Part shown: in pieces, positions 1-64,000 of the stretch
Numbering within the stretch: position 1 is the first letter of the stretch
Layout: every line of letters begins with the position of its first letter
Source of the DNA: Trypanosoma brucei
Taxonomy: Eukaryota
Reading direction: 5' to 3'
NCBI GenBank assembly: GCA_000002445.1
Contig: CP000071.1
Location: forward strand, 1,184,001 to 1,248,000
DNA length: 64,000 nucleotides
Translations under genes and position numbers: made by a program
The notes under the pieces: generated by a model
Database searches by the model: none
Told to the model about the DNA's origin: nothing
What the model saw: the letters and a program-made list of their open reading frames with translations, nothing else

Positions 1-115
1 CATATGCAAGGAGAGATCCGTCTCATTTTCCCTCCTGTCACACATGCCCAAGTCCCTCTTTTATTTGTTTTCTACTGCCATAGGGTCTGAAATTGCCGGT
101 TTGGGTTCAACCTTC

Positions 116-1345
116 CTATTCACGCTCCCTTTTGTCTCGTGTCGTTGCCGTCGTCGCCAACCCCCCAGTTCGATGGATGGCAGGGGCATAACGCGGTGGT
201 CGTTGGTACACCGGTGCTGGCAGCTCCCCGGAACGTAACTGGGCCTCCAACGGGGCGCCACTGTCTCCATGTTTGCGGTGGCCGTTATGGATAAGACGGG
301 AATTACTCGCTATATTCCGCGAGTGATACGTGAAGGAAGCCGCTCGATGACCATCGCTGTCCGCGTAGCCACCAGCGCTCATTGTACCGCGTGCGAAACG
401 AGCGATAAGGCACACTCTGCGCATGCTTAATCCAAGTTTCCGAGGTTCAGTCCACTCGACCGGAAAGGGATTCAAGCCGGCTTCGCCAATACGCTCCATC
501 GAAGTGGGAAAGTCTTGGTCTACCAGCACATCGAACACAGAGTTTACTCCGCACAAGTGGGATATAATGCTGCAGTTCGGTTCAATTCGCAGTATTTGCC
601 ACGGTACTTTTCGGATGGCATTTGCCGCGGCCTCTCCTGCGCTGCGACCGTGTTCTGTGTCTTGCACAATTAGTGTTCGCTTACCCGCGAAGGCCAACAC
701 ATCCGCGAGCGGGGGTGCTGTGGGCGACATCTCAATTGGTACTATATTCAAGGCCCGCTGTTGGGCGGCAGCGGCCTCGTTCGGGGCTGAGGCGTCTGTG
801 ATAGCCATCATACAAAGTTTGTTGGTACGCGGTGTGCCGTAGCCCATGAGAATACCGTGTGTGGTTGACACAAAATCCCCCCCATCAGCCGAGCCACCCT
901 TAACGTCCTGGAGCACGTGGTTGAAGTCACCAGTGGACCCACATGCACGAAGGTACCGCAACGTCTCGCTTATCTCCGAGCTACGGTGCTCACGGCCATA
1001 CTTCGGCATAGGAAGGACAATATCATAATGCTGAAACAGGATATCGGCAGCGAAGAGGGAATCATAGTATGGGCATGCGCGCATCTCGTGAACTTGATCA
1101 ACAAGATGCGTCTGCTTTAGCGCCAAGAAGAGATCTTTCACCTGCCTAACGAACAACTCTGTGTCAACTTCCTCACCTATCGGACTGTGCGTTGGAATCA
1201 AGTTTTGCGGGGGCACACGGTAAAGGGCGTTTACATACCGGCGTGCTGGAGTGAGGACGGCCGTTAACGCCTGTTGCCGCAGGACCCACCGACTGGGTGA
1301 CGCGAGTCCGAGTGTTGTAGAAACTGCCACAACAAAAAAGCGCAT
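116..1345 (-). CDS. Conserved hypothetical protein of about 410 aa from the first ATG. The track ORF 116..1399 begins at a TTG. No family confidently recognised.
   Basis: This is a long minus-strand ORF with coding-type GC, in the same orientation as its neighbours. The codon at 1397-1399 is TTG, and the first in-frame ATG is at 1345-1343. Confidence 0.45.
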   Translation of the reverse strand: MRFFVVAVSTTLGLASPSRWVLRQQALTAVLTPARRYVNALYRVPPQNLIPTHSPIGEEVDTELFVRQVKDLFLALKQTHLVDQVHEMRACPYYDSLFAADILFQHYDIVLPMPKYGREHRSSEISETLRYLRACGSTGDFNHVLQDVKGGSADGGDFVSTTHGILMGYGTPRTNKLCMMAITDASAPNEAAAAQQRALNIVPIEMSPTAPPLADVLAFAGKRTLIVQDTEHGRSAGEAAANAIRKVPWQILRIEPNCSIISHLCGVNSVFDVLVDQDFPTSMERIGEAGLNPFPVEWTEPRKLGLSMRRVCLIARFARGTMSAGGYADSDGHRAASFTYHSRNIASNSRLIHNGHRKHGDSGAPLEAQLRSGELPAPVYQRPPRYAPAIHRTGGLATTATTRDKRERE

Positions 1346-1732
1346 CACTGAAGCAACGGCAAGAGGGAGGTGTTGATGGAAGACTTCTCGGAGAATCAAA
1401 ATTAAGTCAAGATAGAGGGTAATCCCTCCACATACACAGATGTAGCCTGGTTGTTTAACGCAGACGGCAACGCGCGTCGTATTGAGGTAGGGTGAAGAAA
1501 AGAACCTCCCCCCCCCCAGGATAAGAAAGAATCAGCCAATGGAAATGTATAAGAAAAGAAAAAGTAGGAGGGGTACTTCAGGAGTATGAAACAAGAGTGT
1601 TTGGCGAGCAATTTCTTCCAATGCTCCATTTTCCCCCGTCCTTGTCCATTCTCCCGTTGTCACACTTTCAGGATTTCACACCTCAACAGACGAGTGGGCC
1701 ACACCGATTAGGAAGTTCTGGCACACTTGCGA

Positions 1733-3034
1733 TTATCGCGCGGTGGCATCCCCAGCCGGTGCCGTTAACTTGGCAGCATCCCTGACTTGCTTTCTTCTGC
1801 GACTTCCGACGGCCGCGTCAACTCCGGGGGATTCTGTTGGGTGAAAGTCTGTCAAGACGATTTTCCCCCGCGCATGCCCTGAGGCCACCACGTCCATCAC
1901 ATCGCGCACGCGCTCAATTGAGGCTGTTTCCACATGTAGGCGAAACGCGCCATTCTGATACAACCGCAGCGATTCCTCCACCACAGAACGCAATAACTTA
2001 CGCGTCACCTCACTGCCATACAAACCAGCCAAACACACGTAGCTCACCGATATCTGCTTGCGGAAGAATACACCGCTATTCGCATCATTCGCGTTCATGG
2101 GCCCAGGAAGGACACAAATTGAACCACCAAACCGTAGTGCCTCCGCGTGTTTGGCTGCAAGTGCGGCGTCGGCAAGTTCTAGCACGTAGTCAACGCCCAC
2201 ACTTTGTGTGTGCTCAAGACACTCCTTTACCACATTGTTGGTGGTGTAATCGAACACAAAGTCGGCGCCAAGACTGCTGACGTACGGGACGTTGACTGTT
2301 GAACACGACGCCAATACACATAGCCCGACGTACTTGGCTAGCTGCACAGCCACGCTACCGACGCCGCCCGACGCACCACTAATAAAGATGCTCCGTCCCC
2401 GCTCCACTCGCAACTTGTCGAAAAGTGCCACGTATGCCGCGCCCGCTGAGCATGGCATCGTTGACGCTTCGACGAAATCAATAAAGTCATTGCCGTCCGT
2501 CGGGGCCGGTATTTTCCCCAACGCGTCCGCATGCACTACGGCGTATTGACAAAATGTCCCCCCGAACGGTTGGGACATGTCCGCAAGAAAAGCAACTCGG
2601 TCACCGACCTGGAAGTCGTACTGCTGCTCTTTACTGCTATCCCAGCCCACGCTCTCAATGACACCGGCGCCTTCAACGCCCATCACATAAGGAAAGGGAA
2701 ATAGAGTTTCTGGCCCCAGCATCGTTGAAGCCACACCGGTTCCACGGCTGAGGCCACCGGTAAATAGCGAACTGGAAACCTGGTAGCCAAACGCCGCCCG
2801 CTTTGCATCCACTGGGTTCACCGCTGCAGCATACAGCTTTACCCGGACCTGCCCCTTCCCAGGTGGTGGAATTGTTATTTCTGAGTTTATGGCCGCCGCT
2901 GCTTTCCATTGCCGCACACACTTGGACACCATCCATCCATGGCACCGCAGCGCGTTGCCCAGTGCTTTCCCGCTGGTTCTGCCGTTGCCATTGATATCGT
3001 GAGAACTGGAAGGCTGCGACGTCCCTGCGCCCAT
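1733..3034 (-). CDS. Medium-chain dehydrogenase/reductase family, quinone oxidoreductase / zeta-crystallin-like, NAD(P)H-dependent.
   Basis: The 433-aa ORF contains MDR hallmarks. These are GQVRVKLYAAAVNPVD, GVEGAGVIESVG, GDRV and a glycine-rich Rossmann motif ISGASGGVGSVAVQLAK. The ATG at 3034-3032 was verified. Confidence 0.75.
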   Translation of the reverse strand: MGAGTSQPSSSHDINGNGRTSGKALGNALRCHGWMVSKCVRQWKAAAAINSEITIPPPGKGQVRVKLYAAAVNPVDAKRAAFGYQVSSSLFTGGLSRGTGVASTMLGPETLFPFPYVMGVEGAGVIESVGWDSSKEQQYDFQVGDRVAFLADMSQPFGGTFCQYAVVHADALGKIPAPTDGNDFIDFVEASTMPCSAGAAYVALFDKLRVERGRSIFISGASGGVGSVAVQLAKYVGLCVLASCSTVNVPYVSSLGADFVFDYTTNNVVKECLEHTQSVGVDYVLELADAALAAKHAEALRFGGSICVLPGPMNANDANSGVFFRKQISVSYVCLAGLYGSEVTRKLLRSVVEESLRLYQNGAFRLHVETASIERVRDVMDVVASGHARGKIVLTDFHPTESPGVDAAVGSRRRKQVRDAAKLTAPAGDATAR

Positions 3035-3663
3035 CTCCTCCCCGCCTGCCTTTCCTTTCTACCTTTATTTGTGTGTTGGTGCCGTCGCTGCTTCCTCGTG
3101 CTCTAAGCAAACCCCACCGCCTACCCCGCCGGATCTACCTTATGCCTGTTCCACTTTCGTCGACAAGAGTACAGTGAAAATAGGCGCAAAGACAGTGAGC
3201 GAGTAGCTTGTCTTCTTCCCTCAGGTCGCTTTTGGAAAAGAAGAAGGACAGAGCGCAACAAACCCACATTTGATATATCACGACATTCATAAAAAACAAG
3301 AAGATATTTCTTTCTTTTTAAGGGATCAAATGGGTGCGGGCCGAAGAATTTACACCGTTAAGACAAGGAATTCTCTCGCAGATGGCGAGTGAATGATCGG
3401 AGTGAAACCAAAAAAAAGCAAAGGGACTTGTACGCACATCCGACAGCGCGCGGTAGTCGGCTGATTGCATACCTCCATCCGCCCAGTCGTTCGCTTGACG
3501 CGTACGTCTCACTTACCTTTTTTGTGTTGTCGTTTGTATCTATTGATCGTTGAGGAGCCAGATTATGAATGGATATCCGAAACGTGTAACTGTGAAAAGG
3601 GAAAGTAAGGGCAACCATGCCCTTGGTAATTACTAAAGTGCAGATGGCTGTGCATGACACGAC

Positions 3664-5781
3664 CTAGCGTTTGCTTCGACAATCGCGGGAGGCACACACA
3701 ACCTCCATGGCTGTCACAGCTAATGGTACTTCCTCACCCATGTCGTCGTCGTCACCTGACATTTCCTGCACATCGTCATCGTCATCATTTCCTTCTTTCC
3801 TATCGCCATCGTTGGCTGTACTGGCTCCAGCTTTCTGCTTTTTCCGCCTTTTGAACAGCCGTTCATCTGTAGCCGCCCATGGCTCAACGCGGCGAACCAA
3901 AATGCCATGGTTTCGTTCATAATGGCGACGTATTGTCCTCACCATCTCGGCTTGGGATACACCAACACAATAACCTCCTTCCAGAAGCACGGTAACAATT
4001 TTTGCTGTGGATATCCTTGAGTTTGCTGCCACGATGCCGTGGAGGATGTCAACTTCCTGTCGTGTCATGTCCCGCTTGTCCTGTTGGCTGTGCGGTAAGA
4101 AGCTTTGTTGGTTCTCCCCCACATCAGTGCAGTTGCTATTTCCATTGGTAGTAAGTGAAGACCCCACATTACCACAAGAACGCAAGCATTGCTCGAACAT
4201 AGTGGTGAACACTTCATCATTGAGCTCAGATGATATTCGTTCAAATTTATCGTAGTCACGCAGTGGGTGGTCTAGCGCAGAGACCGCAACAAATGGACCA
4301 CTGAAGGCGGGAACAAACTTTTCCCTTCCTTTTAAACGGTTCCGTCGGCGCTCGCGTGAGTCAAACATACGCCGTTGAATTTCCGCCTCCGAGTCATCAT
4401 CGTACTCATCGTTGTCGTTGATAAAGTCATTGTTGGCCTCGTCACTACCAACAATGCTACTACTGTTCTCATCAACTTCCTCATCGGAGTTGCTGTCGCC
4501 GCTCATTCCAACATCCTCATCTCCGTCCGCCACATCCCAGTCATCACCAGAATCATACTCGTAGTCAAGGTTGGACATTTGTGGCATCTCCTCGCTAACA
4601 CCAAACCGCGCTAACCGCATTAGCTCCTCTACATTGAGCGCATTTTGACTGTTGTAGGTGCCAAAATATGGGGGGCGCGACTCACAAGGATCAAAGCTAA
4701 TTGCATAGAACCCGCAAAAAATGATTTCATTGCAGAAATCCTTCCGCGGCGGTGGAAGTTGTACGTGGAAGCTACAAGGGCAACGACGTAACGCCTCGGT
4801 GACGTAGGCACTACAACCATCATTTGTGTCGCTATGTGCGGTCGCGTGCTCTATCATCGCAGCAAAAGATGAGTATGGGGTCCCCACTCCTTGGTACATT
4901 TGGGTTGAGTGTGTTTCGTCTTCCTCTCCGGCCCAAACAACTTTACCGTTATTGGTAGCGCATACTTCGGACTGCAACGACTTTGGTGAAGTTTCACCTA
5001 AAAAGAGAACATCGTCAACATGCGTTTCCCTCTTCAGCGCAGGGCCGTCCGGCAACCAAAACTGTAGTGAGAGTGGTGACACCCTCTTGTCCTGCACAAA
5101 TGGCGTGAAAAGTTTGTTAACGCTTGCTTTCGATTCCGTTGATTTCTTTGACTGTGTGTAAAATCCGAAACTTGCCAGACCACGAGAAGGTGGTGATAAA
5201 ACCACTGGGTCAGTTGGTGTCGAATTTTCAGCCACCTTGGTGGGGGGCTCGACGGCTACCTTTTTGTTCTTATCAGCAGCGCCAGATGCCATGCTTCGAG
5301 GCCTTTTTGTTGTAATACGCGGGGTGATTTCATCAGGGGGCTCTATTTTCGCTATAACGCTCCTGACTAGGGCTAACCCAGGGTTGAATTGCGCTGCTTC
5401 TCTTTTCATCTGTGGAGCCCCACTTGGGAAAACTAAAGCGTCTTCCGAGTCATCGTCACTCGACGGTAGTCCGGTCCCATTGCATTTCTCAGATGTGGGA
5501 GCCTCGTTAACAACCTCAGGTGAGGGTTGTGGTTTGCTCACCGATTCAGCACGTGCCATCCCCCTTGTTTTTACGCCTCCCCTGACTTTGTTGGGAGGTT
5601 TCGCAGGGGATTTTTTTCTCTTCTGCTTCCCTGCGCTTTGTAATTCCCCGTTGTCTTCAGTTTTTGGCTTTTGTCCTTTTCTTTTCGCAGTGCAAGGGGC
5701 TGAAACCTTCTGAGGGTGCTTTTTCATCTCTTCACTCTGACCTTGTTCAGGTGCGTTCAGGGGCTCCGCGACACTATCCAT
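3664..5781 (-). CDS. Hypothetical 705-aa protein, probably nuclear. It has a Lys-rich, NLS-like N-terminus, long acidic D/E/S tracts and a basic tail, with a possible helix-turn-helix-like segment near the C-terminus.
   Basis: This is a long ORF with a verified ATG at 5781-5779. Composition includes KRKGQKPK and KQKRKKSPAKPP at the N-terminus, a DEEVDENSSS / DDDSEAE acidic block, and a C-terminal segment DMTRQEVDILHGIVAANSRISTAKIVTVLLEGGYCVGVSQAEMVRTIRRHYE resembling an HTH. No family assigned. Confidence 0.5.
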   Translation of the reverse strand: MDSVAEPLNAPEQGQSEEMKKHPQKVSAPCTAKRKGQKPKTEDNGELQSAGKQKRKKSPAKPPNKVRGGVKTRGMARAESVSKPQPSPEVVNEAPTSEKCNGTGLPSSDDDSEDALVFPSGAPQMKREAAQFNPGLALVRSVIAKIEPPDEITPRITTKRPRSMASGAADKNKKVAVEPPTKVAENSTPTDPVVLSPPSRGLASFGFYTQSKKSTESKASVNKLFTPFVQDKRVSPLSLQFWLPDGPALKRETHVDDVLFLGETSPKSLQSEVCATNNGKVVWAGEEDETHSTQMYQGVGTPYSSFAAMIEHATAHSDTNDGCSAYVTEALRRCPCSFHVQLPPPRKDFCNEIIFCGFYAISFDPCESRPPYFGTYNSQNALNVEELMRLARFGVSEEMPQMSNLDYEYDSGDDWDVADGDEDVGMSGDSNSDEEVDENSSSIVGSDEANNDFINDNDEYDDDSEAEIQRRMFDSRERRRNRLKGREKFVPAFSGPFVAVSALDHPLRDYDKFERISSELNDEVFTTMFEQCLRSCGNVGSSLTTNGNSNCTDVGENQQSFLPHSQQDKRDMTRQEVDILHGIVAANSRISTAKIVTVLLEGGYCVGVSQAEMVRTIRRHYERNHGILVRRVEPWAATDERLFKRRKKQKAGASTANDGDRKEGNDDDDDVQEMSGDDDDMGEEVPLAVTAMEVVCASRDCRSKR

Positions 5782-6780
5782 GTTTCAGAGGGATATCGAT
5801 TTTTAAAAATATACCAAAAAATCTCTTTTATACCCTTCAATCACTTTTTTCCGACTGGAGCGACACTTCTTTCCTCAAGAGAAAGAAAAAAATATATAAG
5901 CAGATCTATATCCCTTTTTTACTCACTTGTCACTTTTTTTTGAAAAAAAAATGTCTTTGTTTCCCCTTCGTTATTTTCCGTATATTTTCTGTCTTCCCCG
6001 TTCGAAATGCGCACTATCGATATGCCTTTGTGGGGGCTCCCTTCGCCGTAAACTCTCTTATGAGTGGGTGCGGGTACCTCTATATCTTTCTTTTGAGGCT
6101 GATGCACAGCCGCACATTGTGCGGTCATGTTAATAATGTATGAAAGAAATGGGATGGGTAGTGGTGGTGGTGGTGAATAAATACGAGCAAAAACAGCGAG
6201 AATTAATGGGATCCAAGCGAAGAGGCTTGCGTCTAAGTGCTGGTACGTATATGTGAAAGGTTGCCTGCCTTTCGGTACAACCAAGGCACGGCTGTATTGT
6301 CAAATATGATTTGATAAGAGGGGGTTAATGAGGACAAGAAAGGAAGAAAAAAAAGGTACAAGGGTCATAACCCACGAGGGCTTCATCAACTCAAATCATC
6401 GTTTATGCCCCGTTAAACAATTAAAAAAATTTTCATTCCCCATAATTTCTTTAACTGTCTTGTTATAATATAGCTACATACACTCACCACCGGTTTCACT
6501 TGAAGAGATGAAACCTTGTTTTGAACATTAACAAAATGAACAAACAAACAAGTAAGGCTTAATATGCGTTTAAAGTAATGGAAGCAAAGACAAAAAAAGG
6601 GGGAGCAAAAGACCGTGTATAGAAGAATACGAGATAAATACAAAAACACACACCAGTGTATCGGGAAAGAAAACTAAAAACAAATACAGCAGATTCATTG
6701 CAACATAAAAAAGGGCCGGTGTAGATAAGGTGCTCTTCTTAAACTAGAACATGTTGCCACTCACCCTCGCGGCAGTTATT

Positions 6781-7653
6781 CTACACTGCGGTTAGCGCAA
6801 ATGTATCCTCGTCAACATTGCCGCCCTCTCCACACACGAAACTTAGTAAGCTTTCCATTTCTACCTTTGTTAGCGAGGGCTCTTCCATCGTTTCCGACGT
6901 CTTTCTGTGGCTGCGCATGGCTGTCGTGAGGGTTTTGTGGAGTGCCGCGATGTTCATTTGTCGTATGCCACCGGTTCCCCGTTCACACGTGTTGGCAGCG
7001 GCCCATATGGTCTCGAACACTTTGTCTAGGGTATCAGCGTCACTGCGTTGTACAACCACGGGTACGCGCCTCAATAAGTCAACTGCGGGGAGGAACACTC
7101 GCGGTACTTGTGATGGATCGAACACAAATGAACCCGTTTGTAATAGCTGAAGCCCTACATTTTCTAATTTCTTGCGGCTTGTTAGGAGGTCACACGACTC
7201 GAAGTCGATATGTGTCATTAACATACATCGTTTCAACTTGTTCTCGTTTTCACTTTCCCATAGGGTGCGGCTAAGAACATCAGAAAGGAACTCGGCAGGT
7301 GGTTCCTTCACCAATGCGGTAATCCATCCTATTTGCATTAACTGCTTGGTTGTGGGGTTGAAGCCAAGTGATCGGATTATGGATGGAACCGAAACCATTG
7401 GAACCACCTCTGTTTCACACGTTGGTATTCCGGTGGTTAGCAGCAACATCTCGTTGTACGGTACTATCGCAGTTGTGCACGCTTTGATTGCCGTATTGAT
7501 GAATTTCATGTGTACTGCGGCCGCATGTTCACGATGAGTTCGTGCGATGTAGTATGTTTCGTCTAACCAGCGGTGATAGGGCTCGTCCAGGTCATCTTCT
7601 GGAGTAGACTTCTTTTTCTTCTTTTTCTTTTCCTTATGTTGCTTGGGAGGCAT
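6781..7653 (-). CDS. Hypothetical 290-aa protein with a Lys-rich N-terminus (MPPKQHKEKKKKKKK).
   Basis: A 290-aa ORF with a verified ATG at 7653-7651 and coding-type composition, flanked by AT-rich intergenic DNA. Confidence 0.45.
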   Translation of the reverse strand: MPPKQHKEKKKKKKKSTPEDDLDEPYHRWLDETYYIARTHREHAAAVHMKFINTAIKACTTAIVPYNEMLLLTTGIPTCETEVVPMVSVPSIIRSLGFNPTTKQLMQIGWITALVKEPPAEFLSDVLSRTLWESENENKLKRCMLMTHIDFESCDLLTSRKKLENVGLQLLQTGSFVFDPSQVPRVFLPAVDLLRRVPVVVQRSDADTLDKVFETIWAAANTCERGTGGIRQMNIAALHKTLTTAMRSHRKTSETMEEPSLTKVEMESLLSFVCGEGGNVDEDTFALTAV

Positions 7654-8393
7654 CAGCTACCGTTTGTGGTTTTCCTTTTTAGTCTTGGAAGGTGGATCGG
7701 GCGAAGAAAATGAGCCCACACACAGAAAACCCCCAGCTAAGAGGGGAAAATGAGGGACCACAGGTGACGACACAGACGAAGTTATAACAAAGGTACACAA
7801 CACGCCCCCTTCAGGCATATGGTGGGCAGCTGGACACAGGCGTCGGATAGAAGAGAAAGAAGGAATTGACAACAAAGAAGAACTGTGCGCTTTAAGATAG
7901 ACAAATGGCCGATGTATGGTGGTCCATTAGTACAGTCACCATATCTGATTCGCAACCCTACACCTGCTACCACCCAAACTGCCTAGAAATACCCCACAAC
8001 TACACCACGTGGCACTAGGCACCCGCCTGCGGCGACCATCAATTGGCGATTACACCATATCCTGCAAAAAAAAAAAGTTGCGTCAGAACCCCCCTAAAAA
8101 GAAAAAAAAGAGATAAATTTGGCTCTTTATTTCCCCTCTTTGTGTGGTTAACCCGCCTGTGTCACTATGGTGCCCTATAGCGGGACCCGGGTAGGGCCAA
8201 GCATCACTGGTGTAAAACAAGCGGCCATGCAATACAAGTGTCCCCCCACCACCAAGTGCCAGCTCTCAACTTCCTTCTGGCATGGTCAAACAGTTGCTTT
8301 TATCCGGCTTTCCTCACGAATGGACCGATGAACCCCTCTATTACGTAGTGGAAGATTCGGCGTTGCCAGTGCCAACAAATCTCTTCATTTTAC

Positions 8394-10304
8394 TCACGCT
8401 TTCTCCTCTTGCGAAGCGCAAGTGACTGCTGACTGCCTTGTCAGTTGCTGTAGGATCCGGTCCACAGTTTTGGAGGCTTTTCTGAGTCCGGCCTCAATAT
8501 ACGTCGGGGTGCGCTGAAGTTCCACCAAACTTAGCGAGTCCCGTAGCAGCGTGCCCGCGCCATATGTGCTGCGTAGTTTATTGGCAAGATAAGACAACTC
8601 GTTATCCTCTAACAGTACCATAAGGTACGGCACGGCCTCGGCGAATAAGTTAAAATCAGGTATAAGCTTCCTTCCCAGGCCCTCGCCCACTACAACGGTT
8701 AGCACAAGCGATGCAAAGTTGCCGTCGATTGGCGTTTTGTTCTCGCGCAACGTGTTCATAATTTTGCACAGGGTAGAGCCGATACGCACATGGCGAAGCG
8801 TAAAACCATCTGATGCACCAGGAGCCACTGTATTGAAGATATTTGTCATATCCATGCGGAATTTTTCCCGTTTCGCTTCCGGGTAGGGGGGTCGCACGTC
8901 TGGTGGAAGTCTGTCGATCATTAAATCCGCACCGAGACTACCGTCGCCGCAAGCGACCGCAGCGAATAATGAAATGAAGTTGTTACGTTCCTCCGGTGAT
9001 AACGACGTGGTGAGCCCAGCGTCGAGGATGATGAGTTCATACTTCAGCTTCGGCTTCCCGTCGGGATACCTCTCCACTGTTGTGGGTGAAAAAAACGTAG
9101 TTGGTGGGACATTTAGTGGGGCCCCCGGGTTCGCCCGAATTAAAATGTTACCGGGGTGAAGGTCAGAGTGCACAAAATTATCTTCAAACAACATTTTCAA
9201 GAACATGTGACAACCCCGCTGCGCGGCGTCGCGGAACTCATCGCAGGGCTGGATTTCTTGTAGTGGTCGACCCTCTTCGAATGTCTCGACCAAAACATCC
9301 GGTGTGCAGAACGACGGAAGCGGTTTGGGAAAAATAACGCCCGGAAAGTCACGGAAATTAAATGCAAACTGCTTCAAGTTATCGCATTCTAGGTCGAGAC
9401 TAAGTTGGGAGCAAAGAAGAGACGAGAACTCACCCAGGGCCCGCCGCAAGTCCAAATACACCGTATCTCGGAACAAAGTCGTAACAACGTTGACGAAACA
9501 CTTCATCACGACAAGATCAGCACATATGATCTCGCGTGTAAGTGGGTGTAGAATCTTTATCGCCACCGTCGTCCCCGTGGGAACACCGTCAACATCTTCC
9601 CTAAGCACAGCCCGATGTACCTGCGCGATACTCCCACTGTTTACAGGTACTTTTTCGATCTCACGCAAGTAGTAAAGAACGTTCTGTCGCGTCCCGGTAT
9701 CCCCTTTCCTTCCTTCATCATTAGAACCTTGGGGCGACTCACGAAATGTGTTGCGCAACGTCTTCTCTGTATGCGACCATGAGTGCGGTTCGGTGTTATC
9801 GTACAACTTCTCTAACGCACTACACATGACCGGTGAGAAGATATCAGGCCGAGTAGCAATCCACTGACCCAGTTTTATATAACTTGGCCCCATAGCTAGG
9901 AGCATATCGCGAACTTTTCCGAAGAAAACAGGTTCGCTGCAAAAATGCAGTCCATATGTGAGAAATGTAAACCATATCACGGGCACCATGTGCACTACAA
10001 GCAGAATTGTCCGAAGTACAACTAAGCCACAGAACAAGATTTCGCGCAGCACATGCGGATGGTACTGGAACACAGCTACCTGCTGCTGATAGCTACCTGA
10101 TCCTGCGATAAACTGCCGCGTGCGACGGGGCGGGAGGCACGTTTGTTGTTGAAGGAGTCGCCGTCGCTCAGGAACCCATACGCCCCGATAATACAAGAGA
10201 AGCGCCCCACCGCACGCCGTTAAGGCCGTAACTCCACCAATACAGAAGAGATGTAATACACTGGGGTATGTGGGCTGAGGGCAAACACGAATTCTTCCCA
10301 TCAT
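8394..10304 (-). CDS. ABC1 / ADCK / UbiB-family atypical protein kinase (aarF-domain-containing kinase, Coq8-like).
   Basis: Motifs present are GQWIATRPDIFSP, SGSIAQVHRAVL, VAIKILHP, FVHSDLHPGNILI and IILDAGL. The track ORF begins at TTG (10331-10329). The first ATG is at 10304-10302, giving a protein starting MMGRIRV. Confidence 0.8.
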   Translation of the reverse strand: MMGRIRVCPQPTYPSVLHLFCIGGVTALTACGGALLLYYRGVWVPERRRLLQQQTCLPPRRTRQFIAGSGSYQQQVAVFQYHPHVLREILFCGLVVLRTILLVVHMVPVIWFTFLTYGLHFCSEPVFFGKVRDMLLAMGPSYIKLGQWIATRPDIFSPVMCSALEKLYDNTEPHSWSHTEKTLRNTFRESPQGSNDEGRKGDTGTRQNVLYYLREIEKVPVNSGSIAQVHRAVLREDVDGVPTGTTVAIKILHPLTREIICADLVVMKCFVNVVTTLFRDTVYLDLRRALGEFSSLLCSQLSLDLECDNLKQFAFNFRDFPGVIFPKPLPSFCTPDVLVETFEEGRPLQEIQPCDEFRDAAQRGCHMFLKMLFEDNFVHSDLHPGNILIRANPGAPLNVPPTTFFSPTTVERYPDGKPKLKYELIILDAGLTTSLSPEERNNFISLFAAVACGDGSLGADLMIDRLPPDVRPPYPEAKREKFRMDMTNIFNTVAPGASDGFTLRHVRIGSTLCKIMNTLRENKTPIDGNFASLVLTVVVGEGLGRKLIPDFNLFAEAVPYLMVLLEDNELSYLANKLRSTYGAGTLLRDSLSLVELQRTPTYIEAGLRKASKTVDRILQQLTRQSAVTCASQEEKA

Positions 10305-10932
10305 CCTTCTTCCGCTCGATCTACACTTCAACCGTGGGAGGGGGAATTTTGCTTCTCCGCGGTAGAGTCTCCTCCGCTAACCGGCCTGAGTTTGGTCGGC
10401 TGAAGTAGTGCCACGGGTCATTATCAGCCACAGTAATAATAAGCGAGCAAACAAGGTTACAGAAATAATGAGATGACAAAGGGGAACAGGAAAATCAAAG
10501 AAAAATAACCAAGTATGGGAAAATATAGGAAGCAGCAGCTCCATTCAACAAAAATATGCCAGCAGTGGGGCATTCAGCAAAAAAAAAGGTAATATCTTCT
10601 ACCGACTCTTTAACCCTCATCACATGTCGTGACGCTATACCTTGACGCGCGAGAAACACTAGGAACAAAAAAGCACCAAAACGAAACGACGGTAAGAGAA
10701 AGACAAAATGAAACCAAATAAAGGAAGGTATTCTAGCAAATAAAAAAAGAAAGCAACAACGCACCGAATTTATCACCTGCACCACGGAGAAAACAAACTT
10801 AAAAAAATTAATCAAAAAAGCCTCAAACAGATTAAAGTGGTTTGACCTATGCAAAAAGTACTAAACAAAATCAACAATCAAAAAAGTCCCACAAAAAAAG
10901 TACACGGTAAGCCAAACAATAAACAACATAAG

Positions 10933-11160
10933 TCACAAGCAAGCTATCCCCCATTTAAAAGCACCTCCCATCCAAACCATTCCTATCGCGCCTCCCGCCA
11001 GCGCCGTACCAAGGAAGGCAAAGGCACGTCCCACGGAGGAAGCAGAAACCGCCATCGTATGCTTCTTCCTGCAGTTGATGCCACAAAGTGTAATAGAAGG
11101 AGTAAGTGGGATGACAGTGCACGTATCAGTGGGCATGAGCCGTACGGTGATGCGATGCAT
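10933..11160 (-). pseudogene. Truncated 5' fragment of the endonuclease-G-like gene, marking the left boundary of the tandem array.
   Basis: The 75-aa ORF is identical over its first 62 aa to the N-terminus of the 506-aa EndoG-like proteins at 16841..18361 and 26459..27979. It then diverges (MVWMGGAFKWGIACL versus MVVERGGWFGVDKCHP). Nucleotide identity with the other units ends near 10974. Confidence 0.6.
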
Positions 11161-12131
11161 TTTACGTATCGCTATGAGGTCCTTCCGTCCACATGACGAA
11201 TACAGCTACAAATGATCTTGCACTACAGCGGGTGGTATTAACGATAAGGTTACATCAGCTTCAGCACACTCTGCTTCTGCTTTTAACCCTAGACTTATCT
11301 AATCCCTGCCGCCCATGCAGTTGCATAATTAAATAGAAGATAATAAGGGAGAATGAAAATGAATGAAGATGGGAAAATACGGTGAAGGAACACAAAGGGT
11401 ACTATAGCAGTATAGGAGCACGCCACAAGAAGATGTGCTCGGACAAGCGGATGGATCACCAACAAGATAGGGGACCTTCGGAGGGTTTCACAGTTGGAGT
11501 CAGCATGGACTCACCTCAAAGGAAGACAAATAAGGGAAAAGAATAGAAAAAATAAAATTACGTTCCCCTGTGGCACAACGACGGCAAGCGTCGGGGTACC
11601 TGAAGCTGTACAGGCGTGCTCGCTGTAGCGACCGCACAGTCTTGTATTGTGCACTGCTTCACTGTAACATGATAGTTCATACCCCAATATATGTTGCCTA
11701 CAACCTTGTCCCCTACACACTCAGATGACACCGCACCAGTGGCATGCGGAACCGTAGTGGTAGGAGGCGGCAACCCAGGAACCTCCAGCAGCTGAAAATA
11801 TAATTTTGATGGAGAGATCTCTAGATAGAGCCGGCGTCTATGTATAAACATGCCGGCTGCACTGAGGCCGGCGTTGGGTAACCCCAGAGCCGATGCCAAC
11901 AACAACAAAAAAAAGAAATAACGACCGATCAATAACGATAAGAATGATAATGGTGGAAATACATGTACATGTACGGGAGCACATGAATAACTAGTGAATA
12001 GCGAAAATAGCGATCAGTTGAGTTACTGAGACCTTTCCACCCTGCTCTCACTCAGTTACTGCAAGCACGTGTTGCATGGGAGTGGAAGGACAGTAAGACA
12101 TTGCGCATGTTTGTGTGATAGTCTAGGAAAT

Positions 12132-12225
12132 TCACTGCTCGACCCTTTCTTTGTTGCCGTAGGCAGATGCGTAATCTTGCTCATCCTCATCCAGTGTACT
12201 CACGAATTTCGGACGAGCGGGTGCA
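12132..12225 (-). pseudogene. A 31-codon 3' remnant of the 752-aa NHL glycoprotein (FLA1BP-like) gene. The rest of the gene is deleted from the first array unit.
   Basis: Positions 12132-12225 match 19333-19427, which is the C-terminal end of the 752-aa CDS (...ARPKFVSTLDEDEQDYASAYGNKERVEQ*). Homology breaks abruptly at 12225 (agcatt versus gactac). Confidence 0.55.
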
Positions 12226-12772
12226 GCATTGCACCGTTCACATCACAGCCTGCCATAGCGATTGTTTCTTTTTTTCTCAGGCTATTTGCAAATTGTAGTT
12301 ACCATTGGAGTAATGCGCCAGATAAGGCGGTTTATAAATAATGTCGAGCTGCTCAGTGTCATGCGAACACGTACCTCAGCATTACGGAGGAAAATGGTCT
12401 AGTGTTGTTACCGTGTTTAAATAATTTCGGTCACTTAACAATCTGGTTGTTAGCGTATTGTTTCTTAGGTTTTCTCGCTAGCCGTTCGATTCAAACAATA
12501 CACAACCATTTGTATGCGTGGCCAATCTTAATTATTCAAAAACATGGGAAAACGGAACGTCTGCCAAATTAATGATGTAATGCCCTTAATTGCTATACAT
12601 GCGTGTTACATACAACAACAGCGTTCTTTCAACATGTGTGGTATAGTGCAAACGAAATACAATGCTAAACCCCCACACAGAAGTCCTGTGATGATATCTT
12701 TCTGTTTCTCCACGTAGATGGTGAGCACCATCACGTATTCTGGTGTGACATCAATGCCACTCGTAGCGGTAG

Positions 12773-14413
12773 TCACTCGAACGCCGGCAACCGTACAAAG
12801 GCGAACTTTACGTTGTACGGGCTTACCACCATCAGGAAAAGAAGTACGATAGCTACCGCACCAAGAAGTGCGGAGGAAACGATACCACCGAGACACACAC
12901 CGTCGCATCTAGATAGACGTGAGTCATCTCCGCATACGGACTCAGCTAAGGTAATGTGCTGGCAATCATCCACACACTTCACCATGCAGAGCGGCAACAG
13001 GTGACTCCACTGCTCTTGCTGCGACACTTCTTCAAGGAACATCCGGGTCCACGTCCATGGAGACGAGAACAGCCGCTTCTGCGCACGTCCCTTGCTCATG
13101 CCGGGGGGGCCCCTGTAGTTGGTAATAAGGATGGTATTCTCAAGGTTCATCATTGCAGTAAGGTTTGTCCACGTCGAAACATTTGTACCACCAGGCACGT
13201 TAATCTCACCGGGTGGAAGGAACACAGCATAGAAGTCCTCTGTACGAAAGGCTACCTCCACATCTTTTATAATCCATGAATACAGGGCGTGCATGAGCCG
13301 ATCATTTCCCATTGGGAACGAGGAAGCGCGAAAGGCGGCCACAGCTGTGGATCTCGGAGGTGACCCGGGCGTTGGCGTGGGAGTCACCGGCGGTAGTGGT
13401 GTTGGTGAATAGCATTTCTCACGGACGGCGTACACAGCTGTTTCGGTTATGGCATAATATTCACATCCATTCACCTTAACCAGTGAGACAATCGGCCCAT
13501 GCATCCACTCCATCACCTTCTTAGGGCACAACAGACCGGTTTCAGAGGAATTCAATTCAAGGGACATGATATGGCTCTCGCCGTTAGGTTCACCGTAATA
13601 ATAGAGCTCATTCTCGTCCTCAGTTAACATCAAGGCATCGACATAATCGAGACAACTCATATTGGCGATGTCCCAGCTCTTCTTGTTACCATCCGAATCG
13701 CTGAGGCTATTCAGGTCCACCGCTGCAATCCACGAGGTCTCCTTCACGACATACATGAAATTCCGCTTCTTGCTTATTTGCATCACACCAGGTTGAAAAC
13801 CTCCAACAAGTTTCGCCGTTACATTGTTGGACACACTTATCTGCGAGTACATAATCCTTGAATTTCCAGTATCCGAAATAAATAAAACCGGTGCCCCGTC
13901 TTGTTCATGATAAATAATACTACTCGGTTTATCAACTTCATTGGCCGCAAACTTCGTCACCATTCCATCAGCATCTATCCGCTTCATGCAATCATTATCC
14001 CTGTCCGCCACGTAAATATCATTGTTTACACCAACAACAGAGGTGGGATGATTAAAACGAGCAACCTCTAAAGGACCAACTTCGTCACCACGCTTTGCAA
14101 GATTTCCCGCAACGGTATATATGCCAGTTTTGTTTACGAGTCGCACGGTGGATCCACCACCTCCAACATCACATAAAAGTAAAGGAAAGCTTTTGTTCTT
14201 AAAGAACCCACCCACCGCCTTGAATAAGCGACCAGTACCGTTTATGCCATCCGCCTGCCCACTACTACAGTTGATACAACTGTTGAAGAGGTTCACAATC
14301 ACCTTGGTGCCCACGGTTTGGTCTCCTATAACGGGACTCACAAAACCCAGCAGCAGCAACAACGCTGCCACGAGTGCGGCCAATGCTTCCCGTGATTCAG
14401 TCCTGCCACCCAT
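12773..14413 (-). CDS. FLA1: Flagellum adhesion glycoprotein FLA1-like. 546 aa, with a signal peptide, an NHL-repeat beta-propeller ectodomain, many N-glycosylation sequons and a C-terminal TM helix. It lacks the 44-aa Pro-rich insert.
   Basis: The ATG was verified. The N-terminus MGGRTESREALAALVAALLLLLGFVSPVIG is signal-peptide-like. An NHL-type repeat is present (GIYTVAG...FNHPTSVVGVNNDIYVADRDNDCMKRID). The C-terminal TM is LLGAVAIVLLFLMVV. The 546-aa length, against the 590-aa paralogue, matches the published FLA1/FLA2 relationship. Confidence 0.75.
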   Translation of the reverse strand: MGGRTESREALAALVAALLLLLGFVSPVIGDQTVGTKVIVNLFNSCINCSSGQADGINGTGRLFKAVGGFFKNKSFPLLLCDVGGGGSTVRLVNKTGIYTVAGNLAKRGDEVGPLEVARFNHPTSVVGVNNDIYVADRDNDCMKRIDADGMVTKFAANEVDKPSSIIYHEQDGAPVLFISDTGNSRIMYSQISVSNNVTAKLVGGFQPGVMQISKKRNFMYVVKETSWIAAVDLNSLSDSDGNKKSWDIANMSCLDYVDALMLTEDENELYYYGEPNGESHIMSLELNSSETGLLCPKKVMEWMHGPIVSLVKVNGCEYYAITETAVYAVREKCYSPTPLPPVTPTPTPGSPPRSTAVAAFRASSFPMGNDRLMHALYSWIIKDVEVAFRTEDFYAVFLPPGEINVPGGTNVSTWTNLTAMMNLENTILITNYRGPPGMSKGRAQKRLFSSPWTWTRMFLEEVSQQEQWSHLLPLCMVKCVDDCQHITLAESVCGDDSRLSRCDGVCLGGIVSSALLGAVAIVLLFLMVVSPYNVKFAFVRLPAFE

Positions 14414-14451
14414 TCCTGTTGCTCCACACTGTGATTCTATCAGTCAGTCGC

Positions 14452-14490
14452 TATATGTATATATATATATATATGTATATACCCCACGGA
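14452..14490. repeat. (TA)n microsatellite with TG interruptions, in the FLA1 upstream region.
   Basis: The sequence reads tatatgtatatatatatatatatgtatata. It recurs at 24070-24100 and, as a pure (TA)n, at 33689-33716. Confidence 0.8.
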
Positions 14491-14599
14491 TCTACCGTTG
14501 GGAAACAAACCTCAACCACAAAAGCGACCTATTAGCTCTGCTCAGTGAACTCACAACTCCCTTTAGTTGTCTTGTGATGATATTATTATTCACACATCA

Positions 14600-14705
14600 G
14601 AACAAAGAAAACAAAGGAAGCCAAAGGAAGACAAAAGAGGAGAAAGGAATCCGACACGTGAGAGAGAACAACAGTGGACGCAGACAGACGAAAGAAAAAC
14701 ACAGA
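14600..14705 (-). promoter_or_regulatory. Polypyrimidine tract on the coding (minus) strand. It is the likely trans-splicing signal for FLA1 and the polyadenylation guide for the upstream zinc-finger gene.
   Basis: The plus strand is almost pure purine (acaaaggaagccaaaggaagacaaaagaggagaaaggaa...gaaagaaaaacacag), so the minus strand is a CT-rich tract about 190-300 nt upstream of the ATG at 14413. Copies lie at 24218-24323 and 33833-33938. Confidence 0.4.
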
Positions 14706-14783
14706 TGCATTGAAGCCACGCATTTAGGGTTGGGGAAACATATTCAGAGTTTGAAAGCCACGCTTCACTCCTTCGTATTTTGA

Positions 14784-15512
14784 CTAAGGCAACGCAGACC
14801 CGCCACCCGCCGGTCCCTTACCAATGTGGAGGAAATTGCAGTACTTCCCACGCCTGCAGCCCTCCCGAGTGAGGAAGAAAGTACATACCCTGCCATATGT
14901 TGCATTTCCCACGTGGCGCTCATTTCGACGGATCTGTGAGAGGCGGTAATCCTCAGAAGAGGATGCTGCACTGGTTGGGAGCAGTGGGGAACCTGCAGGG
15001 GATGGCAGTGGTGTAGCCATGTTCTGTTGATGAGCAGAGTTTCGACCACCCGCCACAACCCCTATTCCCTGTGACGGAGGGGCATGTGGTAGTGATGAGG
15101 ATGCGGTACCCCCCGCACATCCGTAAGGCGGTGTGGTGCCAGTAGCGCTGTTGTGTGGCAGGGGGCACTCCCTCATACGTCCTTCGGCATTAGCGTCCCG
15201 CGGACGACCTGAGGCTACTTGGAGTTCTATAGAGAAAGGGTCGGGGCAGTTAACGCCACAGTGTCCGTTTATGGCTGAATAGAATTCCATAAGTGCCTGA
15301 TGCGCTACGTGTGTCGGTGGGCGCAGCGAGAGGACGTTAGGTGTAGCAACGGACAACACTTTCTCCGATGATAGCGGTTGGTACGGCGAGTTCTGAATCT
15401 TGCGCACGAGGCACACTGCCGATGGGGCTGCATGCTCCACAATGTAGTTCACCATCGCTCTCGTTGTGAGTTGCTGGGTAGTTGACGTTGCTTCCGCAGA
15501 CGAGATGGTCAT
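14784..15512 (-). CDS. CCCH-type zinc-finger protein of 242 aa with a single C-x8-C-x5-C-x3-H finger at the C-terminus. Unit copy 1.
   Basis: The ATG was verified. The C-terminal motif CTFFLTREGCRRGKYCNFLH gives C-x8-C-x5-C-x3-H. The upstream region is Ser/Pro/Ala-rich and low-complexity. Confidence 0.65.
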   Translation of the reverse strand: MTISSAEATSTTQQLTTRAMVNYIVEHAAPSAVCLVRKIQNSPYQPLSSEKVLSVATPNVLSLRPPTHVAHQALMEFYSAINGHCGVNCPDPFSIELQVASGRPRDANAEGRMRECPLPHNSATGTTPPYGCAGGTASSSLPHAPPSQGIGVVAGGRNSAHQQNMATPLPSPAGSPLLPTSAASSSEDYRLSQIRRNERHVGNATYGRVCTFFLTREGCRRGKYCNFLHIGKGPAGGGSALP

Positions 15513-15746
15513 TCAACTGCACGCGTATATACCCCCCACCCGTGCGGTTTTACAATGTTTCCGGGAGAAGAAATGAGGCTACCTTACCTTGGGATATTCA
15601 CCCACACAAACGGAAATTATCAACGATCCTACCTGCTTCGGGGTGGTTCTTCACATGCATCTGAACAAACCAACAACCAGTAGCAGCACAGCAACAATGT
15701 ACAACAAGTATACAATCACACCATCCCACTTACATAGATTCTCCTT

Positions 15747-16445
15747 TTAGTCTTCCTCATCCTCTTTCCCTTCGTAACACACCTCACTTTCCTCCACTTC
15801 CTCATCGCTACTTTCCGATTCAACACCCGAAAAACATTGCCGCCGCAGATTCAAAACCCCACGCGAGTAGTACGTTGCCATTCTTTCCACAGGAAGACTT
15901 AGGAAGTCCTGCACGCATGACGCTCTGTGCTCTTGCATGAATGCTATCACGGCCCACAGTTCAGCCATAGCCCAGATGTCACTACGGAGGGGACTCTTCT
16001 TTTCTGCTTCACCATCCTTTGCAGCGATCGCCACGTGGTCAGTCTTGCTATTATTGTTAGCATGTGACATAGCCCCAGCAAGACACATGTGCTCACCAAC
16101 GAACTTCACTAGCCTATAGTTATGATTGGGATGCACCGTAACGTTTCCAGTGTTGGGACATGGTAGCAATAGGATAGGGGTCTCCTCATCCGTTATGTCC
16201 TGCAGCAACACACCCGCTTGTCCAAGTAGTTGCCGAAGGTTCAGGGACGGTGCGGCAGAGGGCACCTGAGTTACCCTCCCATTAATGCGGATAACAAAGT
16301 GCGCCTCCTCATCGGTTCCACACTCCTTAGATCGGCCGCGCTTGCGAGTTCCCTTAACCACTTCTTGACCCGCCAATCGTGTCATGACCTCTACCAATAC
16401 CTTTAGTGATTGATCAACGGGGGAGAAAATCTTAGATAAGCACAT
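15747..16445 (-). CDS. Hypothetical protein of about 232 aa with an acidic Ser/Glu/Asp C-terminal tail. Unit copy 1.
   Basis: The track ORF starts at TTG (16460). The first ATG gives MCLSKIFSPVDQ... The tail reads ESESSDEEVEESEVCYEGKEDEED. It is conserved in all three units. Confidence 0.55.
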   Translation of the reverse strand: MCLSKIFSPVDQSLKVLVEVMTRLAGQEVVKGTRKRGRSKECGTDEEAHFVIRINGRVTQVPSAAPSLNLRQLLGQAGVLLQDITDEETPILLLPCPNTGNVTVHPNHNYRLVKFVGEHMCLAGAMSHANNNSKTDHVAIAAKDGEAEKKSPLRSDIWAMAELWAVIAFMQEHRASCVQDFLSLPVERMATYYSRGVLNLRRQCFSGVESESSDEEVEESEVCYEGKEDEED

Positions 16446-16840
16446 ATGGATGGCGCGCAACTGAAGTTGGGATGGCGGCTCGACTGATGCAACGTGACGA
16501 CCAATCTTATCCTAGTCAGAGTGACGTGGTGTAGGTATGGTGAGGCCACTGCAGTCGGAACGCTGAGAGTGTTCAGCACTAAAAACATTTCACGGGAGGA
16601 TCCCTAAACTGACACAGCAACTGTTCATATGTCCACTACACGATGAACCAGGGATACCATCGCGGAGGTGTAATTTAATCCACAGACACTGCGGGAGGTA
16701 TTGCTGGGGTTAGATCTCGAATAGTGCTACAGGCACTCAACAATTGCCGGACACAAAAGACTAATGGACACACACACCGCTTTCTTTGCCTAAAGTGCAG
16801 CCCTGGAAAGTTACAAATAAGGAATGACAGGTACCGTGAG

Positions 16841-18361
16841 TTAACCGGTGTCGTTGGTCGACACAGCCATTAGTTCCCTCAGGCGCTCTCTATATTCCTG
16901 TGCTACAACCCCATCCAGAGCAACTGTTATTCCGGCTGTGTTGCCACACTTCTGCTGCTGTTCTGCAAGCAGGATGCTGTAAACACTCTGCAATTCAGGA
17001 AGAGAACCCGCCGCCCGTAGACGCGCCACGTCTCGGTACGAGCGAAACATTCCTGCGGTACGTGCTTCACACACCACGCGTCTGCAAATATTTGGCAGAG
17101 CATCCAGTTCCCGCCCCCAGAACCGCGCGTCTGACCCAGCAGCGGCCACATTCCGAAAGAACTCCAAACCCGTCAGTCGCTCGATTTCTACCACAGGCAC
17201 CTGGTAAGCTGTGAGGGGCCGCTCCACGGCAATCGGTTCGTTCGGCATTAGGAAGGCAGCAGCTTCATGTGCCCCGTCCGCTCGCTCACCTAATATAACT
17301 TTGAAGAGGTGTGTGGGGACCGCAACGTCGCGCTTGCCCACAAGCTCATAGCAGACAATCTTCCGCAAGTGCACTGCTGCCTTGTCATTTCCACAGTGGC
17401 AGTGTTCTCCAGAAGCCAACACTCCGCTACTCACAGGTTTTACTGGAGACGGACATTGCGATGGTTCCGCCCACCGCCACGTGCGCACATCACCATCCAC
17501 GAGCCGCGGGTGGAAGACAGGTCCCGTCACTACCCACAATCCCCTCTCATAATACCGCCGCAACTTCCGTGTGAGGTTTTCCAACCGCAGCCAGTCGACA
17601 GCATTCATTGTCATGTCCTGTGGTACAGTGTTCGCATTCATGTTAAAGGTCTGAGCCAACTCAACAGTAGAGCTCTTGTGAAACTGTGCGGCAGCAAGGT
17701 GACCTCGGCTGAGGCCTCGTGAGTGCTGTCCCCTGCCACCCCCAATATAGTCACCGGGCTGCACGCGGAACAACTGAGGCACCGTCATGTCCGCAAAGAA
17801 CCTCATTCCATCTCGCTGGGCTTCCGCTGCGGAAGCGTTTACTAAGTCGTTATCAGCCGTGACCACTGAATCAGCAGCAGTGGTCCTGCCGGGGATGTAC
17901 TCCAACACCCAATTAGGGATACGACGCTCATAATTCAGACTAGAAACAAAGCCTTTGTAGTAGCGCAGGTGATCGTCGGACGGAAGCCCCTTGCTTGTAA
18001 GTCTTAGCACGAAAGGAGTAGTTTCCCCACCATCGTCGTTACACCTCTCCTTGGGGTATGCGGGCTGTGGGCATTGCACGTGTAACACCTCCGGACTTGT
18101 GCGCTCAGTCATCTGTTGATACGGAACAGGCGATGGATGGCATTTGTCCACACCAAACCAACCACCACGCTCCACAACCATTCCTATCGCGCCTCCCGCC
18201 AGCGCCGTACCAAGGAAGGCAAAGGCACGTCCCACGGAGGAAGCAGAAACCGCCATCGTATGCTTCTTCCTGCAGTTGATGCCACAAAGTGTAATAGAAG
18301 GAGTAAGTGGGATGACAGTGCACGTATCAGTGGGCATGAGCCGTACGGTGATGCGATGCAT
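16841..18361 (-). CDS. EndoG: Endonuclease G-like DNA/RNA non-specific nuclease (beta-beta-alpha-Me family) with an N-terminal hydrophobic anchor/presequence. Unit copy 1.
   Basis: The active-site block LSRGHLAAAQFH corresponds to the metazoan FDRGHLAAAANH. MNANTVPQDMTMNAVDWLRLENLTRKL corresponds to the EndoG region LSNVAPQVPHLNQNAWNNLEKYSRSL. VVTGPVFHP corresponds to VCTGPLFLP. VAVPTHLFKVILGE...FLMPNEPI corresponds to IAVPTHFFKVLILE...YVMPNAPV. The N-terminal hydrophobic stretch is FAFLGTALAGGAIGMVV. Confidence 0.85.
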   Translation of the reverse strand: MHRITVRLMPTDTCTVIPLTPSITLCGINCRKKHTMAVSASSVGRAFAFLGTALAGGAIGMVVERGGWFGVDKCHPSPVPYQQMTERTSPEVLHVQCPQPAYPKERCNDDGGETTPFVLRLTSKGLPSDDHLRYYKGFVSSLNYERRIPNWVLEYIPGRTTAADSVVTADNDLVNASAAEAQRDGMRFFADMTVPQLFRVQPGDYIGGGRGQHSRGLSRGHLAAAQFHKSSTVELAQTFNMNANTVPQDMTMNAVDWLRLENLTRKLRRYYERGLWVVTGPVFHPRLVDGDVRTWRWAEPSQCPSPVKPVSSGVLASGEHCHCGNDKAAVHLRKIVCYELVGKRDVAVPTHLFKVILGERADGAHEAAAFLMPNEPIAVERPLTAYQVPVVEIERLTGLEFFRNVAAAGSDARFWGRELDALPNICRRVVCEARTAGMFRSYRDVARLRAAGSLPELQSVYSILLAEQQQKCGNTAGITVALDGVVAQEYRERLRELMAVSTNDTG

Positions 18362-19332
18362 TTTACGTATCGCTATGAGGTCCTTCCGTCCACATGACGA
18401 ATACAGCTACAAATGATCTTGCACTACAGCGGGTGGTATTAACGATAAGGTTACATCAGCTTCAGCACACTTTGCTTCTGCTTTTAACCCTAGACTTATC
18501 TAATCCCTGCCGCCCACGCAGTTGCATAATTAAATAGAAGATAATAAGGGAGAATGAAAATGAATGAAGATGGGAAAATACGGTGAAGGAACACAAAGGG
18601 CACTATAGCAGTATAGGAGCACGCCACAAGAAGATGTGCTCGGACAAGCGGATGGATCACCAACAAGATAGGGGACCTTCGGAGGGTTTCACAGTTGGAG
18701 TCAGCATGGACTCACCTCAAAGGAAGACAAATAAGGGAAAAGAATAGAAAAAATAAAATTACGTTCCCCTGTGGCACAACGACGGCAAGCGTCGGGGTAC
18801 CTGAAGCTGTACAGGCGTGCTCGCTGTAGCGACCGCACAGTCTTGTATTGTGCACTGCTTCACTGTAACATGATAGTTCATACCCCAATATATGTTGCCT
18901 ACAACCTTGTCCCCTACACACTCAGATGACACCGCACCAGTGGCATGCGGAACCGTAGTGGTAGGAGGCGGCAACCCAGGAACCTCCAGCAGCTGAAAAT
19001 ATAATTTTGATGGAGAGATCTCTAGATAGAGCCGGCGTCTATGTATAAACATGCCGGCTGCACTGAGGCCGGCGTAGGGTAACCCCAGAGCCGATGCCAA
19101 CAACAACAAAAAAAAGAAATAACGACCGATCAATAACGATAAGAATGATAATGGTGGAAATACATGTACATGTACGGGAGCACATGAATAACTAGTGAAT
19201 AGCGAAAATAGCGATCAGTTGAGTTACTGAGACCTTTCCACCCTGCTCTCACTCAGTTACTGCAAGCACGTGTTGCATGGGAGTGGAAGGACAGTAAGAC
19301 ATTGCGCATGTTTGTGTGATAGTCTAGGAAAT

Positions 19333-21585
19333 TCACTGCTCGACCCTTTCTTTGTTGCCGTAGGCAGATGCGTAATCTTGCTCATCCTCATCCAGTGTAC
19401 TCACGAATTTCGGACGAGCGGGTGCGACTACGGCGGCAAGGCGTCTGCGTTTCGATGTGAACACGACAGCTAACACGATGAGGACGGCTACGATAAGTGC
19501 ACACACTACCGCGATTATGATTAGGCACACGCGACCGCACTTTGGCGCCTTCTCTGTGGTGGGTCTGACGGTATCGTTGTTCAGGTGGTCGTTCAAGTCT
19601 TGCCAGTCAATCTCACCGACGCATTCCGACACATCGAACGTATAGTTTCCAGGAATGAATACTTCGTACAGACTCATCTCAACGTAGGGTGGCTGGTAAA
19701 AAAGCGATACCGTGCGGTTCGTTATCGTGGACTGGCATACTCCAGTTACATTGCTATCAAGTGCCGTGGCAATGGTGGTTCGGCTATGGTCACCAACCTC
19801 TTCCCTACGTGCCATGCTTCTCCCGGTGCTACGTTCTTCACATTTCTTTATTTGATTCATCACCTCGTCGTGTATGTACCAGCGTACTTCCTGTTCCTCA
19901 TCCGGAGTCAGTGATGAGAAGTTGAACGGGGGATTGGAGAAGGTTACATCGACGTGAGTGTCCGAGCTCCGCAAGTATTTGATGAATGAGTGGGCAGTCT
20001 CAGTGAGGTTCGCATCTGACAGCAAGTCGTGGGTCACGGTGTTGTTGAACGAGGCTGGCATCAGTAGCTTCACTGTTGTGATATTTTCAGCGTCACTGCT
20101 CTCAGCCTTAAGGGGCATGTCCGCGTAGATGAGCGTGAAATTGAGTACCTCACCCGCCTCCTTTGCGAGCTTCCGACGGAGAGCATCAAGACTCAGGCGA
20201 TTGCAATATGGGACCATTGTGCTGTCCATGTACACCTGTTCGTCAGTAAGGTTGTAGTACTCATCCGCAGCCTCCTTTGTGTGTTCATAGTTACTCTCGT
20301 GCAAGGCCTGTTCGGTTTTCTCGTCATCAAAGTCCGGCTGTTGCACACCGGCGGTGAAATTCGTTAGCCATGTTGTGGAGTCCACATGTACGGAAGAAGA
20401 GGCAACAATACTTTCGGTGGTGCCGAGCGCAGTGTTGATGTCCTCAGTGAGGTTCCCCACAATCCACTCCATGATGTCTTTATCAGGGTATCCAACTGGT
20501 AACGGGCGCCCGGGGAAGAGACCCTGCACGTACACTGGTGGAAGTGTCACAGAACGCAGGACACTTTTCTTTTCCGATGTAACATACATTTCGTACTCCG
20601 TCACCACGAGCAATCGGGTTATCTCACAAAGAAGCGTGTCATCTCCCTCAGTATTGGGAAGACACGAGTTCGTGCTTCCTCCGGCGAATCGTTTCGTCGT
20701 AAGTTTATTACCGTCGGTCGAAACGCGGTGTAACTCATTTTGTGTTGCCGCGAGTAGATCACCAGACCGTGTGCTGGTAATGTCCACATATTCACCATCC
20801 ACCTCTGCGATCTTGTGGCCCTGCAGGTCGAACCAGCAGATGGTGCCCTGCTTCGCGGGGCCGCGAGCAACAACAAAGATGCCCTGCTGCGTGGCGGCAA
20901 TGCCGATGGGACCATAGATACTGCAGTTTGCACTCAGAGCCACGTGGCTGTGACATGCGATTGGGTCACCGTCGCTTCCCACTTCACACGTCCATACAGT
21001 ATTTGTGTTTTGCTCTGTCAGATACAGGTGGTTCCCGTACAAAGCTACGCCTGTCAGCGAGCCATTGCGGACTACGTCATGAGAGAAGACACCGCTGTCC
21101 TTGAAATACTTCACCTCACCCATACTCTCAACAAAGTAAACAAATGTGGAGCCACCAACTGTCCACTGCACGCAGGCGCGCGGTTTGTCAACTTTGACAC
21201 TACGCGACCCGCTTTTCTGATCCTCGTCTGTCTCCCATGCCGTGATTGTAGTGGTCTCACGGTTCTTGCGCGAGAAGGCACGGAAGCGGTCAACTGTCCC
21301 CAAAAGGATCTCGTCACTATTCCTGCCTCTGCACATAGCGTGGGGTGACGATAATTCCGACATGCCAGGGAACCCGTCCTTATCACCAATATGACCGTAC
21401 TTGCCAGCGACGGTGGTCACATGGCGCTTCAGTTCAATGGGAGCGGCTCCACTTCTCACTACAATCGTTGCGACGGTGGCCACGAGCAAAAGCATCTGGG
21501 ATACGTAACCTAAGTGCACGGTTCCTACTACTTCCCTCACATTCATTGTTTCCACCTCACAGTTGGTTTGTTTCCACAACGGCAT
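19333..21585 (-). CDS. FLA1BP: FLA1-binding-protein-like NHL-repeat type-I membrane glycoprotein. It is about 750 aa from the first ATG; the track ORF is 752 aa from a TTG. Unit copy 1.
   Basis: An N-terminal hydrophobic signal or anchor is present (LLLVATVATIVV). NHL-like repeats are present (TVAGKYGHIGDKDGFPGMSELSSPHAM...). There are more than 15 NxS/T sequons and a C-terminal TM CLIIIAVVCALIVAVLIVLAVVF followed by a basic cytoplasmic tail. Length and position, adjacent to FLA2 and EndoG, match FLA1BP as I recall it. Confidence 0.7.
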   Translation of the reverse strand: MPLWKQTNCEVETMNVREVVGTVHLGYVSQMLLLVATVATIVVRSGAAPIELKRHVTTVAGKYGHIGDKDGFPGMSELSSPHAMCRGRNSDEILLGTVDRFRAFSRKNRETTTITAWETDEDQKSGSRSVKVDKPRACVQWTVGGSTFVYFVESMGEVKYFKDSGVFSHDVVRNGSLTGVALYGNHLYLTEQNTNTVWTCEVGSDGDPIACHSHVALSANCSIYGPIGIAATQQGIFVVARGPAKQGTICWFDLQGHKIAEVDGEYVDITSTRSGDLLAATQNELHRVSTDGNKLTTKRFAGGSTNSCLPNTEGDDTLLCEITRLLVVTEYEMYVTSEKKSVLRSVTLPPVYVQGLFPGRPLPVGYPDKDIMEWIVGNLTEDINTALGTTESIVASSSVHVDSTTWLTNFTAGVQQPDFDDEKTEQALHESNYEHTKEAADEYYNLTDEQVYMDSTMVPYCNRLSLDALRRKLAKEAGEVLNFTLIYADMPLKAESSDAENITTVKLLMPASFNNTVTHDLLSDANLTETAHSFIKYLRSSDTHVDVTFSNPPFNFSSLTPDEEQEVRWYIHDEVMNQIKKCEERSTGRSMARREEVGDHSRTTIATALDSNVTGVCQSTITNRTVSLFYQPPYVEMSLYEVFIPGNYTFDVSECVGEIDWQDLNDHLNNDTVRPTTEKAPKCGRVCLIIIAVVCALIVAVLIVLAVVFTSKRRRLAAVVAPARPKFVSTLDEDEQDYASAYGNKERVEQ

Positions 21586-22257
21586 GCGCAATCGAGAAAT
21601 TACAGTGGGGTCACTAGCCTCTGCCTTACCTAACGCGAAAGGATCCAGTGTTCTGTTAACTTCCTCTAATTACCTGCCCTCAGAGAGAGGCCGGCTACAA
21701 TTCCTTATATGGCACCCCAGAAGCGCGGCACAAGAGTCGCGGGCAACGAAGACGCAAAAAAGAAGGAAAGGGATAGACAAAGAATAGGTACGCGAAGAGA
21801 CTTTTGGTCATTGGAACGCCAAAACTCGTATGTAATGTATACAGGTGACTGTTCACGCAGAACCTGCAAATGTTGCTTCCAACTCTACGGTCTCTTCTAA
21901 AACGATGCAGCTGCAAAATCAAAAGTGCCTTTTAAAACATATTGCGTAGCAAATTTTTTTTTCTTTGGGGGGGGGAGGTAGTGGAGGGAAAACATTTTAA
22001 ATGGGTATACCTATTCTATCACTTACGTAATCACACGCTTTTTCTTACTGTCATAAATACGTATTTTCTGCACAAAAAGATTTGTTTCCTCACCCAAAAT
22101 GAGCAAGGTGTAGCCATCACATGACGACCAGAAACGCACACCCACCCAACTCTAACCTCATGCGAAGTAGTCGCAGAGGTTGCCTCTCACTATTCCCCAC
22201 CGGCTGTCACCTCCATTACGTATCCATGAGTGACTCCGAAGTCACTTGCAGCTCCAA

Positions 22258-24030
22258 CTACTCCAGCGCCGGCAGTCGCACAAAAGTAGATCTTGCATTC
22301 GGTGGACTTGCTATGAGCAACCACAGCAGCATGATGGCAAGAAGGCCCAAGAGCACTGAGGAGGCGATTCCTGCAGCACGCAGGTCCTCATGCACCTGGA
22401 ACTGAAGCTCGTCTACACACAGAGATTCATTGAAGGAAATGTACTGACAATCATCCACACACTTCACCATGCAGAATGGTGATAGGTGATCCCACTCCTC
22501 TTGTCGTACCAATTCATCAAGAAACTTCCGTGTCCAGTTCCATGGAGACGAGAACAACCGCTTCTGTAGTTCTTGCTTGCTCCTACCAGGAGGCCCTTGG
22601 TAGTTGGTAATAAGGATGTTCTTGTCGAAGTTCTCTAGAGCTGTCAAGTTTGTCCACGTCGAAACATTTGTACCACCAGGCACGTCATTGTAACCTGGGG
22701 GGAGGAAAACAGCAAAAAAGTCATCTGTGCCGAAAGCGATCTCAACATCCCTCATAATCCACGAATACAGAGCATGCATAAGTTTTACATCATCAATTGG
22801 GAACGAAGAAGCGCGAAAGGCGGCAACAGCTGTGGGTCTCGGAGGTGAAGGGGGATCCGGATTGGGAGTAATCGGCGGCGGCGGCGGCGGCGGTGGTGGT
22901 GGTGGCGGTGGCGGTGGCGGCTGCACTGATGGTGATGGTGACGGCGATGCTGATGGGCTGGGAGAAGGTGATGGCGGCACCGAAGGCGTGGGAGGGGGCG
23001 TTGGTGGAGGCGTTGGCGTCGGTGTATAGCCTACATCACGAATGGCATACACGGCCGTTTCTGTTGTAGCATAATACTCTTTGTCATTCACCCTCAACAA
23101 TGAGACAATCCGATCATAGTCCCATTTCAACATTGACTGCGCACACCATTGGGATGCTGGAGATGGGCGTTCCACCTCTAGTGACATGATGTACCCCTCT
23201 CCATTGGGCTCACCGTAATAATATAGTTTATCCTCTGCTTGAGTCAGCATCAGAGCACTTTTGTAGTGCAGACACGTCACATCACCTATATCCTTACTTT
23301 TTCCAATATCAGACTCCCCAGTTTTGCTCAAATTAACCGCTGCAATCCATGAGGTGTTTTTTACGACATACATCATGTTCTTTTCTTTGCTTATTTGCAT
23401 CACACCAGGTTGGAAGCCAGCGACTAGTGTAGTTACCACTGTGTTATTAGCATCCAGTGGCACATAAAGGATCTGCGAATTGCCTGTGTCGGAAATGAAT
23501 AGATTCTGAGTCCCGTTCAATGTGAATGGGAGAATATCCTTCGGTTTGTTAAGGTCTTGTGGTCCATATCTGGTTACATTGCCCTCAGCATCTATTCGCC
23601 TAATACAGTTGTTATCCCTGTCTGCCACGTAAATATCATCGTTGACGCTTACAACTGAGGTGGGATTGTTGAATAGTGCATCTCCCTTGGGGCCGTCTTT
23701 ATTACCACGTTGCGTCAGACTGCCTGCAATTGTATATATGCCAGTTTTGTTTACGAGTCGCACGGTGGATCCACCACCTTCGATATCACATAAAAGTAAA
23801 GGAAAACGCTTCTTTTGGAAGAAACCACCAGACGCCTTGAAAAGTTTTCCCTTTGCACTTTCGCCATCCGCCTGCCCAACAGTACAAGTAGTACAACTGT
23901 TGAAGAGGTTCACAATCACCTTGGTGCCCACGGTTTGGTCTCCTATAACGGGACTCACAAAACCCAGCAGCAGCAACAACGCTGCCACGAGTGCGGCCAA
24001 TGCTTCCCGTGATTCAGTCCTGCCACCCAT
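22258..24030 (-). CDS. FLA2: Flagellum adhesion glycoprotein FLA2-like. 590 aa. It is the FLA1 paralogue with a 44-aa Pro-rich insertion between the propeller and the membrane-proximal domain. Unit copy 2.
   Basis: The ATG was verified. It shares the signal peptide and NHL repeats with the 546-aa protein. The extra stalk reads TPTPTPPPTPPPTPSVPPSPSPSPSASPSPSPSVQPPPPPPPPPPPPPPPPITPNPDPPSPP. The C-terminal TM is LLGLLAIMLLWLLIA. Confidence 0.75.
   Translation of the reverse strand: MGGRTESREALAALVAALLLLLGFVSPVIGDQTVGTKVIVNLFNSCTTCTVGQADGESAKGKLFKASGGFFQKKRFPLLLCDIEGGGSTVRLVNKTGIYTIAGSLTQRGNKDGPKGDALFNNPTSVVSVNDDIYVADRDNNCIRRIDAEGNVTRYGPQDLNKPKDILPFTLNGTQNLFISDTGNSQILYVPLDANNTVVTTLVAGFQPGVMQISKEKNMMYVVKNTSWIAAVNLSKTGESDIGKSKDIGDVTCLHYKSALMLTQAEDKLYYYGEPNGEGYIMSLEVERPSPASQWCAQSMLKWDYDRIVSLLRVNDKEYYATTETAVYAIRDVGYTPTPTPPPTPPPTPSVPPSPSPSPSASPSPSPSVQPPPPPPPPPPPPPPPPITPNPDPPSPPRPTAVAAFRASSFPIDDVKLMHALYSWIMRDVEIAFGTDDFFAVFLPPGYNDVPGGTNVSTWTNLTALENFDKNILITNYQGPPGRSKQELQKRLFSSPWNWTRKFLDELVRQEEWDHLSPFCMVKCVDDCQYISFNESLCVDELQFQVHEDLRAAGIASSVLLGLLAIMLLWLLIASPPNARSTFVRLPALE
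22874..22918. repeat. GGN trinucleotide repeat, (GGC/GGT)15, encoding the poly-Pro run of FLA2 on the minus strand.
   Basis: The sequence reads ggcggcggcggcggcggtggtggtggtggcggtggcggtggcggc. An identical copy lies at 32492-32536. It is absent from the 546-aa paralogue. Confidence 0.85.
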
Positions 24031-24217
24031 TCCTGTTGCTCCACACTGTGATTCTATCAGTCAGTCGCTATATGTATATATATATATATATGTATATACC
24101 CCACGGATCTACCGTTGGGAAACAAACCTCAACCACAAAAGCGACCTATTAGCTCTGCTCAGTGAACTCACAACTCCCTTTAGTTGTCTTGTGATGATAT
24201 TATTATTCACACATCAG

Positions 24218-24323
24218 AACAAAGGAAAACAAAGGAAGCCAAAGGAAGACAAAAGAGGAGAAAGGAATCCGACACGTGAGAGAGAACAACAGTGGACGCA
24301 GACAGACGAAAGAAAAACACAGA
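24218..24323 (-). promoter_or_regulatory. Polypyrimidine tract, the trans-splice signal upstream of FLA2 (copy 2).
   Basis: This is the same purine-rich plus-strand block as at 14600-14705, shifted by 9618 bp. Confidence 0.4.
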
Positions 24324-24401
24324 TGCATTGAAGCCACGCATTTAGGGTTGGGGAAACATATTCAGAGTTTGAAAGCCACGCTTCACTCCTTCGTATTTTG
24401 A

Positions 24402-25130
24402 CTAAGGCAACGCAGACCCGCCACCCGCCGGTCCCTTACCAATGTGGAGGAAATTGCAGTACTTCCCACGCCTGCAGCCCTCCCGAGTGAGGAAGAAAGT
24501 ACATACCCTGCCATATGTTGCATTTCCCACGTGGCGCTCATTTCGACGGATCTGTGAGAGGCGGTAATCCTCAGAAGAGGATGCTGCACTGGTTGGGAGC
24601 AGTGGGGAACCTGCAGGGGATGGCAGTGGTGTAGCCATGTTCTGTTGATGAGCAGAGTTTCGACCACCCGCCACAACCCCTATTCCCTGTGACGGAGGGG
24701 CATGTGGTAGTGATGAGGATGCGGTACCCCCCGCACATCCGTAAGGCGGTGTGGTGCCAGTAGCGCTGTTGTGTGGCAGGGGGCACTCCCTCATACGTCC
24801 TTCGGCATTAGCGTCCCGCGGACGACCTGAGGCTACTTGGAGTTCTATAGAGAAGGGGTCGGGGCAGTTAACGCCACAGTGTCCGTTTATGGCTGAATAG
24901 AATTCCATAAGTGCCTGATGCGCTACGTGTGTCGGTGGGCGCAGCGAGAGGACGTTAGGTGTAGCAACGGACAACACTTTCTCCGATGATAGCGGTTGGT
25001 ACGGCGAGTTCTGAATCTTGCGCACGAGGCACACTGCCGATGGGGCTGCATGCTCCACAATGTAGTTCACCATCGCTCTCGTTGTGAGTTGCTGGGTAGT
25101 TGACGTTGCTTCCGCAGACGAGATGGTCAT
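24402..25130 (-). CDS. CCCH zinc-finger protein, 242 aa, unit copy 2. Identical to copy 1.
   Basis: The protein is identical to that of 14784..15512. Confidence 0.65.
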   Translation of the reverse strand: MTISSAEATSTTQQLTTRAMVNYIVEHAAPSAVCLVRKIQNSPYQPLSSEKVLSVATPNVLSLRPPTHVAHQALMEFYSAINGHCGVNCPDPFSIELQVASGRPRDANAEGRMRECPLPHNSATGTTPPYGCAGGTASSSLPHAPPSQGIGVVAGGRNSAHQQNMATPLPSPAGSPLLPTSAASSSEDYRLSQIRRNERHVGNATYGRVCTFFLTREGCRRGKYCNFLHIGKGPAGGGSALP

Positions 25131-25364
25131 TCAACTGCACGCGTATATACCCCCCACCCGTGCGGTTTTACAATGTTTCCGGGAGAAGAAATGAGGCTAC
25201 CTTACCTTGGGATATTCACCCACACAAACGGAAATTATCAACGATCCTACCTGCTTCGGGGTGGTTCTTCACATGCATCTGAACAAACCAACAACCAGTA
25301 GCAGCACAGCAACAATGTACAACAAGTATACAATCACACCATCCCTCTTACATAGATTCTCCTT

Positions 25365-26063
25365 TTAGTCTTCCTCATCCTCTTTCCCTTCGTAACACAC
25401 CTCACTTTCCTCCACTTCCTCATCGCTACTTTCCGATTCAACACCCGAAAAACATTGCCGCCGCAGATTCAAAACCCCACGCGAGTAGTACGTTGCCATT
25501 CTTTCCACAGGAAGACTTAGGAAGTCCTGCACGCATGACGCTCTGTGCTCTTGCATGAATGCTATCACGGCCCACAGTTCAGCCATAGCCCAGATGTCAC
25601 TACGGAGGGGACTCTTCTTTTCTGCTTCACCATCCTTTGCAGCGATCGCCACGTGGTCAGTCTTGCTATTATTGTTAGCATGTGACATAGCCCCAGCAAG
25701 ACACATGTGCTCACCAACGAACTTCACTAGCCTATAGTTATGATTGGGATGCACCGTAACGTTTCCAGTGTTGGGACATGGTAGCAATAGGATAGGGGTC
25801 TCCTCATCCGTTATGTCCTGCAGCAACACACCCGCTTGTCCAAGTAGTTGCCGAAGGTTCAGGGACGGTGCGGCAGAGGGCACCTGAGTTACCCTCCCAT
25901 TAATGCGGATAACAAAGTGCGCCTCCTCATCGGTTCCACACTCCTTAGATCGGCCGCGCTTGCGAGTTCCCTTAACCACTTCTTGACCCGCCAATCGTGT
26001 CATGACCTCTACCAATACCTTTAGTGATTGATCAACGGGGGAGAAAATCTTAGATAAGCACAT
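25365..26063 (-). CDS. Hypothetical acidic-tailed protein, about 232 aa, unit copy 2.
   Basis: The protein is identical to copy 1. The ATG at 26063-26061 was verified, and the track start at 26078 is a TTG. Confidence 0.55.
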   Translation of the reverse strand: MCLSKIFSPVDQSLKVLVEVMTRLAGQEVVKGTRKRGRSKECGTDEEAHFVIRINGRVTQVPSAAPSLNLRQLLGQAGVLLQDITDEETPILLLPCPNTGNVTVHPNHNYRLVKFVGEHMCLAGAMSHANNNSKTDHVAIAAKDGEAEKKSPLRSDIWAMAELWAVIAFMQEHRASCVQDFLSLPVERMATYYSRGVLNLRRQCFSGVESESSDEEVEESEVCYEGKEDEED

Positions 26064-26458
26064 ATGGATGGCGCGCAACTGAAGTTGGGATGGCGGCTCG
26101 ACTGATGCAACGTGACGACCAATCTTATCCTAGTCAGAGTGACGTGGTGTAGGTATGGTGAGGCCACTGCAGTCGGAACGCTGAGAGTGTTCAGCACTAA
26201 AAACATTTCACGGGAGGATCCCTAAACTGACACAGCAACTGTTCATATGTCCACTACACGATGAACCAGGGATACCATCGCGGAGGTGTAATTTAATCCA
26301 CAGACACTGCGGGAGGTATTGCTGGGGTTAGATCTCGAATAGTGCTACAGGCACTCAACAATTGCCGGACACAAAAGACTAATGGACACACACACCGCTT
26401 TCTTTGCCTAAAGTGCAGCCCTGGAAAGTTACAAATAAGGAATGACAGGTACCGTGAG

Positions 26459-27979
26459 TTAACCGGTGTCGTTGGTCGACACAACCATTAGTTCCCTCAG
26501 GCGCTCTCTATATTCCTGTGCTACAACCCCATCCAGAGCAACTGTTATTCCGGCTGTGTTGCCACACTTCTGCTGCTGTTCTGCAAGCAGGATGCTGTAA
26601 ACACTCTGCAATTCAGGAAGAGAACCCGCCGCCCGTAGACGCGCCACGTCTCGGTACGAGCGAAACATTCCTGCGGTACGTGCTTCACACACCACGCGTC
26701 TGCAAATATTTGGCAGAGCATCCAGTTCCCGCCCCCAGAACCGCGCGTCTGACCCAGCAGCGGCCACATTCCGAAAGAACTCCAAACCCGTCAGTCGCTC
26801 GATTTCTACCACAGGCACCTGGTAAGCTGTGAGGGGCCGCTCCACGGCAATCGGTTCGTTCGGCATTAGGAAGGCAGCAGCTTCATGTGCCCCGTCCGCT
26901 CGCTCACCTAATATAACTTTGAAGAGGTGTGTGGGGACCGCAACGTCGCGCTTGCCCACAAGCTCATAGCAGACAATCTTCCGCAAGTGCACTGCTGCCT
27001 TGTCATTTCCACAGTGGCAGTGTTCTCCAGAAGCCAACACTCCGCTACTCACAGGTTTTACTGGAGACGGACATTGCGATGGTTCCGCCCACCGCCACGT
27101 GCGCACATCACCATCCACGAGCCGCGGGTGGAAGACAGGTCCCGTCACTACCCACAATCCCCTCTCATAATACCGCCGCAACTTCCGTGTGAGGTTTTCC
27201 AACCGCAGCCAGTCGACAGCATTCATTGTCATGTCCTGTGGTACAGTGTTCGCATTCATGTTAAAGGTCTGAGCCAACTCAACAGTAGAGCTCTTGTGAA
27301 ACTGTGCGGCAGCAAGGTGACCTCGGCTGAGGCCTCGTGAGTGCTGTCCCCTGCCACCCCCAATATAGTCACCGGGCTGCACGCGGAACAACTGAGGCAC
27401 CGTCATGTCCGCAAAGAACCTCATTCCATCTCGCTGGGCTTCCGCTGCGGAAGCGTTTACTAAGTCGTTATCAGCCGTGACCACTGAATCAGCAGCAGTG
27501 GTCCTGCCGGGGATGTACTCCAACACCCAATTAGGGATACGACGCTCATAATTCAGACTAGAAACAAAGCCTTTGTAGTAGCGCAGGTGATCGTCGGACG
27601 GAAGCCCCTTGCTTGTAAGTCTTAGCACGAAAGGAGTAGTTTCCCCACCATCGTCGTTACACCTCTCCTTGGGGTATGCGGGCTGTGGGCATTGCACGTG
27701 TAACACCTCCGGACTTGTGCGCTCAGTCATCTGTTGATACGGAACAGGCGATGGATGGCATTTGTCCACACCAAACCAACCACCACGCTCCACAACCATT
27801 CCTATCGCGCCTCCCGCCAGCGCCGTACCAAGGAAGGCAAAGGCACGTCCCACGGAGGAAGCAGAAACCGCCATCGTATGCTTCTTCCTGCAGTTGATGC
27901 CACAAAGTGTAATAGAAGGAGTAAGTGGGATGACAGTGCACGTATCAGTGGGCATGAGCCGTACGGTGATGCGATGCAT
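26459..27979 (-). CDS. EndoG: Endonuclease G-like nuclease, unit copy 2.
   Basis: It differs from copy 1 by one residue (ELMVVSTNDTG versus ELMAVSTNDTG). Confidence 0.85.
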   Translation of the reverse strand: MHRITVRLMPTDTCTVIPLTPSITLCGINCRKKHTMAVSASSVGRAFAFLGTALAGGAIGMVVERGGWFGVDKCHPSPVPYQQMTERTSPEVLHVQCPQPAYPKERCNDDGGETTPFVLRLTSKGLPSDDHLRYYKGFVSSLNYERRIPNWVLEYIPGRTTAADSVVTADNDLVNASAAEAQRDGMRFFADMTVPQLFRVQPGDYIGGGRGQHSRGLSRGHLAAAQFHKSSTVELAQTFNMNANTVPQDMTMNAVDWLRLENLTRKLRRYYERGLWVVTGPVFHPRLVDGDVRTWRWAEPSQCPSPVKPVSSGVLASGEHCHCGNDKAAVHLRKIVCYELVGKRDVAVPTHLFKVILGERADGAHEAAAFLMPNEPIAVERPLTAYQVPVVEIERLTGLEFFRNVAAAGSDARFWGRELDALPNICRRVVCEARTAGMFRSYRDVARLRAAGSLPELQSVYSILLAEQQQKCGNTAGITVALDGVVAQEYRERLRELMVVSTNDTG

Positions 27980-28950
27980 TTTACGTATCGCTATGAGGTC
28001 CTTCCGTCCACATGACGAATACAGCTACAAATGATCTTGCACTACAGCGGGTGGTATTAACGATAAGGTTACATCAGCTTCAGCACACTTTGCTTCTGCT
28101 TTTAACCCTAGACTTATCTAATCCCTGCCGCCCACGCAGTTGCATAATTAAATAGAAGATAATAAGGGAGAATGAAAATGAATGAAGATGGGAAAATACG
28201 GTGAAGGAACACAAAGGGCACTATAGCAGTATAGGAGCACGCCACAAGAAGATGTGCTCGGACAAGCGGATGGATCACCAACAAGATAGGGGACCTTCGG
28301 AGGGTTTCACAGTTGGAGTCAGCATGGACTCACCTCAAAGGAAGACAAATAAGGGAAAAGAATAGAAAAAATAAAATTACGTTCCCCTGTGGCACAACGA
28401 CGGCAAGCGTCGGGGTACCTGAAGCTGTACAGGCGTGCTCGCTGTAGCGACCGCGCAGTCTTGTATTGTGCACTGCTTCACTGTAACATGATAGTTCATA
28501 CCCCAATATATGTTGCCTACAACCTTGTCCCCTACACACTCAGATGACACCGCACCAGTGGCATGCGGAACCGTAGTGGTAGGAGGCGGCAACCCAGGAA
28601 CCTCCAGCAGCTGAAAATATAATTTTGATGGAGAGATCTCTAGATAGAGCCGGCGTCTATGTATAAACATGCCGGCTGCACTGAGGCCGGCGTAGGGTAA
28701 CCCCAGAGCCGATGCCAACAACAACAAAAAAAAGAAATAACGACCGATCAATAACGATAAGAATGATAATGGTGGAAATACATGTACATGTACGGGAGCA
28801 CATGAATAACTAGTGAATAGCGAAAATAGCGATCAGTTGAGTTACTGAGACCTTTCCACCCTGCTCTCACTCAGTTACTGCAAGCACGTGTTGCATGGGA
28901 GTGGAAGGACAGTAAGACATTGCGCATGTTTGTGTGATAGTCTAGGAAAT

Positions 28951-31203
28951 TCACTGCTCGACCCTTTCTTTGTTGCCGTAGGCAGATGCGTAATCTTGCT
29001 CATCCTCATCCAGTGTACTCACGAATTTCGGACGAGCGGGTGCGACTACGGCGGCAAGGCGTCTGCGTTTCGATGTGAACACGACAGCTAACACGATGAG
29101 GACGGCTACGATAAGTGCACACACTACCGCGATTATGATTAGGCACACGCGACCGCACTTTGGCGCCTTCTCTGTGGTGGGTCTGACGGTATCGTTGTTC
29201 AGGTGGTCGTTCAAGTCTTGCCAGTCAATCTCACCGACGCATTCCGACACATCGAACGTATAGTTTCCAGGAATGAATACTTCGTACAGACTCATCTCAA
29301 CGTAGGGTGGCTGGTAAAAAAGCGATACCGTGCGGTTCGTTATCGTGGACTGGCATACTCCAGTTACATTGCTATCAAGTGCCGTGGCAATGGTGGTTCG
29401 GCTATGGTCACCAACCTCTTCCCTACGTGCCATGCTTCTCCCGGTGCTACGTTCTTCACATTTCTTTATTTGATTCATCACCTCGTCGTGTATGTACCAG
29501 CGTACTTCCTGTTCCTCATCCGGAGTCAGTGATGAGAAGTTGAACGGGGGATTGGAGAAGGTTACATCGACGTGAGTGTCCGAGCTCCGCAAGTATTTGA
29601 TGAATGAGTGGGCAGTCTCAGTGAGGTTCGCATCTGACAGCAAGTCGTGGGTCACGGTGTTGTTGAACGAGGCTGGCATCAGTAGCTTCACTGTTGTGAT
29701 ATTTTCAGCGTCACTGCTCTCAGCCTTAAGGGGCATGTCCGCGTAGATGAGCGTGAAATTGAGTACCTCACCCGCCTCCTTTGCGAGCTTCCGACGGAGA
29801 GCATCAAGACTCAGGCGATTGCAATATGGGACCATTGTGCTGTCCATGTACACCTGTTCGTCAGTAAGGTTGTAGTACTCATCCGCAGCCTCCTTTGTGT
29901 GTTCATAGTTACTCTCGTGCAAGGCCTGTTCGGTTTTCTCGTCATCAAAGTCCGGCTGTTGCACACCGGCGGTGAAATTCGTTAGCCATGTTGTGGAGTC
30001 CACATGTACGGAAGAAGAGGCAACAATACTTTCGGTGGTGCCGAGCGCAGTGTTGATGTCCTCAGTGAGGTTCCCCACAATCCACTCCATGATGTCTTTA
30101 TCAGGGTATCCAACTGGTAACGGGCGCCCGGGGAAGAGACCCTGCACGTACACTGGTGGAAGTGTCACAGAACGCAGGACACTTTTCTTTTCCGATGTAA
30201 CATACATTTCGTACTCCGTCACCACGAGCAATCGGGTTATCTCACAAAGAAGCGTGTCATCTCCCTCAGTATTGGGAAGACACGAGTTCGTGCTTCCTCC
30301 GGCGAATCGTTTCGTCGTAAGTTTATTACCGTCGGTCGAAACGCGGTGTAACTCATTTTGTGTTGCCGCGAGTAGATCACCAGACCGTGTGCTGGTAATG
30401 TCCACATATTCACCATCCACCTCTGCGATCTTGTGGCCCTGCAGGTCGAACCAGCAGATGGTGCCCTGCTTCGCGGGGCCGCGAGCAACAACAAAGATGC
30501 CCTGCTGCGTGGCGGCAATGCCGATGGGACCATAGATACTGCAGTTTGCACTCAGAGCCACGTGGCTGTGACATGCGATTGGGTCACCGTCGCTTCCCAC
30601 TTCACACGTCCATACAGTATTTGTGTTTTGCTCTGTCAGATACAGGTGGTTCCCGTACAAAGCTACGCCTGTCAGCGAGCCATTGCGGACTACGTCATGA
30701 GAGAAGACACCGCTGTCCTTGAAATACTTCACCTCACCCATACTCTCAACAAAGTAAACAAATGTGGAGCCACCAACTGTCCACTGCACGCAGGCGCGCG
30801 GTTTGTCAACTTTGACACTACGCGACCCGCTTTTCTGATCCTCGTCTGTCTCCCATGCCGTGATTGTAGTGGTCTCACGGTTCTTGCGCGAGAAGGCACG
30901 GAAGCGGTCAACTGTCCCCAAAAGGATCTCGTCACTATTCCTGCCTCTGCACATAGCGTGGGGTGACGATAATTCCGACATGCCAGGGAACCCGTCCTTA
31001 TCACCAATATGACCGTACTTGCCAGCGACGGTGGTCACATGGCGCTTCAGTTCAATGGGAGCGGCTCCACTTCTCACTACAATCGTTGCGACGGTGGCCA
31101 CGAGCAAAAGCATCTGGGATACGTAACCTAAGTGCACGGTTCCTACTACTTCCCTCACATTCATTGTTTCCACCTCACAGTTGGTTTGTTTCCACAACGG
31201 CAT
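28951..31203 (-). CDS. FLA1BP: FLA1BP-like NHL-repeat membrane glycoprotein, unit copy 2.
   Basis: The protein is identical to copy 1. Confidence 0.7.
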   Translation of the reverse strand: MPLWKQTNCEVETMNVREVVGTVHLGYVSQMLLLVATVATIVVRSGAAPIELKRHVTTVAGKYGHIGDKDGFPGMSELSSPHAMCRGRNSDEILLGTVDRFRAFSRKNRETTTITAWETDEDQKSGSRSVKVDKPRACVQWTVGGSTFVYFVESMGEVKYFKDSGVFSHDVVRNGSLTGVALYGNHLYLTEQNTNTVWTCEVGSDGDPIACHSHVALSANCSIYGPIGIAATQQGIFVVARGPAKQGTICWFDLQGHKIAEVDGEYVDITSTRSGDLLAATQNELHRVSTDGNKLTTKRFAGGSTNSCLPNTEGDDTLLCEITRLLVVTEYEMYVTSEKKSVLRSVTLPPVYVQGLFPGRPLPVGYPDKDIMEWIVGNLTEDINTALGTTESIVASSSVHVDSTTWLTNFTAGVQQPDFDDEKTEQALHESNYEHTKEAADEYYNLTDEQVYMDSTMVPYCNRLSLDALRRKLAKEAGEVLNFTLIYADMPLKAESSDAENITTVKLLMPASFNNTVTHDLLSDANLTETAHSFIKYLRSSDTHVDVTFSNPPFNFSSLTPDEEQEVRWYIHDEVMNQIKKCEERSTGRSMARREEVGDHSRTTIATALDSNVTGVCQSTITNRTVSLFYQPPYVEMSLYEVFIPGNYTFDVSECVGEIDWQDLNDHLNNDTVRPTTEKAPKCGRVCLIIIAVVCALIVAVLIVLAVVFTSKRRRLAAVVAPARPKFVSTLDEDEQDYASAYGNKERVEQ

Positions 31204-31875
31204 GCGCAATCGAGAAATTACAGTGGGGTCACTAGCCTCTGCCTTACCTAACGCGAAAGGATCCAGTGTTCTGTTAACTTCCTCTAATTACCTGCCCTCA
31301 GAGAGAGGCCGGCTACAATTCCTTATATGGCACCCCAGAAGCGCGGCACAAGAGTCGCGGGCAACGAAGACGCAAAAAAGAAGGAAAGGGATAGACAAAG
31401 AATAGGTACGCGAAGAGACTTTTGGTCATTGGAACGCCAAAACTCGTATGTAATGTATACAGGTGACTGTTCACGCAGAACCTGCAAATGTTGCTTCCAA
31501 CTCTACGGTCTCTTCTAAAACGATGCAGCTGCAAAATCAAAAGTGCCTTTTAAAACATATTGCGTAGCAAATTTTTTTTTCTTTGGGGGGGGGAGGTAGT
31601 GGAGGGAAAACATTTTAAATGGGTATACCTATTCTATCACTTACGTAATCACACGCTTTTTCTTACTGTCATAAATACGTATTTTCTGCACAAAAAGATT
31701 TGTTTCCTCACCCAAAATGAGCAAGGTGTAGCCATCACATGACGACCAGAAACGCACACCCACCCAACTCTAACCTCATGCGAAGTAGTCGCAGAGGTTG
31801 CCTCTCACTATTCCCCACCGGCTGTCACCTCCATTACGTATCCATGAGTGACTCCGAAGTCACTTGCAGCTCCAA

Positions 31876-33648
31876 CTACTCCAGCGCCGGCAGTCGCACA
31901 AAAGTAGATCTTGCATTCGGTGGACTTGCTATGAGCAACCACAGCAGCATGATGGCAAGAAGGCCCAAGAGCACTGAGGAGGCGATTCCTGCAGCACGCA
32001 GGTCCTCATGCACCTGGAACTGAAGCTCGTCTACACACAGAGATTCATTGAAGGAAATGTACTGACAATCATCCACACACTTCACCATGCAGAATGGTGA
32101 TAGGTGATCCCACTCCTCTTGTCGTACCAATTCATCAAGAAACTTCCGTGTCCAGTTCCATGGAGACGAGAACAACCGCTTCTGTAGTTCTTGCTTGCTC
32201 CTACCAGGAGGCCCTTGGTAGTTGGTAATAAGGATGTTCTTGTCGAAGTTCTCTAGAGCTGTCAAGTTTGTCCACGTCGAAACATTTGTACCACCAGGCA
32301 CGTCATTGTAACCTGGGGGGAGGAAAACAGCAAAAAAGTCATCTGTGCCGAAAGCGATCTCAACATCCCTCATAATCCACGAATACAGAGCATGCATAAG
32401 TTTTACATCATCAATTGGGAACGAAGAAGCGCGAAAGGCGGCAACAGCTGTGGGTCTCGGAGGTGAAGGGGGATCCGGATTGGGAGTAATCGGCGGCGGC
32501 GGCGGCGGCGGTGGTGGTGGTGGCGGTGGCGGTGGCGGCTGCACTGATGGTGATGGTGACGGCGATGCTGATGGGCTGGGAGAAGGTGATGGCGGCACCG
32601 AAGGCGTGGGAGGGGGCGTTGGTGGAGGCGTTGGCGTCGGTGTATAGCCTACATCACGAATGGCATACACGGCCGTTTCTGTTGTAGCATAATACTCTTT
32701 GTCATTCACCCTCAACAATGAGACAATCCGATCATAGTCCCATTTCAACATTGACTGCGCACACCATTGGGATGCTGGAGATGGGCGTTCCACCTCTAGT
32801 GACATGATGTACCCCTCTCCATTGGGCTCACCGTAATAATATAGTTTATCCTCTGCTTGAGTCAGCATCAGAGCACTTTTGTAGTGCAGACACGTCACAT
32901 CACCTATATCCTTACTTTTTCCAATATCAGACTCCCCAGTTTTGCTCAAATTAACCGCTGCAATCCATGAGGTGTTTTTTACGACATACATCATGTTCTT
33001 TTCTTTGCTTATTTGCATCACACCAGGTTGGAAGCCAGCGACTAGTGTAGTTACCACTGTGTTATTAGCATCCAGTGGCACATAAAGGATCTGCGAATTG
33101 CCTGTGTCGGAAATGAATAGATTCTGAGTCCCGTTCAATGTGAATGGGAGAATATCCTTCGGTTTGTTAAGGTCTTGTGGTCCATATCTGGTTACATTGC
33201 CCTCAGCATCTATTCGCCTAATACAGTTGTTATCCCTGTCTGCCACGTAAATATCATCGTTGACGCTTACAACTGAGGTGGGATTGTTGAATAGTGCATC
33301 TCCCTTGGGGCCGTCTTTATTACCACGTTGCGTCAGACTGCCTGCAATTGTATATATGCCAGTTTTGTTTACGAGTCGCACGGTGGATCCACCACCTCCA
33401 ACATCACATAAAAGTAAAGGAAAGCTTTTGTTCTTAAAGAACCCACCCACCGCCTTGAATAAGCGACCAGTACCGTTTATGCCATCCGCCTGCCCACTAC
33501 TACAGTTGATACAACTGTTGAAGAGGTTCACAATCACCTTGGTGCCCACGGTTTGGTCTCCTATAACGGGACTCACAAAACCCAGCAGCAGCAACAACGC
33601 TGCCACGAGTGCGGCCAATGCTTCCCGTGATTCAGTCCTGCCACCCAT
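31876..33648 (-). CDS. FLA2: FLA2-like 590-aa glycoprotein, unit copy 3. It is mosaic: residues about 47-95 are of FLA1 type.
   Basis: The body of the protein, including the Pro-rich insert, is identical to 22258..24030. The segment NSCINCSSGQADGINGTGRLFKAVGGFFKNKSFPLLLCDVGGGGSTVRLV is identical to the 546-aa paralogue and differs from copy 2 (NSCTTCTVGQADGESAKGKLFKASGGFFQKKRFPLLLCDIEGGGSTVRLV). Confidence 0.75.
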   Translation of the reverse strand: MGGRTESREALAALVAALLLLLGFVSPVIGDQTVGTKVIVNLFNSCINCSSGQADGINGTGRLFKAVGGFFKNKSFPLLLCDVGGGGSTVRLVNKTGIYTIAGSLTQRGNKDGPKGDALFNNPTSVVSVNDDIYVADRDNNCIRRIDAEGNVTRYGPQDLNKPKDILPFTLNGTQNLFISDTGNSQILYVPLDANNTVVTTLVAGFQPGVMQISKEKNMMYVVKNTSWIAAVNLSKTGESDIGKSKDIGDVTCLHYKSALMLTQAEDKLYYYGEPNGEGYIMSLEVERPSPASQWCAQSMLKWDYDRIVSLLRVNDKEYYATTETAVYAIRDVGYTPTPTPPPTPPPTPSVPPSPSPSPSASPSPSPSVQPPPPPPPPPPPPPPPPITPNPDPPSPPRPTAVAAFRASSFPIDDVKLMHALYSWIMRDVEIAFGTDDFFAVFLPPGYNDVPGGTNVSTWTNLTALENFDKNILITNYQGPPGRSKQELQKRLFSSPWNWTRKFLDELVRQEEWDHLSPFCMVKCVDDCQYISFNESLCVDELQFQVHEDLRAAGIASSVLLGLLAIMLLWLLIASPPNARSTFVRLPALE

Positions 33649-33832
33649 TCCTGTTGCTCCACACTGTGATTCTATCAGTCAGTCGCTATATGTATATATA
33701 TATATATATATATACCCCACGGATCTACCGTTGGGAAACAAACCTCAACCACAAAAGCGACCCATTAGCTCTGCTCAGTGAACTCACAACTCCCTTTAGT
33801 TGTCTTGTGATGATATTATTATTCACACATCA

Positions 33833-33938
33833 GAACAAAGAAAACAAAGGAAGCCAAAGGAAGACAAAAGAGGAGAAAGGAATCCGACACGTGAGAGAGA
33901 ACAACAGTGGACGCAGACAGACGAAAGAAAAACACAGA
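33833..33938 (-). promoter_or_regulatory. Polypyrimidine tract, the trans-splice signal upstream of FLA2 (copy 3).
   Basis: This is the same block as at 14600-14705 and 24218-24323. Confidence 0.4.
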
Positions 33939-34016
33939 TGCATTGAAGCCACGCATTTAGGGTTGGGGAAACATATTCAGAGTTTGAAAGCCACGCTTCA
34001 CTCCTTCGTATTTTGA

Positions 34017-34745
34017 CTAAGGCAACGCAGACCCGCCACCCGCCGGTCCCTTACCAATGTGGAGGAAATTGCAGTACTTCCCACGCCTGCAGCCCTCCCG
34101 AGTGAGGAAGAAAGTACATACCCTGCCATATGTTGCATTTCCCACGTGGCGCTCATTTCGACGGATCTGTGAGAGGCGGTAATCCTCAGAAGAGGATGCT
34201 GCACTGGTTGGGAGCAGTGGGGAACCTGCAGGGGATGGCAGTGGTGTAGCCATGTTCTGTTGATGAGCAGAGTTTCGACCACCCGCCACAACCCCTATTC
34301 CCTGTGACGGAGGGGCATGTGGTAGTGATGAGGATGCGGTACCCCCCGCACATCCGTAAGGCGGTGTGGTGCCAGTAGCGCTGTTGTGTGGCAGGGGGCA
34401 CTCCCTCATACGTCCTTCGGCATTAGCGTCCCGCGGACGACCTGAGGCTACTTGGAGTTCTATAGAGAAGGGGTCGGGGCAGTTAACGCCACAGTGTCCG
34501 TTTATGGCTGAATAGAATTCCATAAGTGCCTGATGCGCTACGTGTGTCGGTGGGCGCAGCGAGAGGACGTTAGGTGTAGCAACGGACAACACTTTCTCCG
34601 ATGATAGCGGTTGGTACGGCGAGTTCTGAATCTTGCGCACGAGGCACACTGCCGATGGGGCTGCATGCTCCACAATGTAGTTCACCATCGCTCTCGTTGT
34701 GAGTTGCTGGGTAGTTGACGTTGCTTCCGCAGACGAGATGGTCAT
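34017..34745 (-). CDS. CCCH zinc-finger protein, unit copy 3. Identical.
   Basis: The protein is identical to copies 1 and 2. Confidence 0.65.
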   Translation of the reverse strand: MTISSAEATSTTQQLTTRAMVNYIVEHAAPSAVCLVRKIQNSPYQPLSSEKVLSVATPNVLSLRPPTHVAHQALMEFYSAINGHCGVNCPDPFSIELQVASGRPRDANAEGRMRECPLPHNSATGTTPPYGCAGGTASSSLPHAPPSQGIGVVAGGRNSAHQQNMATPLPSPAGSPLLPTSAASSSEDYRLSQIRRNERHVGNATYGRVCTFFLTREGCRRGKYCNFLHIGKGPAGGGSALP

Positions 34746-34979
34746 TCAACTGCACGCGTATATACCCCCCACCCGTGCGGTTTTACAATGTTTCCGGGAG
34801 AAGAAATGAGGCTACCTTACCTTGGGATATTCACCCACACAAACGGAAATTATCAACGATCCTACCTGCTTCGGGGTGGTTCTTCACATGCATCTGAACA
34901 AACCAACAACCAGTAGCAGCACAGCAACAATGTACAACAAGTATACAATCACACCATCCCTCTTACATAGATTCTCCTT

Positions 34980-35675
34980 TTAGTCTTCCTCATCCTCTTT
35001 CCCTTCGTAACACACCTCACTTTCCTCCACTTCCTCATCGCTACTTTCCAATTCAACACCCTTTATGCAGTGCCTCATCATTGCTGCAGTTGCTTTTCCT
35101 TTGTAAATTTCGACTTCCTCTGGTTTTAGCATAAGGAAATCTCGAGCATACGATATTTTGTTGCTTTGTAGGAATACCATTAAGGAACCCAAAGTACTGT
35201 CGGCCAGTTTTTTGCTTTGAAAGACACGTTTCTTGTGCAGTTTGTTACCCTCAGCAGTAAATGTTATGGCGTCTATCTCATGGTCGTTAGCAGGGAAAAA
35301 ATCTCCGGCAGGGCACACGTGCTCACCAACGAACTTCACTAGCCTATAGTTATGATTGGGATGCACCGTAACGTTTCCAGTGTTGGGACATGGTAGCAAT
35401 AGGATAGGGGTCTCCTCATCCGTTATGTCCTGCAGCAACACACCCGCTTGTCCAAGTAGTTGCCGAAGGTTCAGGGACGGTGCGGCAGAGGGCACCTGAG
35501 TTACCCTCCCATTAATGCGGATAACAAAGTGCGCCTCCTCATCGGTTCCACACTCCTTAGATCGGCCGCGCTTGCGAGTTCCCTTAACCACTTCTTGACC
35601 CGCCAATCGTGTCATGACCTCTACCAATACCTTTAGTGATTGATCAACGGGGGAGAAAATCTTAGATAAGCACAT
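34980..35675 (-). CDS. Divergent, mosaic copy of the acidic-tailed small protein, at the right boundary of the array.
   Basis: The N-terminal 130 aa and the acidic tail are identical to copies 1 and 2. An internal segment of about 260 bp (35050-35310) is replaced (CPAGDFFPANDHEIDAITFTAEGNKLHKKRVF...). The ATG at 35675-35673 was verified, and the track start is a TTG. Confidence 0.5.
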   Translation of the reverse strand: MCLSKIFSPVDQSLKVLVEVMTRLAGQEVVKGTRKRGRSKECGTDEEAHFVIRINGRVTQVPSAAPSLNLRQLLGQAGVLLQDITDEETPILLLPCPNTGNVTVHPNHNYRLVKFVGEHVCPAGDFFPANDHEIDAITFTAEGNKLHKKRVFQSKKLADSTLGSLMVFLQSNKISYARDFLMLKPEEVEIYKGKATAAMMRHCIKGVELESSDEEVEESEVCYEGKEDEED

Positions 35676-35867
35676 ATGGATGGCGCGAAGCCGGTGTTGC
35701 AAGAGCTAGGCCATTGATAGGGATACACTTTCCCATCTTTATTGGGTTGACAAGACTCTATGCGGGTGATTTGCTTTGTTTGCTGGTATCTTACGTTAAC
35801 ATGCTGTAGATTGGCCTGCTAGCAGGCACAAAATGTGAGTCTTCCCTTTTGCATTTACCCTACTGCG

Positions 35868-37115
35868 CTAAACGTGCCGGTCGTCTAAAAGCGTCGACCG
35901 TCGTGTTGAATGTGTTGCCAAAAATATTTCTCCACCGTCGGATGCCCTCCAAGCGTAAGTTCGGCGTGATGCCTCTTCGTAATTGCTGTCTAGTTCCACA
36001 GTTTGCCGGTGGCTATGTACATGCCAATGTGCTGACTGTTCAAGTGCTCCGCTTGTCCTCGAAAAGTCCTCCGTCTCTGTCCTGTGCGGGTGGTGTGAAT
36101 TGCGCGCGTTTGTTGAATACCGATATCTCTGCGAGGAACGGAACCCATCTGTTGCGTCCCTCGCGTCTAGCCACACTGTACTTCTTCCCTCTGGCTCCTC
36201 GACATCTTTCTGACCGTAATCTAAGGGATTGTATTGGCCCTCGTTGTTGCTGTTATCATATTCCTCATCATGTTCGTCTGCAAAACCACCATAGTTCAAT
36301 ACTTCCATTGACATGCCTGAGCTTATTCGTTGGTGGGCGTTGTTACTGCTGGTGCTTGAGGTTGGTGGTCTGTACCTCACTTGCTGAGGCGACCAAGATG
36401 GCCGTACTCCCTCTTCCGCGACAACTGTGGGCTTCTCGAGCATGTAATCCTCCACTCCCTCGTGTGGCCAGCTAGTGCTTGCTCTACTCAGCATAACAGG
36501 CGTGATACGCAAGTCCGTGTATCCACTTGTACGGGGTAGTGTGTCGGACGCCGTTGCTGGGAGCAGTATTGAGGCAGAAGAAAGAGAGGCTTCAGCTTCT
36601 CGGTGTGCGCGAGTGTGCGGTGATGGGCGGGGGCGGGCACCCGCTGCCTCATGTGCATGTCTTGGTATTGCTCGGTGCTGGCGCTGCGCATGCCTCGGGT
36701 GATAATATTGTGAGTGCTGATGTTGTGATTGTGTGGGACGGCTACTGTGTGCATGCTCCAGTGAGGCGGGTGTTGGTCTCTTCGGATGCGAGTATATCAT
36801 GCGTGGTTGCAGTATGGGAGCATCGTAATGGTAACGCAGTAGGGCGTTTTTGCTAGCCCTGTGGTACGCCATAAGTAAATTCGGGTAATCCAGCGGTGAG
36901 CAGGCACGTGCTGTGAAGGGAGTGGTGATGAGGTGAGAAATTGCGGAAGTGGGGACAGAACCGTGGTTTGGATGTTGCTGTTGGGTATGTTGTGGCCCCG
37001 CTTCGTTGTTTTCAGTGCGGACACCTGTCGCCCCACCCCATGCCTGCTCTACGAAGGATCGAAAGAGTTCTTCTGTAATCATTACTACCTTTGGTACCAT
37101 ACGCACGGGGCACAT
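35868..37115 (-). CDS. Hypothetical low-complexity protein of 415 aa, rich in His, Gln, Ser and Pro.
   Basis: The ATG was verified. The long ORF lies immediately outside the array. It contains HQHSQYYHPRHAQRQHRAIPRHAHE-type tracts and has no recognisable domain. Confidence 0.4.
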   Translation of the reverse strand: MCPVRMVPKVVMITEELFRSFVEQAWGGATGVRTENNEAGPQHTQQQHPNHGSVPTSAISHLITTPFTARACSPLDYPNLLMAYHRASKNALLRYHYDAPILQPRMIYSHPKRPTPASLEHAHSSRPTQSQHQHSQYYHPRHAQRQHRAIPRHAHEAAGARPRPSPHTRAHREAEASLSSASILLPATASDTLPRTSGYTDLRITPVMLSRASTSWPHEGVEDYMLEKPTVVAEEGVRPSWSPQQVRYRPPTSSTSSNNAHQRISSGMSMEVLNYGGFADEHDEEYDNSNNEGQYNPLDYGQKDVEEPEGRSTVWLDARDATDGFRSSQRYRYSTNARNSHHPHRTETEDFSRTSGALEQSAHWHVHSHRQTVELDSNYEEASRRTYAWRASDGGEIFLATHSTRRSTLLDDRHV

Positions 37116-37645
37116 TCATATTTCATTATTGTTTTTTTGTTTTTCAACGCATTTGAAGATAAAGGAAGTGAAGCGCAAAATTAAGAGGATACTAGCAGCG
37201 AGCAAACCCCTATCCATCTGCCCTTCCAGTGAGGTGGGATGGTAAGCACCAACTCAACTAACGTAGAACTATTTAAAGCGACTGGGTGTTTCGGTAGCAA
37301 TCCCCCCTCGGCACGAACACCGTTACTTCCTCTCGCCACTCAACCTTCTTGTATACCACACCTTCATTACTTTTGGGTTAGTCAACTTATTATATTAGTA
37401 CGTTTTCTCTAACAACCCTCTCCTACGGTCCACAGGAGTGCACCAACATGAGTCATCCACATTTCCACGCAATCACAAAGGACTTTTCCTCACCGCAAAC
37501 TGCACAAACAAATTCGGTGTGAAGTTTTTTTTTTTTTGAGTGAAATGATAAGATGAGACAAAATCTTCAAAATAAGAGACGGTGAGGGAGGGAAACGAAA
37601 CAATCGCATCATTTGTTTGTTGTTGTTGTTGTTTTTTGCACTCCG

Positions 37646-38548
37646 CTACACGGCACCTGTGGTCACCCGGAACCGCGGGTGGCCCTTACACAAAGCCAAC
37701 CCCATCAATGTCCCAACTGCTGTTGGTTGCCAGTCATAATACGCAATACATACCGCACCTACCCAACATGCGTAGCGCAACCAACCGGTGAAACTGTTCA
37801 GTATTTGAACAGGTGTAAATCCTTGGTGAAGGTACTGCATCACAAACAGGGCAGCAACAATATCCCATGGCCCAAACTGCTTCTCCGACGTGTTGTTCGC
37901 CAACTTGTTTCCCACCCACATAATAAATCCAGAGGTAACAGCGGTAATCACACAATAAATTACGAGGCCGCGGGAACCAATTGTGGGGAGCACACTATGG
38001 CACATTGTATGAAGGAGGAGCATCGAAAATGCCGCAGAGAGAAAATTGTTCATCATAAACGAGTGCAGTAACCACGCCCAAGGTGCGAACGTGGCATCGA
38101 TACCCCAGTTATCCATCCACCACTTCTCTTCCACATTACTTCCCGTGCTGCATAGGCAGAAAGCTGTGAAGAGAATGAAGTTAAATGCGTTGGCACTATT
38201 GTATATATCCGGGAATTTCCTGATGTCTTCCTTCAAACCCTGTATATGAGAGTGTATGCCGCTAGTCGTATTGGCCCGATCCCCCCGAGGGGCTCCGTCC
38301 TCTCCTTCTGCTCCTCCCTGTGACGTCTCGTCAGCAGACCCCGCTGCCCTTTTGTGGGCCCCAACGCGCATCCATCGATGCTGTTCACTGAGCGCAGCGC
38401 CAAAAGAACAACCGCGGCCAAGAAAACGAGCGTGAACACGTGATGAAGAACCGACGTATCGCACCGATACCCAACTTTGTGATCTCATGATAACTCTTCG
38501 TTGGCCCGCAACTGCCGGAACGCACAAGAGACACCGCAACCGCAGCAT
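37646..38548 (-). CDS. Polytopic membrane protein of about 300 aa with an Arg-rich, mitochondrial-presequence-like N-terminus. It is possibly rhomboid-like, with low confidence.
   Basis: The track ORF starts at GTG. The first ATG gives MLRLRCLLCVPAVAGQRRVIMRSQSW... Four or more hydrophobic helices are present. There is a Ser-Gly in a helix (ITAVTSGFIMW) and a later His (YLHQGF), but the canonical rhomboid GxSG / AHxxG spacing is not clearly met. Confidence 0.45.
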   Translation of the reverse strand: MLRLRCLLCVPAVAGQRRVIMRSQSWVSVRYVGSSSRVHARFLGRGCSFGAALSEQHRWMRVGAHKRAAGSADETSQGGAEGEDGAPRGDRANTTSGIHSHIQGLKEDIRKFPDIYNSANAFNFILFTAFCLCSTGSNVEEKWWMDNWGIDATFAPWAWLLHSFMMNNFLSAAFSMLLLHTMCHSVLPTIGSRGLVIYCVITAVTSGFIMWVGNKLANNTSEKQFGPWDIVAALFVMQYLHQGFTPVQILNSFTGWLRYACWVGAVCIAYYDWQPTAVGTLMGLALCKGHPRFRVTTGAV

Positions 38549-39053
38549 TGCTTTACAGTTCGTGTACACAGGAAGAACCGCAAATTAGCTGACTGAGAGG
38601 GTTCGATTGCGTTACCTTTTCCCCTCTTTGTGTTCCACCGCGAGAGCCTTTTCACTGAGTATCCGTATACCTAACGGTGCAGAGGGGGAAAAATGTTGTA
38701 GATTCTTCGTTGTGTGAAAGGAGAAACTTTCTTGCCTTCCTCACACCAGCTTTCTTTTTTCTTTTTGTGCGGCGCCCTTAGCCGTTTAACGTGTGTTCAC
38801 AGGTACTTATCAACAGTAATGGACCTAAAGGAATAAACACGGGAAACGTTTCACCGCTCCTGAAGGAAAGAGACCGCCCCCCCCAAAAAAGGAAGAAATA
38901 CTGCCACCGGCAAAAAGATGAGTGCAAATCTTGTAAAGATACATGATTAGATTGGAAACATGGAAGCACAAAGTGTTTAATAAAATCAGCGCGGACCCTT
39001 TGGTTCCCCAGGAACACTATTTCGCATAGGAGTGTCAATAATTATTTTGATAT

Positions 39054-42000
39054 TTAAAAACAAAGCTTCAGTGCTTTCGCCGCTTCGTCTCGTACATCTG
39101 CTGATTTGTCTTCCACCAACAATCTCAATAAATCCAACACAACGCCATTCTTTTCTTTTTCAGTGAAGAAAGTCTTTGGCAATGCATTAGAGCCAGTGCT
39201 TCCACCACTCGCGGCGACGCCAGGAGAAATTTCGAGTATACCGTACAACTCCTTCGCCACGACCAACCGCACATTTAGCACAGGGTCGTGACCAAGTTGA
39301 TCAAACAGCGGAAGCAGAATGGATCTCTTATCGACTCCAATGCGTACAGCAATGCGCAGGAGGGAGCTCCTGCTGAGGTACGTGGCCATAGCTTTCGGAG
39401 AGTTCACAATAAGGGGCCACAAGGTGTCGCTGATAAAAACATCATCCTCGTTGTCGTAACAAAAGCGACTGCAAAGTGACTGCTTCTTCCGCAATAGACC
39501 TCCGGTGCCGCTGCCGTGGAGCGGACCACCTCTTCCCACTTCCCGCATCGCACCTGTCAGAATATCTCTGCCCCTGCTACACCTTAACTCATCACTTGAT
39601 GGAGACAGTTCTTGTTTTAGTAGGCGGCGCGCAGCTGATAGTCGTTCACACATATGAACCAACGATTCCAGAGCACTGTCCCGTACAGCCTTCACCTTGT
39701 CAAAGAGTACATCAACAAGCAGCGGAAGCAACTCCTCTTTCGCAAAACAGTGTAAAGGGTCTACCCCATCCTCGGCGAAAACTGCTCCACAGGGCTTTCT
39801 TGCACTTTCGACGTTGCGACTTTCGCGCAAACCAATCTCTAGCAGGTGTACGCTCCGTGGCGTGCGACTGACATCAAGTTCAGCAGCTGCAAGTGAGTTG
39901 GGTGCAAGGAACCTTAAGCACATCTCTGCCAAAAGTGTTGCATACTCTGCTCGATACCGCCATATTTCGTGCTTAGAAAGCCTGTTTAAGCAGGCAGTCA
40001 GTGCACCCTCGCGGAGTTCCAGTGCCTTGCCATTTCCATAACTGCCCATAATGGCCGCCAGTTTCCCAGCACCAGCGGTCCTCGTGGAGAGCAGTGCTAC
40101 CAGCTCCGATACAAGTGACAACTGCACTATTGGACTACAGTCCCCAAGCAACTCCATGAGTAGGCTAGTGGTCCTATTAAGGCAGTCTAACCAATCGGCT
40201 TTGGGAACACCACGTGGATTAAACTCACAAACGGTCACCATGGTGCTGAGCGTCCGCGACAGAACAGATAAAGCAGCAGCGGCCCCTGACCGCACACGTT
40301 CCTCCTTGTCCTGCAAAAGGCCAGCACAACACGCAAACACCACGTCAAACAGTTGCGGGAGATTCTTTGTTACCGTACTTGTAGCAAGTAGTACTTCGTT
40401 TGGGCCAGTGTTACAACTCGAAATACTTTCTTTGGCGCTGCTGCTTTTGTAGTGAACTCCAGGGCTGATGGGATCGTTGTAATAATTACCTGCCGCTGTC
40501 CCCATATCAGGACGGTTTTTATCCGCATTTTTCACACGTAGATCCTTCACCAAACCACCGGGGAACGTAAGCCGGACCATACCTTGTCCAATTGCCGTGA
40601 AAACACGTGCCGCGCATACGCCAATGACACAACGTACTTCCTCTTCCTCATCCTGAGCCATTTCTTGCAGTTCACCGTCTCCCTCCTTCGGGCCTGCCCA
40701 CAGCTCCGTGTGCAAACGGCAGAGATACACCACGCATTCCTCCACCAGTGAGGGGCCATCAATAGGATGGTGACAGCCAATGCGACAAAGCAACATGATG
40801 ATGGAGCCCGTCAACTCAGGAAGTCGCTGCGTTACCAGCCAACGTGTTTTCCAGGAAGGCGCTGAGGCCAAGTGCACGACGCAGTCACGGTAGAGGGAGC
40901 AGAGCTGCCGCAATAGCGATATCTTTTCCCTCAGCGTGAGTCGTGCGCTAGATGTCCCGTCACGCAAGAAGTCTTCTATAGCGTGCGGTCGTTGCAGCTC
41001 ATCCAGCAGTTGTTGCAAGCCATCAAGGACCGCCTCAGAAACAGTGAAGTCGCGGCAAGCGGCACTCTCAAGCATCAGCGCCGCATTGCCAATGAATGGT
41101 TGGGGCGCACTGACCTCCTTCTTTACCGATCTGCTAAAATTCCCCCTACTCTTGTTGCCACCACGGATTCCACCTTCTGGGGAGACGCCGTCATAATTAC
41201 CTCCATCCTGGTGCGGAACGAGGGGAGTGATCGCATGTCTAAAGATATTACACACGGTAAGGAAGCATAAACCAGCTTCATATGCAGTTGCCATTTTGGG
41301 ATTCGATGCGTTGGACCAGTCAAGAAGCAGGGGAAGAGAGCGAAGGATACTCACAAACAGCACGTTCGGCATTCTTTTAGCGTCCGCGGCAGTCAAACAC
41401 GCATCCCAAACGTCTCGCTGAGAGGCGGTGCATCCCGCAAGACCGAGTTGGATGGTGTGACGCCCACTGCCATCATCCACCACGGCATTTGCTGCCTTGC
41501 CAGACTTTGTATCTCCGGAGTCGCTAACATTCTTCGCACTCTCCACTTTCGCTATTGGCGAACCACCACCCCCCGACACAAAAACTTGCGCTTCAACCAA
41601 AAGTTGCATTAGCTCTTTGCAGGGTTCCTGTGTGCAACTGAGAATAGACCGCCCCACATGCGTCCTCGTCGCGACAAAGGTAAACTCCACCAGCTCCTCT
41701 ACAGAATTCATCAGGGTAGATGTGGAAACACCTCTGTTGTTTTCGTCTACGCGCATTGCCCATGTGATAGATGCGAACACATTGCTTACGCACTGCACTG
41801 CGGCGGCCACAGCCGCAACGTAACGCGACCGCAGCATTGTTTCCATAAGTCCAAGAAACATTGTCCATCGGTGATGAAACGCATCACAACGCTCACGGTT
41901 TCCCGAGTAATTAGAAGGGTCGAGGGCGGAGCTACGGGCTATCAAACTTGCTGTAACACCAGGCTCTTCAGCTCGCTCTGATGCATATTTGCAAACGTTG

Positions 42001-42791
42001 TTAAGGTAGTCAGTTATGGCCCCGCGCAGTTTACTTGCGTGAAGGTTTATCTGAAACGGATCCCACACGTCATTAGACGTACCAGCAGCGCAGTGTATAT
42101 CATTGCGGTCATTTATACGTGACCCCTCAAAGCGACCGTTCACTCCACAACGAGTGGAGTCTCCCTGCTTTGAGGTCCGGCCAAACCCTAACTCATCACT
42201 CGCCTCGCTAAAGTCATTGCTGCAAGGAGGAGTTTTTACATACTTCGCCCTCCATTCGCGAAGGTCAACACTACATTCCAGCGAAACGCCGAAGAACAGC
42301 GTTGGGATAACTACTTCAACGAGGAAGTGGCGCACGCCACTATCCGCTGACTCGCCCATGCGTGCAACAACGGGGATCAGATCCCTTATTGTTAGAGGCG
42401 AAGAGGAAGATGTGCGCAACGAGCCAAAGTCCATGACGGTTAGACCAACTGAAAAGCTGAGTTCTGCATCTTCCTCCTCCAAGCAACGCAGCAGGTATGG
42501 TACTACCTCTTGCCTTGCCCACTCTTCACCCATAGCTAACGACAGTGCCATTAGACGTCGCACCGCAGCGTACCGCGCCTGCTGCCGTTCTGGTGGCTCT
42601 TCATCAAGTTCCTCAGTTGCCCCTGCCGTAAGCGGGAGTTCGTTGAACGACTGATCGTCCGAGAACGCCAATGATCCTACGCTGCTACCGGCATGGGTTT
42701 CTCCAAAGTTGTTGACGCTGGGGTCTGAGGGTGGAAGTGGCCAGTGGATGAGGTCTTGAATGACTGAGAAGGCTACTGTGCTGTTTTCCAT
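39054..42791 (-). CDS. Large 1245-aa protein of HEAT/ARM-repeat type. Conserved hypothetical.
   Basis: The ATG was verified. It has repetitive alpha-helical LxxLLxxL composition throughout. The C-terminus (VVLDLLRLLVEDKSADVRDEAAKALKLCF) is typical of HEAT repeats. Confidence 0.6.
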   Translation of the reverse strand: MENSTVAFSVIQDLIHWPLPPSDPSVNNFGETHAGSSVGSLAFSDDQSFNELPLTAGATEELDEEPPERQQARYAAVRRLMALSLAMGEEWARQEVVPYLLRCLEEEDAELSFSVGLTVMDFGSLRTSSSSPLTIRDLIPVVARMGESADSGVRHFLVEVVIPTLFFGVSLECSVDLREWRAKYVKTPPCSNDFSEASDELGFGRTSKQGDSTRCGVNGRFEGSRINDRNDIHCAAGTSNDVWDPFQINLHASKLRGAITDYLNNVCKYASERAEEPGVTASLIARSSALDPSNYSGNRERCDAFHHRWTMFLGLMETMLRSRYVAAVAAAVQCVSNVFASITWAMRVDENNRGVSTSTLMNSVEELVEFTFVATRTHVGRSILSCTQEPCKELMQLLVEAQVFVSGGGGSPIAKVESAKNVSDSGDTKSGKAANAVVDDGSGRHTIQLGLAGCTASQRDVWDACLTAADAKRMPNVLFVSILRSLPLLLDWSNASNPKMATAYEAGLCFLTVCNIFRHAITPLVPHQDGGNYDGVSPEGGIRGGNKSRGNFSRSVKKEVSAPQPFIGNAALMLESAACRDFTVSEAVLDGLQQLLDELQRPHAIEDFLRDGTSSARLTLREKISLLRQLCSLYRDCVVHLASAPSWKTRWLVTQRLPELTGSIIMLLCRIGCHHPIDGPSLVEECVVYLCRLHTELWAGPKEGDGELQEMAQDEEEEVRCVIGVCAARVFTAIGQGMVRLTFPGGLVKDLRVKNADKNRPDMGTAAGNYYNDPISPGVHYKSSSAKESISSCNTGPNEVLLATSTVTKNLPQLFDVVFACCAGLLQDKEERVRSGAAAALSVLSRTLSTMVTVCEFNPRGVPKADWLDCLNRTTSLLMELLGDCSPIVQLSLVSELVALLSTRTAGAGKLAAIMGSYGNGKALELREGALTACLNRLSKHEIWRYRAEYATLLAEMCLRFLAPNSLAAAELDVSRTPRSVHLLEIGLRESRNVESARKPCGAVFAEDGVDPLHCFAKEELLPLLVDVLFDKVKAVRDSALESLVHMCERLSAARRLLKQELSPSSDELRCSRGRDILTGAMREVGRGGPLHGSGTGGLLRKKQSLCSRFCYDNEDDVFISDTLWPLIVNSPKAMATYLSRSSLLRIAVRIGVDKRSILLPLFDQLGHDPVLNVRLVVAKELYGILEISPGVAASGGSTGSNALPKTFFTEKEKNGVVLDLLRLLVEDKSADVRDEAAKALKLCF

Positions 42792-43485
42792 CGTTCAGCG
42801 GTGTGACGCACCCAGGAATATGGCGAATAAGTATGGATATTATATATAAGAAGAATGAGCGTCACTGCTTACTTCACTACACCCAACCGTCCTCCTCTCC
42901 CTTTTCTATATAGAAATGAAAAAGAAATATATACTCTAGGGTAATATGTCTGTTGTTTTTCTCTGTGCACCCACGCGTTGCAAGAAATCGCGATATATCA
43001 ATTTGCCTTTTGGATTTGCCAACGTCCCCACCTCCAACTTTCTGTGTCTACCCTTACAAGCGAGTACAACAAGGCTTGTACACGATAACTTCCCGCAACC
43101 ACGCCTGCCATGAAGGTGAAAGAAAGAAAAAATGACAGAGAGCAAAGAGTAAAGGGACATGTGACATACACACGCAAAAAGAAATATCGTCTTGCACATG
43201 TGTGTGCTCATTTTGGAATTTAGCAGTGCAATCCATGCTTCCTTTTTTTTTGTTCGGCTGAGTTGTTGTGCAGGTCCTGCATTATGATAATAATTATGTT
43301 TAATCGAGCATGAAGATCCGTGATAACAGAAATAGGGCGATAGAAGGTGAGGTTTGAGCAGTGATTGACGAAACCGTGCTTTTGCATAGGTGGCACTTAG
43401 GTCCCCGAAGCGCGACAAACTTATTCGCCTCTTCGTCGTCAAAATCCCACCCCGGACGCCGCTGCTTCCGCCTTGACGTACTTCC

Positions 43486-46059
43486 TTACGATTCGTCCAG
43501 CTTGGCATACTGTATTACAAGATGTCTCCCATACAAATGCGTAGATCCGAGTGTTTGCTTTGCACGGCGAGCCTCCTCCTCCGTGAGAAATTCCACAAAA
43601 GCAAAGCCACGATGATTGTTCTCACGATGCGAGGAAAACTGGTGGCTTTTGCGGGGGAGCCGTACACTACGTACCTCACTAACGGCGGTGAATAAGTCGC
43701 GAATGTCACGTTCAGTAGCTTCAAAAGGAACGTTCTTTACGACGAGCTTTAGACCATCGCATCCCGGGGGCACATTAGAATCACTACTAATGTTTCCGTT
43801 GCTTTGACCGGCGCCCCTTCTCGAAATGACGTTGAAAACCTTCGCCACACCGTCTTCACCATCCCCGTCTCCATTACCGGCAGCTCGTGACGCCGGGGAA
43901 GCGCCGTTAATCGCAGCGGTTGTTTGCTTGCTCACAACACAAGCCAGTGTTCTTCCCGCCATAGTTCTTCCGTTCAGCCGCTGCTGGACGTAGGACATAG
44001 TGCTTGCATCGCGGAGGGTAAGAAATGCTCGTCCTTTTCCTTGTTCCAATTCCAATCGCTCCACAAACTTATCAGGTGCCCTCGCCAATCGCGGGCAAGA
44101 GTCCAACAGGAAAGTGTTGAAGTCTTCCTTCGTGGAATTAAAAGGGATGTTAGTTATAAATAGCGTAAAGTGTGGAGTACCCGCCGCCACGCCAACATGG
44201 TTGCCATCCTCGTCCACGTCATCGACCCTGCCATTCCCGCTGTGGGAAGGGACCCGGTCGTTGCAATCACCTCCGTCTTCTGCGGTAGAGAGAGAACCGA
44301 TAGGAGCCCACTCTAAAAATAACGGTGCATTTTTGAAGAGTTTATACGACAGGCGCTGGAAGGCAACTCGTGCATCCTGTTGATGCACGTAGCGGAACAG
44401 TGCGAAGGCCCCTGCCGATGGAAATGCTGTAGCTTCCAACGTCCCATATTTCAAGAACATCTTACTGAGCTGCGCCGCATATGCCGGATCGCCCAACGTA
44501 ACATTCTTCACTAAAATGGTAGTATTACTACGCGCTTTCAAAAGGTTTTCGCGTGCACTTTCCAGCAGACTAAAGTCAATTCCCTCGTCGCCCAGCACTT
44601 CCTTTATCTCTGATGTAAGATACGCCTCAGCTATTGCCGCCCGCACTGCCGCACCACGGGCGTCAACCGAAACAACAGCGTCCGCGGTTACTCCAAGTCG
44701 TTTTGCCACAGTTTCCACTGCCGTGTGACTGTTCATATACGTTGAGCTCCATGCCACTGGTGCAACACCGGATGTCCCCTCTCCCTCTTTGCGCCTGTCC
44801 TTCGCTTTCTGCCGTTTGAATTCGCTATTCCCAGCCAACCCTCCTGCGGTCTCCTCGCTCCTCTTGGCGTATGGATCCTCAGTGGCGGCTGAAACTCGCA
44901 AGAGGCGACCCATAAAGATGGCCCCTTGGCAACGGGAAAGGGCATTAACCGCATCTTCCACCCGGGCAAACTTTACGAAGGCAGCACCCTTGCTCTGTTT
45001 GGTGTCACGAGTGAGTGGTATATGAACAGCCTCCACAGGTCCGACGTGGGAAGAGGCGAACTGCTTCACATCTTCTTCGGTCGCAATAAACGGTATGTTA
45101 CCTAAGCGGATGCGGCGACTTTCCCGCACAACCTCCTCCTGGTCGTCTCTGGGAGAGGGGTTCTCAGGACATAAAAGTTGATCCTCCTCACTCTCGTCAC
45201 CTTTTTCTAGCACTTCTCCCTTTCTTTTGTCACTACCGCCACCCCCCGATGCGTCATTGCTACTGCAGGCTTGGTTAGCCGACTCCTTTGCTAAGGAAGA
45301 CAAGAAATCCATGTCACTTATTTCCCCAAGTTTCTTCTGTCGTTCAAGTGCTTTTTCCAACTCAATGTTGGGATCTTCCTGTTCCTTCTTTCCCTGTGGC
45401 TCGGCATCGCCATTCCCGCCGTCGCAATCTCCGGTTGGGGATGCTTCCGCGTCTGCGGAAAGCTCCGGCACTAGTACTTCAGTGGCCCATGTTGGTCCTG
45501 TTGTTGCTCGTATCCTTTCAGTAACGAACTCTTCTCGCCGCTTCCTCTTCTTGGCATCTTCCTCACTCTCTCCAGCACCATCCGCATTTGGAGCCTTTCC
45601 ATCTTTTGTTCCCAATTCCACATCCCTTGCACGTTTCTCGCCTATGCCCTCATATTTTATTGTTGAACTTTGATTATTCTCCTCTTGTTCTTCCTTTCCC
45701 AACTTTTTCCGCATGTTTGTCGTAACACCCACATCAGCAAGGCCCTTCGCCACATGCACCTGCAACTTGGCCTCACCAAAGTACGTTCCATCCAGGTGCC
45801 GCACGATGAAGTGGCCGCTTGCAGCGTTTCGAAATCCAATGAAAGCCATTCGGATGACGCCCTTCTCTGAAGCATCTGGCGCAGGTGATTTCCGCGGGGT
45901 TCCCCTTCCCCGTGCACCCGGTCGTGGGGCACGCTTGAGAATAACACAATCCGTTATTTCGATATGAGGCCCATCGGGGGGAAGCGACTTGAGCAGGTTG
46001 CTTCGAAGCTGATCCTCCGTACAGTTGCGTGGTAGGTTCAAAATACGTACGCGAGACAT
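43486..46059 (-). CDS. Multiple-RRM RNA-binding protein of 857 aa with five RRMs, Mrd1 / RBM19-like (pre-rRNA processing factor type).
   Basis: The ATG was verified. RRM-like modules occur at the N-terminus (RVRILNLP...MAFIGF), in the middle (RIRLGNIPFIATEEDVKQF...KGAAFVKF; TILVKNV...FALFRY; LFITNIPFNSTKEDF...GRAFLTL) and at the C-terminus (LVVKNVPFEATERDIRDLF...RGFAFVEF). Acidic and lysine-rich linkers lie between them. Confidence 0.7.
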   Translation of the reverse strand: MSRVRILNLPRNCTEDQLRSNLLKSLPPDGPHIEITDCVILKRAPRPGARGRGTPRKSPAPDASEKGVIRMAFIGFRNAASGHFIVRHLDGTYFGEAKLQVHVAKGLADVGVTTNMRKKLGKEEQEENNQSSTIKYEGIGEKRARDVELGTKDGKAPNADGAGESEEDAKKRKRREEFVTERIRATTGPTWATEVLVPELSADAEASPTGDCDGGNGDAEPQGKKEQEDPNIELEKALERQKKLGEISDMDFLSSLAKESANQACSSNDASGGGGSDKRKGEVLEKGDESEEDQLLCPENPSPRDDQEEVVRESRRIRLGNIPFIATEEDVKQFASSHVGPVEAVHIPLTRDTKQSKGAAFVKFARVEDAVNALSRCQGAIFMGRLLRVSAATEDPYAKRSEETAGGLAGNSEFKRQKAKDRRKEGEGTSGVAPVAWSSTYMNSHTAVETVAKRLGVTADAVVSVDARGAAVRAAIAEAYLTSEIKEVLGDEGIDFSLLESARENLLKARSNTTILVKNVTLGDPAYAAQLSKMFLKYGTLEATAFPSAGAFALFRYVHQQDARVAFQRLSYKLFKNAPLFLEWAPIGSLSTAEDGGDCNDRVPSHSGNGRVDDVDEDGNHVGVAAGTPHFTLFITNIPFNSTKEDFNTFLLDSCPRLARAPDKFVERLELEQGKGRAFLTLRDASTMSYVQQRLNGRTMAGRTLACVVSKQTTAAINGASPASRAAGNGDGDGEDGVAKVFNVISRRGAGQSNGNISSDSNVPPGCDGLKLVVKNVPFEATERDIRDLFTAVSEVRSVRLPRKSHQFSSHRENNHRGFAFVEFLTEEEARRAKQTLGSTHLYGRHLVIQYAKLDES

Positions 46060-47380
46060 GCGGTGCCGGACCGACGTGAATGGTTCTCAAAAGCAACCCG
46101 TACACTGAAGTAAAGGCGAGAAAAGAAGGCCAAGGAGGGCGACAAAACCCTTTCCCTTGTACTCAATGTGCTTGTACAGCTCCTATCACACCAGCCCTAC
46201 TAAATTCCCTATTATTTTCTCGACTTTTCCCCTCTTCCACCAGTGAAAGGGGTAACCACTTCTACACACTACTAAAAATTAACAAAGGGATATCAAACGT
46301 CCATATGTTTTTTTTGTAACAAGTGGAAGAACCGGCGGTGGCACGTGCGAGAAAGAGTAATTTTTTTTCTCCATGTTGAAACTAAGTTCTTAAAATCTTC
46401 ACCTCGGTGTGACTCGTTTGAAACCCAACCGACGTGATTTGGCTGTAAGCTGTCTATTTTATGATTTTTCTCGCGTACCCACTCATACGCATACCGATCT
46501 GAAAGTACACAAAATGTGGGCGAACATCGCATCATGTCACTTTTTCCCTTCCTTTTTATCCCTTCTATTCTTCCTGCGCAGGTTGGGAAACATAGCGTCA
46601 ATTAAGTAGGCGTTTGCACTCTTCACAATCCAGCCCCTCCCTGCAAGGTCCGTCCCGGCACATATACGGGGCGGCAAGATACGGTGCTGCCTTTAACCAA
46701 GATCCACTAGGGCAACTCAGTCACTCAACTCGGAGTTGCCAGAAACATAACTCAACGACTCGTTTTGTTTTTTTTTTGTCAATATTCATTCGCCGCACCA
46801 AACATAACTGCCTGCAGCCATTTGCTTCCACCTTCCTCACCTCAAGCAAAATAGAGGAAAGGAGGAGAACTAATAGCGGACCCTACACGTATCCACCCGC
46901 GACCAATACTCCGGTGAGAAGGGTTGCAACCCCGCGACGTCGGGGTAGGTGAAAAGAAAGGCAGCGCAACATGAGAAGCTAACCACGTAGAAGAACGACC
47001 TCATCAATAAAATTACCAAAATGATTTTGCCAATAAACGTAGGCACATTCTCCAAACCCATTTTGTACCAGGCGAGCTAGTCGTCACGACTGATGTTGTA
47101 GATCAATTTTCCTGACTGCGCCTAATGTCCTCCTAGTCTACCTGGTTACTGACTCGGCAGAGAAATCACCAAAAGGTAAACAACCACCGGAAAGAGCAGA
47201 ACGTGACAAAAAAGAAACAAACAAAGATAAGCAGAAGACGACAAAAGGGGCTGAAACACGTATCATATTGATGTTCCACAGATTTATATGGAGAAAAATA
47301 ACAGTCGATGGCCAACGCCTCACCCCCTCCTCCCACCGGACCCATCAGCCAAAGTAACTCGCGTATCTCGTGACTTAATT

Positions 47381-48058
47381 TCAAACAACTGACAAATCCT
47401 TCCGTTTTCTCTTTCCCAGAGGTGCGTTTGTATTCTCACGACGGTAAAATTGCTGAAGCAGTACCACCGCCTCCTCCGCCCTATAACCACCGCAGCTTTC
47501 ATATCCAATTAGTGCAGCATCCTCACCACTACAACCCTTGTAAGAGTTGTGTACGGAAAGGACGGTACCATTCCCCCCAAAACGGGGGTTAGTGCAACCG
47601 AAGTAGACCTTCCGCACACGGTTGTATAAAAGCATTGCAGCACACATAATACAGGGCTCCACCACTACATACAGAACATAATCCGCAAGGTCCTGTGAAA
47701 CTGCTCCGCAGTTGCCTCCTCCTCCTATATTTTCACTCGTCCCTGCTGTCGCTTGTCGCAGGAGTTCCTCCACTGCAACAAACTCTGCGTGGGCCAACGC
47801 ATGTCCCTTCCTGTTGGTAGCGTTACGTCCTCGTGCCACAATTAACTTTTGTAAGGCCAAATCATCTCCTGCTTGTGCCTGAGCAGCGGTGGAGGAATCC
47901 GCTTTTACCAACACACATCCAACCGGTACTTCACCTTCTTCTAATGCACATGTTGCTTCCTTTAGAGCAGCCTGCATAAAGACATCACAATACACAACAC
48001 TTTCATTCGCCTCCGCTGTACCTTTTAAATTTGTGTCCTTGCCTGTATCTTGCACCAT
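47381..48058 (-). CDS. ADAT2: tRNA-specific adenosine deaminase subunit ADAT2/Tad2-like, of the cytidine/deoxycytidylate deaminase zinc-binding family. About 225 aa.
   Basis: The zinc-ligand motifs are HAEFVAVEEL (H-A-E) and PCIMCAAML (PCxxC). The C-terminus is basic (KRKRK). The track ORF begins at TTG (48139), and the first ATG is at 48058-48056. Confidence 0.7.
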   Translation of the reverse strand: MVQDTGKDTNLKGTAEANESVVYCDVFMQAALKEATCALEEGEVPVGCVLVKADSSTAAQAQAGDDLALQKLIVARGRNATNRKGHALAHAEFVAVEELLRQATAGTSENIGGGGNCGAVSQDLADYVLYVVVEPCIMCAAMLLYNRVRKVYFGCTNPRFGGNGTVLSVHNSYKGCSGEDAALIGYESCGGYRAEEAVVLLQQFYRRENTNAPLGKRKRKDLSVV

Positions 48059-49364
48059 TGGTGCTAAAGAATAAGTGAATAATAATAATAATAATAATTG
48101 AGCAACACAATCAATAAAAGAGAAAGAGGTGGGAACCAAATTAAAAAAAAAAAGTGTAGAGCGAGTTGAAAGAAGATTGGCATCTCACAATAACAACCGT
48201 GTGTGTGTGTATTTGAACTAGGAAAGACGTGTAGATGCCGAGCACAAACCATCCCTGCTAAGATCCAACAAAGTTTGACAGCGTATTGGTTGACGGGAAT
48301 ATAACTTTGTTGAGTTACAAGAGGGCGAATCGTAGATGCGTAAAAGTACGTGTGAAGGGAGGAAGTTTATAAATAAATAAATTATTGTATTTATAAAATT
48401 GTTCCGAGAGGGAGGCTACGAAGGTAGGTAAAAAAGCAAACGCATCAAGTAATATCAACTGCACCATTGTTCCACATCCAAGCTGTCCTTTTTGCTTCCT
48501 CCTTCCATGCATCTGTTCACTTCTTTCATTATTTAATTTTTTTTAGTATATAAATAAACATACGAAAAAATGTTCTGTCCTCCGTTCCGAATGTTTTCTT
48601 TTTTTTTTTTTCATGCGCTTCATCTTTCAGTTGCTCCTTGCCTCCCTTTTCCTTCCCGAGTTTTTTTTTCCTTTTCCTTTTTTTCTTTTTTAACTTTCCT
48701 TCGGTTCTGCTGCAGCGCCAATAGTACAATTACGGGAGACGTACTCTGCAGGCTTCACCGCCATCTCCGTTGAATCACCCACAGTAAAAATTGAAGGTAA
48801 TCTATGAGTAGCGGAGACGTTAACGGGGGGAAAAAAAGAAAAAAAAACAGTAGTCTACAAGGAAGAGTTTAATGCTTTGATGAAGTATACAAATATCCTC
48901 GAGGTTAGGTTTGTTGTAGAGTCTTCTTTCCATCGTCATGATTCCAAAAGTATCACTCTCTTTTCTTTTCTTTTTTTTCTCTGCTCTCCCTTGGGTTTTA
49001 CCGGGTGTGAGAAAAAAGATGGATGAATCACTCAAACAAATGAATGACGGACGAATGGCTACTGCCACACTTCCTTTTCAACCACCACAACACTTGAAGG
49101 GATAATCAAAGAAGTCAAACAAATGCACAAACACAAACACAAGCACATAAACGAAACAATAACAACACAACTATGAACGTATTCGAAATGTAATGCATCG
49201 ACATGACTGATTGCAAAAGGGATATTCGGTTCAAAGGACTGGAAATGACAAGGAGAGTCAACAAACAAATAACCGATCGAAAAATTAAGAAGAAAAGAAA
49301 AAAAAGACAGGAAAACAACGCCATATACCGAACTGTTTTGTGTCTAAAAGAGGGGAAACCATAA

Positions 49365-49387
49365 TATATATATATATATATATATAT
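49365..49387. repeat. (TA)12 microsatellite.
   Basis: The sequence reads atatatatatatatatatatatat. Further (TA)n blocks lie at 49548-49568, 56150-56176, 57999-58021 and 58960-58978. Confidence 0.85.
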
Positions 49388-50853
49388 GTTCTCGTCGTAC
49401 ACTTTACATTCTTTTTTTGTTTTCATTTTATTTCACTATACGCTGCTTTCTTTTGTCACTCCTTCACTCCTAATCCAGCTCCCACACGCAGTAGTGTTGC
49501 AGCGCCGTGCATACATAAATAAATAAATATATATATAAATAAATAAATATATATATATATATATATATTAATATATAAATGTACGTAAACTTCTGGTGCT
49601 GCTGCTTCTTTTTCTTTTTTCTTATTCTTTCGTCCAAGTGTCCTACATAACATAAACAAGGAAAAAAAAAGGAGGGTAAAAGTATGGAGTGAAATTAATA
49701 TAAATACACACAAAAATAAGGAAAGGAGGAGTCGGGGGGAAGGGAAAGGAGGAAAACAAAAAAAAAAAAAAGAAAAGAAAAAGCATTACGATATACTAAA
49801 TCTTTCTCTCTTTAGATACTTCCTACCCTTCACATCTGTACACGCAAGGACATATATGTTCGACACATACATAAATCAAAATAAATAAAAAAAAACAAAA
49901 AAAAACAGAACAGATCAGTCGCTCACAGATTGTTATCATCTGCATTATGTGCTTCGACACTAACACGTTTTCAGTGCTTCCCAAACTGGAAAAGAAACGT
50001 GTTAGTGTCTCTCTTTTTTTTTTTTAAAAAAAAATGTACAATAAAGTAAACACAATAATAACAGCAGTAACAGTGAACAGCGCAATATATGATGAGGGAA
50101 GGAAGGAGGATAAGGAGACATTATCTAAGCATTGTTATTAACACAGTAGTGGAGGCGCTGAAATAAAACTGTATAAAGCAACTATACGCATCATAAATAT
50201 TGAAACATGTTTCAGAAAGAGTTATGTGATTTTTTTGTTTTTTGTTTTTTTAAACGTCTCGTTTCTTCATTATTTCACCACACCTTTCAAATACACACAT
50301 GCACACATGCCCGTATCATCATACATCACAGGAGCGTGTACGACTGTGTCTTGACGGAGTTATTTTCTCCGCATTTCTCATCTTCTCGTTCCACCAACAA
50401 AAAAGTTTCACTCCTTCCTGTGTTATTTATTTATTTACTTATTTTCCTCCTCCATCCATCAGCATTCCACTGTGCAAGAGGAGAACAGACGTCTAATAAT
50501 GGATAAAGAAAGGGGAAGTAAATATAAACAAAACAAACAAACATTATTTGATTATGTTGACGCAAGGTAAACGAGGAGAAAACAACCGAAGGTGTGAGGA
50601 CCGGAAATAACTCTTGACATTATGTTGCTTAAAAATCTGCAACTCCACACGCTTCATATAATGCACTTATATAAATAAATATATAAATATATATTGTGTG
50701 CATACACGCATGCATGCATTTCCCTCGTCTATTTGTTCTTCTTTTTTTCTTTTCGAATTTTTAATATCATTTTTTTATTTTATTTTTTTTTAAAAATTTC
50801 TCCCACCTCCTCAGCTCCGCTTCGCAAGCGACGAAATTATGATATAATAACAT

Positions 50854-51549
50854 TTACTCCCCAGTAAAAATGTTATATGTTTGACGGTTTGCATGACCTG
50901 CACCCGGGCGAAAGGAGCGGTACGCCACCGGCTGGCACGTGGGCGCTTCGGCTTTTGGTTCCATCACACCGCGGCGAACACCAGCCGGTGCAATTTGTTT
51001 TTTTATCGGTTCAGTTGGTTGTTTTTCTGCTTCTTCCTCCTTTTCTTCTGCTCTGTAATCGACACCACCTCCCTGCTCCACACCATCATCCATTTCAATT
51101 ACGACGCCGTAATATTCATCTTGTGCTTCAACATCTTGAGAGGGATGATGTTCTGCAGTGTTATTATTAACTCCATAATGTTGGAAGGAATGATCTGCTG
51201 CCTCTTCTTCATCTAATTCAGCTCCGTCTTCATCCTCCGTGTGGCAATACTGTTGCTGTTGATGTTGATATTGATATTGATGTTGATGTTTTTGATTACA
51301 CACCCCTCGTATGGGTTCATTATTTTCCTGCTCACCTTTTCTGTGGTCGAATATTTTACCTCCAGCGTAGGCTCCTTGTACGCATGTTGTGTCCCATTTA
51401 AGATCTCCCTGTCCCATCAATTCCTTCATGGTATTTCCACCATTATGTTCACGGTAAAGTCGGCTCTGACGGACACACGGACGCTCGCCGAGTACATTTC
51501 CCTGATTTTGAGTGAGTGAAGGACCTCCCAAATGCCTATGGCCGCTCAT
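50854..51549 (-). CDS. Hypothetical 231-aa protein with a poly-Gln/His stretch and an acidic region. It is an isolated coding island in the AT-rich tract.
   Basis: The ATG was verified. There is a local rise in GC relative to the flanks. The low-complexity content (QHQYQYQHQQQQ) weakens the call. Confidence 0.3.
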   Translation of the reverse strand: MSGHRHLGGPSLTQNQGNVLGERPCVRQSRLYREHNGGNTMKELMGQGDLKWDTTCVQGAYAGGKIFDHRKGEQENNEPIRGVCNQKHQHQYQYQHQQQQYCHTEDEDGAELDEEEAADHSFQHYGVNNNTAEHHPSQDVEAQDEYYGVVIEMDDGVEQGGGVDYRAEEKEEEAEKQPTEPIKKQIAPAGVRRGVMEPKAEAPTCQPVAYRSFRPGAGHANRQTYNIFTGE

Positions 51550-54500
51550 TTGTTCCTCTTCACCTTCTTTTTCTTCTTTTTCGTTTTTTTTTCTCCTCCT
51601 TAACTTTTTTACTTTTACTCTTCTTCAACTATCTTTACTTTGGTGACGGTGATGATATATATATATATATTTAAAAAAATGACACTGAAGTGATCTAGTG
51701 GTGAAAGTACTTTTTTTTTTTTTTGGGGGGGGGTGCGTGTGTGCGTGTTTGTTTGGGAATATTTCTAACCTGTACGTTCGCTGACTGTCTTAATATATAT
51801 ATATATATTTTCAGTTCAGTGTTGTGTTGTGCTGCACTACGCTTCCTTTTTTATTTTATTTTATATGCGCAGTTTTCGCTCTCTTCTCGGGTTTGATGGT
51901 GAATATGTCTACTGTTGCAAGAGCTTCTGTTGTCGTCTGTTGTTGTGTGAATCTTGTGCTAGTAATACTAAAAAAAAAATTAATATTATTTCCTCTCCTG
52001 TTTCCTTTCCTTTCCCTTTTTTTAAAAACAAACTTTTTCTTCGTTTCTTTCTGCCGTTGTTACTGTAATCGTTACTGCTTCTCTCCTGTTTTTTTTGTTC
52101 TGAACGTAACTCAACAAAAAAAAAAGAATGGGAAAGAATGAGAATAAGAACATACACGTGAAGAAAAAAAAAGAAAATAAAACAAAACAGCAACACATCA
52201 AAGCAAAGCCAAGTAAAGAGAGGAAGCGTTAATTATTTTTGAACATACACAAAAATTGAGAAGGAGAAGAAGGGGGAAGGGGGGAATCAAACAAACAAAA
52301 GAAAAAGAAAAGGGAGACAAGGAGGCAGGAAAAAAAAAAGGAACGGCGCCTAATTTTTAAAAAAAAACAACAAAATAACGAATATGACGTTGTTGTTAAG
52401 ATTAGATATTATTAAATATTATTAGTTATAATAATAATATTATTATTATTATTCTTCTTTTTCCTTTTTGATGAAACTTGACAGCGTGTGAGTGCATGTA
52501 GCATCAGATGACGAAACGGAGTTAAAGCTCCAATGAGCAAAAATAAATGAAGAGGGTAAACGAAGGGAACGAGGGAACTAAAAATATAAAGTGAGAACAA
52601 AAACAAAAACGAAACAAAAAAAAGCGAAACGAACAAACACACGCATACACAGGTAAAATAAATTAAAACGAAACAAAACAAAAAAGGGAGAGAAGAAAAA
52701 GAAAGAGAAGAAAAAGAAAGAGAAGAAGGGAAAAGTGTCAGACAGTCACACCACCAAATAGTCAATACGTGAATAAATGTACATAAATGTATAAATATAC
52801 GTGCAGAGATATGTAACGTGCGGCAAATTTAATTGTAAAGTAAAATGTATAAATATGTAAATGTACGTATGCATACGCGTAAATATGAATATATATATAT
52901 ATATGAATATCCTTTCAAATATATGTGGATGTTTTTTTTTGTTTTGCTTTTTGTTATATTTACTTTCACTACTTAATCACGTATGCCCAACGACGAAACA
53001 CTTGCTGCTGGGCAACAGGGGAGGGGGGGGGGAAAAAAACGGTAGCGCGTCACTTGAACTTATTTGATGATGGTGTTCTTCTTTTTCTTTTCTCTTCATA
53101 TTTACTTCCGTTAATTACCCTCTCAGGGTTTCTGCTTTCTTTTTTCTTTCTCGAATTTTCCTTCTTTTTTTTTTGTTGAATTCATACTATTTTCTTTGTT
53201 TGTTTCCTTTACCCCCTCGTGTTTTTTCTTTATTTCTTTATTTTTTTTTAAAAAAAGAAAAAAAACACAACTCTGCTAGATTATTATTATTATTACTGTT
53301 AATTACCATTGTCACACGTGTGTGTGTGTTTGTGTGTTTGTTTTCTTTTTTTCTTTTTCTTTCCTTTCCTTTGTTTATTTTCTCTTTTGAATGGACTTTC
53401 AGCCCATACGAATTAGAAGAGGTGAATAAATCACACCTTCAGCGTAAGTGTTAAATAAAAATAAATAACAAGAGAGATGAATGAGCGAGCTGAAAAGAGG
53501 GAAAAAGTTATTTTACTTTTTTACTTCATTTTGAGTGCGTGTATGCATATGTTTGCTCTTTCTGTTTGTAAGATCATATAAATTGTATACCCATTGTCAT
53601 GAGTTCTAATTCACATAACTTCACTTATTCTCATTTCACAACACATATTCATAAAACATATAAACATATAAATATATAAATATAAATAAATATATAAATA
53701 TGAATAAATAAATATATATTTTTTTCTTTTTTGAGAGAGGATATTTGAGGGGCTGCCATCTCTATAAACACTGAACATATAAATACATAAATTTTACTCT
53801 TCATAACATGAGGCGGAGCGCAACGACGTGAAAACAAATAAATAAATAAATTCATATGTACGGCGTGTTGGGGGGTAACAAACAATTCAAACAAACAAAT
53901 CGTAACGATTATTATAAATGTTATTTTAATAACAATAATAATAATGATACATACGTGTACATATATTTTTTTATGTTTATGTATATATGCACATGTGCCG
54001 TTTCTAGAAATAAGGTACAACACAAAACACACAAAAATAAGAAACCCAACGTCTTTTTTTTTGGTAGTATTTCTACTATTGTGCTTTAATCTTTTCTTTT
54101 TTAAAAAAAAAACCAAAAAAAAAAACACACACACACACAACAAAACATCCCCTACTTATTTATTTTCATTTTATATCCTTCCGCCCATTTCCATCTTTTT
54201 CTTTCTTTTTTTCTTTCCTTCTTTTTTTTTTTTCCTTTTTCCTTATTTAAAGTTGATATCTGTGCCCCGTTACTCTTCTATTTCTCTTTTTCTTTCCCTA
54301 ATGCAGATGAGGACAAGCAAAAGAGAAAACAAAGACATGCTCACAGATATAATCCTTTTTCTTTTTTCCTTTTCTTTTCCTTATTTAATTTTTCTTTCTT
54401 AAATAAATAAATATATATATATATTTATTTATTTATGTTTTTCTTTTATTTTTTCACTTTCCTTTTCGAAAAATATAAATGTGGGACCGACCATTCAAAC

Positions 54501-55234
54501 AAACAAATATTACCATAAAACAAAATCATTGGTATCGGATAATTATTATTTACCACTTGTGTGTGACCGTGGCAGTAGTAACTATTTACTGTTAATATAA
54601 AACCAAACACTAAACATAACAGAAGGGTGGAGAGGGGAGGGGGAGGGAGGAGAGAGGGGGAAGAAAAAAAAAAGAAAAAAGAAGGGAGCAAAAACATATA
54701 CACACAAACAAACAAAAACACCAAAAAGAGAGAGAGAGAAAAAAAGAAAAAAAAAGAAAAGAAAAGAAAAGAAAAGGAAAAAGTTCTGACGTGTCCACCT
54801 CCACCTCCATCTCCATCTCCACCCCATACATTTACACACATATTATAAATAAATGCAAATAAATATAAATATTAAATAAAATATTACCGTATCCCCTGCA
54901 GCTTATACGATGTAAGCAAGGAGTTGGTAAATTTATTACAAGATATAATCAATTGCTTCAGTCATTTCGCTCTTCATGAATACATTCGCCCGCAAGCCTC
55001 ACTGCTTTTGATACTAAAGACTTAAGAGCATAACAAAAATAAAAATAAAAACAACAAAAATGAAGTCATGTCATCATCATCTTATTCTTTCTTTTAAAGC
55101 TTTCTTTCTTTTTGTTTGTTTGTTTGTTTGTGTTTTTTTTTCCCCTTCCCACCAGTTATATCTCCTGCGGTGTACGGGAGATGACGTAATATATAAATCG
55201 TTAAGTCAAATATAACTGGTTTCAGGAACGGTGC

Positions 55235-55258
55235 GTGTGTGTGTGTGTGTGTGTGTGT
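55235..55258. repeat. (GT)12 microsatellite.
   Basis: The sequence reads gtgtgtgtgtgtgtgtgtgtgtgt. A shorter (CA)7 lies at 54125-54138. Confidence 0.85.
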
Positions 55259-58200
55259 GGGAGGGGGAACAAAATATATACAAAAGCACGTAAGCAATAG
55301 CGGAATAAGGAGAAACTCACACGCACATTTCATCAATACACTAAAGGCACATATTTTAAAATTAAATAAATACAAGAAGAATGGATGATAAACAAAACAT
55401 ATGAATGGAAAGAGGAAATGAAAAGAATAAAAACAAAAAAGAAAAGAACGAAATTCAGTTTTTATTTTTTTTCCCCCTTCTGCATACATTCTTCGCTCAT
55501 TGGTGATGATTGCATCCATCACAACTTCTTCAGAGGCATTTATATTCCGCTTTATTTAATGCTATTTGCGAAATTATTTGTGCTTTACGAATGCCGCGAC
55601 AGGAAAAAAAAAAGAAAAAGATTACGACACTCCACCTTGTTTTTTTTTGCTCACAAGGAGCAGAAATTATGTTGTGACAAATATGATGGATATACCCTCC
55701 TCTGAAAGTGTGAAGTACACAAATATAAGAGAAACAAGAAAAAAAAGGGGGGGAACAAAAAAAAAACTAAACTAAAACTGAAAAAAAAGAAAAAAAACAC
55801 ACACAAACACACAAACACACAAACACATAAACACACAAACAATAGGCCAAAAAAAAAACACATATATATTGGCATTGATATGACCAAATATATTGTTAGC
55901 CTAAAGGCAAGGAAGTAATTGAAAGAACCAAATAAAAAAAGATAACGTATGAAAATAAATACAAAAAAAATGGGGGAAATATAAGCAGTCAAATACACAA
56001 ACCCGTTTCACAGGAAGGGGAAACGAAACAAAATGGAATGAAACGAAAGAAACTTCAGCAAAAGGGGAATATATCGTTGATTTGTAGATTATTTCATTTT
56101 TTCCCTTCCTTATTTAAAAGAAAAATACATCTCTGTGTAATATAATGTAATATATATATATATATATATATATATTACAAAAGTTGTGGCGTTCTAATGC
56201 TTTGCTTTCACATCCTTCTCAAATATATAAATATTAACCATTAGCTGATCAACTGTTTTAATTATTTGTTCGTATTATATTTTTGTTCTTCATATAATAC
56301 ACCGTATTTTCATTCATTTATCATGTCATATGCGATGAAATGCCCAAAATATCATGGGGAAAAAATGAAAAATAAAAAAGAAAAGTGATATGAATAAATA
56401 ATTATATACCGTAAAAAAAAAAAAAAGACAAAAACAAAGAAAAAAAAGGAGAAGGTAAAGAAGAGAAGAGGAAAGAGGAAAAAAAAACAAAAACAGCAAC
56501 AATAACAACAGCAAAAGCGGGAGAGGAAACATAAGCATTATTTTCCCACACTAAATAATTTGACGCCGCGAGAAGGCACCAAAAAGCAACATCATCATGA
56601 AGATCAGCTAAATTAAAAAAAAAAACAATACAAAAAACAACGCCACCACCCACCCCCATCAGAAAAAAATGTGTGAATGATATCGTGAAGCGCGGAGACT
56701 CGCACAAGAAAAAAAAAAACGACCCAACAAAAAAAAAAAATGGAAAAACACTCACACGAGCAGTAAAAAAAAAAATTAAAATAAAAAGAAGGTCAATAAT
56801 AAACAAAAGAAAGGATAGAAAAAGGAAAACCAACCATATGTAAAATGAAGTGCGTAAAGAAAAAAGGAAAAAGAAGAAACCCCGTCAATATGAATATAGA
56901 AAACCAAACAACGTAAAAAGGAAGAAACTGAGAGGCGAAACAATATCACTATAAAACAAAACCAAAACAAAACAAAAGATAATAAAACGGAAGAAATGAT
57001 TGAAAGGAACTGGGCGATCTGCATTAAAATGACGGTAGGAAGTCGCTCACACTTCAATTATTTAACTCGAAATTCAATACCCCACGGCCTTTTGTATTTT
57101 TATTTTTCTTCCCTCCCCCCTGTTCTACAAAGCGGAGGCAACACAAACACAAATACAAACACGAATACAATAAAATAAAATAATAATCAAAGGAAAAACA
57201 AAAGCAAGAAGAAGAAAAGATGAAGAAAGGAAAAGACAGCGAGAGAGAAAGAGAGGTAAAGAGAAGGATAGGAAAAATGTTGGGGACACCTTTCAGGCAC
57301 ACACAAAAACAAAACAAAAGCAAGAAAGGACAGAGCAGCAGAAAGGGAAATGAGAAACAAAACATATTTTTTTTCTTTTAAAAAAAAAGCCTGCCCGACC
57401 TTCCTTACCGTATTCCGTTTTTATTAACTTTTTTTAAAATTTATTTTCGATTTATATTTCTTTATTTTCTTCCTCCTCCTCCTCCTCCTTGTTTTCACAC
57501 GTCTCCAACAACAAAACTGAGGTGGCGGGGGATTTGAAAAATTGCACGTGTTCAAAACCGAAAAGCGAAGATCCGGTAAAATCAGAACCCAAAAACTAAG
57601 CAACAAAAAAAAGGGAGGGATTAAAAAAAGAAAAAAAATTGTTATTTTGAAATGGGCGTGAAATGATCGAACACTCAAGGGGAACACTTTGGAATGGAAA
57701 AAAAAAAAGAAAAGAAAAAGAAGTGATTGCTCTAAAGAAGCACAAGATGGTGTCAAAATGACCTTTCAAATCCCCTTCCGTTCCCATTTCCAACATAATA
57801 ATAACAACACATGCGGACGCGACAAAAAAAAGGAAAGACAAAAAACAATAATAAAGAAACCAACAACAAAAAGAACTAAAAAGTAATTTTCATATTGTTA
57901 TTTCATTTCCCCCAAATGTGCCGTGTTTGTCAATACAACTGCCCCTTCTCTCTGCACTGCCTCATCACTCATTCTTCATTTCTTCTTCTTTGTATTATAT
58001 TATATATATATATATATATATTTTCTTTGATGTCAGTTCCCCATTGACCCCAACCCTATAAAAATATATTTGTTTGCTCCCTTCTTTTTCTTTTCTTTTG
58101 TATTTAACTTCGCTCTCACACCAGAGGGTGTGATATGGATATGGAAAGGTAAGACAAACAAACAAGAAAGAGGACCAAGAGGAAACAAAAAGATGAAACC

Positions 58201-59076
58201 CCCAATAATAATAATAGTGGTGATGATGGTAGTAGTAATAAAAATAATAACGGCATATAACTTATATTTCGTTATTACTGTTATTATCACTACTACTACC
58301 ACTATTATTTTCCTTTTCTTTTTTACTTGTCTTCCCACACATACATATATACACACACAAAGACAGCCACTTCTGTCATACCCTCCCTTTCTCTTTCATC
58401 TCTGCAACTTCCTGCAAGAAATCACAGAAAAAAAAGAAGAAAAGCACGAAAGAGACAATTTAATAGTAGTAATAATATTTGTTACTGTTTTTTTTTTTAA
58501 AAAAAAGAAAACTCAACTAAGTGAATGAAAGAGTCGTTTTTTTCTTCCTCTTTTTATTTTTTTTTTGAACTCCGCCAAGCGACAAACTTCAACACGGGTT
58601 GTTTCGATGGGGGAAAGTGGGGAAAGGGTAAAAAAACTGATGGTCCAAAAAAAGTAACCCAAGTAAGAAAACGCACAAAAAAAAATCACGAAAAAGAAAT
58701 ATGCTCCGTGCCATGTGGGCTAGGGATATTTTTCCTCTTTTTTTTTTCTTCCTTTGACTCGTGTCTCTCTTCTTTTATTTTTTCTTGGTTTTTGGTTTAT
58801 TATTTTTTTGTTTTGGTGCATTTTGAATCATATTTCTTATTGCACCAGTAGCACCTCTCTCTTATTTCACATCCTGCTTTCCTCTCCATTTTCAAAAAAA
58901 AAAATCTACCCACAGGAAAGCAAGAATAAATGAGTGAATGAACAAACAAACAAACAAACATATATATATATATATATATGTTGTTCGCCCTTATGCCACT
59001 GGGCCCACACCCATGTTCCGTAACTTCTCAGTTTCTCTTGTTTTTTTTCTTTCATTTTAAGCCTTATCTTTTGCAT

Positions 59077-60960
59077 TCACCCCTTATGTTGCGTTACCAC
59101 GGTGGCCTCATGTACTTCTTCGAGCCATCGGCGTACAAATGTGTGTATTTCCCGTCGCTGCTCTCCCGCCTCATCGGATCCCCTCCGCCAGAAATGAGGA
59201 GAAGCGACCTCATCACTCCCTTGATTGCGGGTCCACATATGCTGAGAGCAACCACCATGAGACATACGTGCCGTTTCCCGAGTTACTGTTGGGTAATTGC
59301 CAAACACTAATGGAGCGTCGTGGGCTGGAACTTGGTTAGAAATATCATACGCCGCCCGAGCCTCCTTGATGTGTTTCGATACAGCGAGTGAGTTTTCTTG
59401 CTTTGCTTTTAACTTCTCAGCATAAACAAACTCCTCGAATGCATATGATGCAGGGGGTTTTGCATTACCGATACGAGCAAAACTCACGTGTTTGGAATCA
59501 GTAGTAGAAGATGATGGCAGTAATTGCAGTGGTGCTTCCTCCTTATGAGGCATTGTGAGAAACTCAACAGGAAATGCCGGATCTGCTTCGCCACCATCAG
59601 TTACCACCGTTACCTCCCGCTCCCCGTCCGAATCTCCATCTGTTGAGGAGCAGCGGTTTATTAACGTTAGGAAACGTTGCACGTTTTCGGACGTTTCGGG
59701 TGGTTTTAAGCCCTTCATACCCATTCCGAAGCAACAAGAGCTGGTAGTAACGATGGAAAGTGCATCAAACACTTTGTAATCTTGATGGTAATCATCATCC
59801 AACCCTACGTAAAACTCGGGACGGTACTCATCCGATCCATCTCTCGCATCACAGTGCAAAGGGCGTTCATACAAGCAATAAGTGCATTCCGCGGTCCTCC
59901 TTCTACGAGGAGAGTTAACATGCTTCAAAGGAATCTCTTGCGCTTCTCCACCCCCGTACCCGCTGTCCTCCAAACAAATAAGACGTGAGCTTTGCAAAAG
60001 CGTGCCTTCCTTTATTGTGTTGGTAGTGCCCTGCAACGACTCAATAGTATTTGGCACTACCGTGGGGATGACTACTTCGCTACCAATTCCAATATATTGT
60101 TTAGATGCATCCTCATCACCATACTTACGATTTGTGTCGTTGGATCCTAAAGTTATGTACCCAACTGTTCGACTGTGGCACGTTTCAGAATTCATCATCT
60201 GCTCGTGCGTGCTATACAGAGTTGGATCTGTTACACTCCCCAATCCGTCCTGAAGTGGCCCGAGTTGTGGGATGGAAGTGGAGAAATCCATATCACCGTG
60301 GGTAGTGCTATTCACTACACTTTCAAATTGTGGGAAAAATGAGGTACACGGCGGTGCTCTATACATTAACAGTCCCTGGGGTACATTTGTTTGCTCCTGG
60401 CGAATATTTGCTCTTGCGGTGGTTACCGCTGAGTGCCATCCATGGTGAACCGTAAGGTGCAGACTGTGGTTTCCCTGTCGATGGTGAATAACACTAGAGA
60501 AATGACCCTCTCCCTGTGGCTGAAGTTGTTTACACTCTCTTAATCCCTGAGTATTTGTTTTTTGGGGCACTCGCTCAGCTGCTGTCCTTGCTGCAGACCA
60601 ATCCCAACGTATGCTGGGACTCTGCTTACAAGGGCTGTCGGTGTCACCGACGAAGTTTGGGAGTTGAGACCACGAAAAAGAAGATTGCTGCATTTGTTGC
60701 ATGATGGGTAGGGTGCTGCTTCGTACGGTTGTTCCTTGTGTTAGTTCCAACATATCCACTGGAAACAACGCGCTGCTGCTAGCTTCCTTATCGGGTCCCT
60801 TCGGTTCCAACATTTCTTCTTTTTTTGTTTTAGATTTGTTATTACTCTCCTCTACCATTTTGTCACCGCTAGAGTGGCGATGCGGACCTGGCCAGTGGGA
60901 GCGTGTAGGGAAACGGCACATGAAGTGCTGCTCAACCAACGATGCAAATAGATCTAGCAT
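59077..60960 (-). CDS. Hypothetical 627-aa protein. It is an isolated coding island within the gene-poor AT-rich region.
   Basis: The ATG was verified. A 1.9-kb ORF with normal coding GC is sharply delimited by (TA)n/(A)n low-complexity DNA on both sides. No domain recognised. Confidence 0.45.
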   Translation of the reverse strand: MLDLFASLVEQHFMCRFPTRSHWPGPHRHSSGDKMVEESNNKSKTKKEEMLEPKGPDKEASSSALFPVDMLELTQGTTVRSSTLPIMQQMQQSSFSWSQLPNFVGDTDSPCKQSPSIRWDWSAARTAAERVPQKTNTQGLRECKQLQPQGEGHFSSVIHHRQGNHSLHLTVHHGWHSAVTTARANIRQEQTNVPQGLLMYRAPPCTSFFPQFESVVNSTTHGDMDFSTSIPQLGPLQDGLGSVTDPTLYSTHEQMMNSETCHSRTVGYITLGSNDTNRKYGDEDASKQYIGIGSEVVIPTVVPNTIESLQGTTNTIKEGTLLQSSRLICLEDSGYGGGEAQEIPLKHVNSPRRRRTAECTYCLYERPLHCDARDGSDEYRPEFYVGLDDDYHQDYKVFDALSIVTTSSCCFGMGMKGLKPPETSENVQRFLTLINRCSSTDGDSDGEREVTVVTDGGEADPAFPVEFLTMPHKEEAPLQLLPSSSTTDSKHVSFARIGNAKPPASYAFEEFVYAEKLKAKQENSLAVSKHIKEARAAYDISNQVPAHDAPLVFGNYPTVTRETARMSHGGCSQHMWTRNQGSDEVASPHFWRRGSDEAGEQRREIHTFVRRWLEEVHEATVVTQHKG

Positions 60961-61469
60961 GGATATGTAATTATATATGATTATATATATATTTTTTTTT
61001 CTTTTTTTTCTTTATATATATATATATACGTATATGTATTTATATATACTATGTGAAAAAATATGTTGTCGTATCCCTCACCCCCTCTCTTTACTAAAAG
61101 AAAAAAAAAGGTGGGTACCAATTCGTCCCTTCGAAATCAAATGGGGTAAAACAAGCAAACAAACAAAAAAGAAGAGGCAGAACAGAGAGTGCGTAATAAC
61201 AGGTTTCGATGCAAAGAGTATACAAGTGGCAAAACCTCAATTTTACTCCCCCCCAAAAAAAAAAATAATAATTCCAAATTGGAGATTCCACTGAAACAAC
61301 GACACCAAAAATAATCTTGGGGCGCTCATTCCGTGCACCACATCTGAAAATATGACATTTATATATGCACTTATATTTGTAAGAAATTGAGTGAATTTGA
61401 AAGGATGTTATAGGGTAGAAGATTACCTACCAGAATTATTTCAGGTGCCAAACCCACCTTAATCATTCC

Positions 61470-61473
61470 TCTT

Positions 61474-61504
<31 letters not shown>

Positions 61505-61520
61505 TATTATTATTATTAGT
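61470..61520. repeat. (AAT)n/(ATT)n inverted trinucleotide repeat block.
   Basis: The sequence aataataataataatactaataataataattattattattattagtatta is nearly palindromic. Confidence 0.8.
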
Positions 61521-64000
61521 ATTAAAATATCCCTTTTGTTGCGTCCGCATGTAAATGTAGAAGTTTACAATTACTCACAGTACATCACTCCCCCGATGTT
61601 TCCAGTTGAATCGCCTGCCACCGCATTAAACATACAAATTCATTTGTACCCCGGTCAGGAATTGAACAACAACAACAAGTCACCATATTTCTTTAGCTTC
61701 TAACATATTTTTTCCTCTTCTTTTCTTAATGTTGTTTTGAGATACCCAACGTCACGTAACGTCTGCCTTAAAGAACACATTTCATTCCCGAGCAGCGCCT
61801 TCCTTTTTTAAAAAAAAATTTTATAGGTAATCCAAAGGCGCATTGCAACAGTCATTTTATTTCCTACGATTTTCCCTTGACACTCGCTATTGAAGGTGAC
61901 ATGATTTTAATCACTAAGAGATAACTAACGGACACGGAGAAAAACAAAAAAAAAGAGGAAAGAATATGAGTGTGATAAAGAATTTCTTGTAAAAAAAAAA
62001 GGAAAAGAAAAGAAATGCAACAAAACCCAAATTATTCATCAATCAATAAACCGATTTCGTCAACGCGATCAGCGAGTTTAATAACAAAAGGAAAAGTGAA
62101 GGGATGAGGCAGACGGAATAAATAATGACAAATAACAGTAATGAAAACACAACCATAAGACTGTGTGACAACCGCGGCAAAAAAAAAAAGAATTGAAATG
62201 AAACAAACATCCAAAACACCAACAAAAAAAGTACCAACACCAACTGCGAACCGGGGAAGAAAGGCGGAGTGAGAAAGGCACACAAACAAACACACACAAA
62301 TACATACAAATATAAATAAATAAATAAATATATATATATAACGATGAAAGTGCAGACTAGTATTCTGGGATATATCACCACTTCCATGAATGAAATAATT
62401 TTTAAAAAAACAACGAGAAATTGTCATCGCTCAGCCATTGAAGACGATGCTCACCGCTAACAAACAAGAACAACAACAGAACGAGAAAGAAAAGAAAAAA
62501 AAAGAACAAATTACCTCAAAGTATTAAATATATAATTTGTAACATGAAAACAAGAACAAAAAGGACTGGGAATGAACACAAGAGAATAGAAACGAAAAAA
62601 AAAGATAACATCACCGTCAATCACTCGGACCACAATAATAGCGAATAAAGCAACTGCGAACGGATGAAAAGAAACAGGAGAAGAAAAATAAAAGGGATAG
62701 CTGCAGCGTACCAGCAGTAATTCAAAAAGGAATGGTCAGCTTAAGGAATAAAAGGAATAATCATAATAATATCACTCACCATTAGCGGACGTGCCGTGTA
62801 TTTCTTGTACCGGCTCGCCAACTTTCCTTTTCTTTCCTTTCCTTTTGTTCTTTTTTTTTCCCCCCCTTTTATTCGTTCTCAATTTGTTCTTCCAATGCCT
62901 ATAATTAAACACGTCACTACCAGTTCGCGTGTTTATTTCATACGGTTCATTGACTCTCTTCTTTTTCATTTCTCTCTATTCTTTTCCCCCTTACTTTCTT
63001 TTTTCTTTTTTTTTCTTTCATGCGCTTCATTTTCTCTCCTTCATTCATTCTGATCGCGCCCACTCTTTTCTCCTTCCCCCCTTCCCTCTTTTTTTTCTTT
63101 TTTAATCCTTTTTTTAAATTCTTCTATAATAATATATAAATATTATTTTTACTTCTGAACGTGTGCGGTACCGTCCTGCAATTTCGCATTATCAATTCTT
63201 TCACATTACTTTCCCTCTTTGTACCTTTCTTTTCTTTTCTTTTTAAAGACACTCTACCTTATATTTGCTGCTTCTTTCACTACTTTAGTCTTTCAAATTT
63301 CCTTTTAATATTTCATTCAGGTTGCTCATCTTGCAACCAACGTTTATTTTCTCGCCGACACAACAAAAAACAACAAAAAACAAAAAGAACTTACGGCGCT
63401 GCCACTTTCATTTTTTTTTTCCCCCCCACCTCCTCCCGCTTCTCATATCTCACACCCTTTCAACATGCCGTTATTGCAGCACATCAAGGAGCCCACTTCA
63501 TTCTTCATTCTTTATCCTTCTCTTCCTTTCTCCTACAAATGATAGCCAAAATAGAAATTAAAAAAAAAAAGAAAAAAAAAAGAAAACAGAACAAATAATT
63601 CAACAAACTTGGGTTGCCTCTTTTCTTTATGTTTTATTTGTTCTTTTAATTCTGCTTTATTCATTTATTCAAATCATTCTCTTTTTTTTTTGTTTTTCTC
63701 CTCTTCTTTTTTGTTTTTTTTTTTAAATAACCGCGACTGCTCATCACCTCACGCATCTCTTCTTAATGTTTTTTTTTTTTGCCCCCCCCCTCCAAAAACA
63801 AAAAATCCTTCAACCCCGTTATGTTTCCTTTCTTTTCTTCATTCCCAATCGCGTCACACCTCAATGCAAAAACAGTGAGAAAAAAAAGGAAAAAAAGGAA
63901 AAGGAAGCAAAAAAAAAAAAAGAAAACAAAAAGAAAACAAGACACAAACGCCAATGTTGCGGCCGGAAAGGTCCATGTGGCAGCAACAACAACAAAATGA

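What the first reader, a model, noticed from the sequence alone, without database searches (positions are those of the whole stretch)
10974..35690. A 24.7-kb tandem array of a 9,618-bp five-gene unit, recognisable as the FLA1/FLA2-FLA1BP-EndoG flagellum adhesion locus
ORF coordinates repeat with an exact 9,618-bp period (9,615 bp in the third unit) for five different genes, with 0-1 amino-acid differences between copies. This indicates very recent amplification or ongoing concerted evolution. The gene content is two NHL-propeller type-I glycoproteins of 590 and 752 aa, an EndoG-like nuclease, a CCCH zinc-finger protein and an acidic-tailed protein. The leading 546-aa paralogue differs from the 590-aa paralogue by exactly 44 residues of Pro-rich sequence. 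This content matches what I recall of the T. brucei chromosome-8 FLA locus: FLA1 of 546 aa, FLA2 of 590 aa with a 44-aa Pro-rich insert, FLA1BP of about 751 aa, and interspersed EndoG. It is therefore a described locus, but the window gives its complete architecture and boundaries.
Basis: partly seen in the sequence, partly recalled or inferred. Interest (0 to 1): 0.7.

Follow-up and report, generated by a model that had tools for sequence, protein, structure and literature searches.

The report
Trypanosoma brucei FLA flagellum-adhesion gene array
This is the already described flagellum-adhesion (FLA1/FLA2/FLA1BP) locus on chromosome 8 of the Trypanosoma brucei TREU927 reference genome: an ancestral five-gene block copied about 2.6 times head to tail and kept nearly identical by recombination. 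It is real and tidy but not new.

Summary
The repeat is real. Window 10975-35687 (- strand genes) is a 24.7-kb head-to-tail array with a 9,618-bp period (9,615/9,612 in the upstream unit). It holds a 4,942-nt exact repeat, and two units differ by 4 substitutions and 1 indel in 7,568 nt.

The proteins match T. b. brucei TREU927 chromosome 8 entries residue for residue, except the two 590-aa FLA2 proteins, which are placed by position and close relatives. Published gene IDs assign them as:
- Tb927.8.4010 FLA1
- .4060 FLA2 and .4110 FLA2-2 ("FLA3")
- .4050/.4100 FLA1BP
- .4040/.4090 EndoG (KP56)
- .4020/70/120 ZC3H24-26

Corrections:
- The "acidic-tailed" gene is annotated as RNA pol I factor CITFA-5a; its upstream copy has a divergent central block.
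- The two FLA2 copies differ at 15 residues (aa 47-84), all FLA1-like in .4110, so that gene is a mosaic.
- The FLA1 unit is truncated. Only 30 codons of FLA1BP and 62 of EndoG remain.

The five-gene order is single-copy in T. vivax and T. melophagium. Copies within a genome are about 25 times closer to each other than to copies in other subspecies, while both truncation junctions are shared with T. b. gambiense. This indicates concerted evolution.

Already known; low interest.

The parts
10975..35687 (-). Whole tandem array, 24.7 kb, about 2.6 units of 9,618 bp. All genes lie on the - strand within one directional gene cluster.
   Evidence: Self-BLAST; junction sequences; identity runs at offset 9,618.
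10975..11160 (-). Truncated EndoG pseudogene (junction J2). It keeps 62 authentic N-terminal codons, then 13 unrelated codons and a stop. This is the downstream end of the array, next to the ABC1-kinase gene (8394-10331).
   Evidence: The same junction is present in T. b. gambiense DAL972.
12132..12224 (-). FLA1BP relic (junction J1 at 12224). It consists of the last 30 codons plus the stop, identical in peptide to the full-length copies. The rest of FLA1BP is deleted in the FLA1 unit.
   Evidence: The same junction is present in DAL972.
12225..12772 (-). FLA1-specific 3' flank, presumed to be the 3' UTR. It cannot be aligned with the FLA2 3' flank (21592-22257 and 31210-31875).
   Evidence: No BLAST HSP; 20-47% column identity.
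12773..14413 (-). FLA1 (Tb927.8.4010), 546 aa. It has a signal peptide, an NHL region, a short Pro/Thr linker, a C-terminal TM segment and a 16-aa tail.
   Evidence: Exact match to XP_847232; hydropathy and sequons; Pfam NHL 17.6 bits.
14784..15512 (-). ZC3H24 (Tb927.8.4020), 242 aa, a CCCH zinc-finger protein. Identical copies are ZC3H25 at 24402-25130 and ZC3H26 at 34017-34745.
   Evidence: PMC4055773; PMC3985637.
15747..16445 (-). 232-aa protein with an acidic tail (Tb927.8.4030), annotated as CITFA subunit 5a. An identical copy lies at 25365-26063 (Tb927.8.4080).
   Evidence: No Pfam family.
16841..18361 (-). Endonuclease G / KP56 (Tb927.8.4040), 506 aa, Ala499. The second copy at 26459-27979 (Tb927.8.4090) has Val499.
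   Evidence: bioRxiv 10.1101/2024.04.22.590512.
19333..21585 (-). FLA1BP (Tb927.8.4050), 750 aa from the first ATG. An identical copy lies at 28951-31203 (Tb927.8.4100). It has an N-terminal hydrophobic segment, a six-bladed NHL-like beta-propeller (aa 55-357), an alpha/beta domain, a TM segment (aa 685-717) and a basic/acidic tail.
   Evidence: PMC3546053.
22258..24030 (-). FLA2 (Tb927.8.4060, FLA2-1), 590 aa. It has a 44-aa longer Pro-rich linker than FLA1.
   Evidence: It is 99.5% identical to the FLA2 of DAL972 and T. b. equiperdum.
31876..33648 (-). FLA2-2 / 'FLA3' (Tb927.8.4110), 590 aa, a mosaic gene. It is identical to FLA2-1 from the stop codon up to 33349-33397. Above 33398 (aa 1-84) it is identical to FLA1. 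The patch adds three N-glycosylation sequons.
34980..35675 (-). 231-aa variant of the acidic-tail protein (Tb927.8.4130). Its N-terminal part and acidic tail match 5a, but the central block 35062-35285 is strongly divergent.
   Evidence: The variant is conserved in DAL972 and T. b. equiperdum.

Best explanation
The region is the chromosome 8 flagellum-adhesion locus of Trypanosoma brucei brucei TREU927 (Tb927.8.4010-.4130).

Origin. An ancestral five-gene block runs, in the direction of transcription, CITFA5-like, then the CCCH protein ZC3H24, FLA, FLA1BP and EndoG. It is single-copy in T. vivax and T. melophagium. In T. brucei it has been copied head to tail to give 2.6 units inside one polycistronic, promoter-less transcription unit.

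Divergence of the FLA gene. The FLA gene split into FLA1 and FLA2.
- FLA1 is the procyclic form. It has a short linker and its own 3' flank.
- FLA2 is the bloodstream form. It has a linker 44 aa longer, rich in Pro, and a different 3' flank.
- The two are 64% identical, which is as divergent as FLA2 is from T. congolense FLA.

Homogenisation of the rest. Everything else in the unit is kept nearly identical between units (about 0.05% divergence) by gene conversion or unequal crossing-over. That covers about 7.6 kb, including the first 46 FLA codons, ZC3H24-26, CITFA-5a, EndoG and FLA1BP. The same process produced the FLA1-like patch in Tb927.8.4110.

Function, from the literature. [quoted passage not shown] FLA2 does this in bloodstream forms together with FLA2BP, encoded on chromosome 5.

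What is shown and what is inferred.
- Shown here: identity of the genes, periodicity, mosaic boundaries, truncation junctions, outgroup synteny, and the pattern of within-genome against between-genome divergence.
- Inferred: that copy number serves dosage, that the distinct 3' flanks cause stage-specific expression, and that selection keeps the FLA1/FLA2 and 5a/5b blocks from being homogenised.
For: Identity:
- Exact protein matches to TREU927 chromosome 8 entries AAZ13162-AAZ13185, in consecutive order.
- Gene IDs from PMC4827413, PMC3546053, PMC12831198, PMC4055773 and PMC3985637.
- The EndoG A/V difference matches bioRxiv 10.1101/2024.04.22.590512.

Repeat structure.

Ancestral single-copy block, same order and strand: T. 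vivax L002 and T. melophagium L003. PMC10675206 reports the conserved EndoG-FLA1BP-FLA1-zinc-finger cluster across trypanosomatids.

Concerted evolution, tested on a 2.9-kb segment:
- The two copies within a genome differ by 1 site (TREU927), 4 (DAL972) and 0 (T. b. equiperdum).
- Between genomes there are 25-30, 26-27 and 7-11 differences.
- 22 of 34 variable sites separate both TREU927 copies from all the others.
- Junctions J1 and J2 are shared by TREU927 and DAL972, so the array predates the split of the subspecies.

FLA1/FLA2 divergence.

Protein families:
- Pfam NHL scores 28.8 bits for FLA2, and PF01223 scores 161 bits for EndoG.
- EndoG has SRGH and NTVPQ motifs and matches EXOG/EndoG structures in the PDB.
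- ZC3H has an exact C-x8-C-x5-C-x3-H motif.
- The FLA1BP model contains a beta-propeller that matches NHL domains with TM-scores of 0.64-0.70.
Against: - The near-identity of units could be inflated by assembly. Consensus sequence may have been built from reads of all copies.
- The DAL972 and T. b. equiperdum assemblies each have a 100-N gap inside the array.
- DAL972 places FLA1 in the first unit, next to the 5b variant, whereas TREU927 places it last. The order and copy number in at least one assembly are therefore uncertain.
- The two 590-aa FLA2 sequences were not found by exact look-up in the protein collection. Their assignment to .4060 and .4110 rests on position and on 99.5% identity to DAL972 and T. 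b. equiperdum FLA2.
- The CITFA-5a name rests on one transferred annotation and a citation in PMC10287944. The primary papers could not be read.
- Dosage and 3'-UTR control were not tested here.
Confidence: 0.93

Rival explanations
1. The three units arose by very recent, independent amplification in each T. brucei lineage. On this view there was no old array homogenised by gene conversion.
For: Units are 99.93-100% identical within TREU927. Copies cluster by genome. Both facts are also expected from independent recent duplications.
Against: - The two idiosyncratic junctions are identical in TREU927 and DAL972. They are FLA1 3' flank joined to the last 30 FLA1BP codons, and EndoG truncated after codon 62 next to ABC1.
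- The 5a/5b pair and the FLA1/FLA2 pair are present in all three subspecies.
- FLA1 and FLA2 are as divergent as FLA2 is from T. congolense FLA, yet they sit inside flanks that are 99.9% identical.
Confidence: 0.07
2. Part of the architecture is an assembly artefact. This could affect the unit count, the position of FLA1 at the downstream end, and the near-perfect identity. Reads from a repeat with 1.25-1.5-kb near-identical joints can be threaded in more than one order or collapsed.
For: - DAL972 shows the alternative path 5b-ZC3H-FLA1-dFLA1BP-EndoG...FLA2-FLA1BP-dEndoG-ABC1 through the same repeat graph.
- In DAL972 the 1,525-nt joint between the 5a/5b block and FLA codon 46 differs by only 1 nt between units.
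- Both other assemblies have gaps in the array.
Against: - T. b. equiperdum is colinear with the window for 26.4 kb, running 5b-ZC3H-FLA2-FLA1BP-EndoG-5a-ZC3H-FLA2-FLA1BP.
- Units carry their own private SNPs and indels.
- An independent laboratory distinguished .4040 from .4090 by PCR and Sanger sequencing of an upstream SNP (bioRxiv 10.1101/2024.04.22.590512).
- The .4110 switch occurs within a 48-nt window, which is far shorter than a sequencing read.
Confidence: 0.2
3. The proteins are unrelated to the FLA system and the resemblance is a false recollection.
For: None was found. Pfam alone gives no family for FLA1BP or for the acidic-tail protein.
Against: Exact matches to the named TREU927 proteins and matching gene IDs in several papers.
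Confidence: 0.01

Closest known systems
T. brucei TREU927 chromosome 8 FLA locus, Tb927.8.4010-Tb927.8.4130 (FLA1, FLA2, 'FLA3'/FLA2-2, FLA1BP x2, EndoG/KP56 x2, ZC3H24-26, CITFA-5a/5b)
   Same: It is this locus. Proteins are identical residue for residue, in the same order, and from the 2.48-Mb chromosome record.
   Different: Nothing differs in sequence. The held literature does not spell out the array anatomy given here: the limits, the J1 and J2 relics, the .4110 mosaic breakpoints, and the 7.6-kb homogenised tract.
Single-copy GP72/FLA1 - FLA1BP - EndoG - zinc-finger cluster of T. cruzi, T. vivax, T. grayi, Leishmania and Crithidia (PMC10675206)
   Same: The genes have the same order and orientation. 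T. vivax and T. melophagium also have the CITFA5-like gene upstream.
   Different: It is single-copy there. In T. brucei it is triplicated, with FLA split into stage-specific FLA1 and FLA2 and the last unit truncated.
T. brucei tandem gene arrays with sequence mosaics and concerted evolution (Jackson 2007, PMC1855330; Jackson et al. 2010, PMC2854126), including the FLA2BP pair Tb927.5.4570/4580
   Same: Head-to-tail copies lie within a polycistron. Within-genome homogenisation, strain-specific mosaics and divergent patches are retained.
   Different: The repeated unit is a five-gene block of unrelated genes rather than one gene. This array is not mentioned in the main text of either paper.

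Membership tests
FLA1/GP72 flagellum-adhesion glycoproteins | Sequence identity or orthology to characterised FLA1/FLA2 | tested here: met
   The 546-aa protein equals XP_847232 and AAC47392. FLA2 has 59% identity to FLA1 and 40-60% to the T. congolense, T. vivax, T. rangeli and T. grayi flagellum-adhesion glycoproteins.
FLA1/GP72 flagellum-adhesion glycoproteins | Type I topology (signal peptide, large ectodomain with N-glycosylation sequons, one C-terminal TM segment, short tail) and an NHL repeat | tested here: met
   Hydrophobic segments at aa 7-32 and aa 504-535 (FLA1) or 550-578 (FLA2); 9-13 sequons. Pfam NHL scores 28.8 bits for FLA2 (cut-off 20) but only 17.6 bits for FLA1.
FLA1/GP72 flagellum-adhesion glycoproteins | Required for flagellum attachment; stage-specific expression (FLA1 procyclic, FLA2 bloodstream) | not testable with these tools
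   Literature only: PMC4827413, PMC12831198, PMC3546053.
FLA1BP (FLA-binding proteins) | Identity to Tb927.8.4050/4100, two identical 750-aa products | tested here: met
   Exact match to XP_847236/XP_847241. The two window copies have 0 differences. PMC3546053 describes two identical genes encoding 750 residues.
FLA1BP (FLA-binding proteins) | Extracellular NHL-repeat beta-propeller | tested here: inconclusive
   There is no Pfam NHL hit even at E<=10. An AlphaFold2 model (pLDDT 78.6; about 90 over aa 55-357) has a propeller whose PDB matches include the Mei-P26, Brat and NHL-2 NHL domains and teneurin (E about 1e-8 to 1e-10, TM-score normalised to the target 0.64-0.70). The fold is supported but the sequence signature is not detected.
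EndoG / DNA-RNA non-specific endonuclease (PF01223) | Family domain and catalytic beta-beta-alpha-metal motif | tested here: met
   PF01223 scores 161.4 bits against a cut-off of 23. SRGH lies at aa 218 and NTVPQ at aa 244. phmmer finds human EXOG and EndoG structures at 5e-28 to 1e-20, with SRGH aligned.
CCCH zinc-finger proteins (ZC3H24-26) | C-x8-C-x5-C-x3-H motif | tested here: met
   The exact motif CTFFLTREGCRRGKYCNFLH is present. Pfam zf-CCCH scores 18.2 bits, just under the 20.5 cut-off. Names come from PMC4055773 and PMC3985637.
CITFA subunit 5 (RNA polymerase I class I transcription factor A) | Identity to the purified CITFA-5 subunit | not testable with these tools
   The only evidence is a transferred annotation, 'class I transcription factor A, subunit 5a', on a T. 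equiperdum member of the same 90% cluster, plus the use of the name CITFA-5a in PMC10287944. The primary papers are not held, and there is no Pfam family.
Tandem gene array under concerted evolution | Head-to-tail periodic copies; paralogues within a genome closer than orthologues between genomes, despite a shared origin of the array | tested here: met
   Period of 9,618 bp and a 4,942-nt exact repeat. Within-genome differences of 0-4 against between-genome differences of 7-30 in 2.9 kb. Junctions shared with DAL972. Caveat: assemblies may collapse repeats.

The most novel reading that the evidence does not exclude
The FLA array may be structurally polymorphic within T. brucei, with recombination between units reshuffling the stage-specific adhesin genes. 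Two observations would fit this reading. FLA1 lies at opposite ends of the array in T. b. brucei TREU927 and T. b. gambiense DAL972. TREU927 also carries a strain-specific FLA1/FLA2 chimera (Tb927.8.4110, aa 47-84 from FLA1, three extra N-glycosylation sequons), which is absent from the DAL972 and T. b. equiperdum FLA2 copies. If real, this would make the array a natural source of new flagellum-adhesion variants.
Probability: 0.25. Interest if true: 0.3.

Novelty: already known. Interest (0 to 1): 0.12.

Why it matters
The locus encodes the proteins that hold the trypanosome flagellum to the cell body. These proteins are essential for morphogenesis and are switched between insect and bloodstream stages. 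The genes and their duplication are already in the reference annotation and in several papers, so the finding adds no new biology.

The second look adds a precise map. It also gives a practical warning: 7.6 kb of each unit is virtually identical. RNAi, tagging, CRISPR and short-read mapping therefore cannot separate the copies of FLA1BP, EndoG/KP56, ZC3H24-26 or CITFA-5a. The order and number of units in short-read or Sanger assemblies should not be trusted without long reads.

Tried and rejected
- Exact-product look-ups for FLA1, FLA1BP and EndoG in the contig index found nothing. The ZC3H look-up first returned only a 1.6-kb T. equiperdum contig. Loci were finally obtained through cluster representatives.
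- The T. b. equiperdum scaffold breaks at a 100-N gap in the second EndoG, and the sequence after the gap is unrelated to the window. It could therefore not show where FLA1 lies.
- The primary CITFA papers (PMC2099468, PMC3536272, PMC4702606) are not held. PMC3950698 and PMC6562600 do not give gene IDs for subunit 5. PMC10287944 has no supplements held.
- Jackson 2007 and the T. b. gambiense genome paper do not mention this array in their main text.
- The bacterial promoter/terminator scan is irrelevant to a trypanosome and was disregarded.
- The Rfam scan of the window found nothing. Tandem Repeats Finder found only short AT-rich microsatellites outside the array.
- The word-indexed protein search found only 3 FLA1BP relatives. 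The exhaustive HMMER search was needed to build an alignment for structure prediction.
- I considered whether the region downstream of the EndoG relic (10332-10974) matches the normal EndoG 3' flank. No similarity was detected.


Full report
OBSERVATION

- Long ORFs on the - strand recur at +9,618 bp: 14784->24402, 15747->25365, 16841->26459, 19333->28951 and 22258->31876. They recur at +9,615 bp into the third copy: 24402->34017 and 25365->34980.
- Self-BLAST gives a single 11.5-12 kb diagonal at offset 9,616-9,618, a second diagonal at about 19.2 kb, and an unexpected 1,255-bp match of 10971-12224 to 18171-19425 and 27789-29043.
- At offset 9,618 the longest perfectly identical run is 4,942 nt (18838-23779). 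About 15 nt is expected by chance in 64 kb.
- Segment by segment, 14275-21842 against 23892-31460 has 4 substitutions and one 1-nt indel in 7,568 nt. 21843-23779 against 31461-33397 has none in 1,937 nt.
- Homology stops at 10975 and 35687, within 3 nt of the coordinates given.

IDENTITY

An exact-sequence look-up places the window on the 2,481,190-bp chromosome 8 record of Trypanosoma brucei brucei TREU927.
- The 546-aa protein is XP_847232, 'flagellum-adhesion glycoprotein'. It is also AAC47392, the original FLA1 clone.
- The 750-aa protein is XP_847236/XP_847241.
- The 506-aa proteins are XP_847235/XP_847240, 'endonuclease G'.
- The 242-aa protein is 'zinc finger CCCH domain-containing protein 24'.
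- The 232-aa protein shares a cluster with a T. equiperdum entry named 'class I transcription factor A, subunit 5a'.
- Flanking genes match AAZ13162-13164 and AAZ13179-13185 in consecutive order.

Published gene IDs agree.
- FLA1 is Tb927.8.4010, FLA2 is .4060, 'FLA3' is .4110 and FLA1BP is .4050/.4100 (PMC4827413, Table 1).
- Tb927.8.4050/4100 are two identical genes encoding 750 residues (PMC3546053).
- FLA2-1 is Tb927.8.4060 (PMC12831198).
- ZC3H24/25/26 are .4020/.4070/.4120 (PMC4055773 and PMC3985637).
- Tb927.8.4040 (KP56) and .4090 differ by one nucleotide giving Ala->Val (bioRxiv 10.1101/2024.04.22.590512). That is exactly the single A499V difference in the window.

FAMILY CHECKS
- EndoG scores 161 bits to PF01223. 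It carries SRGH at aa 218 and NTVPQ at aa 244, and it hits human EXOG and EndoG structures at 5e-28 to 1e-20 with the SRGH aligned.
- ZC3H24 has an exact C-x8-C-x5-C-x3-H motif, although Pfam scores fall just under the cut-off.
- FLA2 passes the Pfam NHL cut-off (28.8 bits). FLA1 does not quite (17.6 bits).
- FLA1BP has no Pfam hit at all, even at E<=10. I aligned 17 relatives found by an exhaustive HMMER search and predicted the structure (pLDDT 78.6). Residues 55-357 form a confident all-beta propeller, followed by an alpha/beta domain and a TM helix at 685-717. Foldseek against the PDB returns NHL domains (Mei-P26, Brat, NHL-2; TM-score 0.64-0.70 normalised to the target; E about 1e-8) and teneurin among its best hits. 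The 'NHL propeller' label for FLA1BP is thus supported at fold level only.
- Hydropathy gives the expected N-terminal and C-terminal hydrophobic segments, with 9-14 N-glycosylation sequons.

(i) '0-1 differences between copies' is true for ZC3H (0, 0), the two 232-aa copies (0), FLA1BP (0) and EndoG (1). It is not true for the other two genes.
- The two 590-aa FLA2 genes differ at 15 residues, all within aa 47-84.
- The third acidic-tail copy (231 aa, Tb927.8.4130) has a strongly divergent central block at 35062-35285.

(ii) At every one of the 35 nucleotide positions where the two FLA2 genes differ (23780-23891), Tb927.8.4110 carries the FLA1 base.
- Below 33349 it is identical to FLA2-1, and above 33398 it is identical to FLA1.
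- The switch lies in a 48-nt window shared by all three genes.
- Tb927.8.4110 is therefore a FLA1/FLA2 mosaic that gains three sequons.
- The FLA2 copies of DAL972 and T. b. equiperdum have the FLA2-1 type of N-terminus. Among these genomes the patch is specific to TREU927.

(iii) FLA1 and FLA2 differ by one 44-residue Pro-rich block, as stated. They are also only 64% identical elsewhere.

(iv) The downstream unit is not intact.
- After FLA1 comes a unique 548-bp 3' flank (12225-12772).
- Next are the last 30 codons of FLA1BP (junction J1 at 12224), the normal FLA1BP-EndoG intergenic region, and only 62 codons of EndoG.
- Unrelated sequence and a stop follow (junction J2 at 10975), and then the ABC1-kinase gene.

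(v) The TTG and GTG starts from the bacterial ORF caller inflate the lengths. From the first ATG, FLA1BP is 750 aa and the acidic-tail proteins are 232 and 231 aa. Both match the database entries.

HISTORY

In T. vivax (L002) and T. melophagium (L003) the same five genes occur once, in the same order and orientation: CITFA5-like, ZC3H24, FLA, FLA1BP, EndoG. PMC10675206 reports the EndoG-FLA1BP-FLA1-zinc-finger cluster across trypanosomatids. The amplification is therefore derived in the T. brucei lineage. T. congolense has its own pair of FLA genes, 88% identical to each other.

To separate 'recent amplification' from 'concerted evolution', I compared a 2.9-kb segment (FLA1BP codon 151 to the start of EndoG). 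This segment is present twice in each of TREU927, T. b. gambiense DAL972 and T. b. equiperdum.
- The two copies within a genome differ by 1, 4 and 0 sites respectively.
- Copies from different genomes differ by 25-30 (TREU927-DAL972), 26-27 (TREU927-T. b. equiperdum) and 7-11 (DAL972-T. b. equiperdum).
- 22 of 34 variable sites separate both TREU927 copies from all the others.
- The idiosyncratic junctions J1 and J2 are nevertheless identical in TREU927 and DAL972, so the array is older than the subspecies.
- FLA1 and FLA2 are as divergent from each other (64%) as FLA2 is from T. congolense FLA (64%), yet they sit within flanks that are 99.9% identical.

This pattern indicates ongoing homogenisation by gene conversion or unequal crossing-over over about 7.6 kb of each unit, including the first 46 codons of FLA. 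The FLA body with its 3' flank, and the 5a/5b central block, escape it. That behaviour is known for T. brucei tandem arrays (PMC1855330, PMC2854126).

HOW IT WORKS

[quoted passage not shown] FLA2, together with FLA2BP from chromosome 5, does this in bloodstream forms. FLA2 can replace FLA1 (PMC4827413, PMC12831198).

From the sequence:
- All array genes lie on one strand within a long run of same-strand genes, consistent with polycistronic transcription.
- The 5' flanks of FLA1 and FLA2 are identical, while the 3' flanks are unalignable.

I infer, without having tested it, that the different 3' UTRs carry the stage specificity. I also infer that the duplicated 'passenger' genes simply gain dosage.

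CAVEAT ON ARCHITECTURE

The DAL972 assembly has this order: 5b-ZC3H-FLA1-dFLA1BP-EndoG(1-105)-[100 N]-FLA1BP(151-750)-EndoG-5a-ZC3H-FLA2-FLA1BP-dEndoG-ABC1. FLA1 is in the first unit there, not the last.
- T. b. equiperdum is colinear with the window for 26.4 kb (FLA2 first) but breaks at a gap before the third unit.
- In DAL972 the 1,525-nt joint between the 5a/5b block and FLA codon 46 differs by one nucleotide between units. The two orders are alternative paths through the same repeat graph.
- I cannot tell whether the difference is biological or an assembly choice.
- 'Complete architecture' therefore holds for this assembly only.

VERDICT

This is a real, well-defined tandem array and a correct identification of a locus that is already annotated and studied. 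The extra anatomy consists of the truncation relics, the Tb927.8.4110 mosaic, the 5a/5b block, and the quantified concerted evolution. It is useful housekeeping and a new instance of a known phenomenon. Novelty: already known. Interest: low.

Noticed in passing
window 33350-33648 (Tb927.8.4110) compared with 14115-14413 and 23732-24030: Tb927.8.4110 is a FLA1/FLA2 mosaic. Its first 84 codons are identical to FLA1 and the rest is identical to FLA2-1, with the switch inside a 48-nt shared window. The patch adds three N-glycosylation sequons. It is absent from the FLA2 copies of DAL972 and T. b. equiperdum.
   Followed up: yes
L005/L006 (T. b. gambiense DAL972, FN554971.1 994664-1025755) compared with window 7168-44749: DAL972 places FLA1 in the first unit, next to the 5b variant, and FLA2-FLA1BP next to the truncated EndoG. 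This is the opposite of TREU927. A 100-N gap must hide at least one more unit. The near-identical 1.25-1.5-kb joints make an assembly-path artefact as likely as a real rearrangement.
   Followed up: partly
window 35062-35285 compared with 25447-25673 and 15829-16055: The upstream acidic-tail (CITFA-5-like) copy has a strongly divergent central block of about 225 nt. It is flanked by sequence almost identical to the other two copies (4 mismatches in 383 nt on one side, an identical acidic tail on the other). The variant is conserved in DAL972 and T. b. equiperdum, which suggests two maintained isoforms (5a and 5b).
   Followed up: partly
window 10975-12224: Two pseudogene relics lie downstream of FLA1. 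One is the last 30 codons of FLA1BP. The other is a 75-codon ORF made of 62 EndoG codons plus 13 unrelated ones. The relic carries its own private SNPs.
   Followed up: yes
window 48000-64000: GC content drops from about 50% to 30-40%, and long ORFs become sparse. There are short AT-rich microsatellites at 49511-49580 and 53668-53719. The only long ORFs are conserved hypothetical proteins (231 aa at 50854-51549; 627 aa at 59077-60960; no Pfam family). The nature of this AT-rich stretch was not examined.
   Followed up: no
L007 11072-15738 (T. b. equiperdum CM010679.1): The second FLA2 and the second FLA1BP copies are interrupted by frameshifts in this assembly and were not called as genes. I did not determine whether these are sequencing indel errors or real pseudogenes.
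   Followed up: no
L003 7278-8594 (T. melophagium JAJSEB010000020.1): A called 438-aa gene sits between the ZC3H24 and FLA orthologues. It has no counterpart in T. brucei or T. vivax.
   Followed up: no
P0026/P0027 and P0039/P0040 (T. congolense IL3000): T. congolense also has two FLA paralogues (88% identical to each other) and two FLA1BP-like proteins (862 and 711 aa). This points to an independent expansion of the same gene pair.
   Followed up: no

What the first reader, a model, noticed from the sequence alone, without database searches (positions are those of the whole stretch)
10933..12772. Array left boundary lies inside an EndoG coding sequence, and unit 1 has lost the FLA1BP gene except for a 31-codon remnant
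Homology to the repeat starts at about 10974, in the middle of the EndoG N-terminal coding region. This yields a 75-aa ORF with a novel C-terminus, so it is a gene fragment. Further right, 12132-12225 preserves only the last 31 codons plus stop of the 752-aa glycoprotein gene before homology ends abruptly at 12225. From there, unique sequence runs up to the distinct 3' end and 3'UTR of the 546-aa FLA1-like gene. Unit 1 is therefore EndoG-fragment / FLA1BP-remnant / FLA1, and not a simple partial copy. The footprints argue that the FLA1-type unit arose by deletion or replacement within a pre-existing FLA2-type unit, or the reverse, rather than by independent insertion.
Basis: seen in the sequence. 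Interest (0 to 1): 0.6.

Follow-up and report, generated by a model that had tools for sequence, protein, structure and literature searches.

The report
Deletion scars at FLA array end
At the downstream end of the Trypanosoma brucei FLA1/FLA2 gene array, the last repeat unit carries two real leftover gene stumps (of endonuclease G and of FLA1BP); this is ordinary decay at the edge of a repeat array, but it probably places FLA1 on the same regulatory 3' tail as its binding partner FLA1BP.

Summary
The window is T. brucei TREU927 chromosome 8 (window position + 1,184,000), with all genes on the minus strand. Window 10971-12224 is 99.5-99.6% identical to 18171-19425 and 27789-29043 and breaks sharply at both ends.

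Outgroups polarise the history. T. vivax has a single a-b-FLA-FLA1BP-EndoG-ABC1 unit with a full EndoG next to ABC1, and T. cruzi and T. rangeli keep FLA-FLA1BP-EndoG. Both stumps are therefore derived losses.

Both junctions are nucleotide-identical in T. b. gambiense. The island copies group by strain, so the high identity comes from gene conversion, not from a recent event.

The two scars look like independent events. T. congolense has a truncated EndoG next to ABC1 but an intact FLA1BP, and the gapped gambiense assembly puts the scars in different units.

Functionally, published RNA-seq maps the FLA1 transcript through the island to window 10546 with internal processing. The island carries the FLA1BP 3'UTR and the array's only RBP10 motifs. 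FLA1 and FLA1BP mRNAs fall together when RBP10 is induced. Overall this is a new example of a known kind, of modest interest.

The parts
8394..10304 (-). ABC1-family kinase gene (Tb927.8.4000, 636 aa). It is the single-copy gene flanking the downstream end of the array.
   Evidence: It is 100% identical to XP_847231.1 and carries Pfam ABC1. It lies directly after EndoG in T. vivax.
10305..10970 (-). Unique spacer 'S' between the EndoG stump and ABC1. It holds the ABC1 polypyrimidine tracts (10761-10683 and 10508-10467) and the mapped 3' end of the long FLA1 transcript at 10546.
   Evidence: It shows no homology to the inner EndoG 3' flank 16458-16840, to the EndoG CDS, or to the T. congolense and T. 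vivax spacers. The polypyrimidine scan is. The 3' end 1194546 comes from Kolev 2010 Table S3.
10933..11160 (-). EndoG stump E': a 75-aa ORF. Homology to full EndoG covers 10971-11160 (codons 1-63 plus 2 nt); the last 13 codons are read from the spacer.
   Evidence: There is no Endonuclease_NS domain, which lies at aa 123-407 of the full protein. The gambiense tail differs (68 aa).
11161..12131 (-). Copy of the FLA1BP-to-EndoG intergenic region. Window 11457-12131 is the annotated 675/676-nt FLA1BP 3'UTR. The UAUUUUUU (RBP10) motif lies at 11547-11554. The EndoG-type polypyrimidine tracts lie at 11558-11517 and 11390-11331, with the next AG at 11307.
Evidence: It is 99.5% identical to the inner copies. 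The FLA1BP 3'UTR sequence and length come from the PMC5568443 supplement and Kolev Table S5 (PAS 1202658, which is window 18658).
12132..12224 (-). FLA1BP remnant: the stop codon plus the last 30 codons (cytoplasmic tail, aa 721-750). It has no start codon, signal peptide, ectodomain or transmembrane segment.
   Evidence: The junction ...GCAATGCT|GCACCCGCTCG is identical in gambiense.
12225..12772 (-). FLA1-specific proximal 3'UTR. Window 12225 to about 12710 has no homologue in the window. Window 12710-12772 is collinear with the first ~60 nt of the FLA2 3'UTR.
12773..14413 (-). FLA1 (Tb927.8.4010, 546 aa). It diverges from FLA2 from codon 47 onward; codons 1-46 and everything upstream are homogenised with the other units.
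   Evidence: It is an exact match to XP_847232.1.
16458..16840 (-). Inner-unit EndoG 3' flank 'R' (383 nt), ending at the true repeat-unit junction 12 nt upstream of the ATG of the next 232-aa gene. It is absent from the last unit.
18171..19425 (-). Inner-unit counterpart of the island (unit 2). A second counterpart lies at 27789-29043 (unit 3).

Best explanation
The region is the downstream (ABC1-proximal) end of the three-unit, 9,618-bp tandem array on T. brucei chromosome 8. Each unit reads 232-aa gene, CCCH zinc-finger gene, FLA, FLA1BP, EndoG.

The ancestral locus was a single unit followed directly by the ABC1 kinase gene. After amplification, the last unit acquired two separate lesions:
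1. EndoG codons 64-506 and its 383-nt 3' flank were lost. This leaves a 63-codon stump abutting 666 nt of unrelated spacer.
2. About 2.8 kb covering most of the FLA 3'UTR/intergenic region and FLA1BP codons 1-720 was lost. About 485 nt of FLA1-specific sequence now sits in its place.

The 1,254 bp between the two scars has been kept about 99.5% identical to the inner units by gene conversion. Neither stump can encode a working protein.

The retained island is nevertheless used as RNA-processing sequence. It carries the FLA1BP poly(A) region and the EndoG splice-acceptor tracts. FLA1 mRNA therefore runs through the FLA1BP remnant into the FLA1BP 3'UTR, which holds the only UAUUUUUU/RBP10 elements of the array. 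It ends either there (about 11457) or at 10546, just before the ABC1 splice signals. The EndoG stump is released as a UTR-internal non-coding transcript.

Shown: the homology, both junctions, the polarity, the concerted evolution and the published transcript ends.

Inferred: that the internal FLA1 poly(A) site equals the FLA1BP site, that RBP10 acts on FLA1 through this shared tail, and the order and mechanism of the two deletions.
For: Structure and junctions:
-.

Identity of the locus:
- Exact matches to TREU927 FLA1, EndoG and ABC1.
- The coordinate offset is confirmed by Kolev Table S3.

Polarity:
- T. vivax has a single a-b-FLA-FLA1BP-EndoG(full)-ABC1 unit in a gap-free contig.
- T. cruzi, T. 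rangeli and T. conorhini keep a-b-(carrier)-FLA-FLA1BP-EndoG.
- The conserved cluster is also noted in PMC10675206.

Age and conversion:
- Both junctions are identical in gambiense.
- 13 or more strain-specific variants are shared by all island copies within each strain.
- The unit-3 FLA gene carries 35 consecutive FLA1-type variants.

Loss of function:
- The nuclease domain lies at aa 123-407.
- The ORF tails differ between subspecies.

RNA:
- Kolev 2010 Table S3 maps FLA1 from 1198570 to 1194546 (window 14570 to 10546) and flags 'alt 3UTR', meaning a full-length transcript, a shorter ORF-containing transcript and a UTR-internal transcript with SL and poly(A) ends.
- The FLA1BP PAS lies 675 nt after its stop codon.
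- FLA1BP mRNA is RBP10-bound and has one UA(U)6 motif.
- UAUUUUUU occurs only in the three island copies within 8000-36000.
- RBP10 induction roughly halves both FLA1 (86/79 to 42/34 RPM) and FLA1BP (69/91 to 31/31 RPM), while FLA2 rises.
Against: - Reads inside the island map to three places, so Kolev's continuous FLA1 transcript model and the internal processing site cannot be assigned uniquely to the last unit.
- FLA1 was not found in the stored (truncated) part of the RBP10-bound list.
- A weak polypyrimidine tract at 12557-12538 could give a short FLA1 3'UTR that never reaches the island.
- The gambiense assembly puts FLA1 plus the FLA1BP remnant in the first unit, followed by EndoG reading on to at least codon 105, and puts FLA2 plus a full FLA1BP next to the EndoG stump. 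The physical linkage of the two scars is therefore either strain-specific or wrong in one of the assemblies.
- The spacer S and the 485-nt FLA1-specific stretch have no identifiable source, so 'deletion' may really be 'replacement'.
Confidence: 0.78

Rival explanations
1. Assembly phasing artefact. The two scars are real, but in the true TREU927 chromosome they lie in different units, as in the gambiense assembly: FLA1 plus the FLA1BP remnant followed by a full EndoG, and FLA2 plus a full FLA1BP followed by the EndoG stump. On this reading the composite 'unit 1' is a mis-join across near-identical repeats.
For: - The gambiense DAL972 order is M-a'-b-FLA1-remnant-EndoG(at least 105 codons)-[100 N]-FLA1BP-EndoG-a-b-FLA2-FLA1BP-stump-ABC1.
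- The T. congolense contig also has FLA2-like, full FLA1BP, stump, ABC1.
- The island (1,254 nt) and the 1.7-kb stretch that is identical between units 1 and 3 both exceed Sanger read length.
Against: - TREU927 is a finished reference. The gambiense array is gapped and one unit short.
- T. b. equiperdum independently shows M-a'-b-FLA2-FLA1BP-EndoG-a-b-FLA2, as in TREU927.
- The TREU927 unit-1 island has five private variants spread from near the FLA1BP junction (column 349) to the EndoG junction (column 1251), spaced less than 500 nt apart. This allows unambiguous read-chaining.
- The same mis-join logic explains the gambiense order equally well.
Confidence: 0.12
2. One-step templated insertion. 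On this reading the EndoG stump was never a full copy. A copy of the segment running from 12 nt upstream of the 232-aa gene to EndoG codon 64 was inserted at a break 383 nt downstream of EndoG. This created the R|a junction and the stump|spacer junction in a single event, so no later deletion of EndoG is needed.
For: - Both novel junctions involve the same ancestral site, the R/S boundary.
- No trace of R or of the EndoG 3' part remains beside ABC1.
- There is a short TGGA/TGG similarity at the junction.
Against: - It requires an ancestral EndoG-ABC1 spacer of about 1,050 nt, whereas T. vivax has 421 nt.
- The T. congolense stump ends at a different codon (about 158, against 63), which fits independent or progressive decay better.
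- A deletion that spans the R/S boundary explains the data equally well.
Confidence: 0.2
3. Cassette replacement rather than in-situ deletion. On this reading, FLA1 codons 47-546 plus the 548-nt 3' region and the FLA1BP-remnant junction form a mobile 'FLA1 cassette'. Gene conversion between the identical flanks copies it from unit to unit. Its presence in the last unit of TREU927 would then say nothing about where the FLA1BP deletion first happened.
For: - The flanks on both sides are 99-100% identical between units.
- The unit-3 FLA gene is a FLA1/FLA2 mosaic with a sharp tract boundary.
- The cassette sits in a different unit in the gambiense assembly while its junction is base-identical.
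Against: - The gambiense order may be a mis-assembly.
- No second strain with a verified alternative position is available.
- Conversion moves the scar but does not replace the need for an original deletion.
Confidence: 0.3
4. The 75-aa ORF is a functional small protein: an N-terminal EndoG presequence and membrane anchor re-used on its own.
For: - The ORF is open and starts at the EndoG ATG.
- The region is transcribed.
Against: - The tail is frameshifted in TREU927 relative to gambiense (75 aa against 68 aa, with unrelated endings).
- It has no domain.
- It is not annotated in TREU927, where ABC1 and FLA1 carry consecutive accessions.
- Kolev classes such UTR-internal RNAs as putative non-coding.
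Confidence: 0.03

Closest known systems
Conserved trypanosomatid cluster of zinc-finger gene, FLA1/GP72, FLA1BP and endonuclease G
   Same: The gene set and order are the same. I confirmed this here for T. vivax, T. cruzi, T. rangeli and T. conorhini, and it is stated in PMC10675206.
   Different: In T. brucei the cluster is triplicated, and the last copy has lost FLA1BP and most of EndoG. The papers I could read name the genes (Tb927.8.4010 to 4110) but do not describe the stumps.
Truncated or degenerate terminal copies at the edges of tandem gene arrays under concerted evolution. This is general knowledge of trypanosome tandem arrays, recalled and not re-read here.
   Same: The inner copies are homogenised. 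The edge copy is broken where homology meets unique flank. Copies group by genome rather than by position.
   Different: The edge unit here also has an internal deletion. The retained island is kept identical to the inner units even though it is bounded by two scars.
UTR-internal alternative processing in T. brucei (Kolev et al. 2010; 394 genes with 'alt 3UTR')
   Same: FLA1 is on that list. It has a long transcript, a shorter ORF-containing transcript and an SL/poly(A) UTR-internal RNA.
   Different: Here the internal signals have an identifiable origin. They are the poly(A) region of a deleted gene (FLA1BP) and the splice acceptor of a truncated gene (EndoG).
RBP10-repressed procyclic-specific mRNAs with UA(U)6 in the 3'UTR (Mugo and Clayton 2017)
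   Same: FLA1BP is a listed target with one motif. That same motif-bearing sequence lies downstream of FLA1, and FLA1 mRNA responds to RBP10 in the same way as FLA1BP mRNA.
   Different: Direct RBP10 binding to FLA1 mRNA was not found in the stored data. Whether the motif is included depends on which poly(A) site FLA1 uses.

Membership tests
Tandem array with truncated terminal copy (array-edge pseudogene) | Two or more head-to-tail units with a fixed period | tested here: met
   The period is 9,618 bp, with three units between 10971 and 35687.
Tandem array with truncated terminal copy (array-edge pseudogene) | Terminal copy broken at the junction with single-copy flank, while the inner copies are intact | tested here: met
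   The EndoG stump (codons 1-63) abuts the unique spacer and ABC1. The inner EndoG copies are 506 aa.
Tandem array with truncated terminal copy (array-edge pseudogene) | Single-copy intact arrangement in an outgroup | tested here: met
   The T. vivax locus L010 reads a-b-FLA-FLA1BP-EndoG(453 aa)-ABC1.
Tandem array with truncated terminal copy (array-edge pseudogene) | Concerted evolution: copies are more alike within a genome than between orthologous positions | tested here: met
   The 21 variable columns in the island sort by strain, not by position.
Endonuclease G / DNA-RNA non-specific endonuclease (PF01223) gene | Presence of the Endonuclease_NS catalytic domain | tested here: not met
   The domain lies at aa 123-407 of the full protein. 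The 75-aa ORF covers aa 1-62 and has no Pfam hit.
FLA1BP (FLA1-binding protein) gene | Start codon, N-terminal signal/anchor, NHL-type ectodomain and C-terminal transmembrane segment | tested here: not met
   Only aa 721-750 (the cytoplasmic tail after the transmembrane segment) plus the stop codon remain.
Processed (retroposed) pseudogene | Copy of a mature mRNA: bounded by the SL site and poly(A), with no intergenic DNA | tested here: not met
   The island contains the whole FLA1BP-EndoG intergenic region, is collinear with the inner units, and has no poly(A) tract at either edge.
RBP10-regulated procyclic mRNA | UA(U)6 motif inside the mature 3'UTR | tested here: inconclusive
   The motif lies at 11547-11554, inside the published long FLA1 transcript (14570 to 10546). 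However, reads in the island are multi-mapping and the short isoform end is not mapped.
RBP10-regulated procyclic mRNA | mRNA bound by RBP10 and reduced when RBP10 is expressed | tested here: inconclusive
   Reduction is seen in published read counts (FLA1 86/79 to 42/34 RPM, with column headers). Binding data for FLA1 were not in the stored part of the table.

The most novel reading that the evidence does not exclude
Loss of the FLA1BP coding region in one unit fused FLA1 to the FLA1BP 3'UTR, which holds the only RBP10-responsive sequence in the array. The cell-body adhesin FLA1 and its flagellar partner FLA1BP then became co-regulated (on in procyclic forms, off in bloodstream forms) through one inherited RNA element. 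Separately, because their flanks are identical, the FLA1+remnant and FLA2+FLA1BP segments would behave as interchangeable cassettes that gene conversion can move between array slots. That would explain the different unit order in T. b. gambiense.
Probability: 0.4. Interest if true: 0.5.

Novelty: new member of a known kind. Interest (0 to 1): 0.3.

Why it matters
The FLA1-FLA1BP and FLA2-FLA2BP pairs hold the trypanosome flagellum to the cell body in the insect and bloodstream stages respectively. How the right pair comes to be expressed together is an open question.

The stumps themselves are ordinary array-edge debris. They do show that FLA1 lies directly upstream of the FLA1BP 3'UTR, which gives a concrete and easily testable explanation for the co-regulation of the two partners.

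They also matter in practice:
- Any 3'UTR replacement, tagging or RNAi design at FLA1 has to take account of a 3'UTR of 1.3 to 2.2 kb that is shared in part with FLA1BP and contains an EndoG fragment.
- Short-read mapping in this island is three-fold ambiguous.
- The unit order differs between reference assemblies.

Tried and rejected
As a result, the T. congolense full-length EndoG and the neighbours of its FLA1-like gene (TcIL3000_8_3780, for which no contig is held) could not be examined.
2. The T. b. equiperdum locus L008 breaks at a 100-N gap inside the second EndoG and continues with unrelated sequence, so it says nothing about the ABC1 end.
3. The T. equiperdum OVI scaffold L009 seemed to show a full EndoG next to ABC1. 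The two are separated by a 10-N gap, and the flank contig starts exactly at window 10974. I rejected it as a scaffolding join of collapsed repeats.
4. Sensitive DNA and protein searches found no EndoG-derived or R-derived sequence in the spacer 10305-10970. They also found no homology between the spacers of T. brucei, T. congolense and T. vivax; scores were no better than shuffled or reversed controls.
5. Local alignment of the FLA1-specific 3' region against the FLA2 3'UTR, the FLA1BP CDS and the whole unit found nothing above the shuffles, apart from the collinear ~60 nt next to the stop codon.
6. A FLA protein tree could not decide whether the FLA1/FLA2 split predates the brucei-congolense divergence. 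The reciprocal signal is weak and the T. congolense paralogues are homogenised.
7. The review by De Liz et al. 2023, which is cited for the statement that FLA/FLABP duplication occurs only in T. brucei and T. congolense, is not held. The Siegel 2010 supplements are not held either.
8. A functional micro-protein was considered and rejected; see the rival explanations.
Full report
**What the window is.** The 546-aa ORF at 12773-14413(-) is an exact match to T. brucei brucei TREU927 FLA1 (XP_847232.1). The 506-aa ORFs are the annotated 'endonuclease G, putative', and the ORF at 8394-10304(-) is the ABC1-family protein XP_847231.1. Kolev et al. 2010 give the FLA1 CDS as Tb927_08 1196773-1198413, so window position + 1,184,000 equals the chromosome 8 coordinate. 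All genes here are on the minus strand.

Read in the direction of transcription (right to left), the locus is as follows:
- a 415-aa gene;
- unit 3: a' 240 aa, CCCH zinc-finger 242 aa, FLA2 590 aa, FLA1BP 750 aa, EndoG 506 aa;
- unit 2: a 232 aa, CCCH zinc-finger, FLA2, FLA1BP, EndoG;
- the last unit: a, CCCH zinc-finger, FLA1, FLA1BP remnant, EndoG stump;
- the ABC1 gene.

The repeat period is 9,618 bp.

**Check of the observation.** Window 10971-12224 aligns with 18171-19425 (99.60%) and with 27789-29043 (99.52%).

The left edge is sharp. The gene strand reads ...GGTTGTGGA|TGGGAGG here, against ...GGTTGTGGA|GCGTGG in the intact genes. This corresponds to EndoG codons 1-63 plus two bases. TREU927 also has a private 1-nt deletion four bases inside the edge. 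That deletion is why the ORF at 10933-11160 reads EndoG aa 1-62 followed by 13 unrelated residues, 75 aa in all.

The right edge is equally sharp, after 12224. Window 12132-12224 is the stop codon plus the last 30 codons of FLA1BP, which encode the cytoplasmic tail beyond the transmembrane segment.

From 12225 to about 12710 there is no similarity to anything in the window, and scores are no better than for shuffled sequence. From about 12710 onward FLA1 is collinear with FLA2, ungapped, at 50-70% identity through the stop codon and at about 77% further into the CDS.

**Is it an assembly artefact?** In T. b. gambiense DAL972, a gap-free 21.9-kb stretch matches window 12224-1 continuously at 99.1%, straight across the EndoG|spacer junction. 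The junction bases are identical, but gambiense lacks the 1-nt deletion, so its ORF is 68 aa with a different tail. The FLA1BP-remnant junction (...GCAATGCT|GCACCCGCTCG) is also identical in gambiense. Both scars are therefore real and older than the brucei/gambiense split.

**Polarity.**
- T. vivax (a 1.87-Mb gap-free contig) has one unit: a, b, FLA, FLA1BP, EndoG (453 aa, full length), ABC1, then the same downstream genes as in this window.
- T. cruzi, T. rangeli and T. conorhini have a, b, a mitochondrial-carrier gene, GP72/FLA, FLA1BP, EndoG.
- The same conserved cluster is noted in PMC10675206.

So FLA-FLA1BP-EndoG(-ABC1) is ancestral, and the loss of FLA1BP and the truncation of EndoG are both derived.

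**Where the array really ends.** The right-hand limit of repeat homology is 12 nt upstream of the ATG of gene a (16457 = 26075 = 35687). In the inner units, the 383 nt after the EndoG stop codon (R, 16458-16840) joins directly to that point. This is the duplication junction.

The last unit lacks R and EndoG codons 64-506. In their place it has 666 nt (S, 10305-10970) with no detectable similarity to R, to EndoG, or to the equivalent spacers of T. congolense or T. vivax. The EndoG break is therefore not the junction produced by tandem duplication. It is one of two things:
- a later deletion that spans the R/S boundary; or
- the end of a one-step templated insertion of the segment from a to EndoG codon 64 at a break behind EndoG.

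I cannot separate these two, and I favour deletion. An unplaced 9.1-kb T. congolense contig (no Ns) reads b, FLA2-like, FLA1BP (full), EndoG aa 13-158 then a stop codon, ABC1. That is also a truncated EndoG next to ABC1, but with a different breakpoint. This fits repeated or progressive decay of the edge copy better than a single shared event.

**Concerted evolution.** I aligned eight island copies from TREU927, gambiense, T. b. equiperdum and T. equiperdum OVI. They have 21 variable columns, and the copies group by genome, not by position. All three gambiense copies share 13 or more states that differ from all three TREU927 copies. Because the junctions predate that split, the island has been homogenised since then. 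Its 99.5% identity therefore does not indicate a recent deletion.

A second conversion footprint lies in the FLA gene of unit 3. It carries 35 consecutive FLA1-type variants (33398-33509, equivalent to 14163-14274) and is otherwise identical to the FLA2 of unit 2.

**Are the two scars one history?** Probably not.
- T. congolense has the EndoG stump together with an intact FLA1BP.
- The gambiense assembly reads M-a'-b-FLA1-remnant-EndoG (reading on to at least codon 105)-[100 N]-FLA1BP-EndoG-a-b-FLA2-FLA1BP(full)-stump-ABC1.

In gambiense the two scars therefore sit in different units. That assembly is gapped and one unit short. Its order can be produced by mis-joining across the 1.25-kb island and across the 1.7-kb stretch that is identical between units 1 and 3. 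T. b. equiperdum independently agrees with TREU927 for the first two units. The five private variants of the TREU927 island are spaced closely enough for unambiguous assembly. I therefore accept the TREU927 phasing with about 85% confidence.

Whichever assembly is right, FLA1 plus the remnant and FLA2 plus FLA1BP are bounded by near-identical flanks. Gene conversion could exchange them between units.

**What the stumps do.** As coding sequence they do nothing. The nuclease domain lies at aa 123-407, and the FLA1BP remnant has no start codon.

As RNA-processing sequence, the island is probably in use:
- The annotated FLA1BP 3'UTR is 675-676 nt (PAS 1202658 = window 18658). Its counterpart in the last unit is 12131-11457.
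- It is followed by the EndoG polypyrimidine tracts (11390-11331, with the next AG at 11307).
- No strong polypyrimidine tract lies between the FLA1 stop codon and the island. There is only a weak one at 12557-12538.
- Kolev et al. 2010, Table S3, list Tb927.8.4010 with a 5' end at 1198570 and a 3' end at 1194546. These are window 14570 and 10546, and the latter is 38 nt before the ABC1 polypyrimidine tract.
- The same table flags FLA1 as 'alt 3UTR'. The authors define this as a full-length transcript, a shorter ORF-containing transcript, and a UTR-internal putative non-coding transcript with SL and poly(A) ends. This is the pattern expected if the FLA1BP poly(A) site and the EndoG splice site still work in the last unit.

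**A regulatory consequence (inferred).**
- FLA1BP mRNA is an RBP10-bound, procyclic-specific mRNA with one UA(U)6 motif in its 3'UTR.
- On the gene strand, UAUUUUUU occurs only three times between 8000 and 36000. It occurs once in each island copy, and one of these is 11547-11554, downstream of FLA1.
- In that paper's read counts, RBP10 induction in procyclics takes FLA1 from 86/79 to 42/34 RPM and FLA1BP from 69/91 to 31/31 RPM, while FLA2 rises from 21/21 to 49/48 RPM.
- FLA1 is higher in procyclic forms and FLA2 is higher in bloodstream forms in independent array data and in a published table.

The deletion of FLA1BP therefore plausibly put FLA1 under the same 3'UTR control as its binding partner.

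Caveats:
- Island reads map to three places.
- Binding of FLA1 mRNA by RBP10 was not found in the stored tables.
- The short-isoform poly(A) site is not mapped.

[quoted passage not shown] The stumps lie between two consecutively numbered TREU927 proteins, and none of the papers I could read describes them. Gambiense does annotate an 'endonuclease G (fragment)', but that is a gap-truncated copy.

Broken edge copies in homogenised tandem arrays are a familiar kind of feature. I therefore rate this as a new member of a known kind, with modest interest (0.3). The shared-3'UTR idea is what would raise its value if confirmed.

Noticed in passing
window 33398-33509 (FLA gene of unit 3, Tb927.8.4110) compared with 14163-14274 and 23780-23891: The upstream-most FLA2-type gene is a mosaic. 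It carries 35 consecutive FLA1-type nucleotide variants in codons ~47-84, while the rest of the gene is 100% identical to the FLA2 of unit 2. This is a clean gene-conversion tract between FLA1 and a FLA2 copy.
   Followed up: partly
window 35062-35285 (inside the 240-aa gene a', 34980-35702): The first copy of the 232/240-aa gene has a patch of about 225 nt that is only 46-66% identical to the other two copies. The sequence on both sides of the patch is 97-100% identical.
   Followed up: no
L007 and L011 (T. b. gambiense DAL972, FN554971.1, 985889-1021430): The gambiense reference places FLA1 in the first array unit, has only one FLA2 gene, and has a 100-N gap inside the array. Its annotated 'endonuclease G (fragment)' CBH13437 is cut off by that gap and is not the true stump. 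The true stump next to ABC1 is unannotated there.
   Followed up: partly
L005 7353-7823 (T. congolense IL3000 contig CAEQ01000640.1): A truncated EndoG (aa 13-158, followed by a stop after ~11 more codons) lies between a full FLA1BP and the ABC1 gene. The edge copy of EndoG is thus also broken in T. congolense, but at a different codon.
   Followed up: partly
window 12210-12240, gene strand: The FLA1BP-remnant junction lies inside a perfect small palindrome, GGTGCA-ATGC-TGCACC. This could be a hairpin at the break or it could be chance.
   Followed up: no
L001-L004 and L006 (T. cruzi, T. rangeli, T. conorhini): A mitochondrial-carrier gene (about 400 aa, PF00153) sits between the CCCH gene and GP72/FLA in the T. 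cruzi clade. It is absent at that position in T. brucei, T. congolense and T. vivax. In these species ABC1 is not directly behind EndoG.
   Followed up: no
window 16458-16840: The inner copies of the 232-aa gene have only 383 nt of EndoG 3' flank upstream of them, with no obvious polypyrimidine tract. Homology to the first copy starts just 12 nt before the ATG. The inner copies must therefore use different splice signals from the first copy.
   Followed up: no
window 49512-49583, 54400-54435, 61472-61526: Three self-complementary (palindromic) stretches of 36-72 nt turned up in the self-BLAST. They lie well outside the array.
   Followed up: no

What the first reader, a model, noticed from the sequence alone, without database searches (positions are those of the whole stretch)
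16841..18361. EndoG-like nuclease embedded in every array unit: an SRGH active-site variant and two alternative in-frame ATGs
The homology to metazoan EndoG is unambiguous across four blocks. However, the canonical DRGH catalytic motif reads S-R-G-H (LSRGHLAAAQFH). The catalytic His and the downstream Mg-binding Asn region (FLMPNEP) are retained. The ORF offers two starts. These are MHRITVRL... and, 35 codons downstream, MAVSASSVGRAFAFLGTALAGGAIGMVV, which would begin directly with the hydrophobic anchor and so resembles a mitochondrial inner-membrane-anchored EndoG. A nuclease gene is co-amplified with surface-adhesion genes, giving two intact copies plus one truncated copy, which is unusual.
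Basis: partly seen in the sequence, partly recalled or inferred. Interest (0 to 1): 0.5.

Follow-up and report, generated by a model that had tools for sequence, protein, structure and literature searches.

The report
Known trypanosome mitochondrial nuclease, duplicated
This is the already characterised Trypanosoma brucei "endonuclease G" gene (Tb927.8.4040/4090, also called KP56); its Ser-Arg-Gly-His active site is the normal, published signature of this enzyme branch, so the finding is ordinary apart from a probably mis-set start codon.

Summary
The sequence facts hold. A 506-codon minus-strand ORF (16841-18361) matches Pfam Endonuclease_NS (E 3e-47). A second copy lies 9618 bp away and differs by 1 nt (A499V). 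A 5' fragment lies at 10933-11160. The protein is identical to T. brucei TREU927 "endonuclease G, putative" (Tb927.8.4040/.4090), so the window is the chromosome 8 FLA1/FLA1BP locus.

SRGH is not an oddity. 49 of 52 aligned homologues carry Ser at that column, and human EXOG has it too. It has been studied by mutagenesis in Leishmania EndoG and in EXOG.

By alignment with LiEndoG Asn246, the metal ligand is N253 (MTMNAVDW).

The downstream ATG (M36) is the conserved start. Every orthologue begins there, and T. vivax, T. cruzi and T. theileri have in-frame stops 2-9 codons upstream. However, the published 5' end (window 18506) lies upstream of both ATGs, so spliced-leader mapping does not settle the start. 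A translated 10-codon uORF ends 1 nt before ATG1, and translation efficiency is low (about 0.08-0.1).

Co-amplification with the FLA genes is passive: FLA-FLA1BP-EndoG synteny is ancestral in Trypanosoma. Overall the finding is already known and of low interest.

The parts
16841..18361 (-). Annotated ORF of Tb927.8.4040 (endonuclease G, putative; KP56), 506 codons starting at ATG1
   Evidence: ORF list. Pfam PF01223 at E 3e-47. Exact sequence match to XP_847235/AAZ13169. Chr8 coordinates 1200841-1202361 equal window coordinate + 1,184,000.
16841..18256 (-). Conserved ORF from M36 (471 codons), the start shared by all kinetoplastid orthologues
   Evidence: Orthologue N-termini align to M36. In-frame stops lie 2, 4 and 9 codons upstream in T. 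vivax, T. cruzi and T. theileri. The context cauAcgAUGgCg has -3A, +4G and +5C.
18257..18361 (-). 35-codon in-frame extension found only in the T. brucei group (MHRITVRLMPTDTCTVIPLTPSITLCGINCRKKHT). It contains ATG1 (18361) and an in-frame ATG at codon 9 (18337). It also holds a pyrimidine tract followed by AG at 18271-18270, a possible but unproven internal splice acceptor.
   Evidence: Absent from all orthologues. Codon-usage log-odds is -0.05, against 0.06-0.33 for the 13 later blocks of the ORF and within the lowest 3.4% of in-frame windows of other genes. Sequence read.
18362..18506 (-). Mapped 5' UTR (144-145 nt). The exon starts at 18506, just after AG 18508-18507. It contains ATG-TAA (18456-18451) and a 10-codon uORF (18395-18363) whose stop is 1 nt before ATG1.
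   Evidence: Vasquez 2014 supplement: transcript Tb927_08_v4:1200841-1202506(-), 5'UTR 144 nt, 1 uORF, 1 translated uORF of 32 nt, TE 0.098 (BF) and 0.075 (PF). Sequence read.
18531..18605 (-). Polypyrimidine tract upstream of the trans-splice acceptor. The poly(A) site of the upstream FLA1BP mRNA is at about 18658.
   Evidence: Sequence. Kolev 2010 Table S13 gives the major PAS of Tb927.8.4050 at 1202658.
18170..18229 (-). N-terminal hydrophobic segment (residues 45-64, RAFAFLGTALAGGAIGMVVE), a predicted signal-anchor or transmembrane helix
   Evidence: Highest 19-residue Kyte-Doolittle window in the protein, 1.64. AF2 model has a helix at 9-29 in M36 numbering, but this segment has low model confidence (mean pLDDT 43-49). 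Analogous to the EXOG TMS 16-38 that is required for mitochondrial import.
17699..17710 (-). Active-site motif S218-R219-G220-H221. H221 is the general base.
   Evidence: Role taken from LiEndoG His214 and EXOG His140 in the literature.
17579..17605 (-). N253 (Mg2+ ligand), A254 (partner of the Ser) ... E261, on the helix of the beta-beta-alpha-Me finger (MNAVDWLRLE)
   Evidence: Alignment to LiEndoG Asn246/Ala247/Glu254. N and E are invariant in 52 of 52 sequences; position 254 is A or G in 49 of 52.
17234..17254 (-). FLMPNEP (370-376).
   Evidence: Position. N is invariant in 52 of 52 sequences. The metal ligand is assigned elsewhere by Oliva 2017.
16850..17053 (-). C-terminal extension forming three helices (annotated residues about 437-504), like the EXOG / LiEndoG C-terminal domain
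   Evidence: AF2 helices 402-415, 419-436 and 449-469 in M36 numbering, pLDDT about 89-97. Foldseek alignments reach about 385 columns only with EXOG, against about 290 with EndoG. LiEndoG CTD is described as a three-helix bundle like EXOG.
26459..27979 (-). Second intact copy (Tb927.8.4090), differing by 1 nt (A499V)
   Evidence: The same difference is reported in bioRxiv 10.1101/2024.04.22.590512.
10933..11160 (-). Truncated copy at the array edge. It has the same 5' UTR and the first ~62 codons, then unrelated sequence (75-codon ORF).
   Evidence: tblastn, DNA alignment and translation.

Best explanation
The ORF is the T. brucei nuclear gene for the mitochondrial, kinetoplast-associated sugar-non-specific beta-beta-alpha-Me nuclease called TbEndoG or KP56 (Tb927.8.4040). 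A near-identical paralogue (Tb927.8.4090) sits one array unit away, and a 5' stump sits at the array edge.

The enzyme belongs to the SRGH (EXOG-like) branch of the Endonuclease_NS family. By homology, H221 activates the attacking water and N253 binds Mg2+ directly. Q248 and E261 hold Mg-bound waters. S218 hydrogen-bonds the N253 carboxamide. S218 is paired with the small residue A254, whereas DRGH enzymes pair Asp with Arg at that position.

A conserved N-terminal hydrophobic helix targets and anchors the protein in the mitochondrion. A C-terminal three-helix domain, as in EXOG and LiEndoG, shapes substrate choice. Published RNAi data indicate a role in kDNA maintenance.

The functional start is most probably M36 (my estimate about 0.6). 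The 35 upstream codons are a T. brucei-lineage accident of an open 5' leader. The leader also carries a translated uORF that ends 1 nt before ATG1, and this goes with very low translation of a potentially toxic nuclease.

The gene is in the array only because it lies between FLA1BP and the next genes in an ancestral syntenic block that T. brucei duplicated wholesale.

Shown here: identity, motif conservation, the start conservation, synteny, the 5' end and uORF data, and the fold. Inferred: which AUG is used, reinitiation past ATG1, and membrane anchoring.
For: - Identity: exact match to XP_847235 and XP_847240; Pfam E 3e-47.
- Motif: Ser in 49 of 52 aligned homologues, with Asp only in the 2 metazoan sequences; N253, E261, Q248 and H221 invariant; residue 254 is A or G in 49 of 52 but R or Q in the DRGH sequences.
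- Motif in the literature: human EXOG has SRGH. LiEndoG S211D is nearly dead and is rescued by A247R; the Mg ligand is Asn246. EXOG is defined by SRGH, an N-terminal TMS and a C-terminal domain.
- Fold: AF2 pLDDT 80.7, pTM 0.79. Top Foldseek hits are human EXOG at E 3e-26 with about 385 aligned columns. EndoG hits align about 290 columns at rmsd 3-4 A.
- Function: KP56 localises to the kinetoplast, and RNAi gives slow growth and loss of maxicircles and minicircles.
- Start: all orthologues begin at the M36 equivalent. In-frame stops lie 2, 4 and 9 codons upstream in three species. The extension has non-coding-like codon usage. M36 has the +5C context that matters in T. brucei, whereas ATG1 has +5A. 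The uORF stop is 1 nt before ATG1 and the uORF is translated; TE is 0.075-0.098.
- Synteny: hyp237-ZnF-FLA-FLA1BP-EndoG in T. vivax, and FLA-FLA1BP-EndoG in T. cruzi and T. theileri.
Against: - The mapped major 5' end (window 18506) is upstream of ATG1, so ATG1 is on the mRNA. It is the first in-frame AUG and has -3A.
- Kolev 2010 did not list Tb927.8.4040 or .4090 among 532 genes with a splice site inside the ORF, although it listed neighbours in the same array.
- Databases and the 2019 ORFeome design still use ATG1.
- The Kozak effect measured in T. brucei is only about 2-fold.
- Reinitiation rules are inferred from other eukaryotes.
- The T. congolense contig is cut before the N-terminus, so the closest outgroup is uninformative.
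- The C-terminal domain superposes on EXOG with high rmsd of 11-12 A.
Confidence: 0.85

Rival explanations
1. ATG1 is the true start in T. brucei. The 35-residue extension is basic and rich in Ser/Thr, and it acts as a lineage-specific, presequence-like addition ahead of the anchor, cleaved or tolerated.
For: - The 5' end at 18506 puts ATG1 on the mRNA, and ATG1 has -3A.
- The gene is not in Kolev's list of misannotated starts.
- The extension has 5 K/R against 1 D/E, and 8 S/T.
- The KP56 tagging check sequenced the region upstream of the integrated DNA. This suggests tagging at the annotated N-terminus, yet localisation was still mitochondrial and kinetoplast-associated; the text is ambiguous.
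Against: - No orthologue has the extension, and in-frame stops lie just upstream in three species.
- Codon usage of the extension is unlike the rest of the ORF.
- +5A is the weakening change in the T. brucei reporter assay.
- The uORF stop abuts ATG1.
Confidence: 0.22
2. Both AUGs are used, through leaky scanning, reinitiation or stage-specific alternative trans-splicing. This would give two isoforms with different targeting or abundance.
For: - RNA coverage of the 5' UTR relative to the CDS is about 0.8-1.05 in bloodstream forms but about 0.16-0.23 in procyclics, for both copies (values, with column headers).
- A pyrimidine tract plus AG lies 13-15 nt before M36.
- Alternative trans-splicing that changes N-termini is documented in T. 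brucei: PMC2916883 and PMC3273800 appear in the literature search, abstracts only.
Against: - No internal acceptor is reported for this gene in any of the supplements I could search.
- Coverage ratios near transcript ends are noisy, and the two copies are not uniquely mappable.
Confidence: 0.15
3. The Ser in place of Asp marks a weakened or inactive, pseudo-enzyme-like nuclease.
For: The protein departs from the PROSITE DRGH signature, as stated in Oliva 2017.
Against: - SRGH enzymes are active. EXOG and LiEndoG are nucleases, and changing Ser to Asp lowers their activity.
- All other catalytic residues are invariant.
- The RNAi phenotype affects kDNA.
Confidence: 0.02
4. The nuclease is functionally coupled to the flagellum-adhesion genes and was co-amplified under selection for that reason.
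For: It is present in each full unit of the array.
Against: - The same gene order exists without amplification in T. vivax, T. cruzi and T. theileri.
- Trypanosome genes are transcribed polycistronically without operon-like functional grouping (established knowledge).
- The protein is mitochondrial, whereas the FLA proteins are on the surface and flagellum.
- The array edge cuts through the ORF, as expected for an arbitrary segmental duplication.
Confidence: 0.03

Closest known systems
Trypanosoma brucei endonuclease G / KP56 (Tb927.8.4040, Tb927.8.4090)
   Same: Identical protein sequence. Identical chromosome coordinates after the +1,184,000 offset. The same single A/V difference between copies.
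   Different: Nothing differs: it is this gene. The only point I add is that the annotated start (hence the '56 kDa' name) is probably 35 codons too long.
Leishmania infantum/donovani EndoG (LiEndoG; Oliva et al. 2017, PMC5587815)
   Same: 38% identity across the catalytic core and C-terminal domain. It shares SRGH with Ala after the Mg-binding Asn, the expanded beta-hairpin insert, the C-terminal helical extension and two conserved Cys near the start of the C-terminal domain.
   Different: T. brucei lacks the ~32-residue Leishmania insert after the catalytic helix. Its counterpart of the acidic 'pH-sensor' insert 1 is about 18 residues shorter and less acidic. Whether pH self-inhibition applies is therefore untested.
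Human EXOG (PDB 4A1N, 5T3V, 5ZKJ; Cymerman et al. 2008, PMC2275078)
   Same: SRGH motif, an N-terminal hydrophobic segment and an extra C-terminal helical domain. It is the best sequence and fold match among solved structures.
   Different: Only about 26% identity. The C-terminal domain is placed differently in the model (rmsd 11-12 A). There are trypanosomatid-specific inserts. LiEndoG gave no mono- or dinucleotide products, so it is 'not a bona fide exonuclease'. Orthology to metazoan EXOG was not tested.
Metazoan EndoG sensu stricto (mouse/human EndoG, C. elegans CPS-6, Drosophila CG8862)
   Same: The same beta-beta-alpha-Me core superposes at rmsd 3-4 A over about 290 columns. Both are mitochondrial.
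   Different: These enzymes have DRGH with Arg or Gln after the Mg-binding Asn. They have no C-terminal domain and no trypanosomatid inserts.

Membership tests
Endonuclease_NS (Pfam PF01223) / beta-beta-alpha-Me sugar-non-specific nucleases | Profile match above the curated threshold | tested here: met
   161.4 bits against a cutoff of 23, E 3.3e-47, profile positions 7-222 of 223
Endonuclease_NS (Pfam PF01223) / beta-beta-alpha-Me sugar-non-specific nucleases | Catalytic His in x-R-G-H, a Mg-binding Asn about 30 residues downstream, and a conserved Glu | tested here: met
   H221, N253 (+32) and E261 (+40) are all invariant in 52 of 52 aligned homologues. They correspond to LiEndoG H214, N246 and E254.
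Endonuclease_NS (Pfam PF01223) / beta-beta-alpha-Me sugar-non-specific nucleases | Fold of the family | tested here: met
   AF2 model with pTM 0.79. Foldseek matches EXOG, EndoG, CPS-6 and Serratia nuclease with probability 1.00.
EndoG sensu stricto (DRGH nucleases, PROSITE PDOC00821 as cited by Oliva 2017) | Asp in the D-R-G-H motif, paired with Arg/Gln after the Mg-binding Asn | tested here: not met
   S218 aligns with the Asp of the two DRGH sequences, and A254 replaces R/Q
EndoG sensu stricto (DRGH nucleases, PROSITE PDOC00821 as cited by Oliva 2017) | Compact enzyme without an extra C-terminal domain | tested here: not met
   An extension of about 100 residues forms three confident helices
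EXOG-type nucleases (Cymerman 2008) | SRGH catalytic motif | tested here: met
EXOG-type nucleases (Cymerman 2008) | N-terminal hydrophobic transmembrane segment needed for mitochondrial uptake | tested here: inconclusive
   A hydrophobic 19-mer (KD 1.64) and an AF2 helix 9-29 are present, though AF2 confidence for this helix is low (mean pLDDT 43-49). The requirement for import and the membrane insertion cannot be tested with these tools.
EXOG-type nucleases (Cymerman 2008) | Additional C-terminal helical (wing / coiled-coil) domain | tested here: inconclusive
   Three C-terminal helices are present, and only EXOG alignments extend over them (about 385 columns), but at rmsd 11-12 A
EXOG-type nucleases (Cymerman 2008) | 5'-3' exonuclease activity | not testable with these tools
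   Biochemical property. The Leishmania orthologue produced no mono- or dinucleotides.
EXOG-type nucleases (Cymerman 2008) | Phylogenetic orthology to metazoan EXOG rather than independent retention or origin of Ser | not tested
   phmmer scores do not discriminate: EXOG 101 bits, fly EndoG 98 bits, mouse EndoG 87 bits. No tree was built.
Trypanosomatid EndoG (TbEndoG/LiEndoG) | SRGH plus Ala after the Mg-binding Asn, trypanosomatid inserts and C-terminal domain, and orthologous position next to FLA1BP | tested here: met
   Exception: Leishmania insert 2 is absent and insert 1 is shorter.

The most novel reading that the evidence does not exclude
The T. brucei-specific open 5' extension, the abutting translated uORF and a possible stage-dependent change in the 5' end together form a switch. 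It would produce either a long (M1) or a short (M36) precursor, tuning the amount or the sub-mitochondrial destination (kDNA disc versus inner membrane) of a dangerous nuclease between bloodstream and procyclic forms.
Probability: 0.08. Interest if true: 0.35.

Novelty: already known. Interest (0 to 1): 0.1.

Why it matters
There is little new here. The gene, its duplication, its SRGH motif and the biochemical rationale for that motif are all published.

The practical value is small:
- The correct catalytic residue map for the T. brucei protein is S218, H221, Q248, N253 and E261. The metal ligand is not in FLMPNEP.
- The database start codon is probably 35 codons too far upstream. This matters for N-terminal tagging, recombinant expression, targeting prediction and the stated mass (about 52 kDa rather than 56 kDa).
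- The mRNA carries a translated uORF and is poorly translated, which fits tight control of a nuclease.

Tried and rejected
- I searched the supplements of Kolev 2010, Nilsson 2010 and Jensen 2014 for splice-site or footprint data on Tb927.8.4040/.4090. Nothing was found. The large per-site tables were truncated when stored. Kolev Table S1 is complete and lacks the gene.
- The Siegel 2010 supplements are not held. Gannavaram 2008 and Parsons 2015 are not held.
- The ORFeome supplement only repeats the annotated coordinates.
- The T. congolense contig, the closest outgroup, starts inside the ORF, so it says nothing about the extension.
- My first guess that the Mg-binding Asn was in NANTVPQD was rejected after counting from LiEndoG His214 to Asn246.
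- The 415-aa ORF at 35868-37115, which I first suspected was the truncated copy, is unrelated. The real fragment is at 10933-11160.
- The AT-rich 48-64 kb stretch was checked for centromere-type tandem repeats. Only short low-complexity runs were found.
- TargetP and MitoProt were not available. Only charge and hydropathy were computed.
- The codon-usage test is weak, with only 35 codons.
Full report
**What is there**

The region 16841-18361 holds a 506-codon ORF on the minus strand. It matches Pfam PF01223 (DNA/RNA non-specific endonuclease) at E 3.3e-47 over almost the whole profile.

A second copy lies exactly 9618 bp away, at 26459-27979. It differs by one nucleotide (window 16866 G versus A), which gives A499V.

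A third, truncated copy starts at 11160. It shares the 5' leader and about 62 codons, then runs into unrelated sequence and stops after 75 codons. The ORF at 35868-37115, which might be mistaken for the third copy, is unrelated.

The strand is minus. There is also a third in-frame ATG, at codon 9 (18337).

**Identity**

The exact protein is in public databases as "endonuclease G, putative" of T. brucei brucei TREU927 (XP_847235 and XP_847240). Near-identical entries exist for T. b. gambiense, T. evansi-group strains and a 1996 "putative nuclease" record.

Published coordinates (Tb927_08:1200841-1202361 and 1210459-1211979) equal window coordinates plus 1,184,000. The genes are therefore Tb927.8.4040 and Tb927.8.4090.

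The neighbouring ORFs are the NHL-repeat FLA genes, FLA1BP, a CCCH zinc-finger protein and a 237-aa conserved protein.

A 2024 preprint names Tb927.8.4040 "KP56". It shows kinetoplast localisation, and RNAi causes slowed growth and loss of maxicircles and minicircles. It also notes the single Ala/Val difference between the two copies.

**The SRGH motif**

In a 52-sequence alignment the column of S218 reads S49/C1/D2. The two Asp belong to the only two metazoan DRGH sequences, so the Ser really does sit at the Asp position.

Across all retrieved homologues with a recognisable motif, 74 of 79 have SRGH. This count includes nine near-identical T. brucei-group entries. The rest have SKGH, CRGH or TRGH, and only the two metazoan sequences have DRGH. 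The Ser is therefore lineage-wide in kinetoplastids and beyond.

Human EXOG, the best match among solved structures, also has SRGH. Cymerman et al. defined EXOG by SRGH, an N-terminal transmembrane segment and an extra C-terminal domain.

Oliva et al. showed the following for Leishmania EndoG:
- S211D nearly abolishes activity.
- S211A is tolerated.
- S211D/A247R restores about 75% of activity, because in DRGH enzymes an Arg after the metal-binding Asn holds the Asp in place.

The same covariation is visible in my alignment. The residue after the Asn is A or G in 49 of 52 sequences, and R or Q only in the DRGH sequences.

**Correct residue map**

Counting from LiEndoG H214, Q241, N246 and E254 through the pairwise alignment gives T. 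brucei H221, Q248, N253 and E261 in annotated numbering. All four are invariant.

Its Asn is invariant, but it is not the published metal ligand.

**Architecture**

An AlphaFold2 model built from M36 (mean pLDDT 80.7, pTM 0.79) shows these elements:
- an N-terminal helix at residues 9-29, though this N-terminal segment is modelled with low confidence (mean pLDDT 43-49);
- a disordered linker;
- the nuclease core;
- two low-confidence inserts;
- three confident C-terminal helices.

Foldseek ranks human EXOG first, at E 3e-26 with about 385 aligned columns but rmsd 11-12 A. EndoG, CPS-6 and the fly enzyme align only over the core, at about 290 columns and rmsd 3-4 A. This matches the published view that the trypanosomatid C-terminal domain resembles the EXOG three-helix domain.

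Compared with Leishmania, T. brucei lacks one ~32-residue insert and has a shorter, less acidic version of the "pH-sensor" insert.

**Which start codon**

Every orthologue in hand begins at the M36 equivalent, with the pattern M-x(2-8)-[GA]R-hydrophobic stretch. These orthologues are T. vivax, T. theileri, T. melophagium, T. rangeli, T. conorhini, T. cruzi, Leishmania, Leptomonas, Novymonas and Bodo.

In genomic DNA of T. vivax, T. cruzi and T. theileri, an in-frame stop lies 2, 4 and 9 codons upstream of that ATG. In T. brucei the frame stays open for 50 codons.

Three weaker lines of evidence point the same way:
- The 35-codon extension scores -0.05 on a codon-usage log-odds built from other genes in the window. 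This is below all 13 later blocks of the same ORF (0.06-0.33) and within the lowest 3.4% of true in-frame windows. It is suggestive only, given the length.
- In the T. brucei Kozak study the consensus is gaaAagAUGgCc, and +5C is the experimentally important base. M36 reads cauAcgAUGgCg, whereas ATG1 reads cguAaaAUGcAu, with the +5A that lowered reporter translation.
- Reinitiation after the uORF described below is unlikely at ATG1, which sits only 1 nt past the uORF stop.

Against this, the published transcript model places the 5' end at chr8:1202506, which is window 18506. That is the first base after the first AG (18508-18507) following a long pyrimidine tract. Both ATGs are therefore on the mRNA.

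In addition, Kolev et al. did not list this gene among ORFs with an internal splice site, although array neighbours were listed.

The same leader contains ATG-TAA (18456-18451) and a 10-codon uORF (18395-18363) whose stop is separated from ATG1 by a single base. Vasquez et al. score one uORF as translated. They report more footprints in the 5' UTR than in the CDS, and translation efficiencies of 0.098 (bloodstream forms) and 0.075 (procyclics).

My reading, by inference from general eukaryotic reinitiation behaviour, is that ribosomes finishing the uORF cannot reinitiate 1 nt downstream and resume at a later AUG. Ribosomes that skip the uORF could still use ATG1.

I put M36 as the main functional start at about 0.6, M1 at about 0.22, and both at about 0.15.

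**Why a nuclease sits in an adhesion-gene array**

In T. vivax the order is hyp237 - CCCH-ZnF - FLA - FLA1BP - EndoG. In T. cruzi and T. theileri it is FLA - FLA1BP - EndoG. In T. congolense, EndoG is followed by the hyp237 homologue.

The linkage therefore predates the T. brucei amplification. The array edge cuts through the nuclease ORF, as expected for an arbitrary segmental duplication in a polycistronic unit. Nothing suggests functional coupling.

**Verdict**

This is a correctly spotted but already known gene with an already explained motif. The residual points of use are the corrected catalytic map, the likely over-extended start codon and the uORF-laden, poorly translated leader.

Noticed in passing
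window 18362-18506 and 27980-28124 (5' UTRs of both copies): In the Vasquez 2014 tables, RNA coverage of the 5' UTR relative to the CDS is about 0.8-1.05 in bloodstream forms but only about 0.16-0.23 in procyclic forms, for both copies. This could mean a stage-specific downstream splice acceptor, or it could be coverage noise.
   Followed up: partly
window 15747-16460, 25365-26078, 34980-35702: The 237-240-codon ORFs of each unit (Tb927.8.4080/.4130 and relatives) are listed by Kolev 2010 as having misannotated start codons, with the splice site inside the ORF. So start-codon problems are common in this array.
   Followed up: no
window 48000-64000: GC content drops from about 50% to 30-40%, with few long ORFs. 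Tandem Repeats Finder shows only short A/T-rich low-complexity runs and no long satellite. These are probably long UTRs and intergenic DNA rather than a centromere.
   Followed up: partly
window 12773-14413 versus 22258-24030 and 31876-33648: The first FLA gene (546 aa) differs from the two downstream copies (590 aa). Identity falls to 80-86% at the unit edge (13961-14501 and 12948-13363), so the array mixes a diverged FLA1 with near-identical FLA2/FLA3-type copies.
   Followed up: no
window 14784-15512, 24402-25130, 34017-34745: Each unit also carries a 242-aa protein with a weak C-terminal CCCH zinc-finger match (below the Pfam cutoff). It is conserved next to the FLA genes in T. vivax.
   Followed up: no
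window 16900-17214 (+) and 17309-17722 (+): ORFs of 104 and 137 codons lie antisense to the nuclease gene. They have no support and are most likely chance open frames in a GC-balanced coding region.
   Followed up: no
window 18658: The published major poly(A) site of the upstream FLA1BP mRNA (Tb927.8.4050) lies about 150 nt upstream of the nuclease splice acceptor. This fits the usual coupling of polyadenylation to the downstream trans-splice site.
   Followed up: no

What the first reader, a model, noticed from the sequence alone, without database searches (positions are those of the whole stretch)
22854..23052. The 44-aa proline-rich stalk of FLA2 is encoded by a pure GGN trinucleotide repeat and is the main FLA1/FLA2 difference
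The insert, (PT)n(PS)n followed by 17 consecutive Pro, is encoded on the plus strand by (GGC/GGT)15 plus flanking GGN-rich sequence. This is a slippage-prone repeat inside an essential surface-protein gene. The insert length is therefore expected to be polymorphic between strains and could tune the spacing of the ectodomain from the membrane in the flagellum attachment zone. It also creates a G-rich template strand (quadruplex-prone) within a transcribed gene.
Basis: partly seen in the sequence, partly recalled or inferred. Interest (0 to 1): 0.5.

Follow-up and report, generated by a model that had tools for sequence, protein, structure and literature searches.

The report
FLA2 proline-rich linker, slippage-prone repeat
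This is the known proline-rich spacer of the trypanosome flagellum-adhesion protein FLA2: part of it is a short triplet repeat that differs by two codons between subspecies, which is ordinary coding-microsatellite behaviour with no shown functional effect.

Summary
The window is Trypanosoma brucei brucei TREU927 chromosome 8, the FLA1/FLA2/FLA1BP locus. The flagged stretch encodes residues 327-393 of FLA2 (590 aa, minus strand).

- FLA2 carries 44 extra residues relative to FLA1, at a Pro/Thr/Ser-rich segment.
- Only 16 of those codons, not 17, form a triplet array: (CCG/CCA)16 at 22873-22920. The rest is a degenerate hexamer array and a 12-mer array.
- The insert is the only large indel, but FLA1 and FLA2 are only 64% identical.

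The segment is an interdomain linker, not a membrane-proximal stalk. It joins the NHL beta-propeller to a further extracellular domain of about 125-150 residues.

The length-polymorphism prediction holds, but only just. TREU927 (both copies) and T. equiperdum OVI have Pro16. T. b. gambiense DAL972 and T. b. equiperdum IVM-t1 have Pro14. That is two clean haplotypes.

Relatives all have a low-complexity linker of 11-66 residues here. FLA1 has the shortest in the genus Trypanosoma. The "insert" is therefore partly a shortening in FLA1 plus a FLA2-specific Pro expansion.

There is no canonical G-quadruplex motif.

The gene and its insertion are already published, so interest is low.

The parts
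22258..24030 (-). FLA2 copy A coding sequence (590 aa; Tb927.8.4060 by position in the TREU927 locus): signal peptide, NHL beta-propeller, Pro-rich linker, second extracellular domain, TM helix, short tail
   Evidence: ORF and translation. Pfam NHL hit at residues 120-144, E 1.1e-6. AlphaFold model: strands 38-331, linker 333-395 with pLDDT<50, second domain 400-520, helix 542-574. Family hits: FLA1, T. congolense, T. vivax and others.
22840..23025 (-). Whole Pro/Thr/Ser-rich interdomain linker of FLA2-A (residues 336-397; 39 Pro, 10 Ser, 6 Thr of 62)
   Evidence: Codon table, linker extraction from alignment A1, no secondary structure and pLDDT 33-41 in the model.
22873..22920 (-). Triplet array encoding Pro16 (residues 371-386): (CCG CCA)2 CCG (CCA)4 (CCG)7 on the coding strand, (GGY)n on the plus strand. 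This is the part that varies in length between genomes.
   Evidence: 0 of 100 shuffles. Alleles of 16 and 14 codons in other Trypanozoon genomes.
22927..22956 (-). Degenerate hexamer array (plus-strand TGATGG x5) encoding the (SP)n part, residues ~359-368
   Evidence: TRF period 6, 5.0 copies, 75% matches; codons.
22984..23016 (-). Degenerate 12-mer array (plus-strand AGGCGTTGGAGG x2.8) encoding the TPPP/TPTP part, residues ~339-349
   Evidence: TRF period 12, 2.8 copies, 80% matches. One extra unit in the doubtful second IVM-t1 copy.
31876..33648 (-). FLA2 copy B (590 aa; Tb927.8.4110, also called FLA3 or FLA2-2). Its linker is identical to copy A. Residues 47-84 are FLA1-like.
32491..32538 (-). 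The same Pro16 triplet array in FLA2 copy B
12773..14413 (-). FLA1 (546 aa), the procyclic paralogue used for comparison. Its linker is only 18 residues (336-353, about 13355-13408).
   Evidence: Exact match to TREU927 Q581C1 / XP_847232; alignment.

Best explanation
The region encodes the low-complexity interdomain linker of FLA2, the bloodstream-stage flagellum-adhesion glycoprotein of T. brucei.

At the DNA level the linker is a patchwork of three short tandem arrays: a 12-mer, a 6-mer and a 3-mer.

The youngest array is the triplet array (CCG/CCA)16. It grew by replication slippage and still changes length in frame, with 16 or 14 codons in different Trypanozoon lineages.

At the protein level the linker is an extended, probably polyproline-II-like and possibly glycosylated spacer. 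It holds the N-terminal NHL beta-propeller, which binds the FLABP partner on the flagellar membrane, away from the membrane-proximal domain.

Its exact length appears to be under weak constraint. The 44-residue difference from FLA1 combines a shortened linker in FLA1 with a FLA2-specific Pro expansion.

Shown: the anatomy, the slippage signature, the polymorphism and the variability across the family. Inferred: the spacer role and the weak constraint.
For: - Anatomy and frame.
- Domain position of the linker.
- Slippage signature: only CCG and CCA are used in the run, against mixed usage elsewhere (P about 4e-5).
- Length alleles: 16 codons in TREU927 (both copies) and OVI; 14 codons in DAL972 and IVM-t1. 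This is the only indel in the CDS between the two haplotypes, against 8 SNPs in the other 1725 nt. Two events in 48 nt where 0.22 are expected gives P about 0.02.
- Family survey: every relative has a low-complexity linker at this junction, 11-66 residues. In Trypanosoma the values are 41-66, except FLA1 (22) and one T. congolense paralogue (34).
- T. congolense linker DNA is also built from short arrays.
- FLA2 rescues loss of FLA1 in procyclic cells, so linker length is not critical for binding FLA1BP (PMC12831198).
- In T. cruzi gp72 the equivalent hydroxyamino-acid/Pro-rich domain is the presumed carrier of the phosphoglycans (PMC3630849).
Against: - Only two independent clean haplotypes could be compared. 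OVI is identical to TREU927 across the CDS, and DAL972 is identical to IVM-t1.
- No population data were available.
- The spacer geometry is inferred. The AlphaFold linker has pLDDT<50, and no measurement of the FLA2 ectodomain exists in what I could read.
- In both species with duplicated FLA genes, one paralogue has a long linker with a Pro run and the other a short one. That hints that length may be selected rather than weakly constrained.
Confidence: 0.75

Rival explanations
1. Stage-specific ruler. The long Pro-rich linker of FLA2 is selected so that the propeller reaches across two VSG coats in bloodstream forms. The short FLA1 linker suits the procyclin coat. Repeat slippage supplies the length variation on which selection acts.
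For: - FLA2 is bloodstream-specific and FLA1 procyclic-specific (PMC12831198; PMC4827413).
- 44 extra residues could add up to about 13-14 nm if fully extended at 0.31 nm per residue (established polyproline-II geometry).
- T. brucei and T. congolense, the only species reported with duplicated FLA, each have one long linker with a Pro run and one short one: 66 vs 22 and 56 vs 34 residues, Pro16 and Pro8. Yet the T. congolense paralogues cluster together in domain trees, so the long/short split may have arisen twice.
- The authors of PMC12831198 propose that each pairing is 'tuned' to its coat.
Against: - FLA2 works in procyclin-coated cells, with 99% attachment.
- Single-copy species that also carry VSG-like coats or mucin coats have intermediate or equally long linkers, for example T. 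vivax at 66.
- Stage expression of the T. congolense paralogues was not checked here.
- The within-species change is only 2 residues.
Confidence: 0.2
2. DNA-level role. The G-rich template strand forms quadruplex or CGG-hairpin structures that modulate RNA polymerase II passage, replication or recombination within the tandem FLA array.
For: - This is the longest GG-doublet array in the 64-kb window: 47 nt, 16 GG tracts with 1-nt loops.
- The plus-strand ssDNA folds into a slipped CGG hairpin at -16.4 kcal/mol, z = -3.45 against shuffles.
Against: - No canonical G3+N1-7 motif occurs in or near the region, even with loops up to 12 nt.
- The hairpin is one of many registers. Its ensemble frequency is 0.07 and the centroid is unstructured.
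- The mRNA is less structured than shuffles, z = +2.16.
- The composition is fully explained by Pro codons in frame.
Confidence: 0.04
3. The length difference between genomes is an assembly or sequencing artefact, and the tract is really invariant.
For: - The second IVM-t1 copy is frameshifted, with 19 gap openings against TREU927, and shows an implausible Pro4. So at least one assembly is error-prone in this array.
- OVI has an N-gap artefact in the same gene.
Against: - The Pro14 allele has exactly the same codon order in two assemblies listed under different accessions and names, DAL972 (GCA_000210295.1) and IVM-t1 (GCA_003543875.1). It sits in otherwise intact 588-aa ORFs and is linked to the same 8 flanking SNPs.
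- The Pro16 allele is seen in three gene copies.
Confidence: 0.05

Closest known systems
T. brucei FLA2 (Tb927.8.4060 / Tb927.8.4110) as described by LaCount, Barrett & Donelson 2002 (J Biol Chem 277:17580)
   Same: Same gene. From my own memory of the abstract, which I could not retrieve here, it is a bloodstream-stage FLA1 relative of about 60% identity with a 44-amino-acid proline-rich insertion. The ~60-65% identity and stage specificity are confirmed in papers I could read (PMC3546053; PMC4827413; PMC12831198).
   Different: Nothing differs in the object itself. The additions here are the DNA-level dissection into three arrays, the 16 vs 14 codon alleles, and the outgroup comparison showing FLA1 has the unusually short linker.
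T. cruzi gp72 and other trypanosomatid FLA/GP72 proteins
   Same: Same architecture: NHL propeller, Thr/Pro-rich low-complexity linker at the same junction, conserved Cys-containing C-terminal domain, TM helix. In gp72 the hydroxyamino-acid/Pro-rich domain is the presumed site of phosphoglycan attachment (PMC3630849).
   Different: Other Trypanosoma species use (TP)n-type linkers with Pro runs of at most 2. The exception is one T. congolense paralogue with Pro8. FLA2 is the only one with a homopolymeric Pro16 and an (SP)n block. T. brucei cannot make the gp72 sugars.
Coding trinucleotide microsatellites (homo-amino-acid tracts that vary by slippage, such as polyPro or polyGln tracts in eukaryotic proteins)
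   Same: Pure codon blocks, in-frame length change of whole codons between lineages, location in a disordered linker.
   Different: Short (longest perfect block is 7 units) and only a two-codon difference observed. No evidence of hypermutability or of phenotype.
Pro-rich rod-like spacers of trypanosome surface proteins (EP/GPEET procyclin repeats)
   Same: Extended Pro-rich repetitive segment in a surface glycoprotein of the same organism, encoded by short tandem DNA repeats (own knowledge; procyclins named in PMC12831198).
   Different: Procyclin repeats are dipeptide or pentapeptide Glu-Pro units forming the bulk of a GPI-anchored coat protein. Here the repeat is a linker between two folded domains of a transmembrane adhesion protein.

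Membership tests
FLA/GP72 flagellum-adhesion glycoprotein family | Full-length sequence homology to FLA1/GP72 relatives | tested here: met
   FLA1 E 1e-228, T. congolense 6e-222, T. vivax 5e-169, T. rangeli, T. grayi and others; 64% identity to FLA1.
FLA/GP72 flagellum-adhesion glycoprotein family | Extracellular NHL-repeat beta-propeller after a signal peptide | tested here: met
   Pfam NHL, 28.8 bits, above the 20-bit cutoff. All-beta region 38-331 with pLDDT up to 92. The fragment search hits bacterial NHL propellers.
FLA/GP72 flagellum-adhesion glycoprotein family | Single C-terminal TM helix and short cytoplasmic tail | tested here: met
   Predicted helix 542-574, followed by about 15 residues. 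The literature describes a 16-aa tail in FLA1 (PMC10675206).
FLA/GP72 flagellum-adhesion glycoprotein family | Genomic linkage to an FLA-binding-protein gene | tested here: met
   A 750-aa FLA1BP ORF lies immediately downstream of each FLA2 copy (19333-21585, 28951-31203). It is an exact match to the TREU927 proteins at Tb927.8.4050/4100 (Table 1 of PMC4827413).
FLA/GP72 flagellum-adhesion glycoprotein family | [quoted passage not shown] | not testable with these tools
   Literature only. FLA2 rescues FLA1 RNAi (PMC12831198). FLA2 localisation is listed as 'not done' in PMC4827413.
Slippage-prone coding trinucleotide microsatellite | Uninterrupted tandem triplets, far beyond chance | tested here: met
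   16 GGY/CCR units, with perfect blocks (CCG)7 and (CCA)4. 0 of 100 shuffles match.
Slippage-prone coding trinucleotide microsatellite | Codon homogeneity inconsistent with independent substitutions | tested here: met
   0 of 16 codons are CCC or CCT, against 22 of 47 elsewhere in the gene; P about 4e-5. A run of 7 or more given the observed codon mix is not itself significant (P = 0.07).
Slippage-prone coding trinucleotide microsatellite | In-frame length polymorphism between isolates | tested here: met
   16 vs 14 codons in two haplotypes across four genomes. Sampling is minimal. A third value (4) comes from a frameshifted, unreliable copy.
Canonical G-quadruplex-forming sequence | Four tracts of at least 3 G separated by loops of 1-7 nt | tested here: not met
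   No hit in or near the region on either strand, nor with loops up to 12 nt. Only GG doublets are present.
Canonical G-quadruplex-forming sequence | Experimental G4 signal (G4-seq, CD, polymerase stop) | not testable with these tools
   No such data were accessible.

The most novel reading that the evidence does not exclude
Linker length in FLA proteins may be a selected 'ruler' matched to the thickness of the stage-specific surface coat. It would be generated by expansion and contraction of short coding repeats. It may have evolved in parallel in T. brucei (66 vs 22 residues) and T. congolense (56 vs 34). In both species the long paralogue has acquired a homopolymeric Pro run.
Probability: 0.15. 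Interest if true: 0.5.

Novelty: already known. Interest (0 to 1): 0.2.

Why it matters
FLA2 is part of the only protein pair known to bridge the gap between the flagellar and cell-body membranes in bloodstream trypanosomes. The geometry of its ectodomain therefore bears on how attachment is kept while the surface coat changes.

The results here do three things:
- They correct the picture of the linker. It is an interdomain linker, not a membrane stalk, and only a third of the insert is a triplet repeat.
- They show that the FLA1/FLA2 length difference is as much a shortening in FLA1 as an insertion in FLA2.
- They give a simple marker, Pro16 vs Pro14, that separates two Trypanozoon haplotypes.

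None of this changes current understanding. The observed two-residue polymorphism is too small to be expected to matter.

Tried and rejected
- Protein database searches for FLA2 orthologues:
  - The full-length search returned FLA1 and other species but no FLA2 from any T. brucei strain.
  - The exact FLA2 sequences are not in the collection.
  - Two searches with the 251-255-aa propeller fragment returned nothing, or only bacterial NHL proteins of at most 440 aa. This looks like a length bound in candidate selection. Both searches were wasted.
- Exact-product look-ups for TREU927 FLA1, FLA2 and FLA1BP found no contigs. Other strains were reached only indirectly, through cluster members of neighbouring genes.
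- The T. equiperdum OVI contig carrying the ZC3H24-like 242-aa gene was too short (1.6 kb) to reach FLA2.
- Identity of the two TREU927 copies is not evidence of stability. The 9.6-kb tandem units are about 99.9% identical outside two 5' patches, so the comparison has almost no power.
- LaCount 2002 is not held in the library, and no held paper quotes the '44-amino acid' wording. That attribution rests on my memory.
- The supplements of PMC12831198 are too small to contain the Lister 427 FLA2 sequence. The stated 99.7% identity to Tb927.8.4060 cannot decide the tract length in strain 427.
- The representative-library search mostly returned giant multi-NHL proteins.
- I considered a cytoplasmic Pro-rich ligand role (SH3, WW or profilin binding) and rejected it. 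The segment lies between the signal peptide and the TM helix, so it is extracellular.
Full report
**What the window is.** The 546-aa ORF at 12773-14413 (minus strand) is an exact match to FLA1 of T. brucei brucei TREU927 (XP_847232 / Q581C1). The neighbouring 242-aa, 506-aa (endonuclease G), 750-aa (FLA1BP) and 415-aa ORFs are exact matches to TREU927 proteins on the 2.48-Mb chromosome record. Published tables place FLA1 (Tb927.8.4010), FLA1BP (Tb927.8.4050 and 4100), FLA2 (Tb927.8.4060) and FLA3/FLA2-2 (Tb927.8.4110) in this order (PMC4827413). The window holds a tandem unit of about 9.6 kb: 13961-25446 matches 23577-35061 at 98.96% identity. All long ORFs lie on the minus strand.

**Checking the observation.**
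- The flagged stretch 22854-23052 lies in frame in the 590-aa ORF 22258-24030 and covers codons 327-393.
- The peptide is VYAIRDVGY-TPTPTPPPTPPPTPSVPPSPSPSPSASPSPSPSVQ-P16-ITPNPDP.
- The Pro run has 16 residues (371-386; 22873-22920), not 17.
- Its codons are (CCG CCA)2 CCG (CCA)4 (CCG)7. On the plus strand this reads as GGC/GGT units.
- TRF reports 22873-22921, period 3, 16.3 copies, and the same array at 32491-32539.
- The 47-nt (GGY)15GG pattern occurs only at these two places. It occurred in none of 100 dinucleotide-preserving shuffles.
- The rest of the Pro-rich segment is not a triplet repeat. At a lower TRF threshold it resolves into a degenerate hexamer array (TGATGG x5, 22927-22956, encoding SPSPSP) and a degenerate 12-mer array (x2.8, 22984-23016, encoding TPPP units), with mixed Pro, Ser and Thr codons.
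- So "pure GGN repeat" holds for 16 of the 44 codons.

**FLA1 versus FLA2.**
- Global alignment gives 351 identities in 545 aligned positions (64%), one 44-residue gap and two single-residue gaps.
- The insert is therefore the only large indel. It is not "the main difference" in any other sense, because there are about 194 substitutions.
- The position of the gap inside the low-complexity sequence is ambiguous. The protein alignment places it at residues 351-394. The DNA alignment favours 343-386, with the Pro16 run at its 3' edge.

**Where the segment sits in the protein.**
- Pfam finds an NHL repeat at residues 120-144.
- An AlphaFold2 model built on the family alignment has an all-beta domain at 38-331 (pLDDT up to 92). 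A segment without structure follows at 333-395 (pLDDT 33-41). Then come a mixed alpha/beta domain at about 400-520 and a long helix at 542-574.
- The Pro-rich segment is thus an interdomain linker between the propeller and a second extracellular domain. It is not a stalk rising directly from the membrane.
- The model is of moderate quality (mean pLDDT 64). I use it only for domain boundaries.

**Signature of slippage.**
- Outside the run, FLA2 uses all four Pro codons: CCA 17, CCC 11, CCT 11, CCG 8.
- Inside the run only CCG (10) and CCA (6) occur. The chance of no CCC or CCT in 16 draws is about 4e-5.
- The codons are arranged in blocks. This fits growth by duplication of CCG, CCA and CCGCCA units.
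- A block of 7 given the observed 10:6 mix is not itself significant (P = 0.07).

**Is the length polymorphic?** Within the window the two FLA2 copies carry the same tract. However, the tandem units differ at only about 6 positions and 4 small indels outside two 5' patches, so this comparison has no power. I reached other genomes through cluster members of neighbouring genes. The results were:

| Genome | FLA2 gene | Pro run |
|---|---|---|
| T. b. brucei TREU927, copies A and B | 590 aa | 16 codons, (CCG CCA)2 CCG (CCA)4 (CCG)7 |
| T. equiperdum OVI | identical to TREU927 copy A, apart from an inserted block with a run of N (a scaffolding artefact) | 16 codons, same order |
| T. b. gambiense DAL972 | 588 aa | 14 codons, CCG CCA CCG (CCA)5 (CCG)6 |
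| T. b. equiperdum IVM-t1, first copy | 588 aa, 100% identical in DNA to DAL972 | 14 codons, same order as DAL972 |

- There are thus two independent clean haplotypes.
- They differ by 8 substitutions in 1725 nt outside the tract.
- Inside the 48-nt tract they differ by a 6-nt length change plus one third-position change. Equivalently, this is two separate 3-nt changes.
- The tract holds the only indel in the gene. Two events where 0.22 are expected gives P of about 0.02.
- A second IVM-t1 copy (L005 17144-18891) is frameshifted, with 19 gap openings against TREU927. It shows Pro4 and one extra 12-mer unit. I cannot tell a decayed copy from long-read assembly error, so I do not count it.
Two residues are about 0.6 nm of polyproline-II helix (0.31 nm per residue, established geometry).

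**Comparison across the family.**
- In an alignment of 18 FLA-like proteins, every one has a low-complexity linker at the same junction. The linker is counted from the invariant end of the propeller to the invariant Arg (R398 in FLA2).
- Linker lengths:

| Protein | Linker (residues) | Note |
|---|---|---|
| FLA2 | 66 | Pro16 run |
| FLA1 | 22 | |
| T. congolense, long paralogue | 56 | Pro8 run |
| T. congolense, short paralogue | 34 | |
| T. vivax | 66 | |
| T. rangeli | 51 | |
| T. conorhini | 41 | |
| T. grayi | 47 | |
| T. melophagium | 52 | |
| Nine more distant unnamed representatives | 11-52 | Ser/Gly/Thr-rich rather than Thr/Pro-rich |

- Within Trypanosoma, FLA1 has the shortest linker. 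FLA2 without its Pro16 would have 50 residues, inside the usual range.
- The 44-residue difference is therefore best read as a shortening in FLA1 combined with a FLA2-specific Pro expansion, rather than a simple insertion in FLA2.
- The T. congolense linker DNA also resolves into weak arrays of period 6, 6 and 9. The T. vivax linker shows only a 12-mer x2.3.

**Function.**
- In T. cruzi gp72 the equivalent hydroxyamino-acid/Pro-rich domain is the presumed carrier of the phosphoglycans. The glycans of Fla1 and Fla2 must differ, because T. brucei lacks Xyl, Rha and Galf (PMC3630849).
- FLA2 and FLA2BP are the bloodstream pair, and FLA1 and FLA1BP the procyclic pair.
- FLA2 expressed in procyclic cells restores attachment after FLA1 RNAi in 99% of cells. 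The authors speak of possible "tuning" of each pair to its coat, without addressing the linker (PMC12831198).
- This shows that the long linker is compatible with binding FLA1BP under a procyclin coat. It argues against a strict length requirement but does not exclude an optimum in bloodstream forms.
- T. brucei and T. congolense are the only species reported to have duplicated FLA genes. Each has one long paralogue with a Pro run and one short one, although the T. congolense paralogues cluster together in trees of both folded domains. This is the one observation that keeps the "ruler" idea alive. I give it about 0.15-0.2.

**The DNA-structure claim.**
- The strand assignment is right. The gene is on the minus strand, so the G-rich plus strand is the template.
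- There is no canonical quadruplex motif (four G3+ tracts) in or near the region, even with loops up to 12 nt. The tract offers only GG doublets with one-base loops, though it is the longest such array in the window.
- As single-stranded DNA, the plus strand can form slipped CGG hairpins: -16.4 kcal/mol, z = -3.45. No register dominates, and the centroid is unstructured.
- The mRNA segment folds less well than shuffled sequence, z = +2.16.
- The composition follows directly from in-frame Pro codons. I see no evidence for a DNA-level function.

**Novelty.**
- FLA2 and its proline-rich 44-residue insertion were described in 2002 by LaCount, Barrett and Donelson. I cite this from memory, because the paper is not held.
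- Papers I could read confirm the gene, its ~60-65% identity to FLA1 and its stage specificity.
- The additions here are minor: the three-array anatomy, the Pro16/Pro14 alleles and the outgroup polarity.
- Verdict: a real, correctly located feature; already known; an ordinary coding microsatellite in a low-complexity linker. The functional speculation is untested and, for the observed two-residue polymorphism, implausible.

Noticed in passing
window 13961-14413, 23577-24030, 33195-33648 (5' ends of FLA1, FLA2-A, FLA2-B): The 5' ends of the three FLA genes are mosaic. CDS nt 1-139 are identical in all three. At nt 140-251 FLA2-B equals FLA1 exactly, while FLA2-A differs at 35 positions (15 aa, residues 47-84). 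From nt 300 on, the two FLA2 copies are identical and diverge from FLA1. This looks like gene-conversion tracts entering the genes from the shared upstream repeat unit.
   Followed up: partly
window 13961-35061: The tandem ~9.6-kb units (242-aa ZC3H24-like gene, 237-aa ORF, endonuclease G, FLA1BP, FLA) are about 99.9% identical outside the 5' FLA patches. One (TA)n microsatellite near 24091 / 33709 differs by one unit between the units.
   Followed up: partly
window 10971-12224 vs 18171-19425 and 27789-29043: A third, truncated copy (99.5-99.6% identical) of the FLA1BP-3' / endonuclease-G-5' segment lies downstream of FLA1. It marks the end of the tandem array.
   Followed up: no
L003 and L007 (T. 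b. gambiense DAL972 chr 8) vs window: Gene order differs between assemblies. DAL972 has FLA1 first, then fragments of endonuclease G (105 aa) and FLA1BP (600 aa), then a single FLA2 and FLA1BP. TREU927 has FLA2-B, FLA2-A, then FLA1. This is either real structural variation in the array or misassembly of the repeats.
   Followed up: no
L005 17144-18891 (T. b. equiperdum IVM-t1): A second FLA2-like copy is broken into 233-aa and 349-aa ORFs, with 19 gap openings against TREU927 FLA2. It has a Pro4 run, an extra 12-nt unit and several Ser-to-Pro changes in the linker. It may be a pseudogene or a long-read consensus error.
   Followed up: partly
L006 68-2044 (T. equiperdum OVI): The gene called as 654 aa is FLA2 with a 204-nt block inserted at CDS nt 122. 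The block contains a run of N and repeats the 5' region, once FLA1-like and once FLA2-A-like. It is a scaffolding artefact that merges the two 5' variants.
   Followed up: partly
L001 (T. congolense IL3000) and proteins P0002 / P0003: The two T. congolense FLA paralogues are 95% identical in the C-terminal domain and 79% in the propeller. Their linkers share the first 19 residues, then diverge into a long Pro8-containing version (56 residues) and a short one (34).
   Followed up: partly
tool behaviour: The TREU927 FLA2 proteins are absent from the protein collection although all their neighbours are present. Fragment queries of about 250 aa returned only hits of at most 440 aa and missed FLA1.
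   Followed up: no
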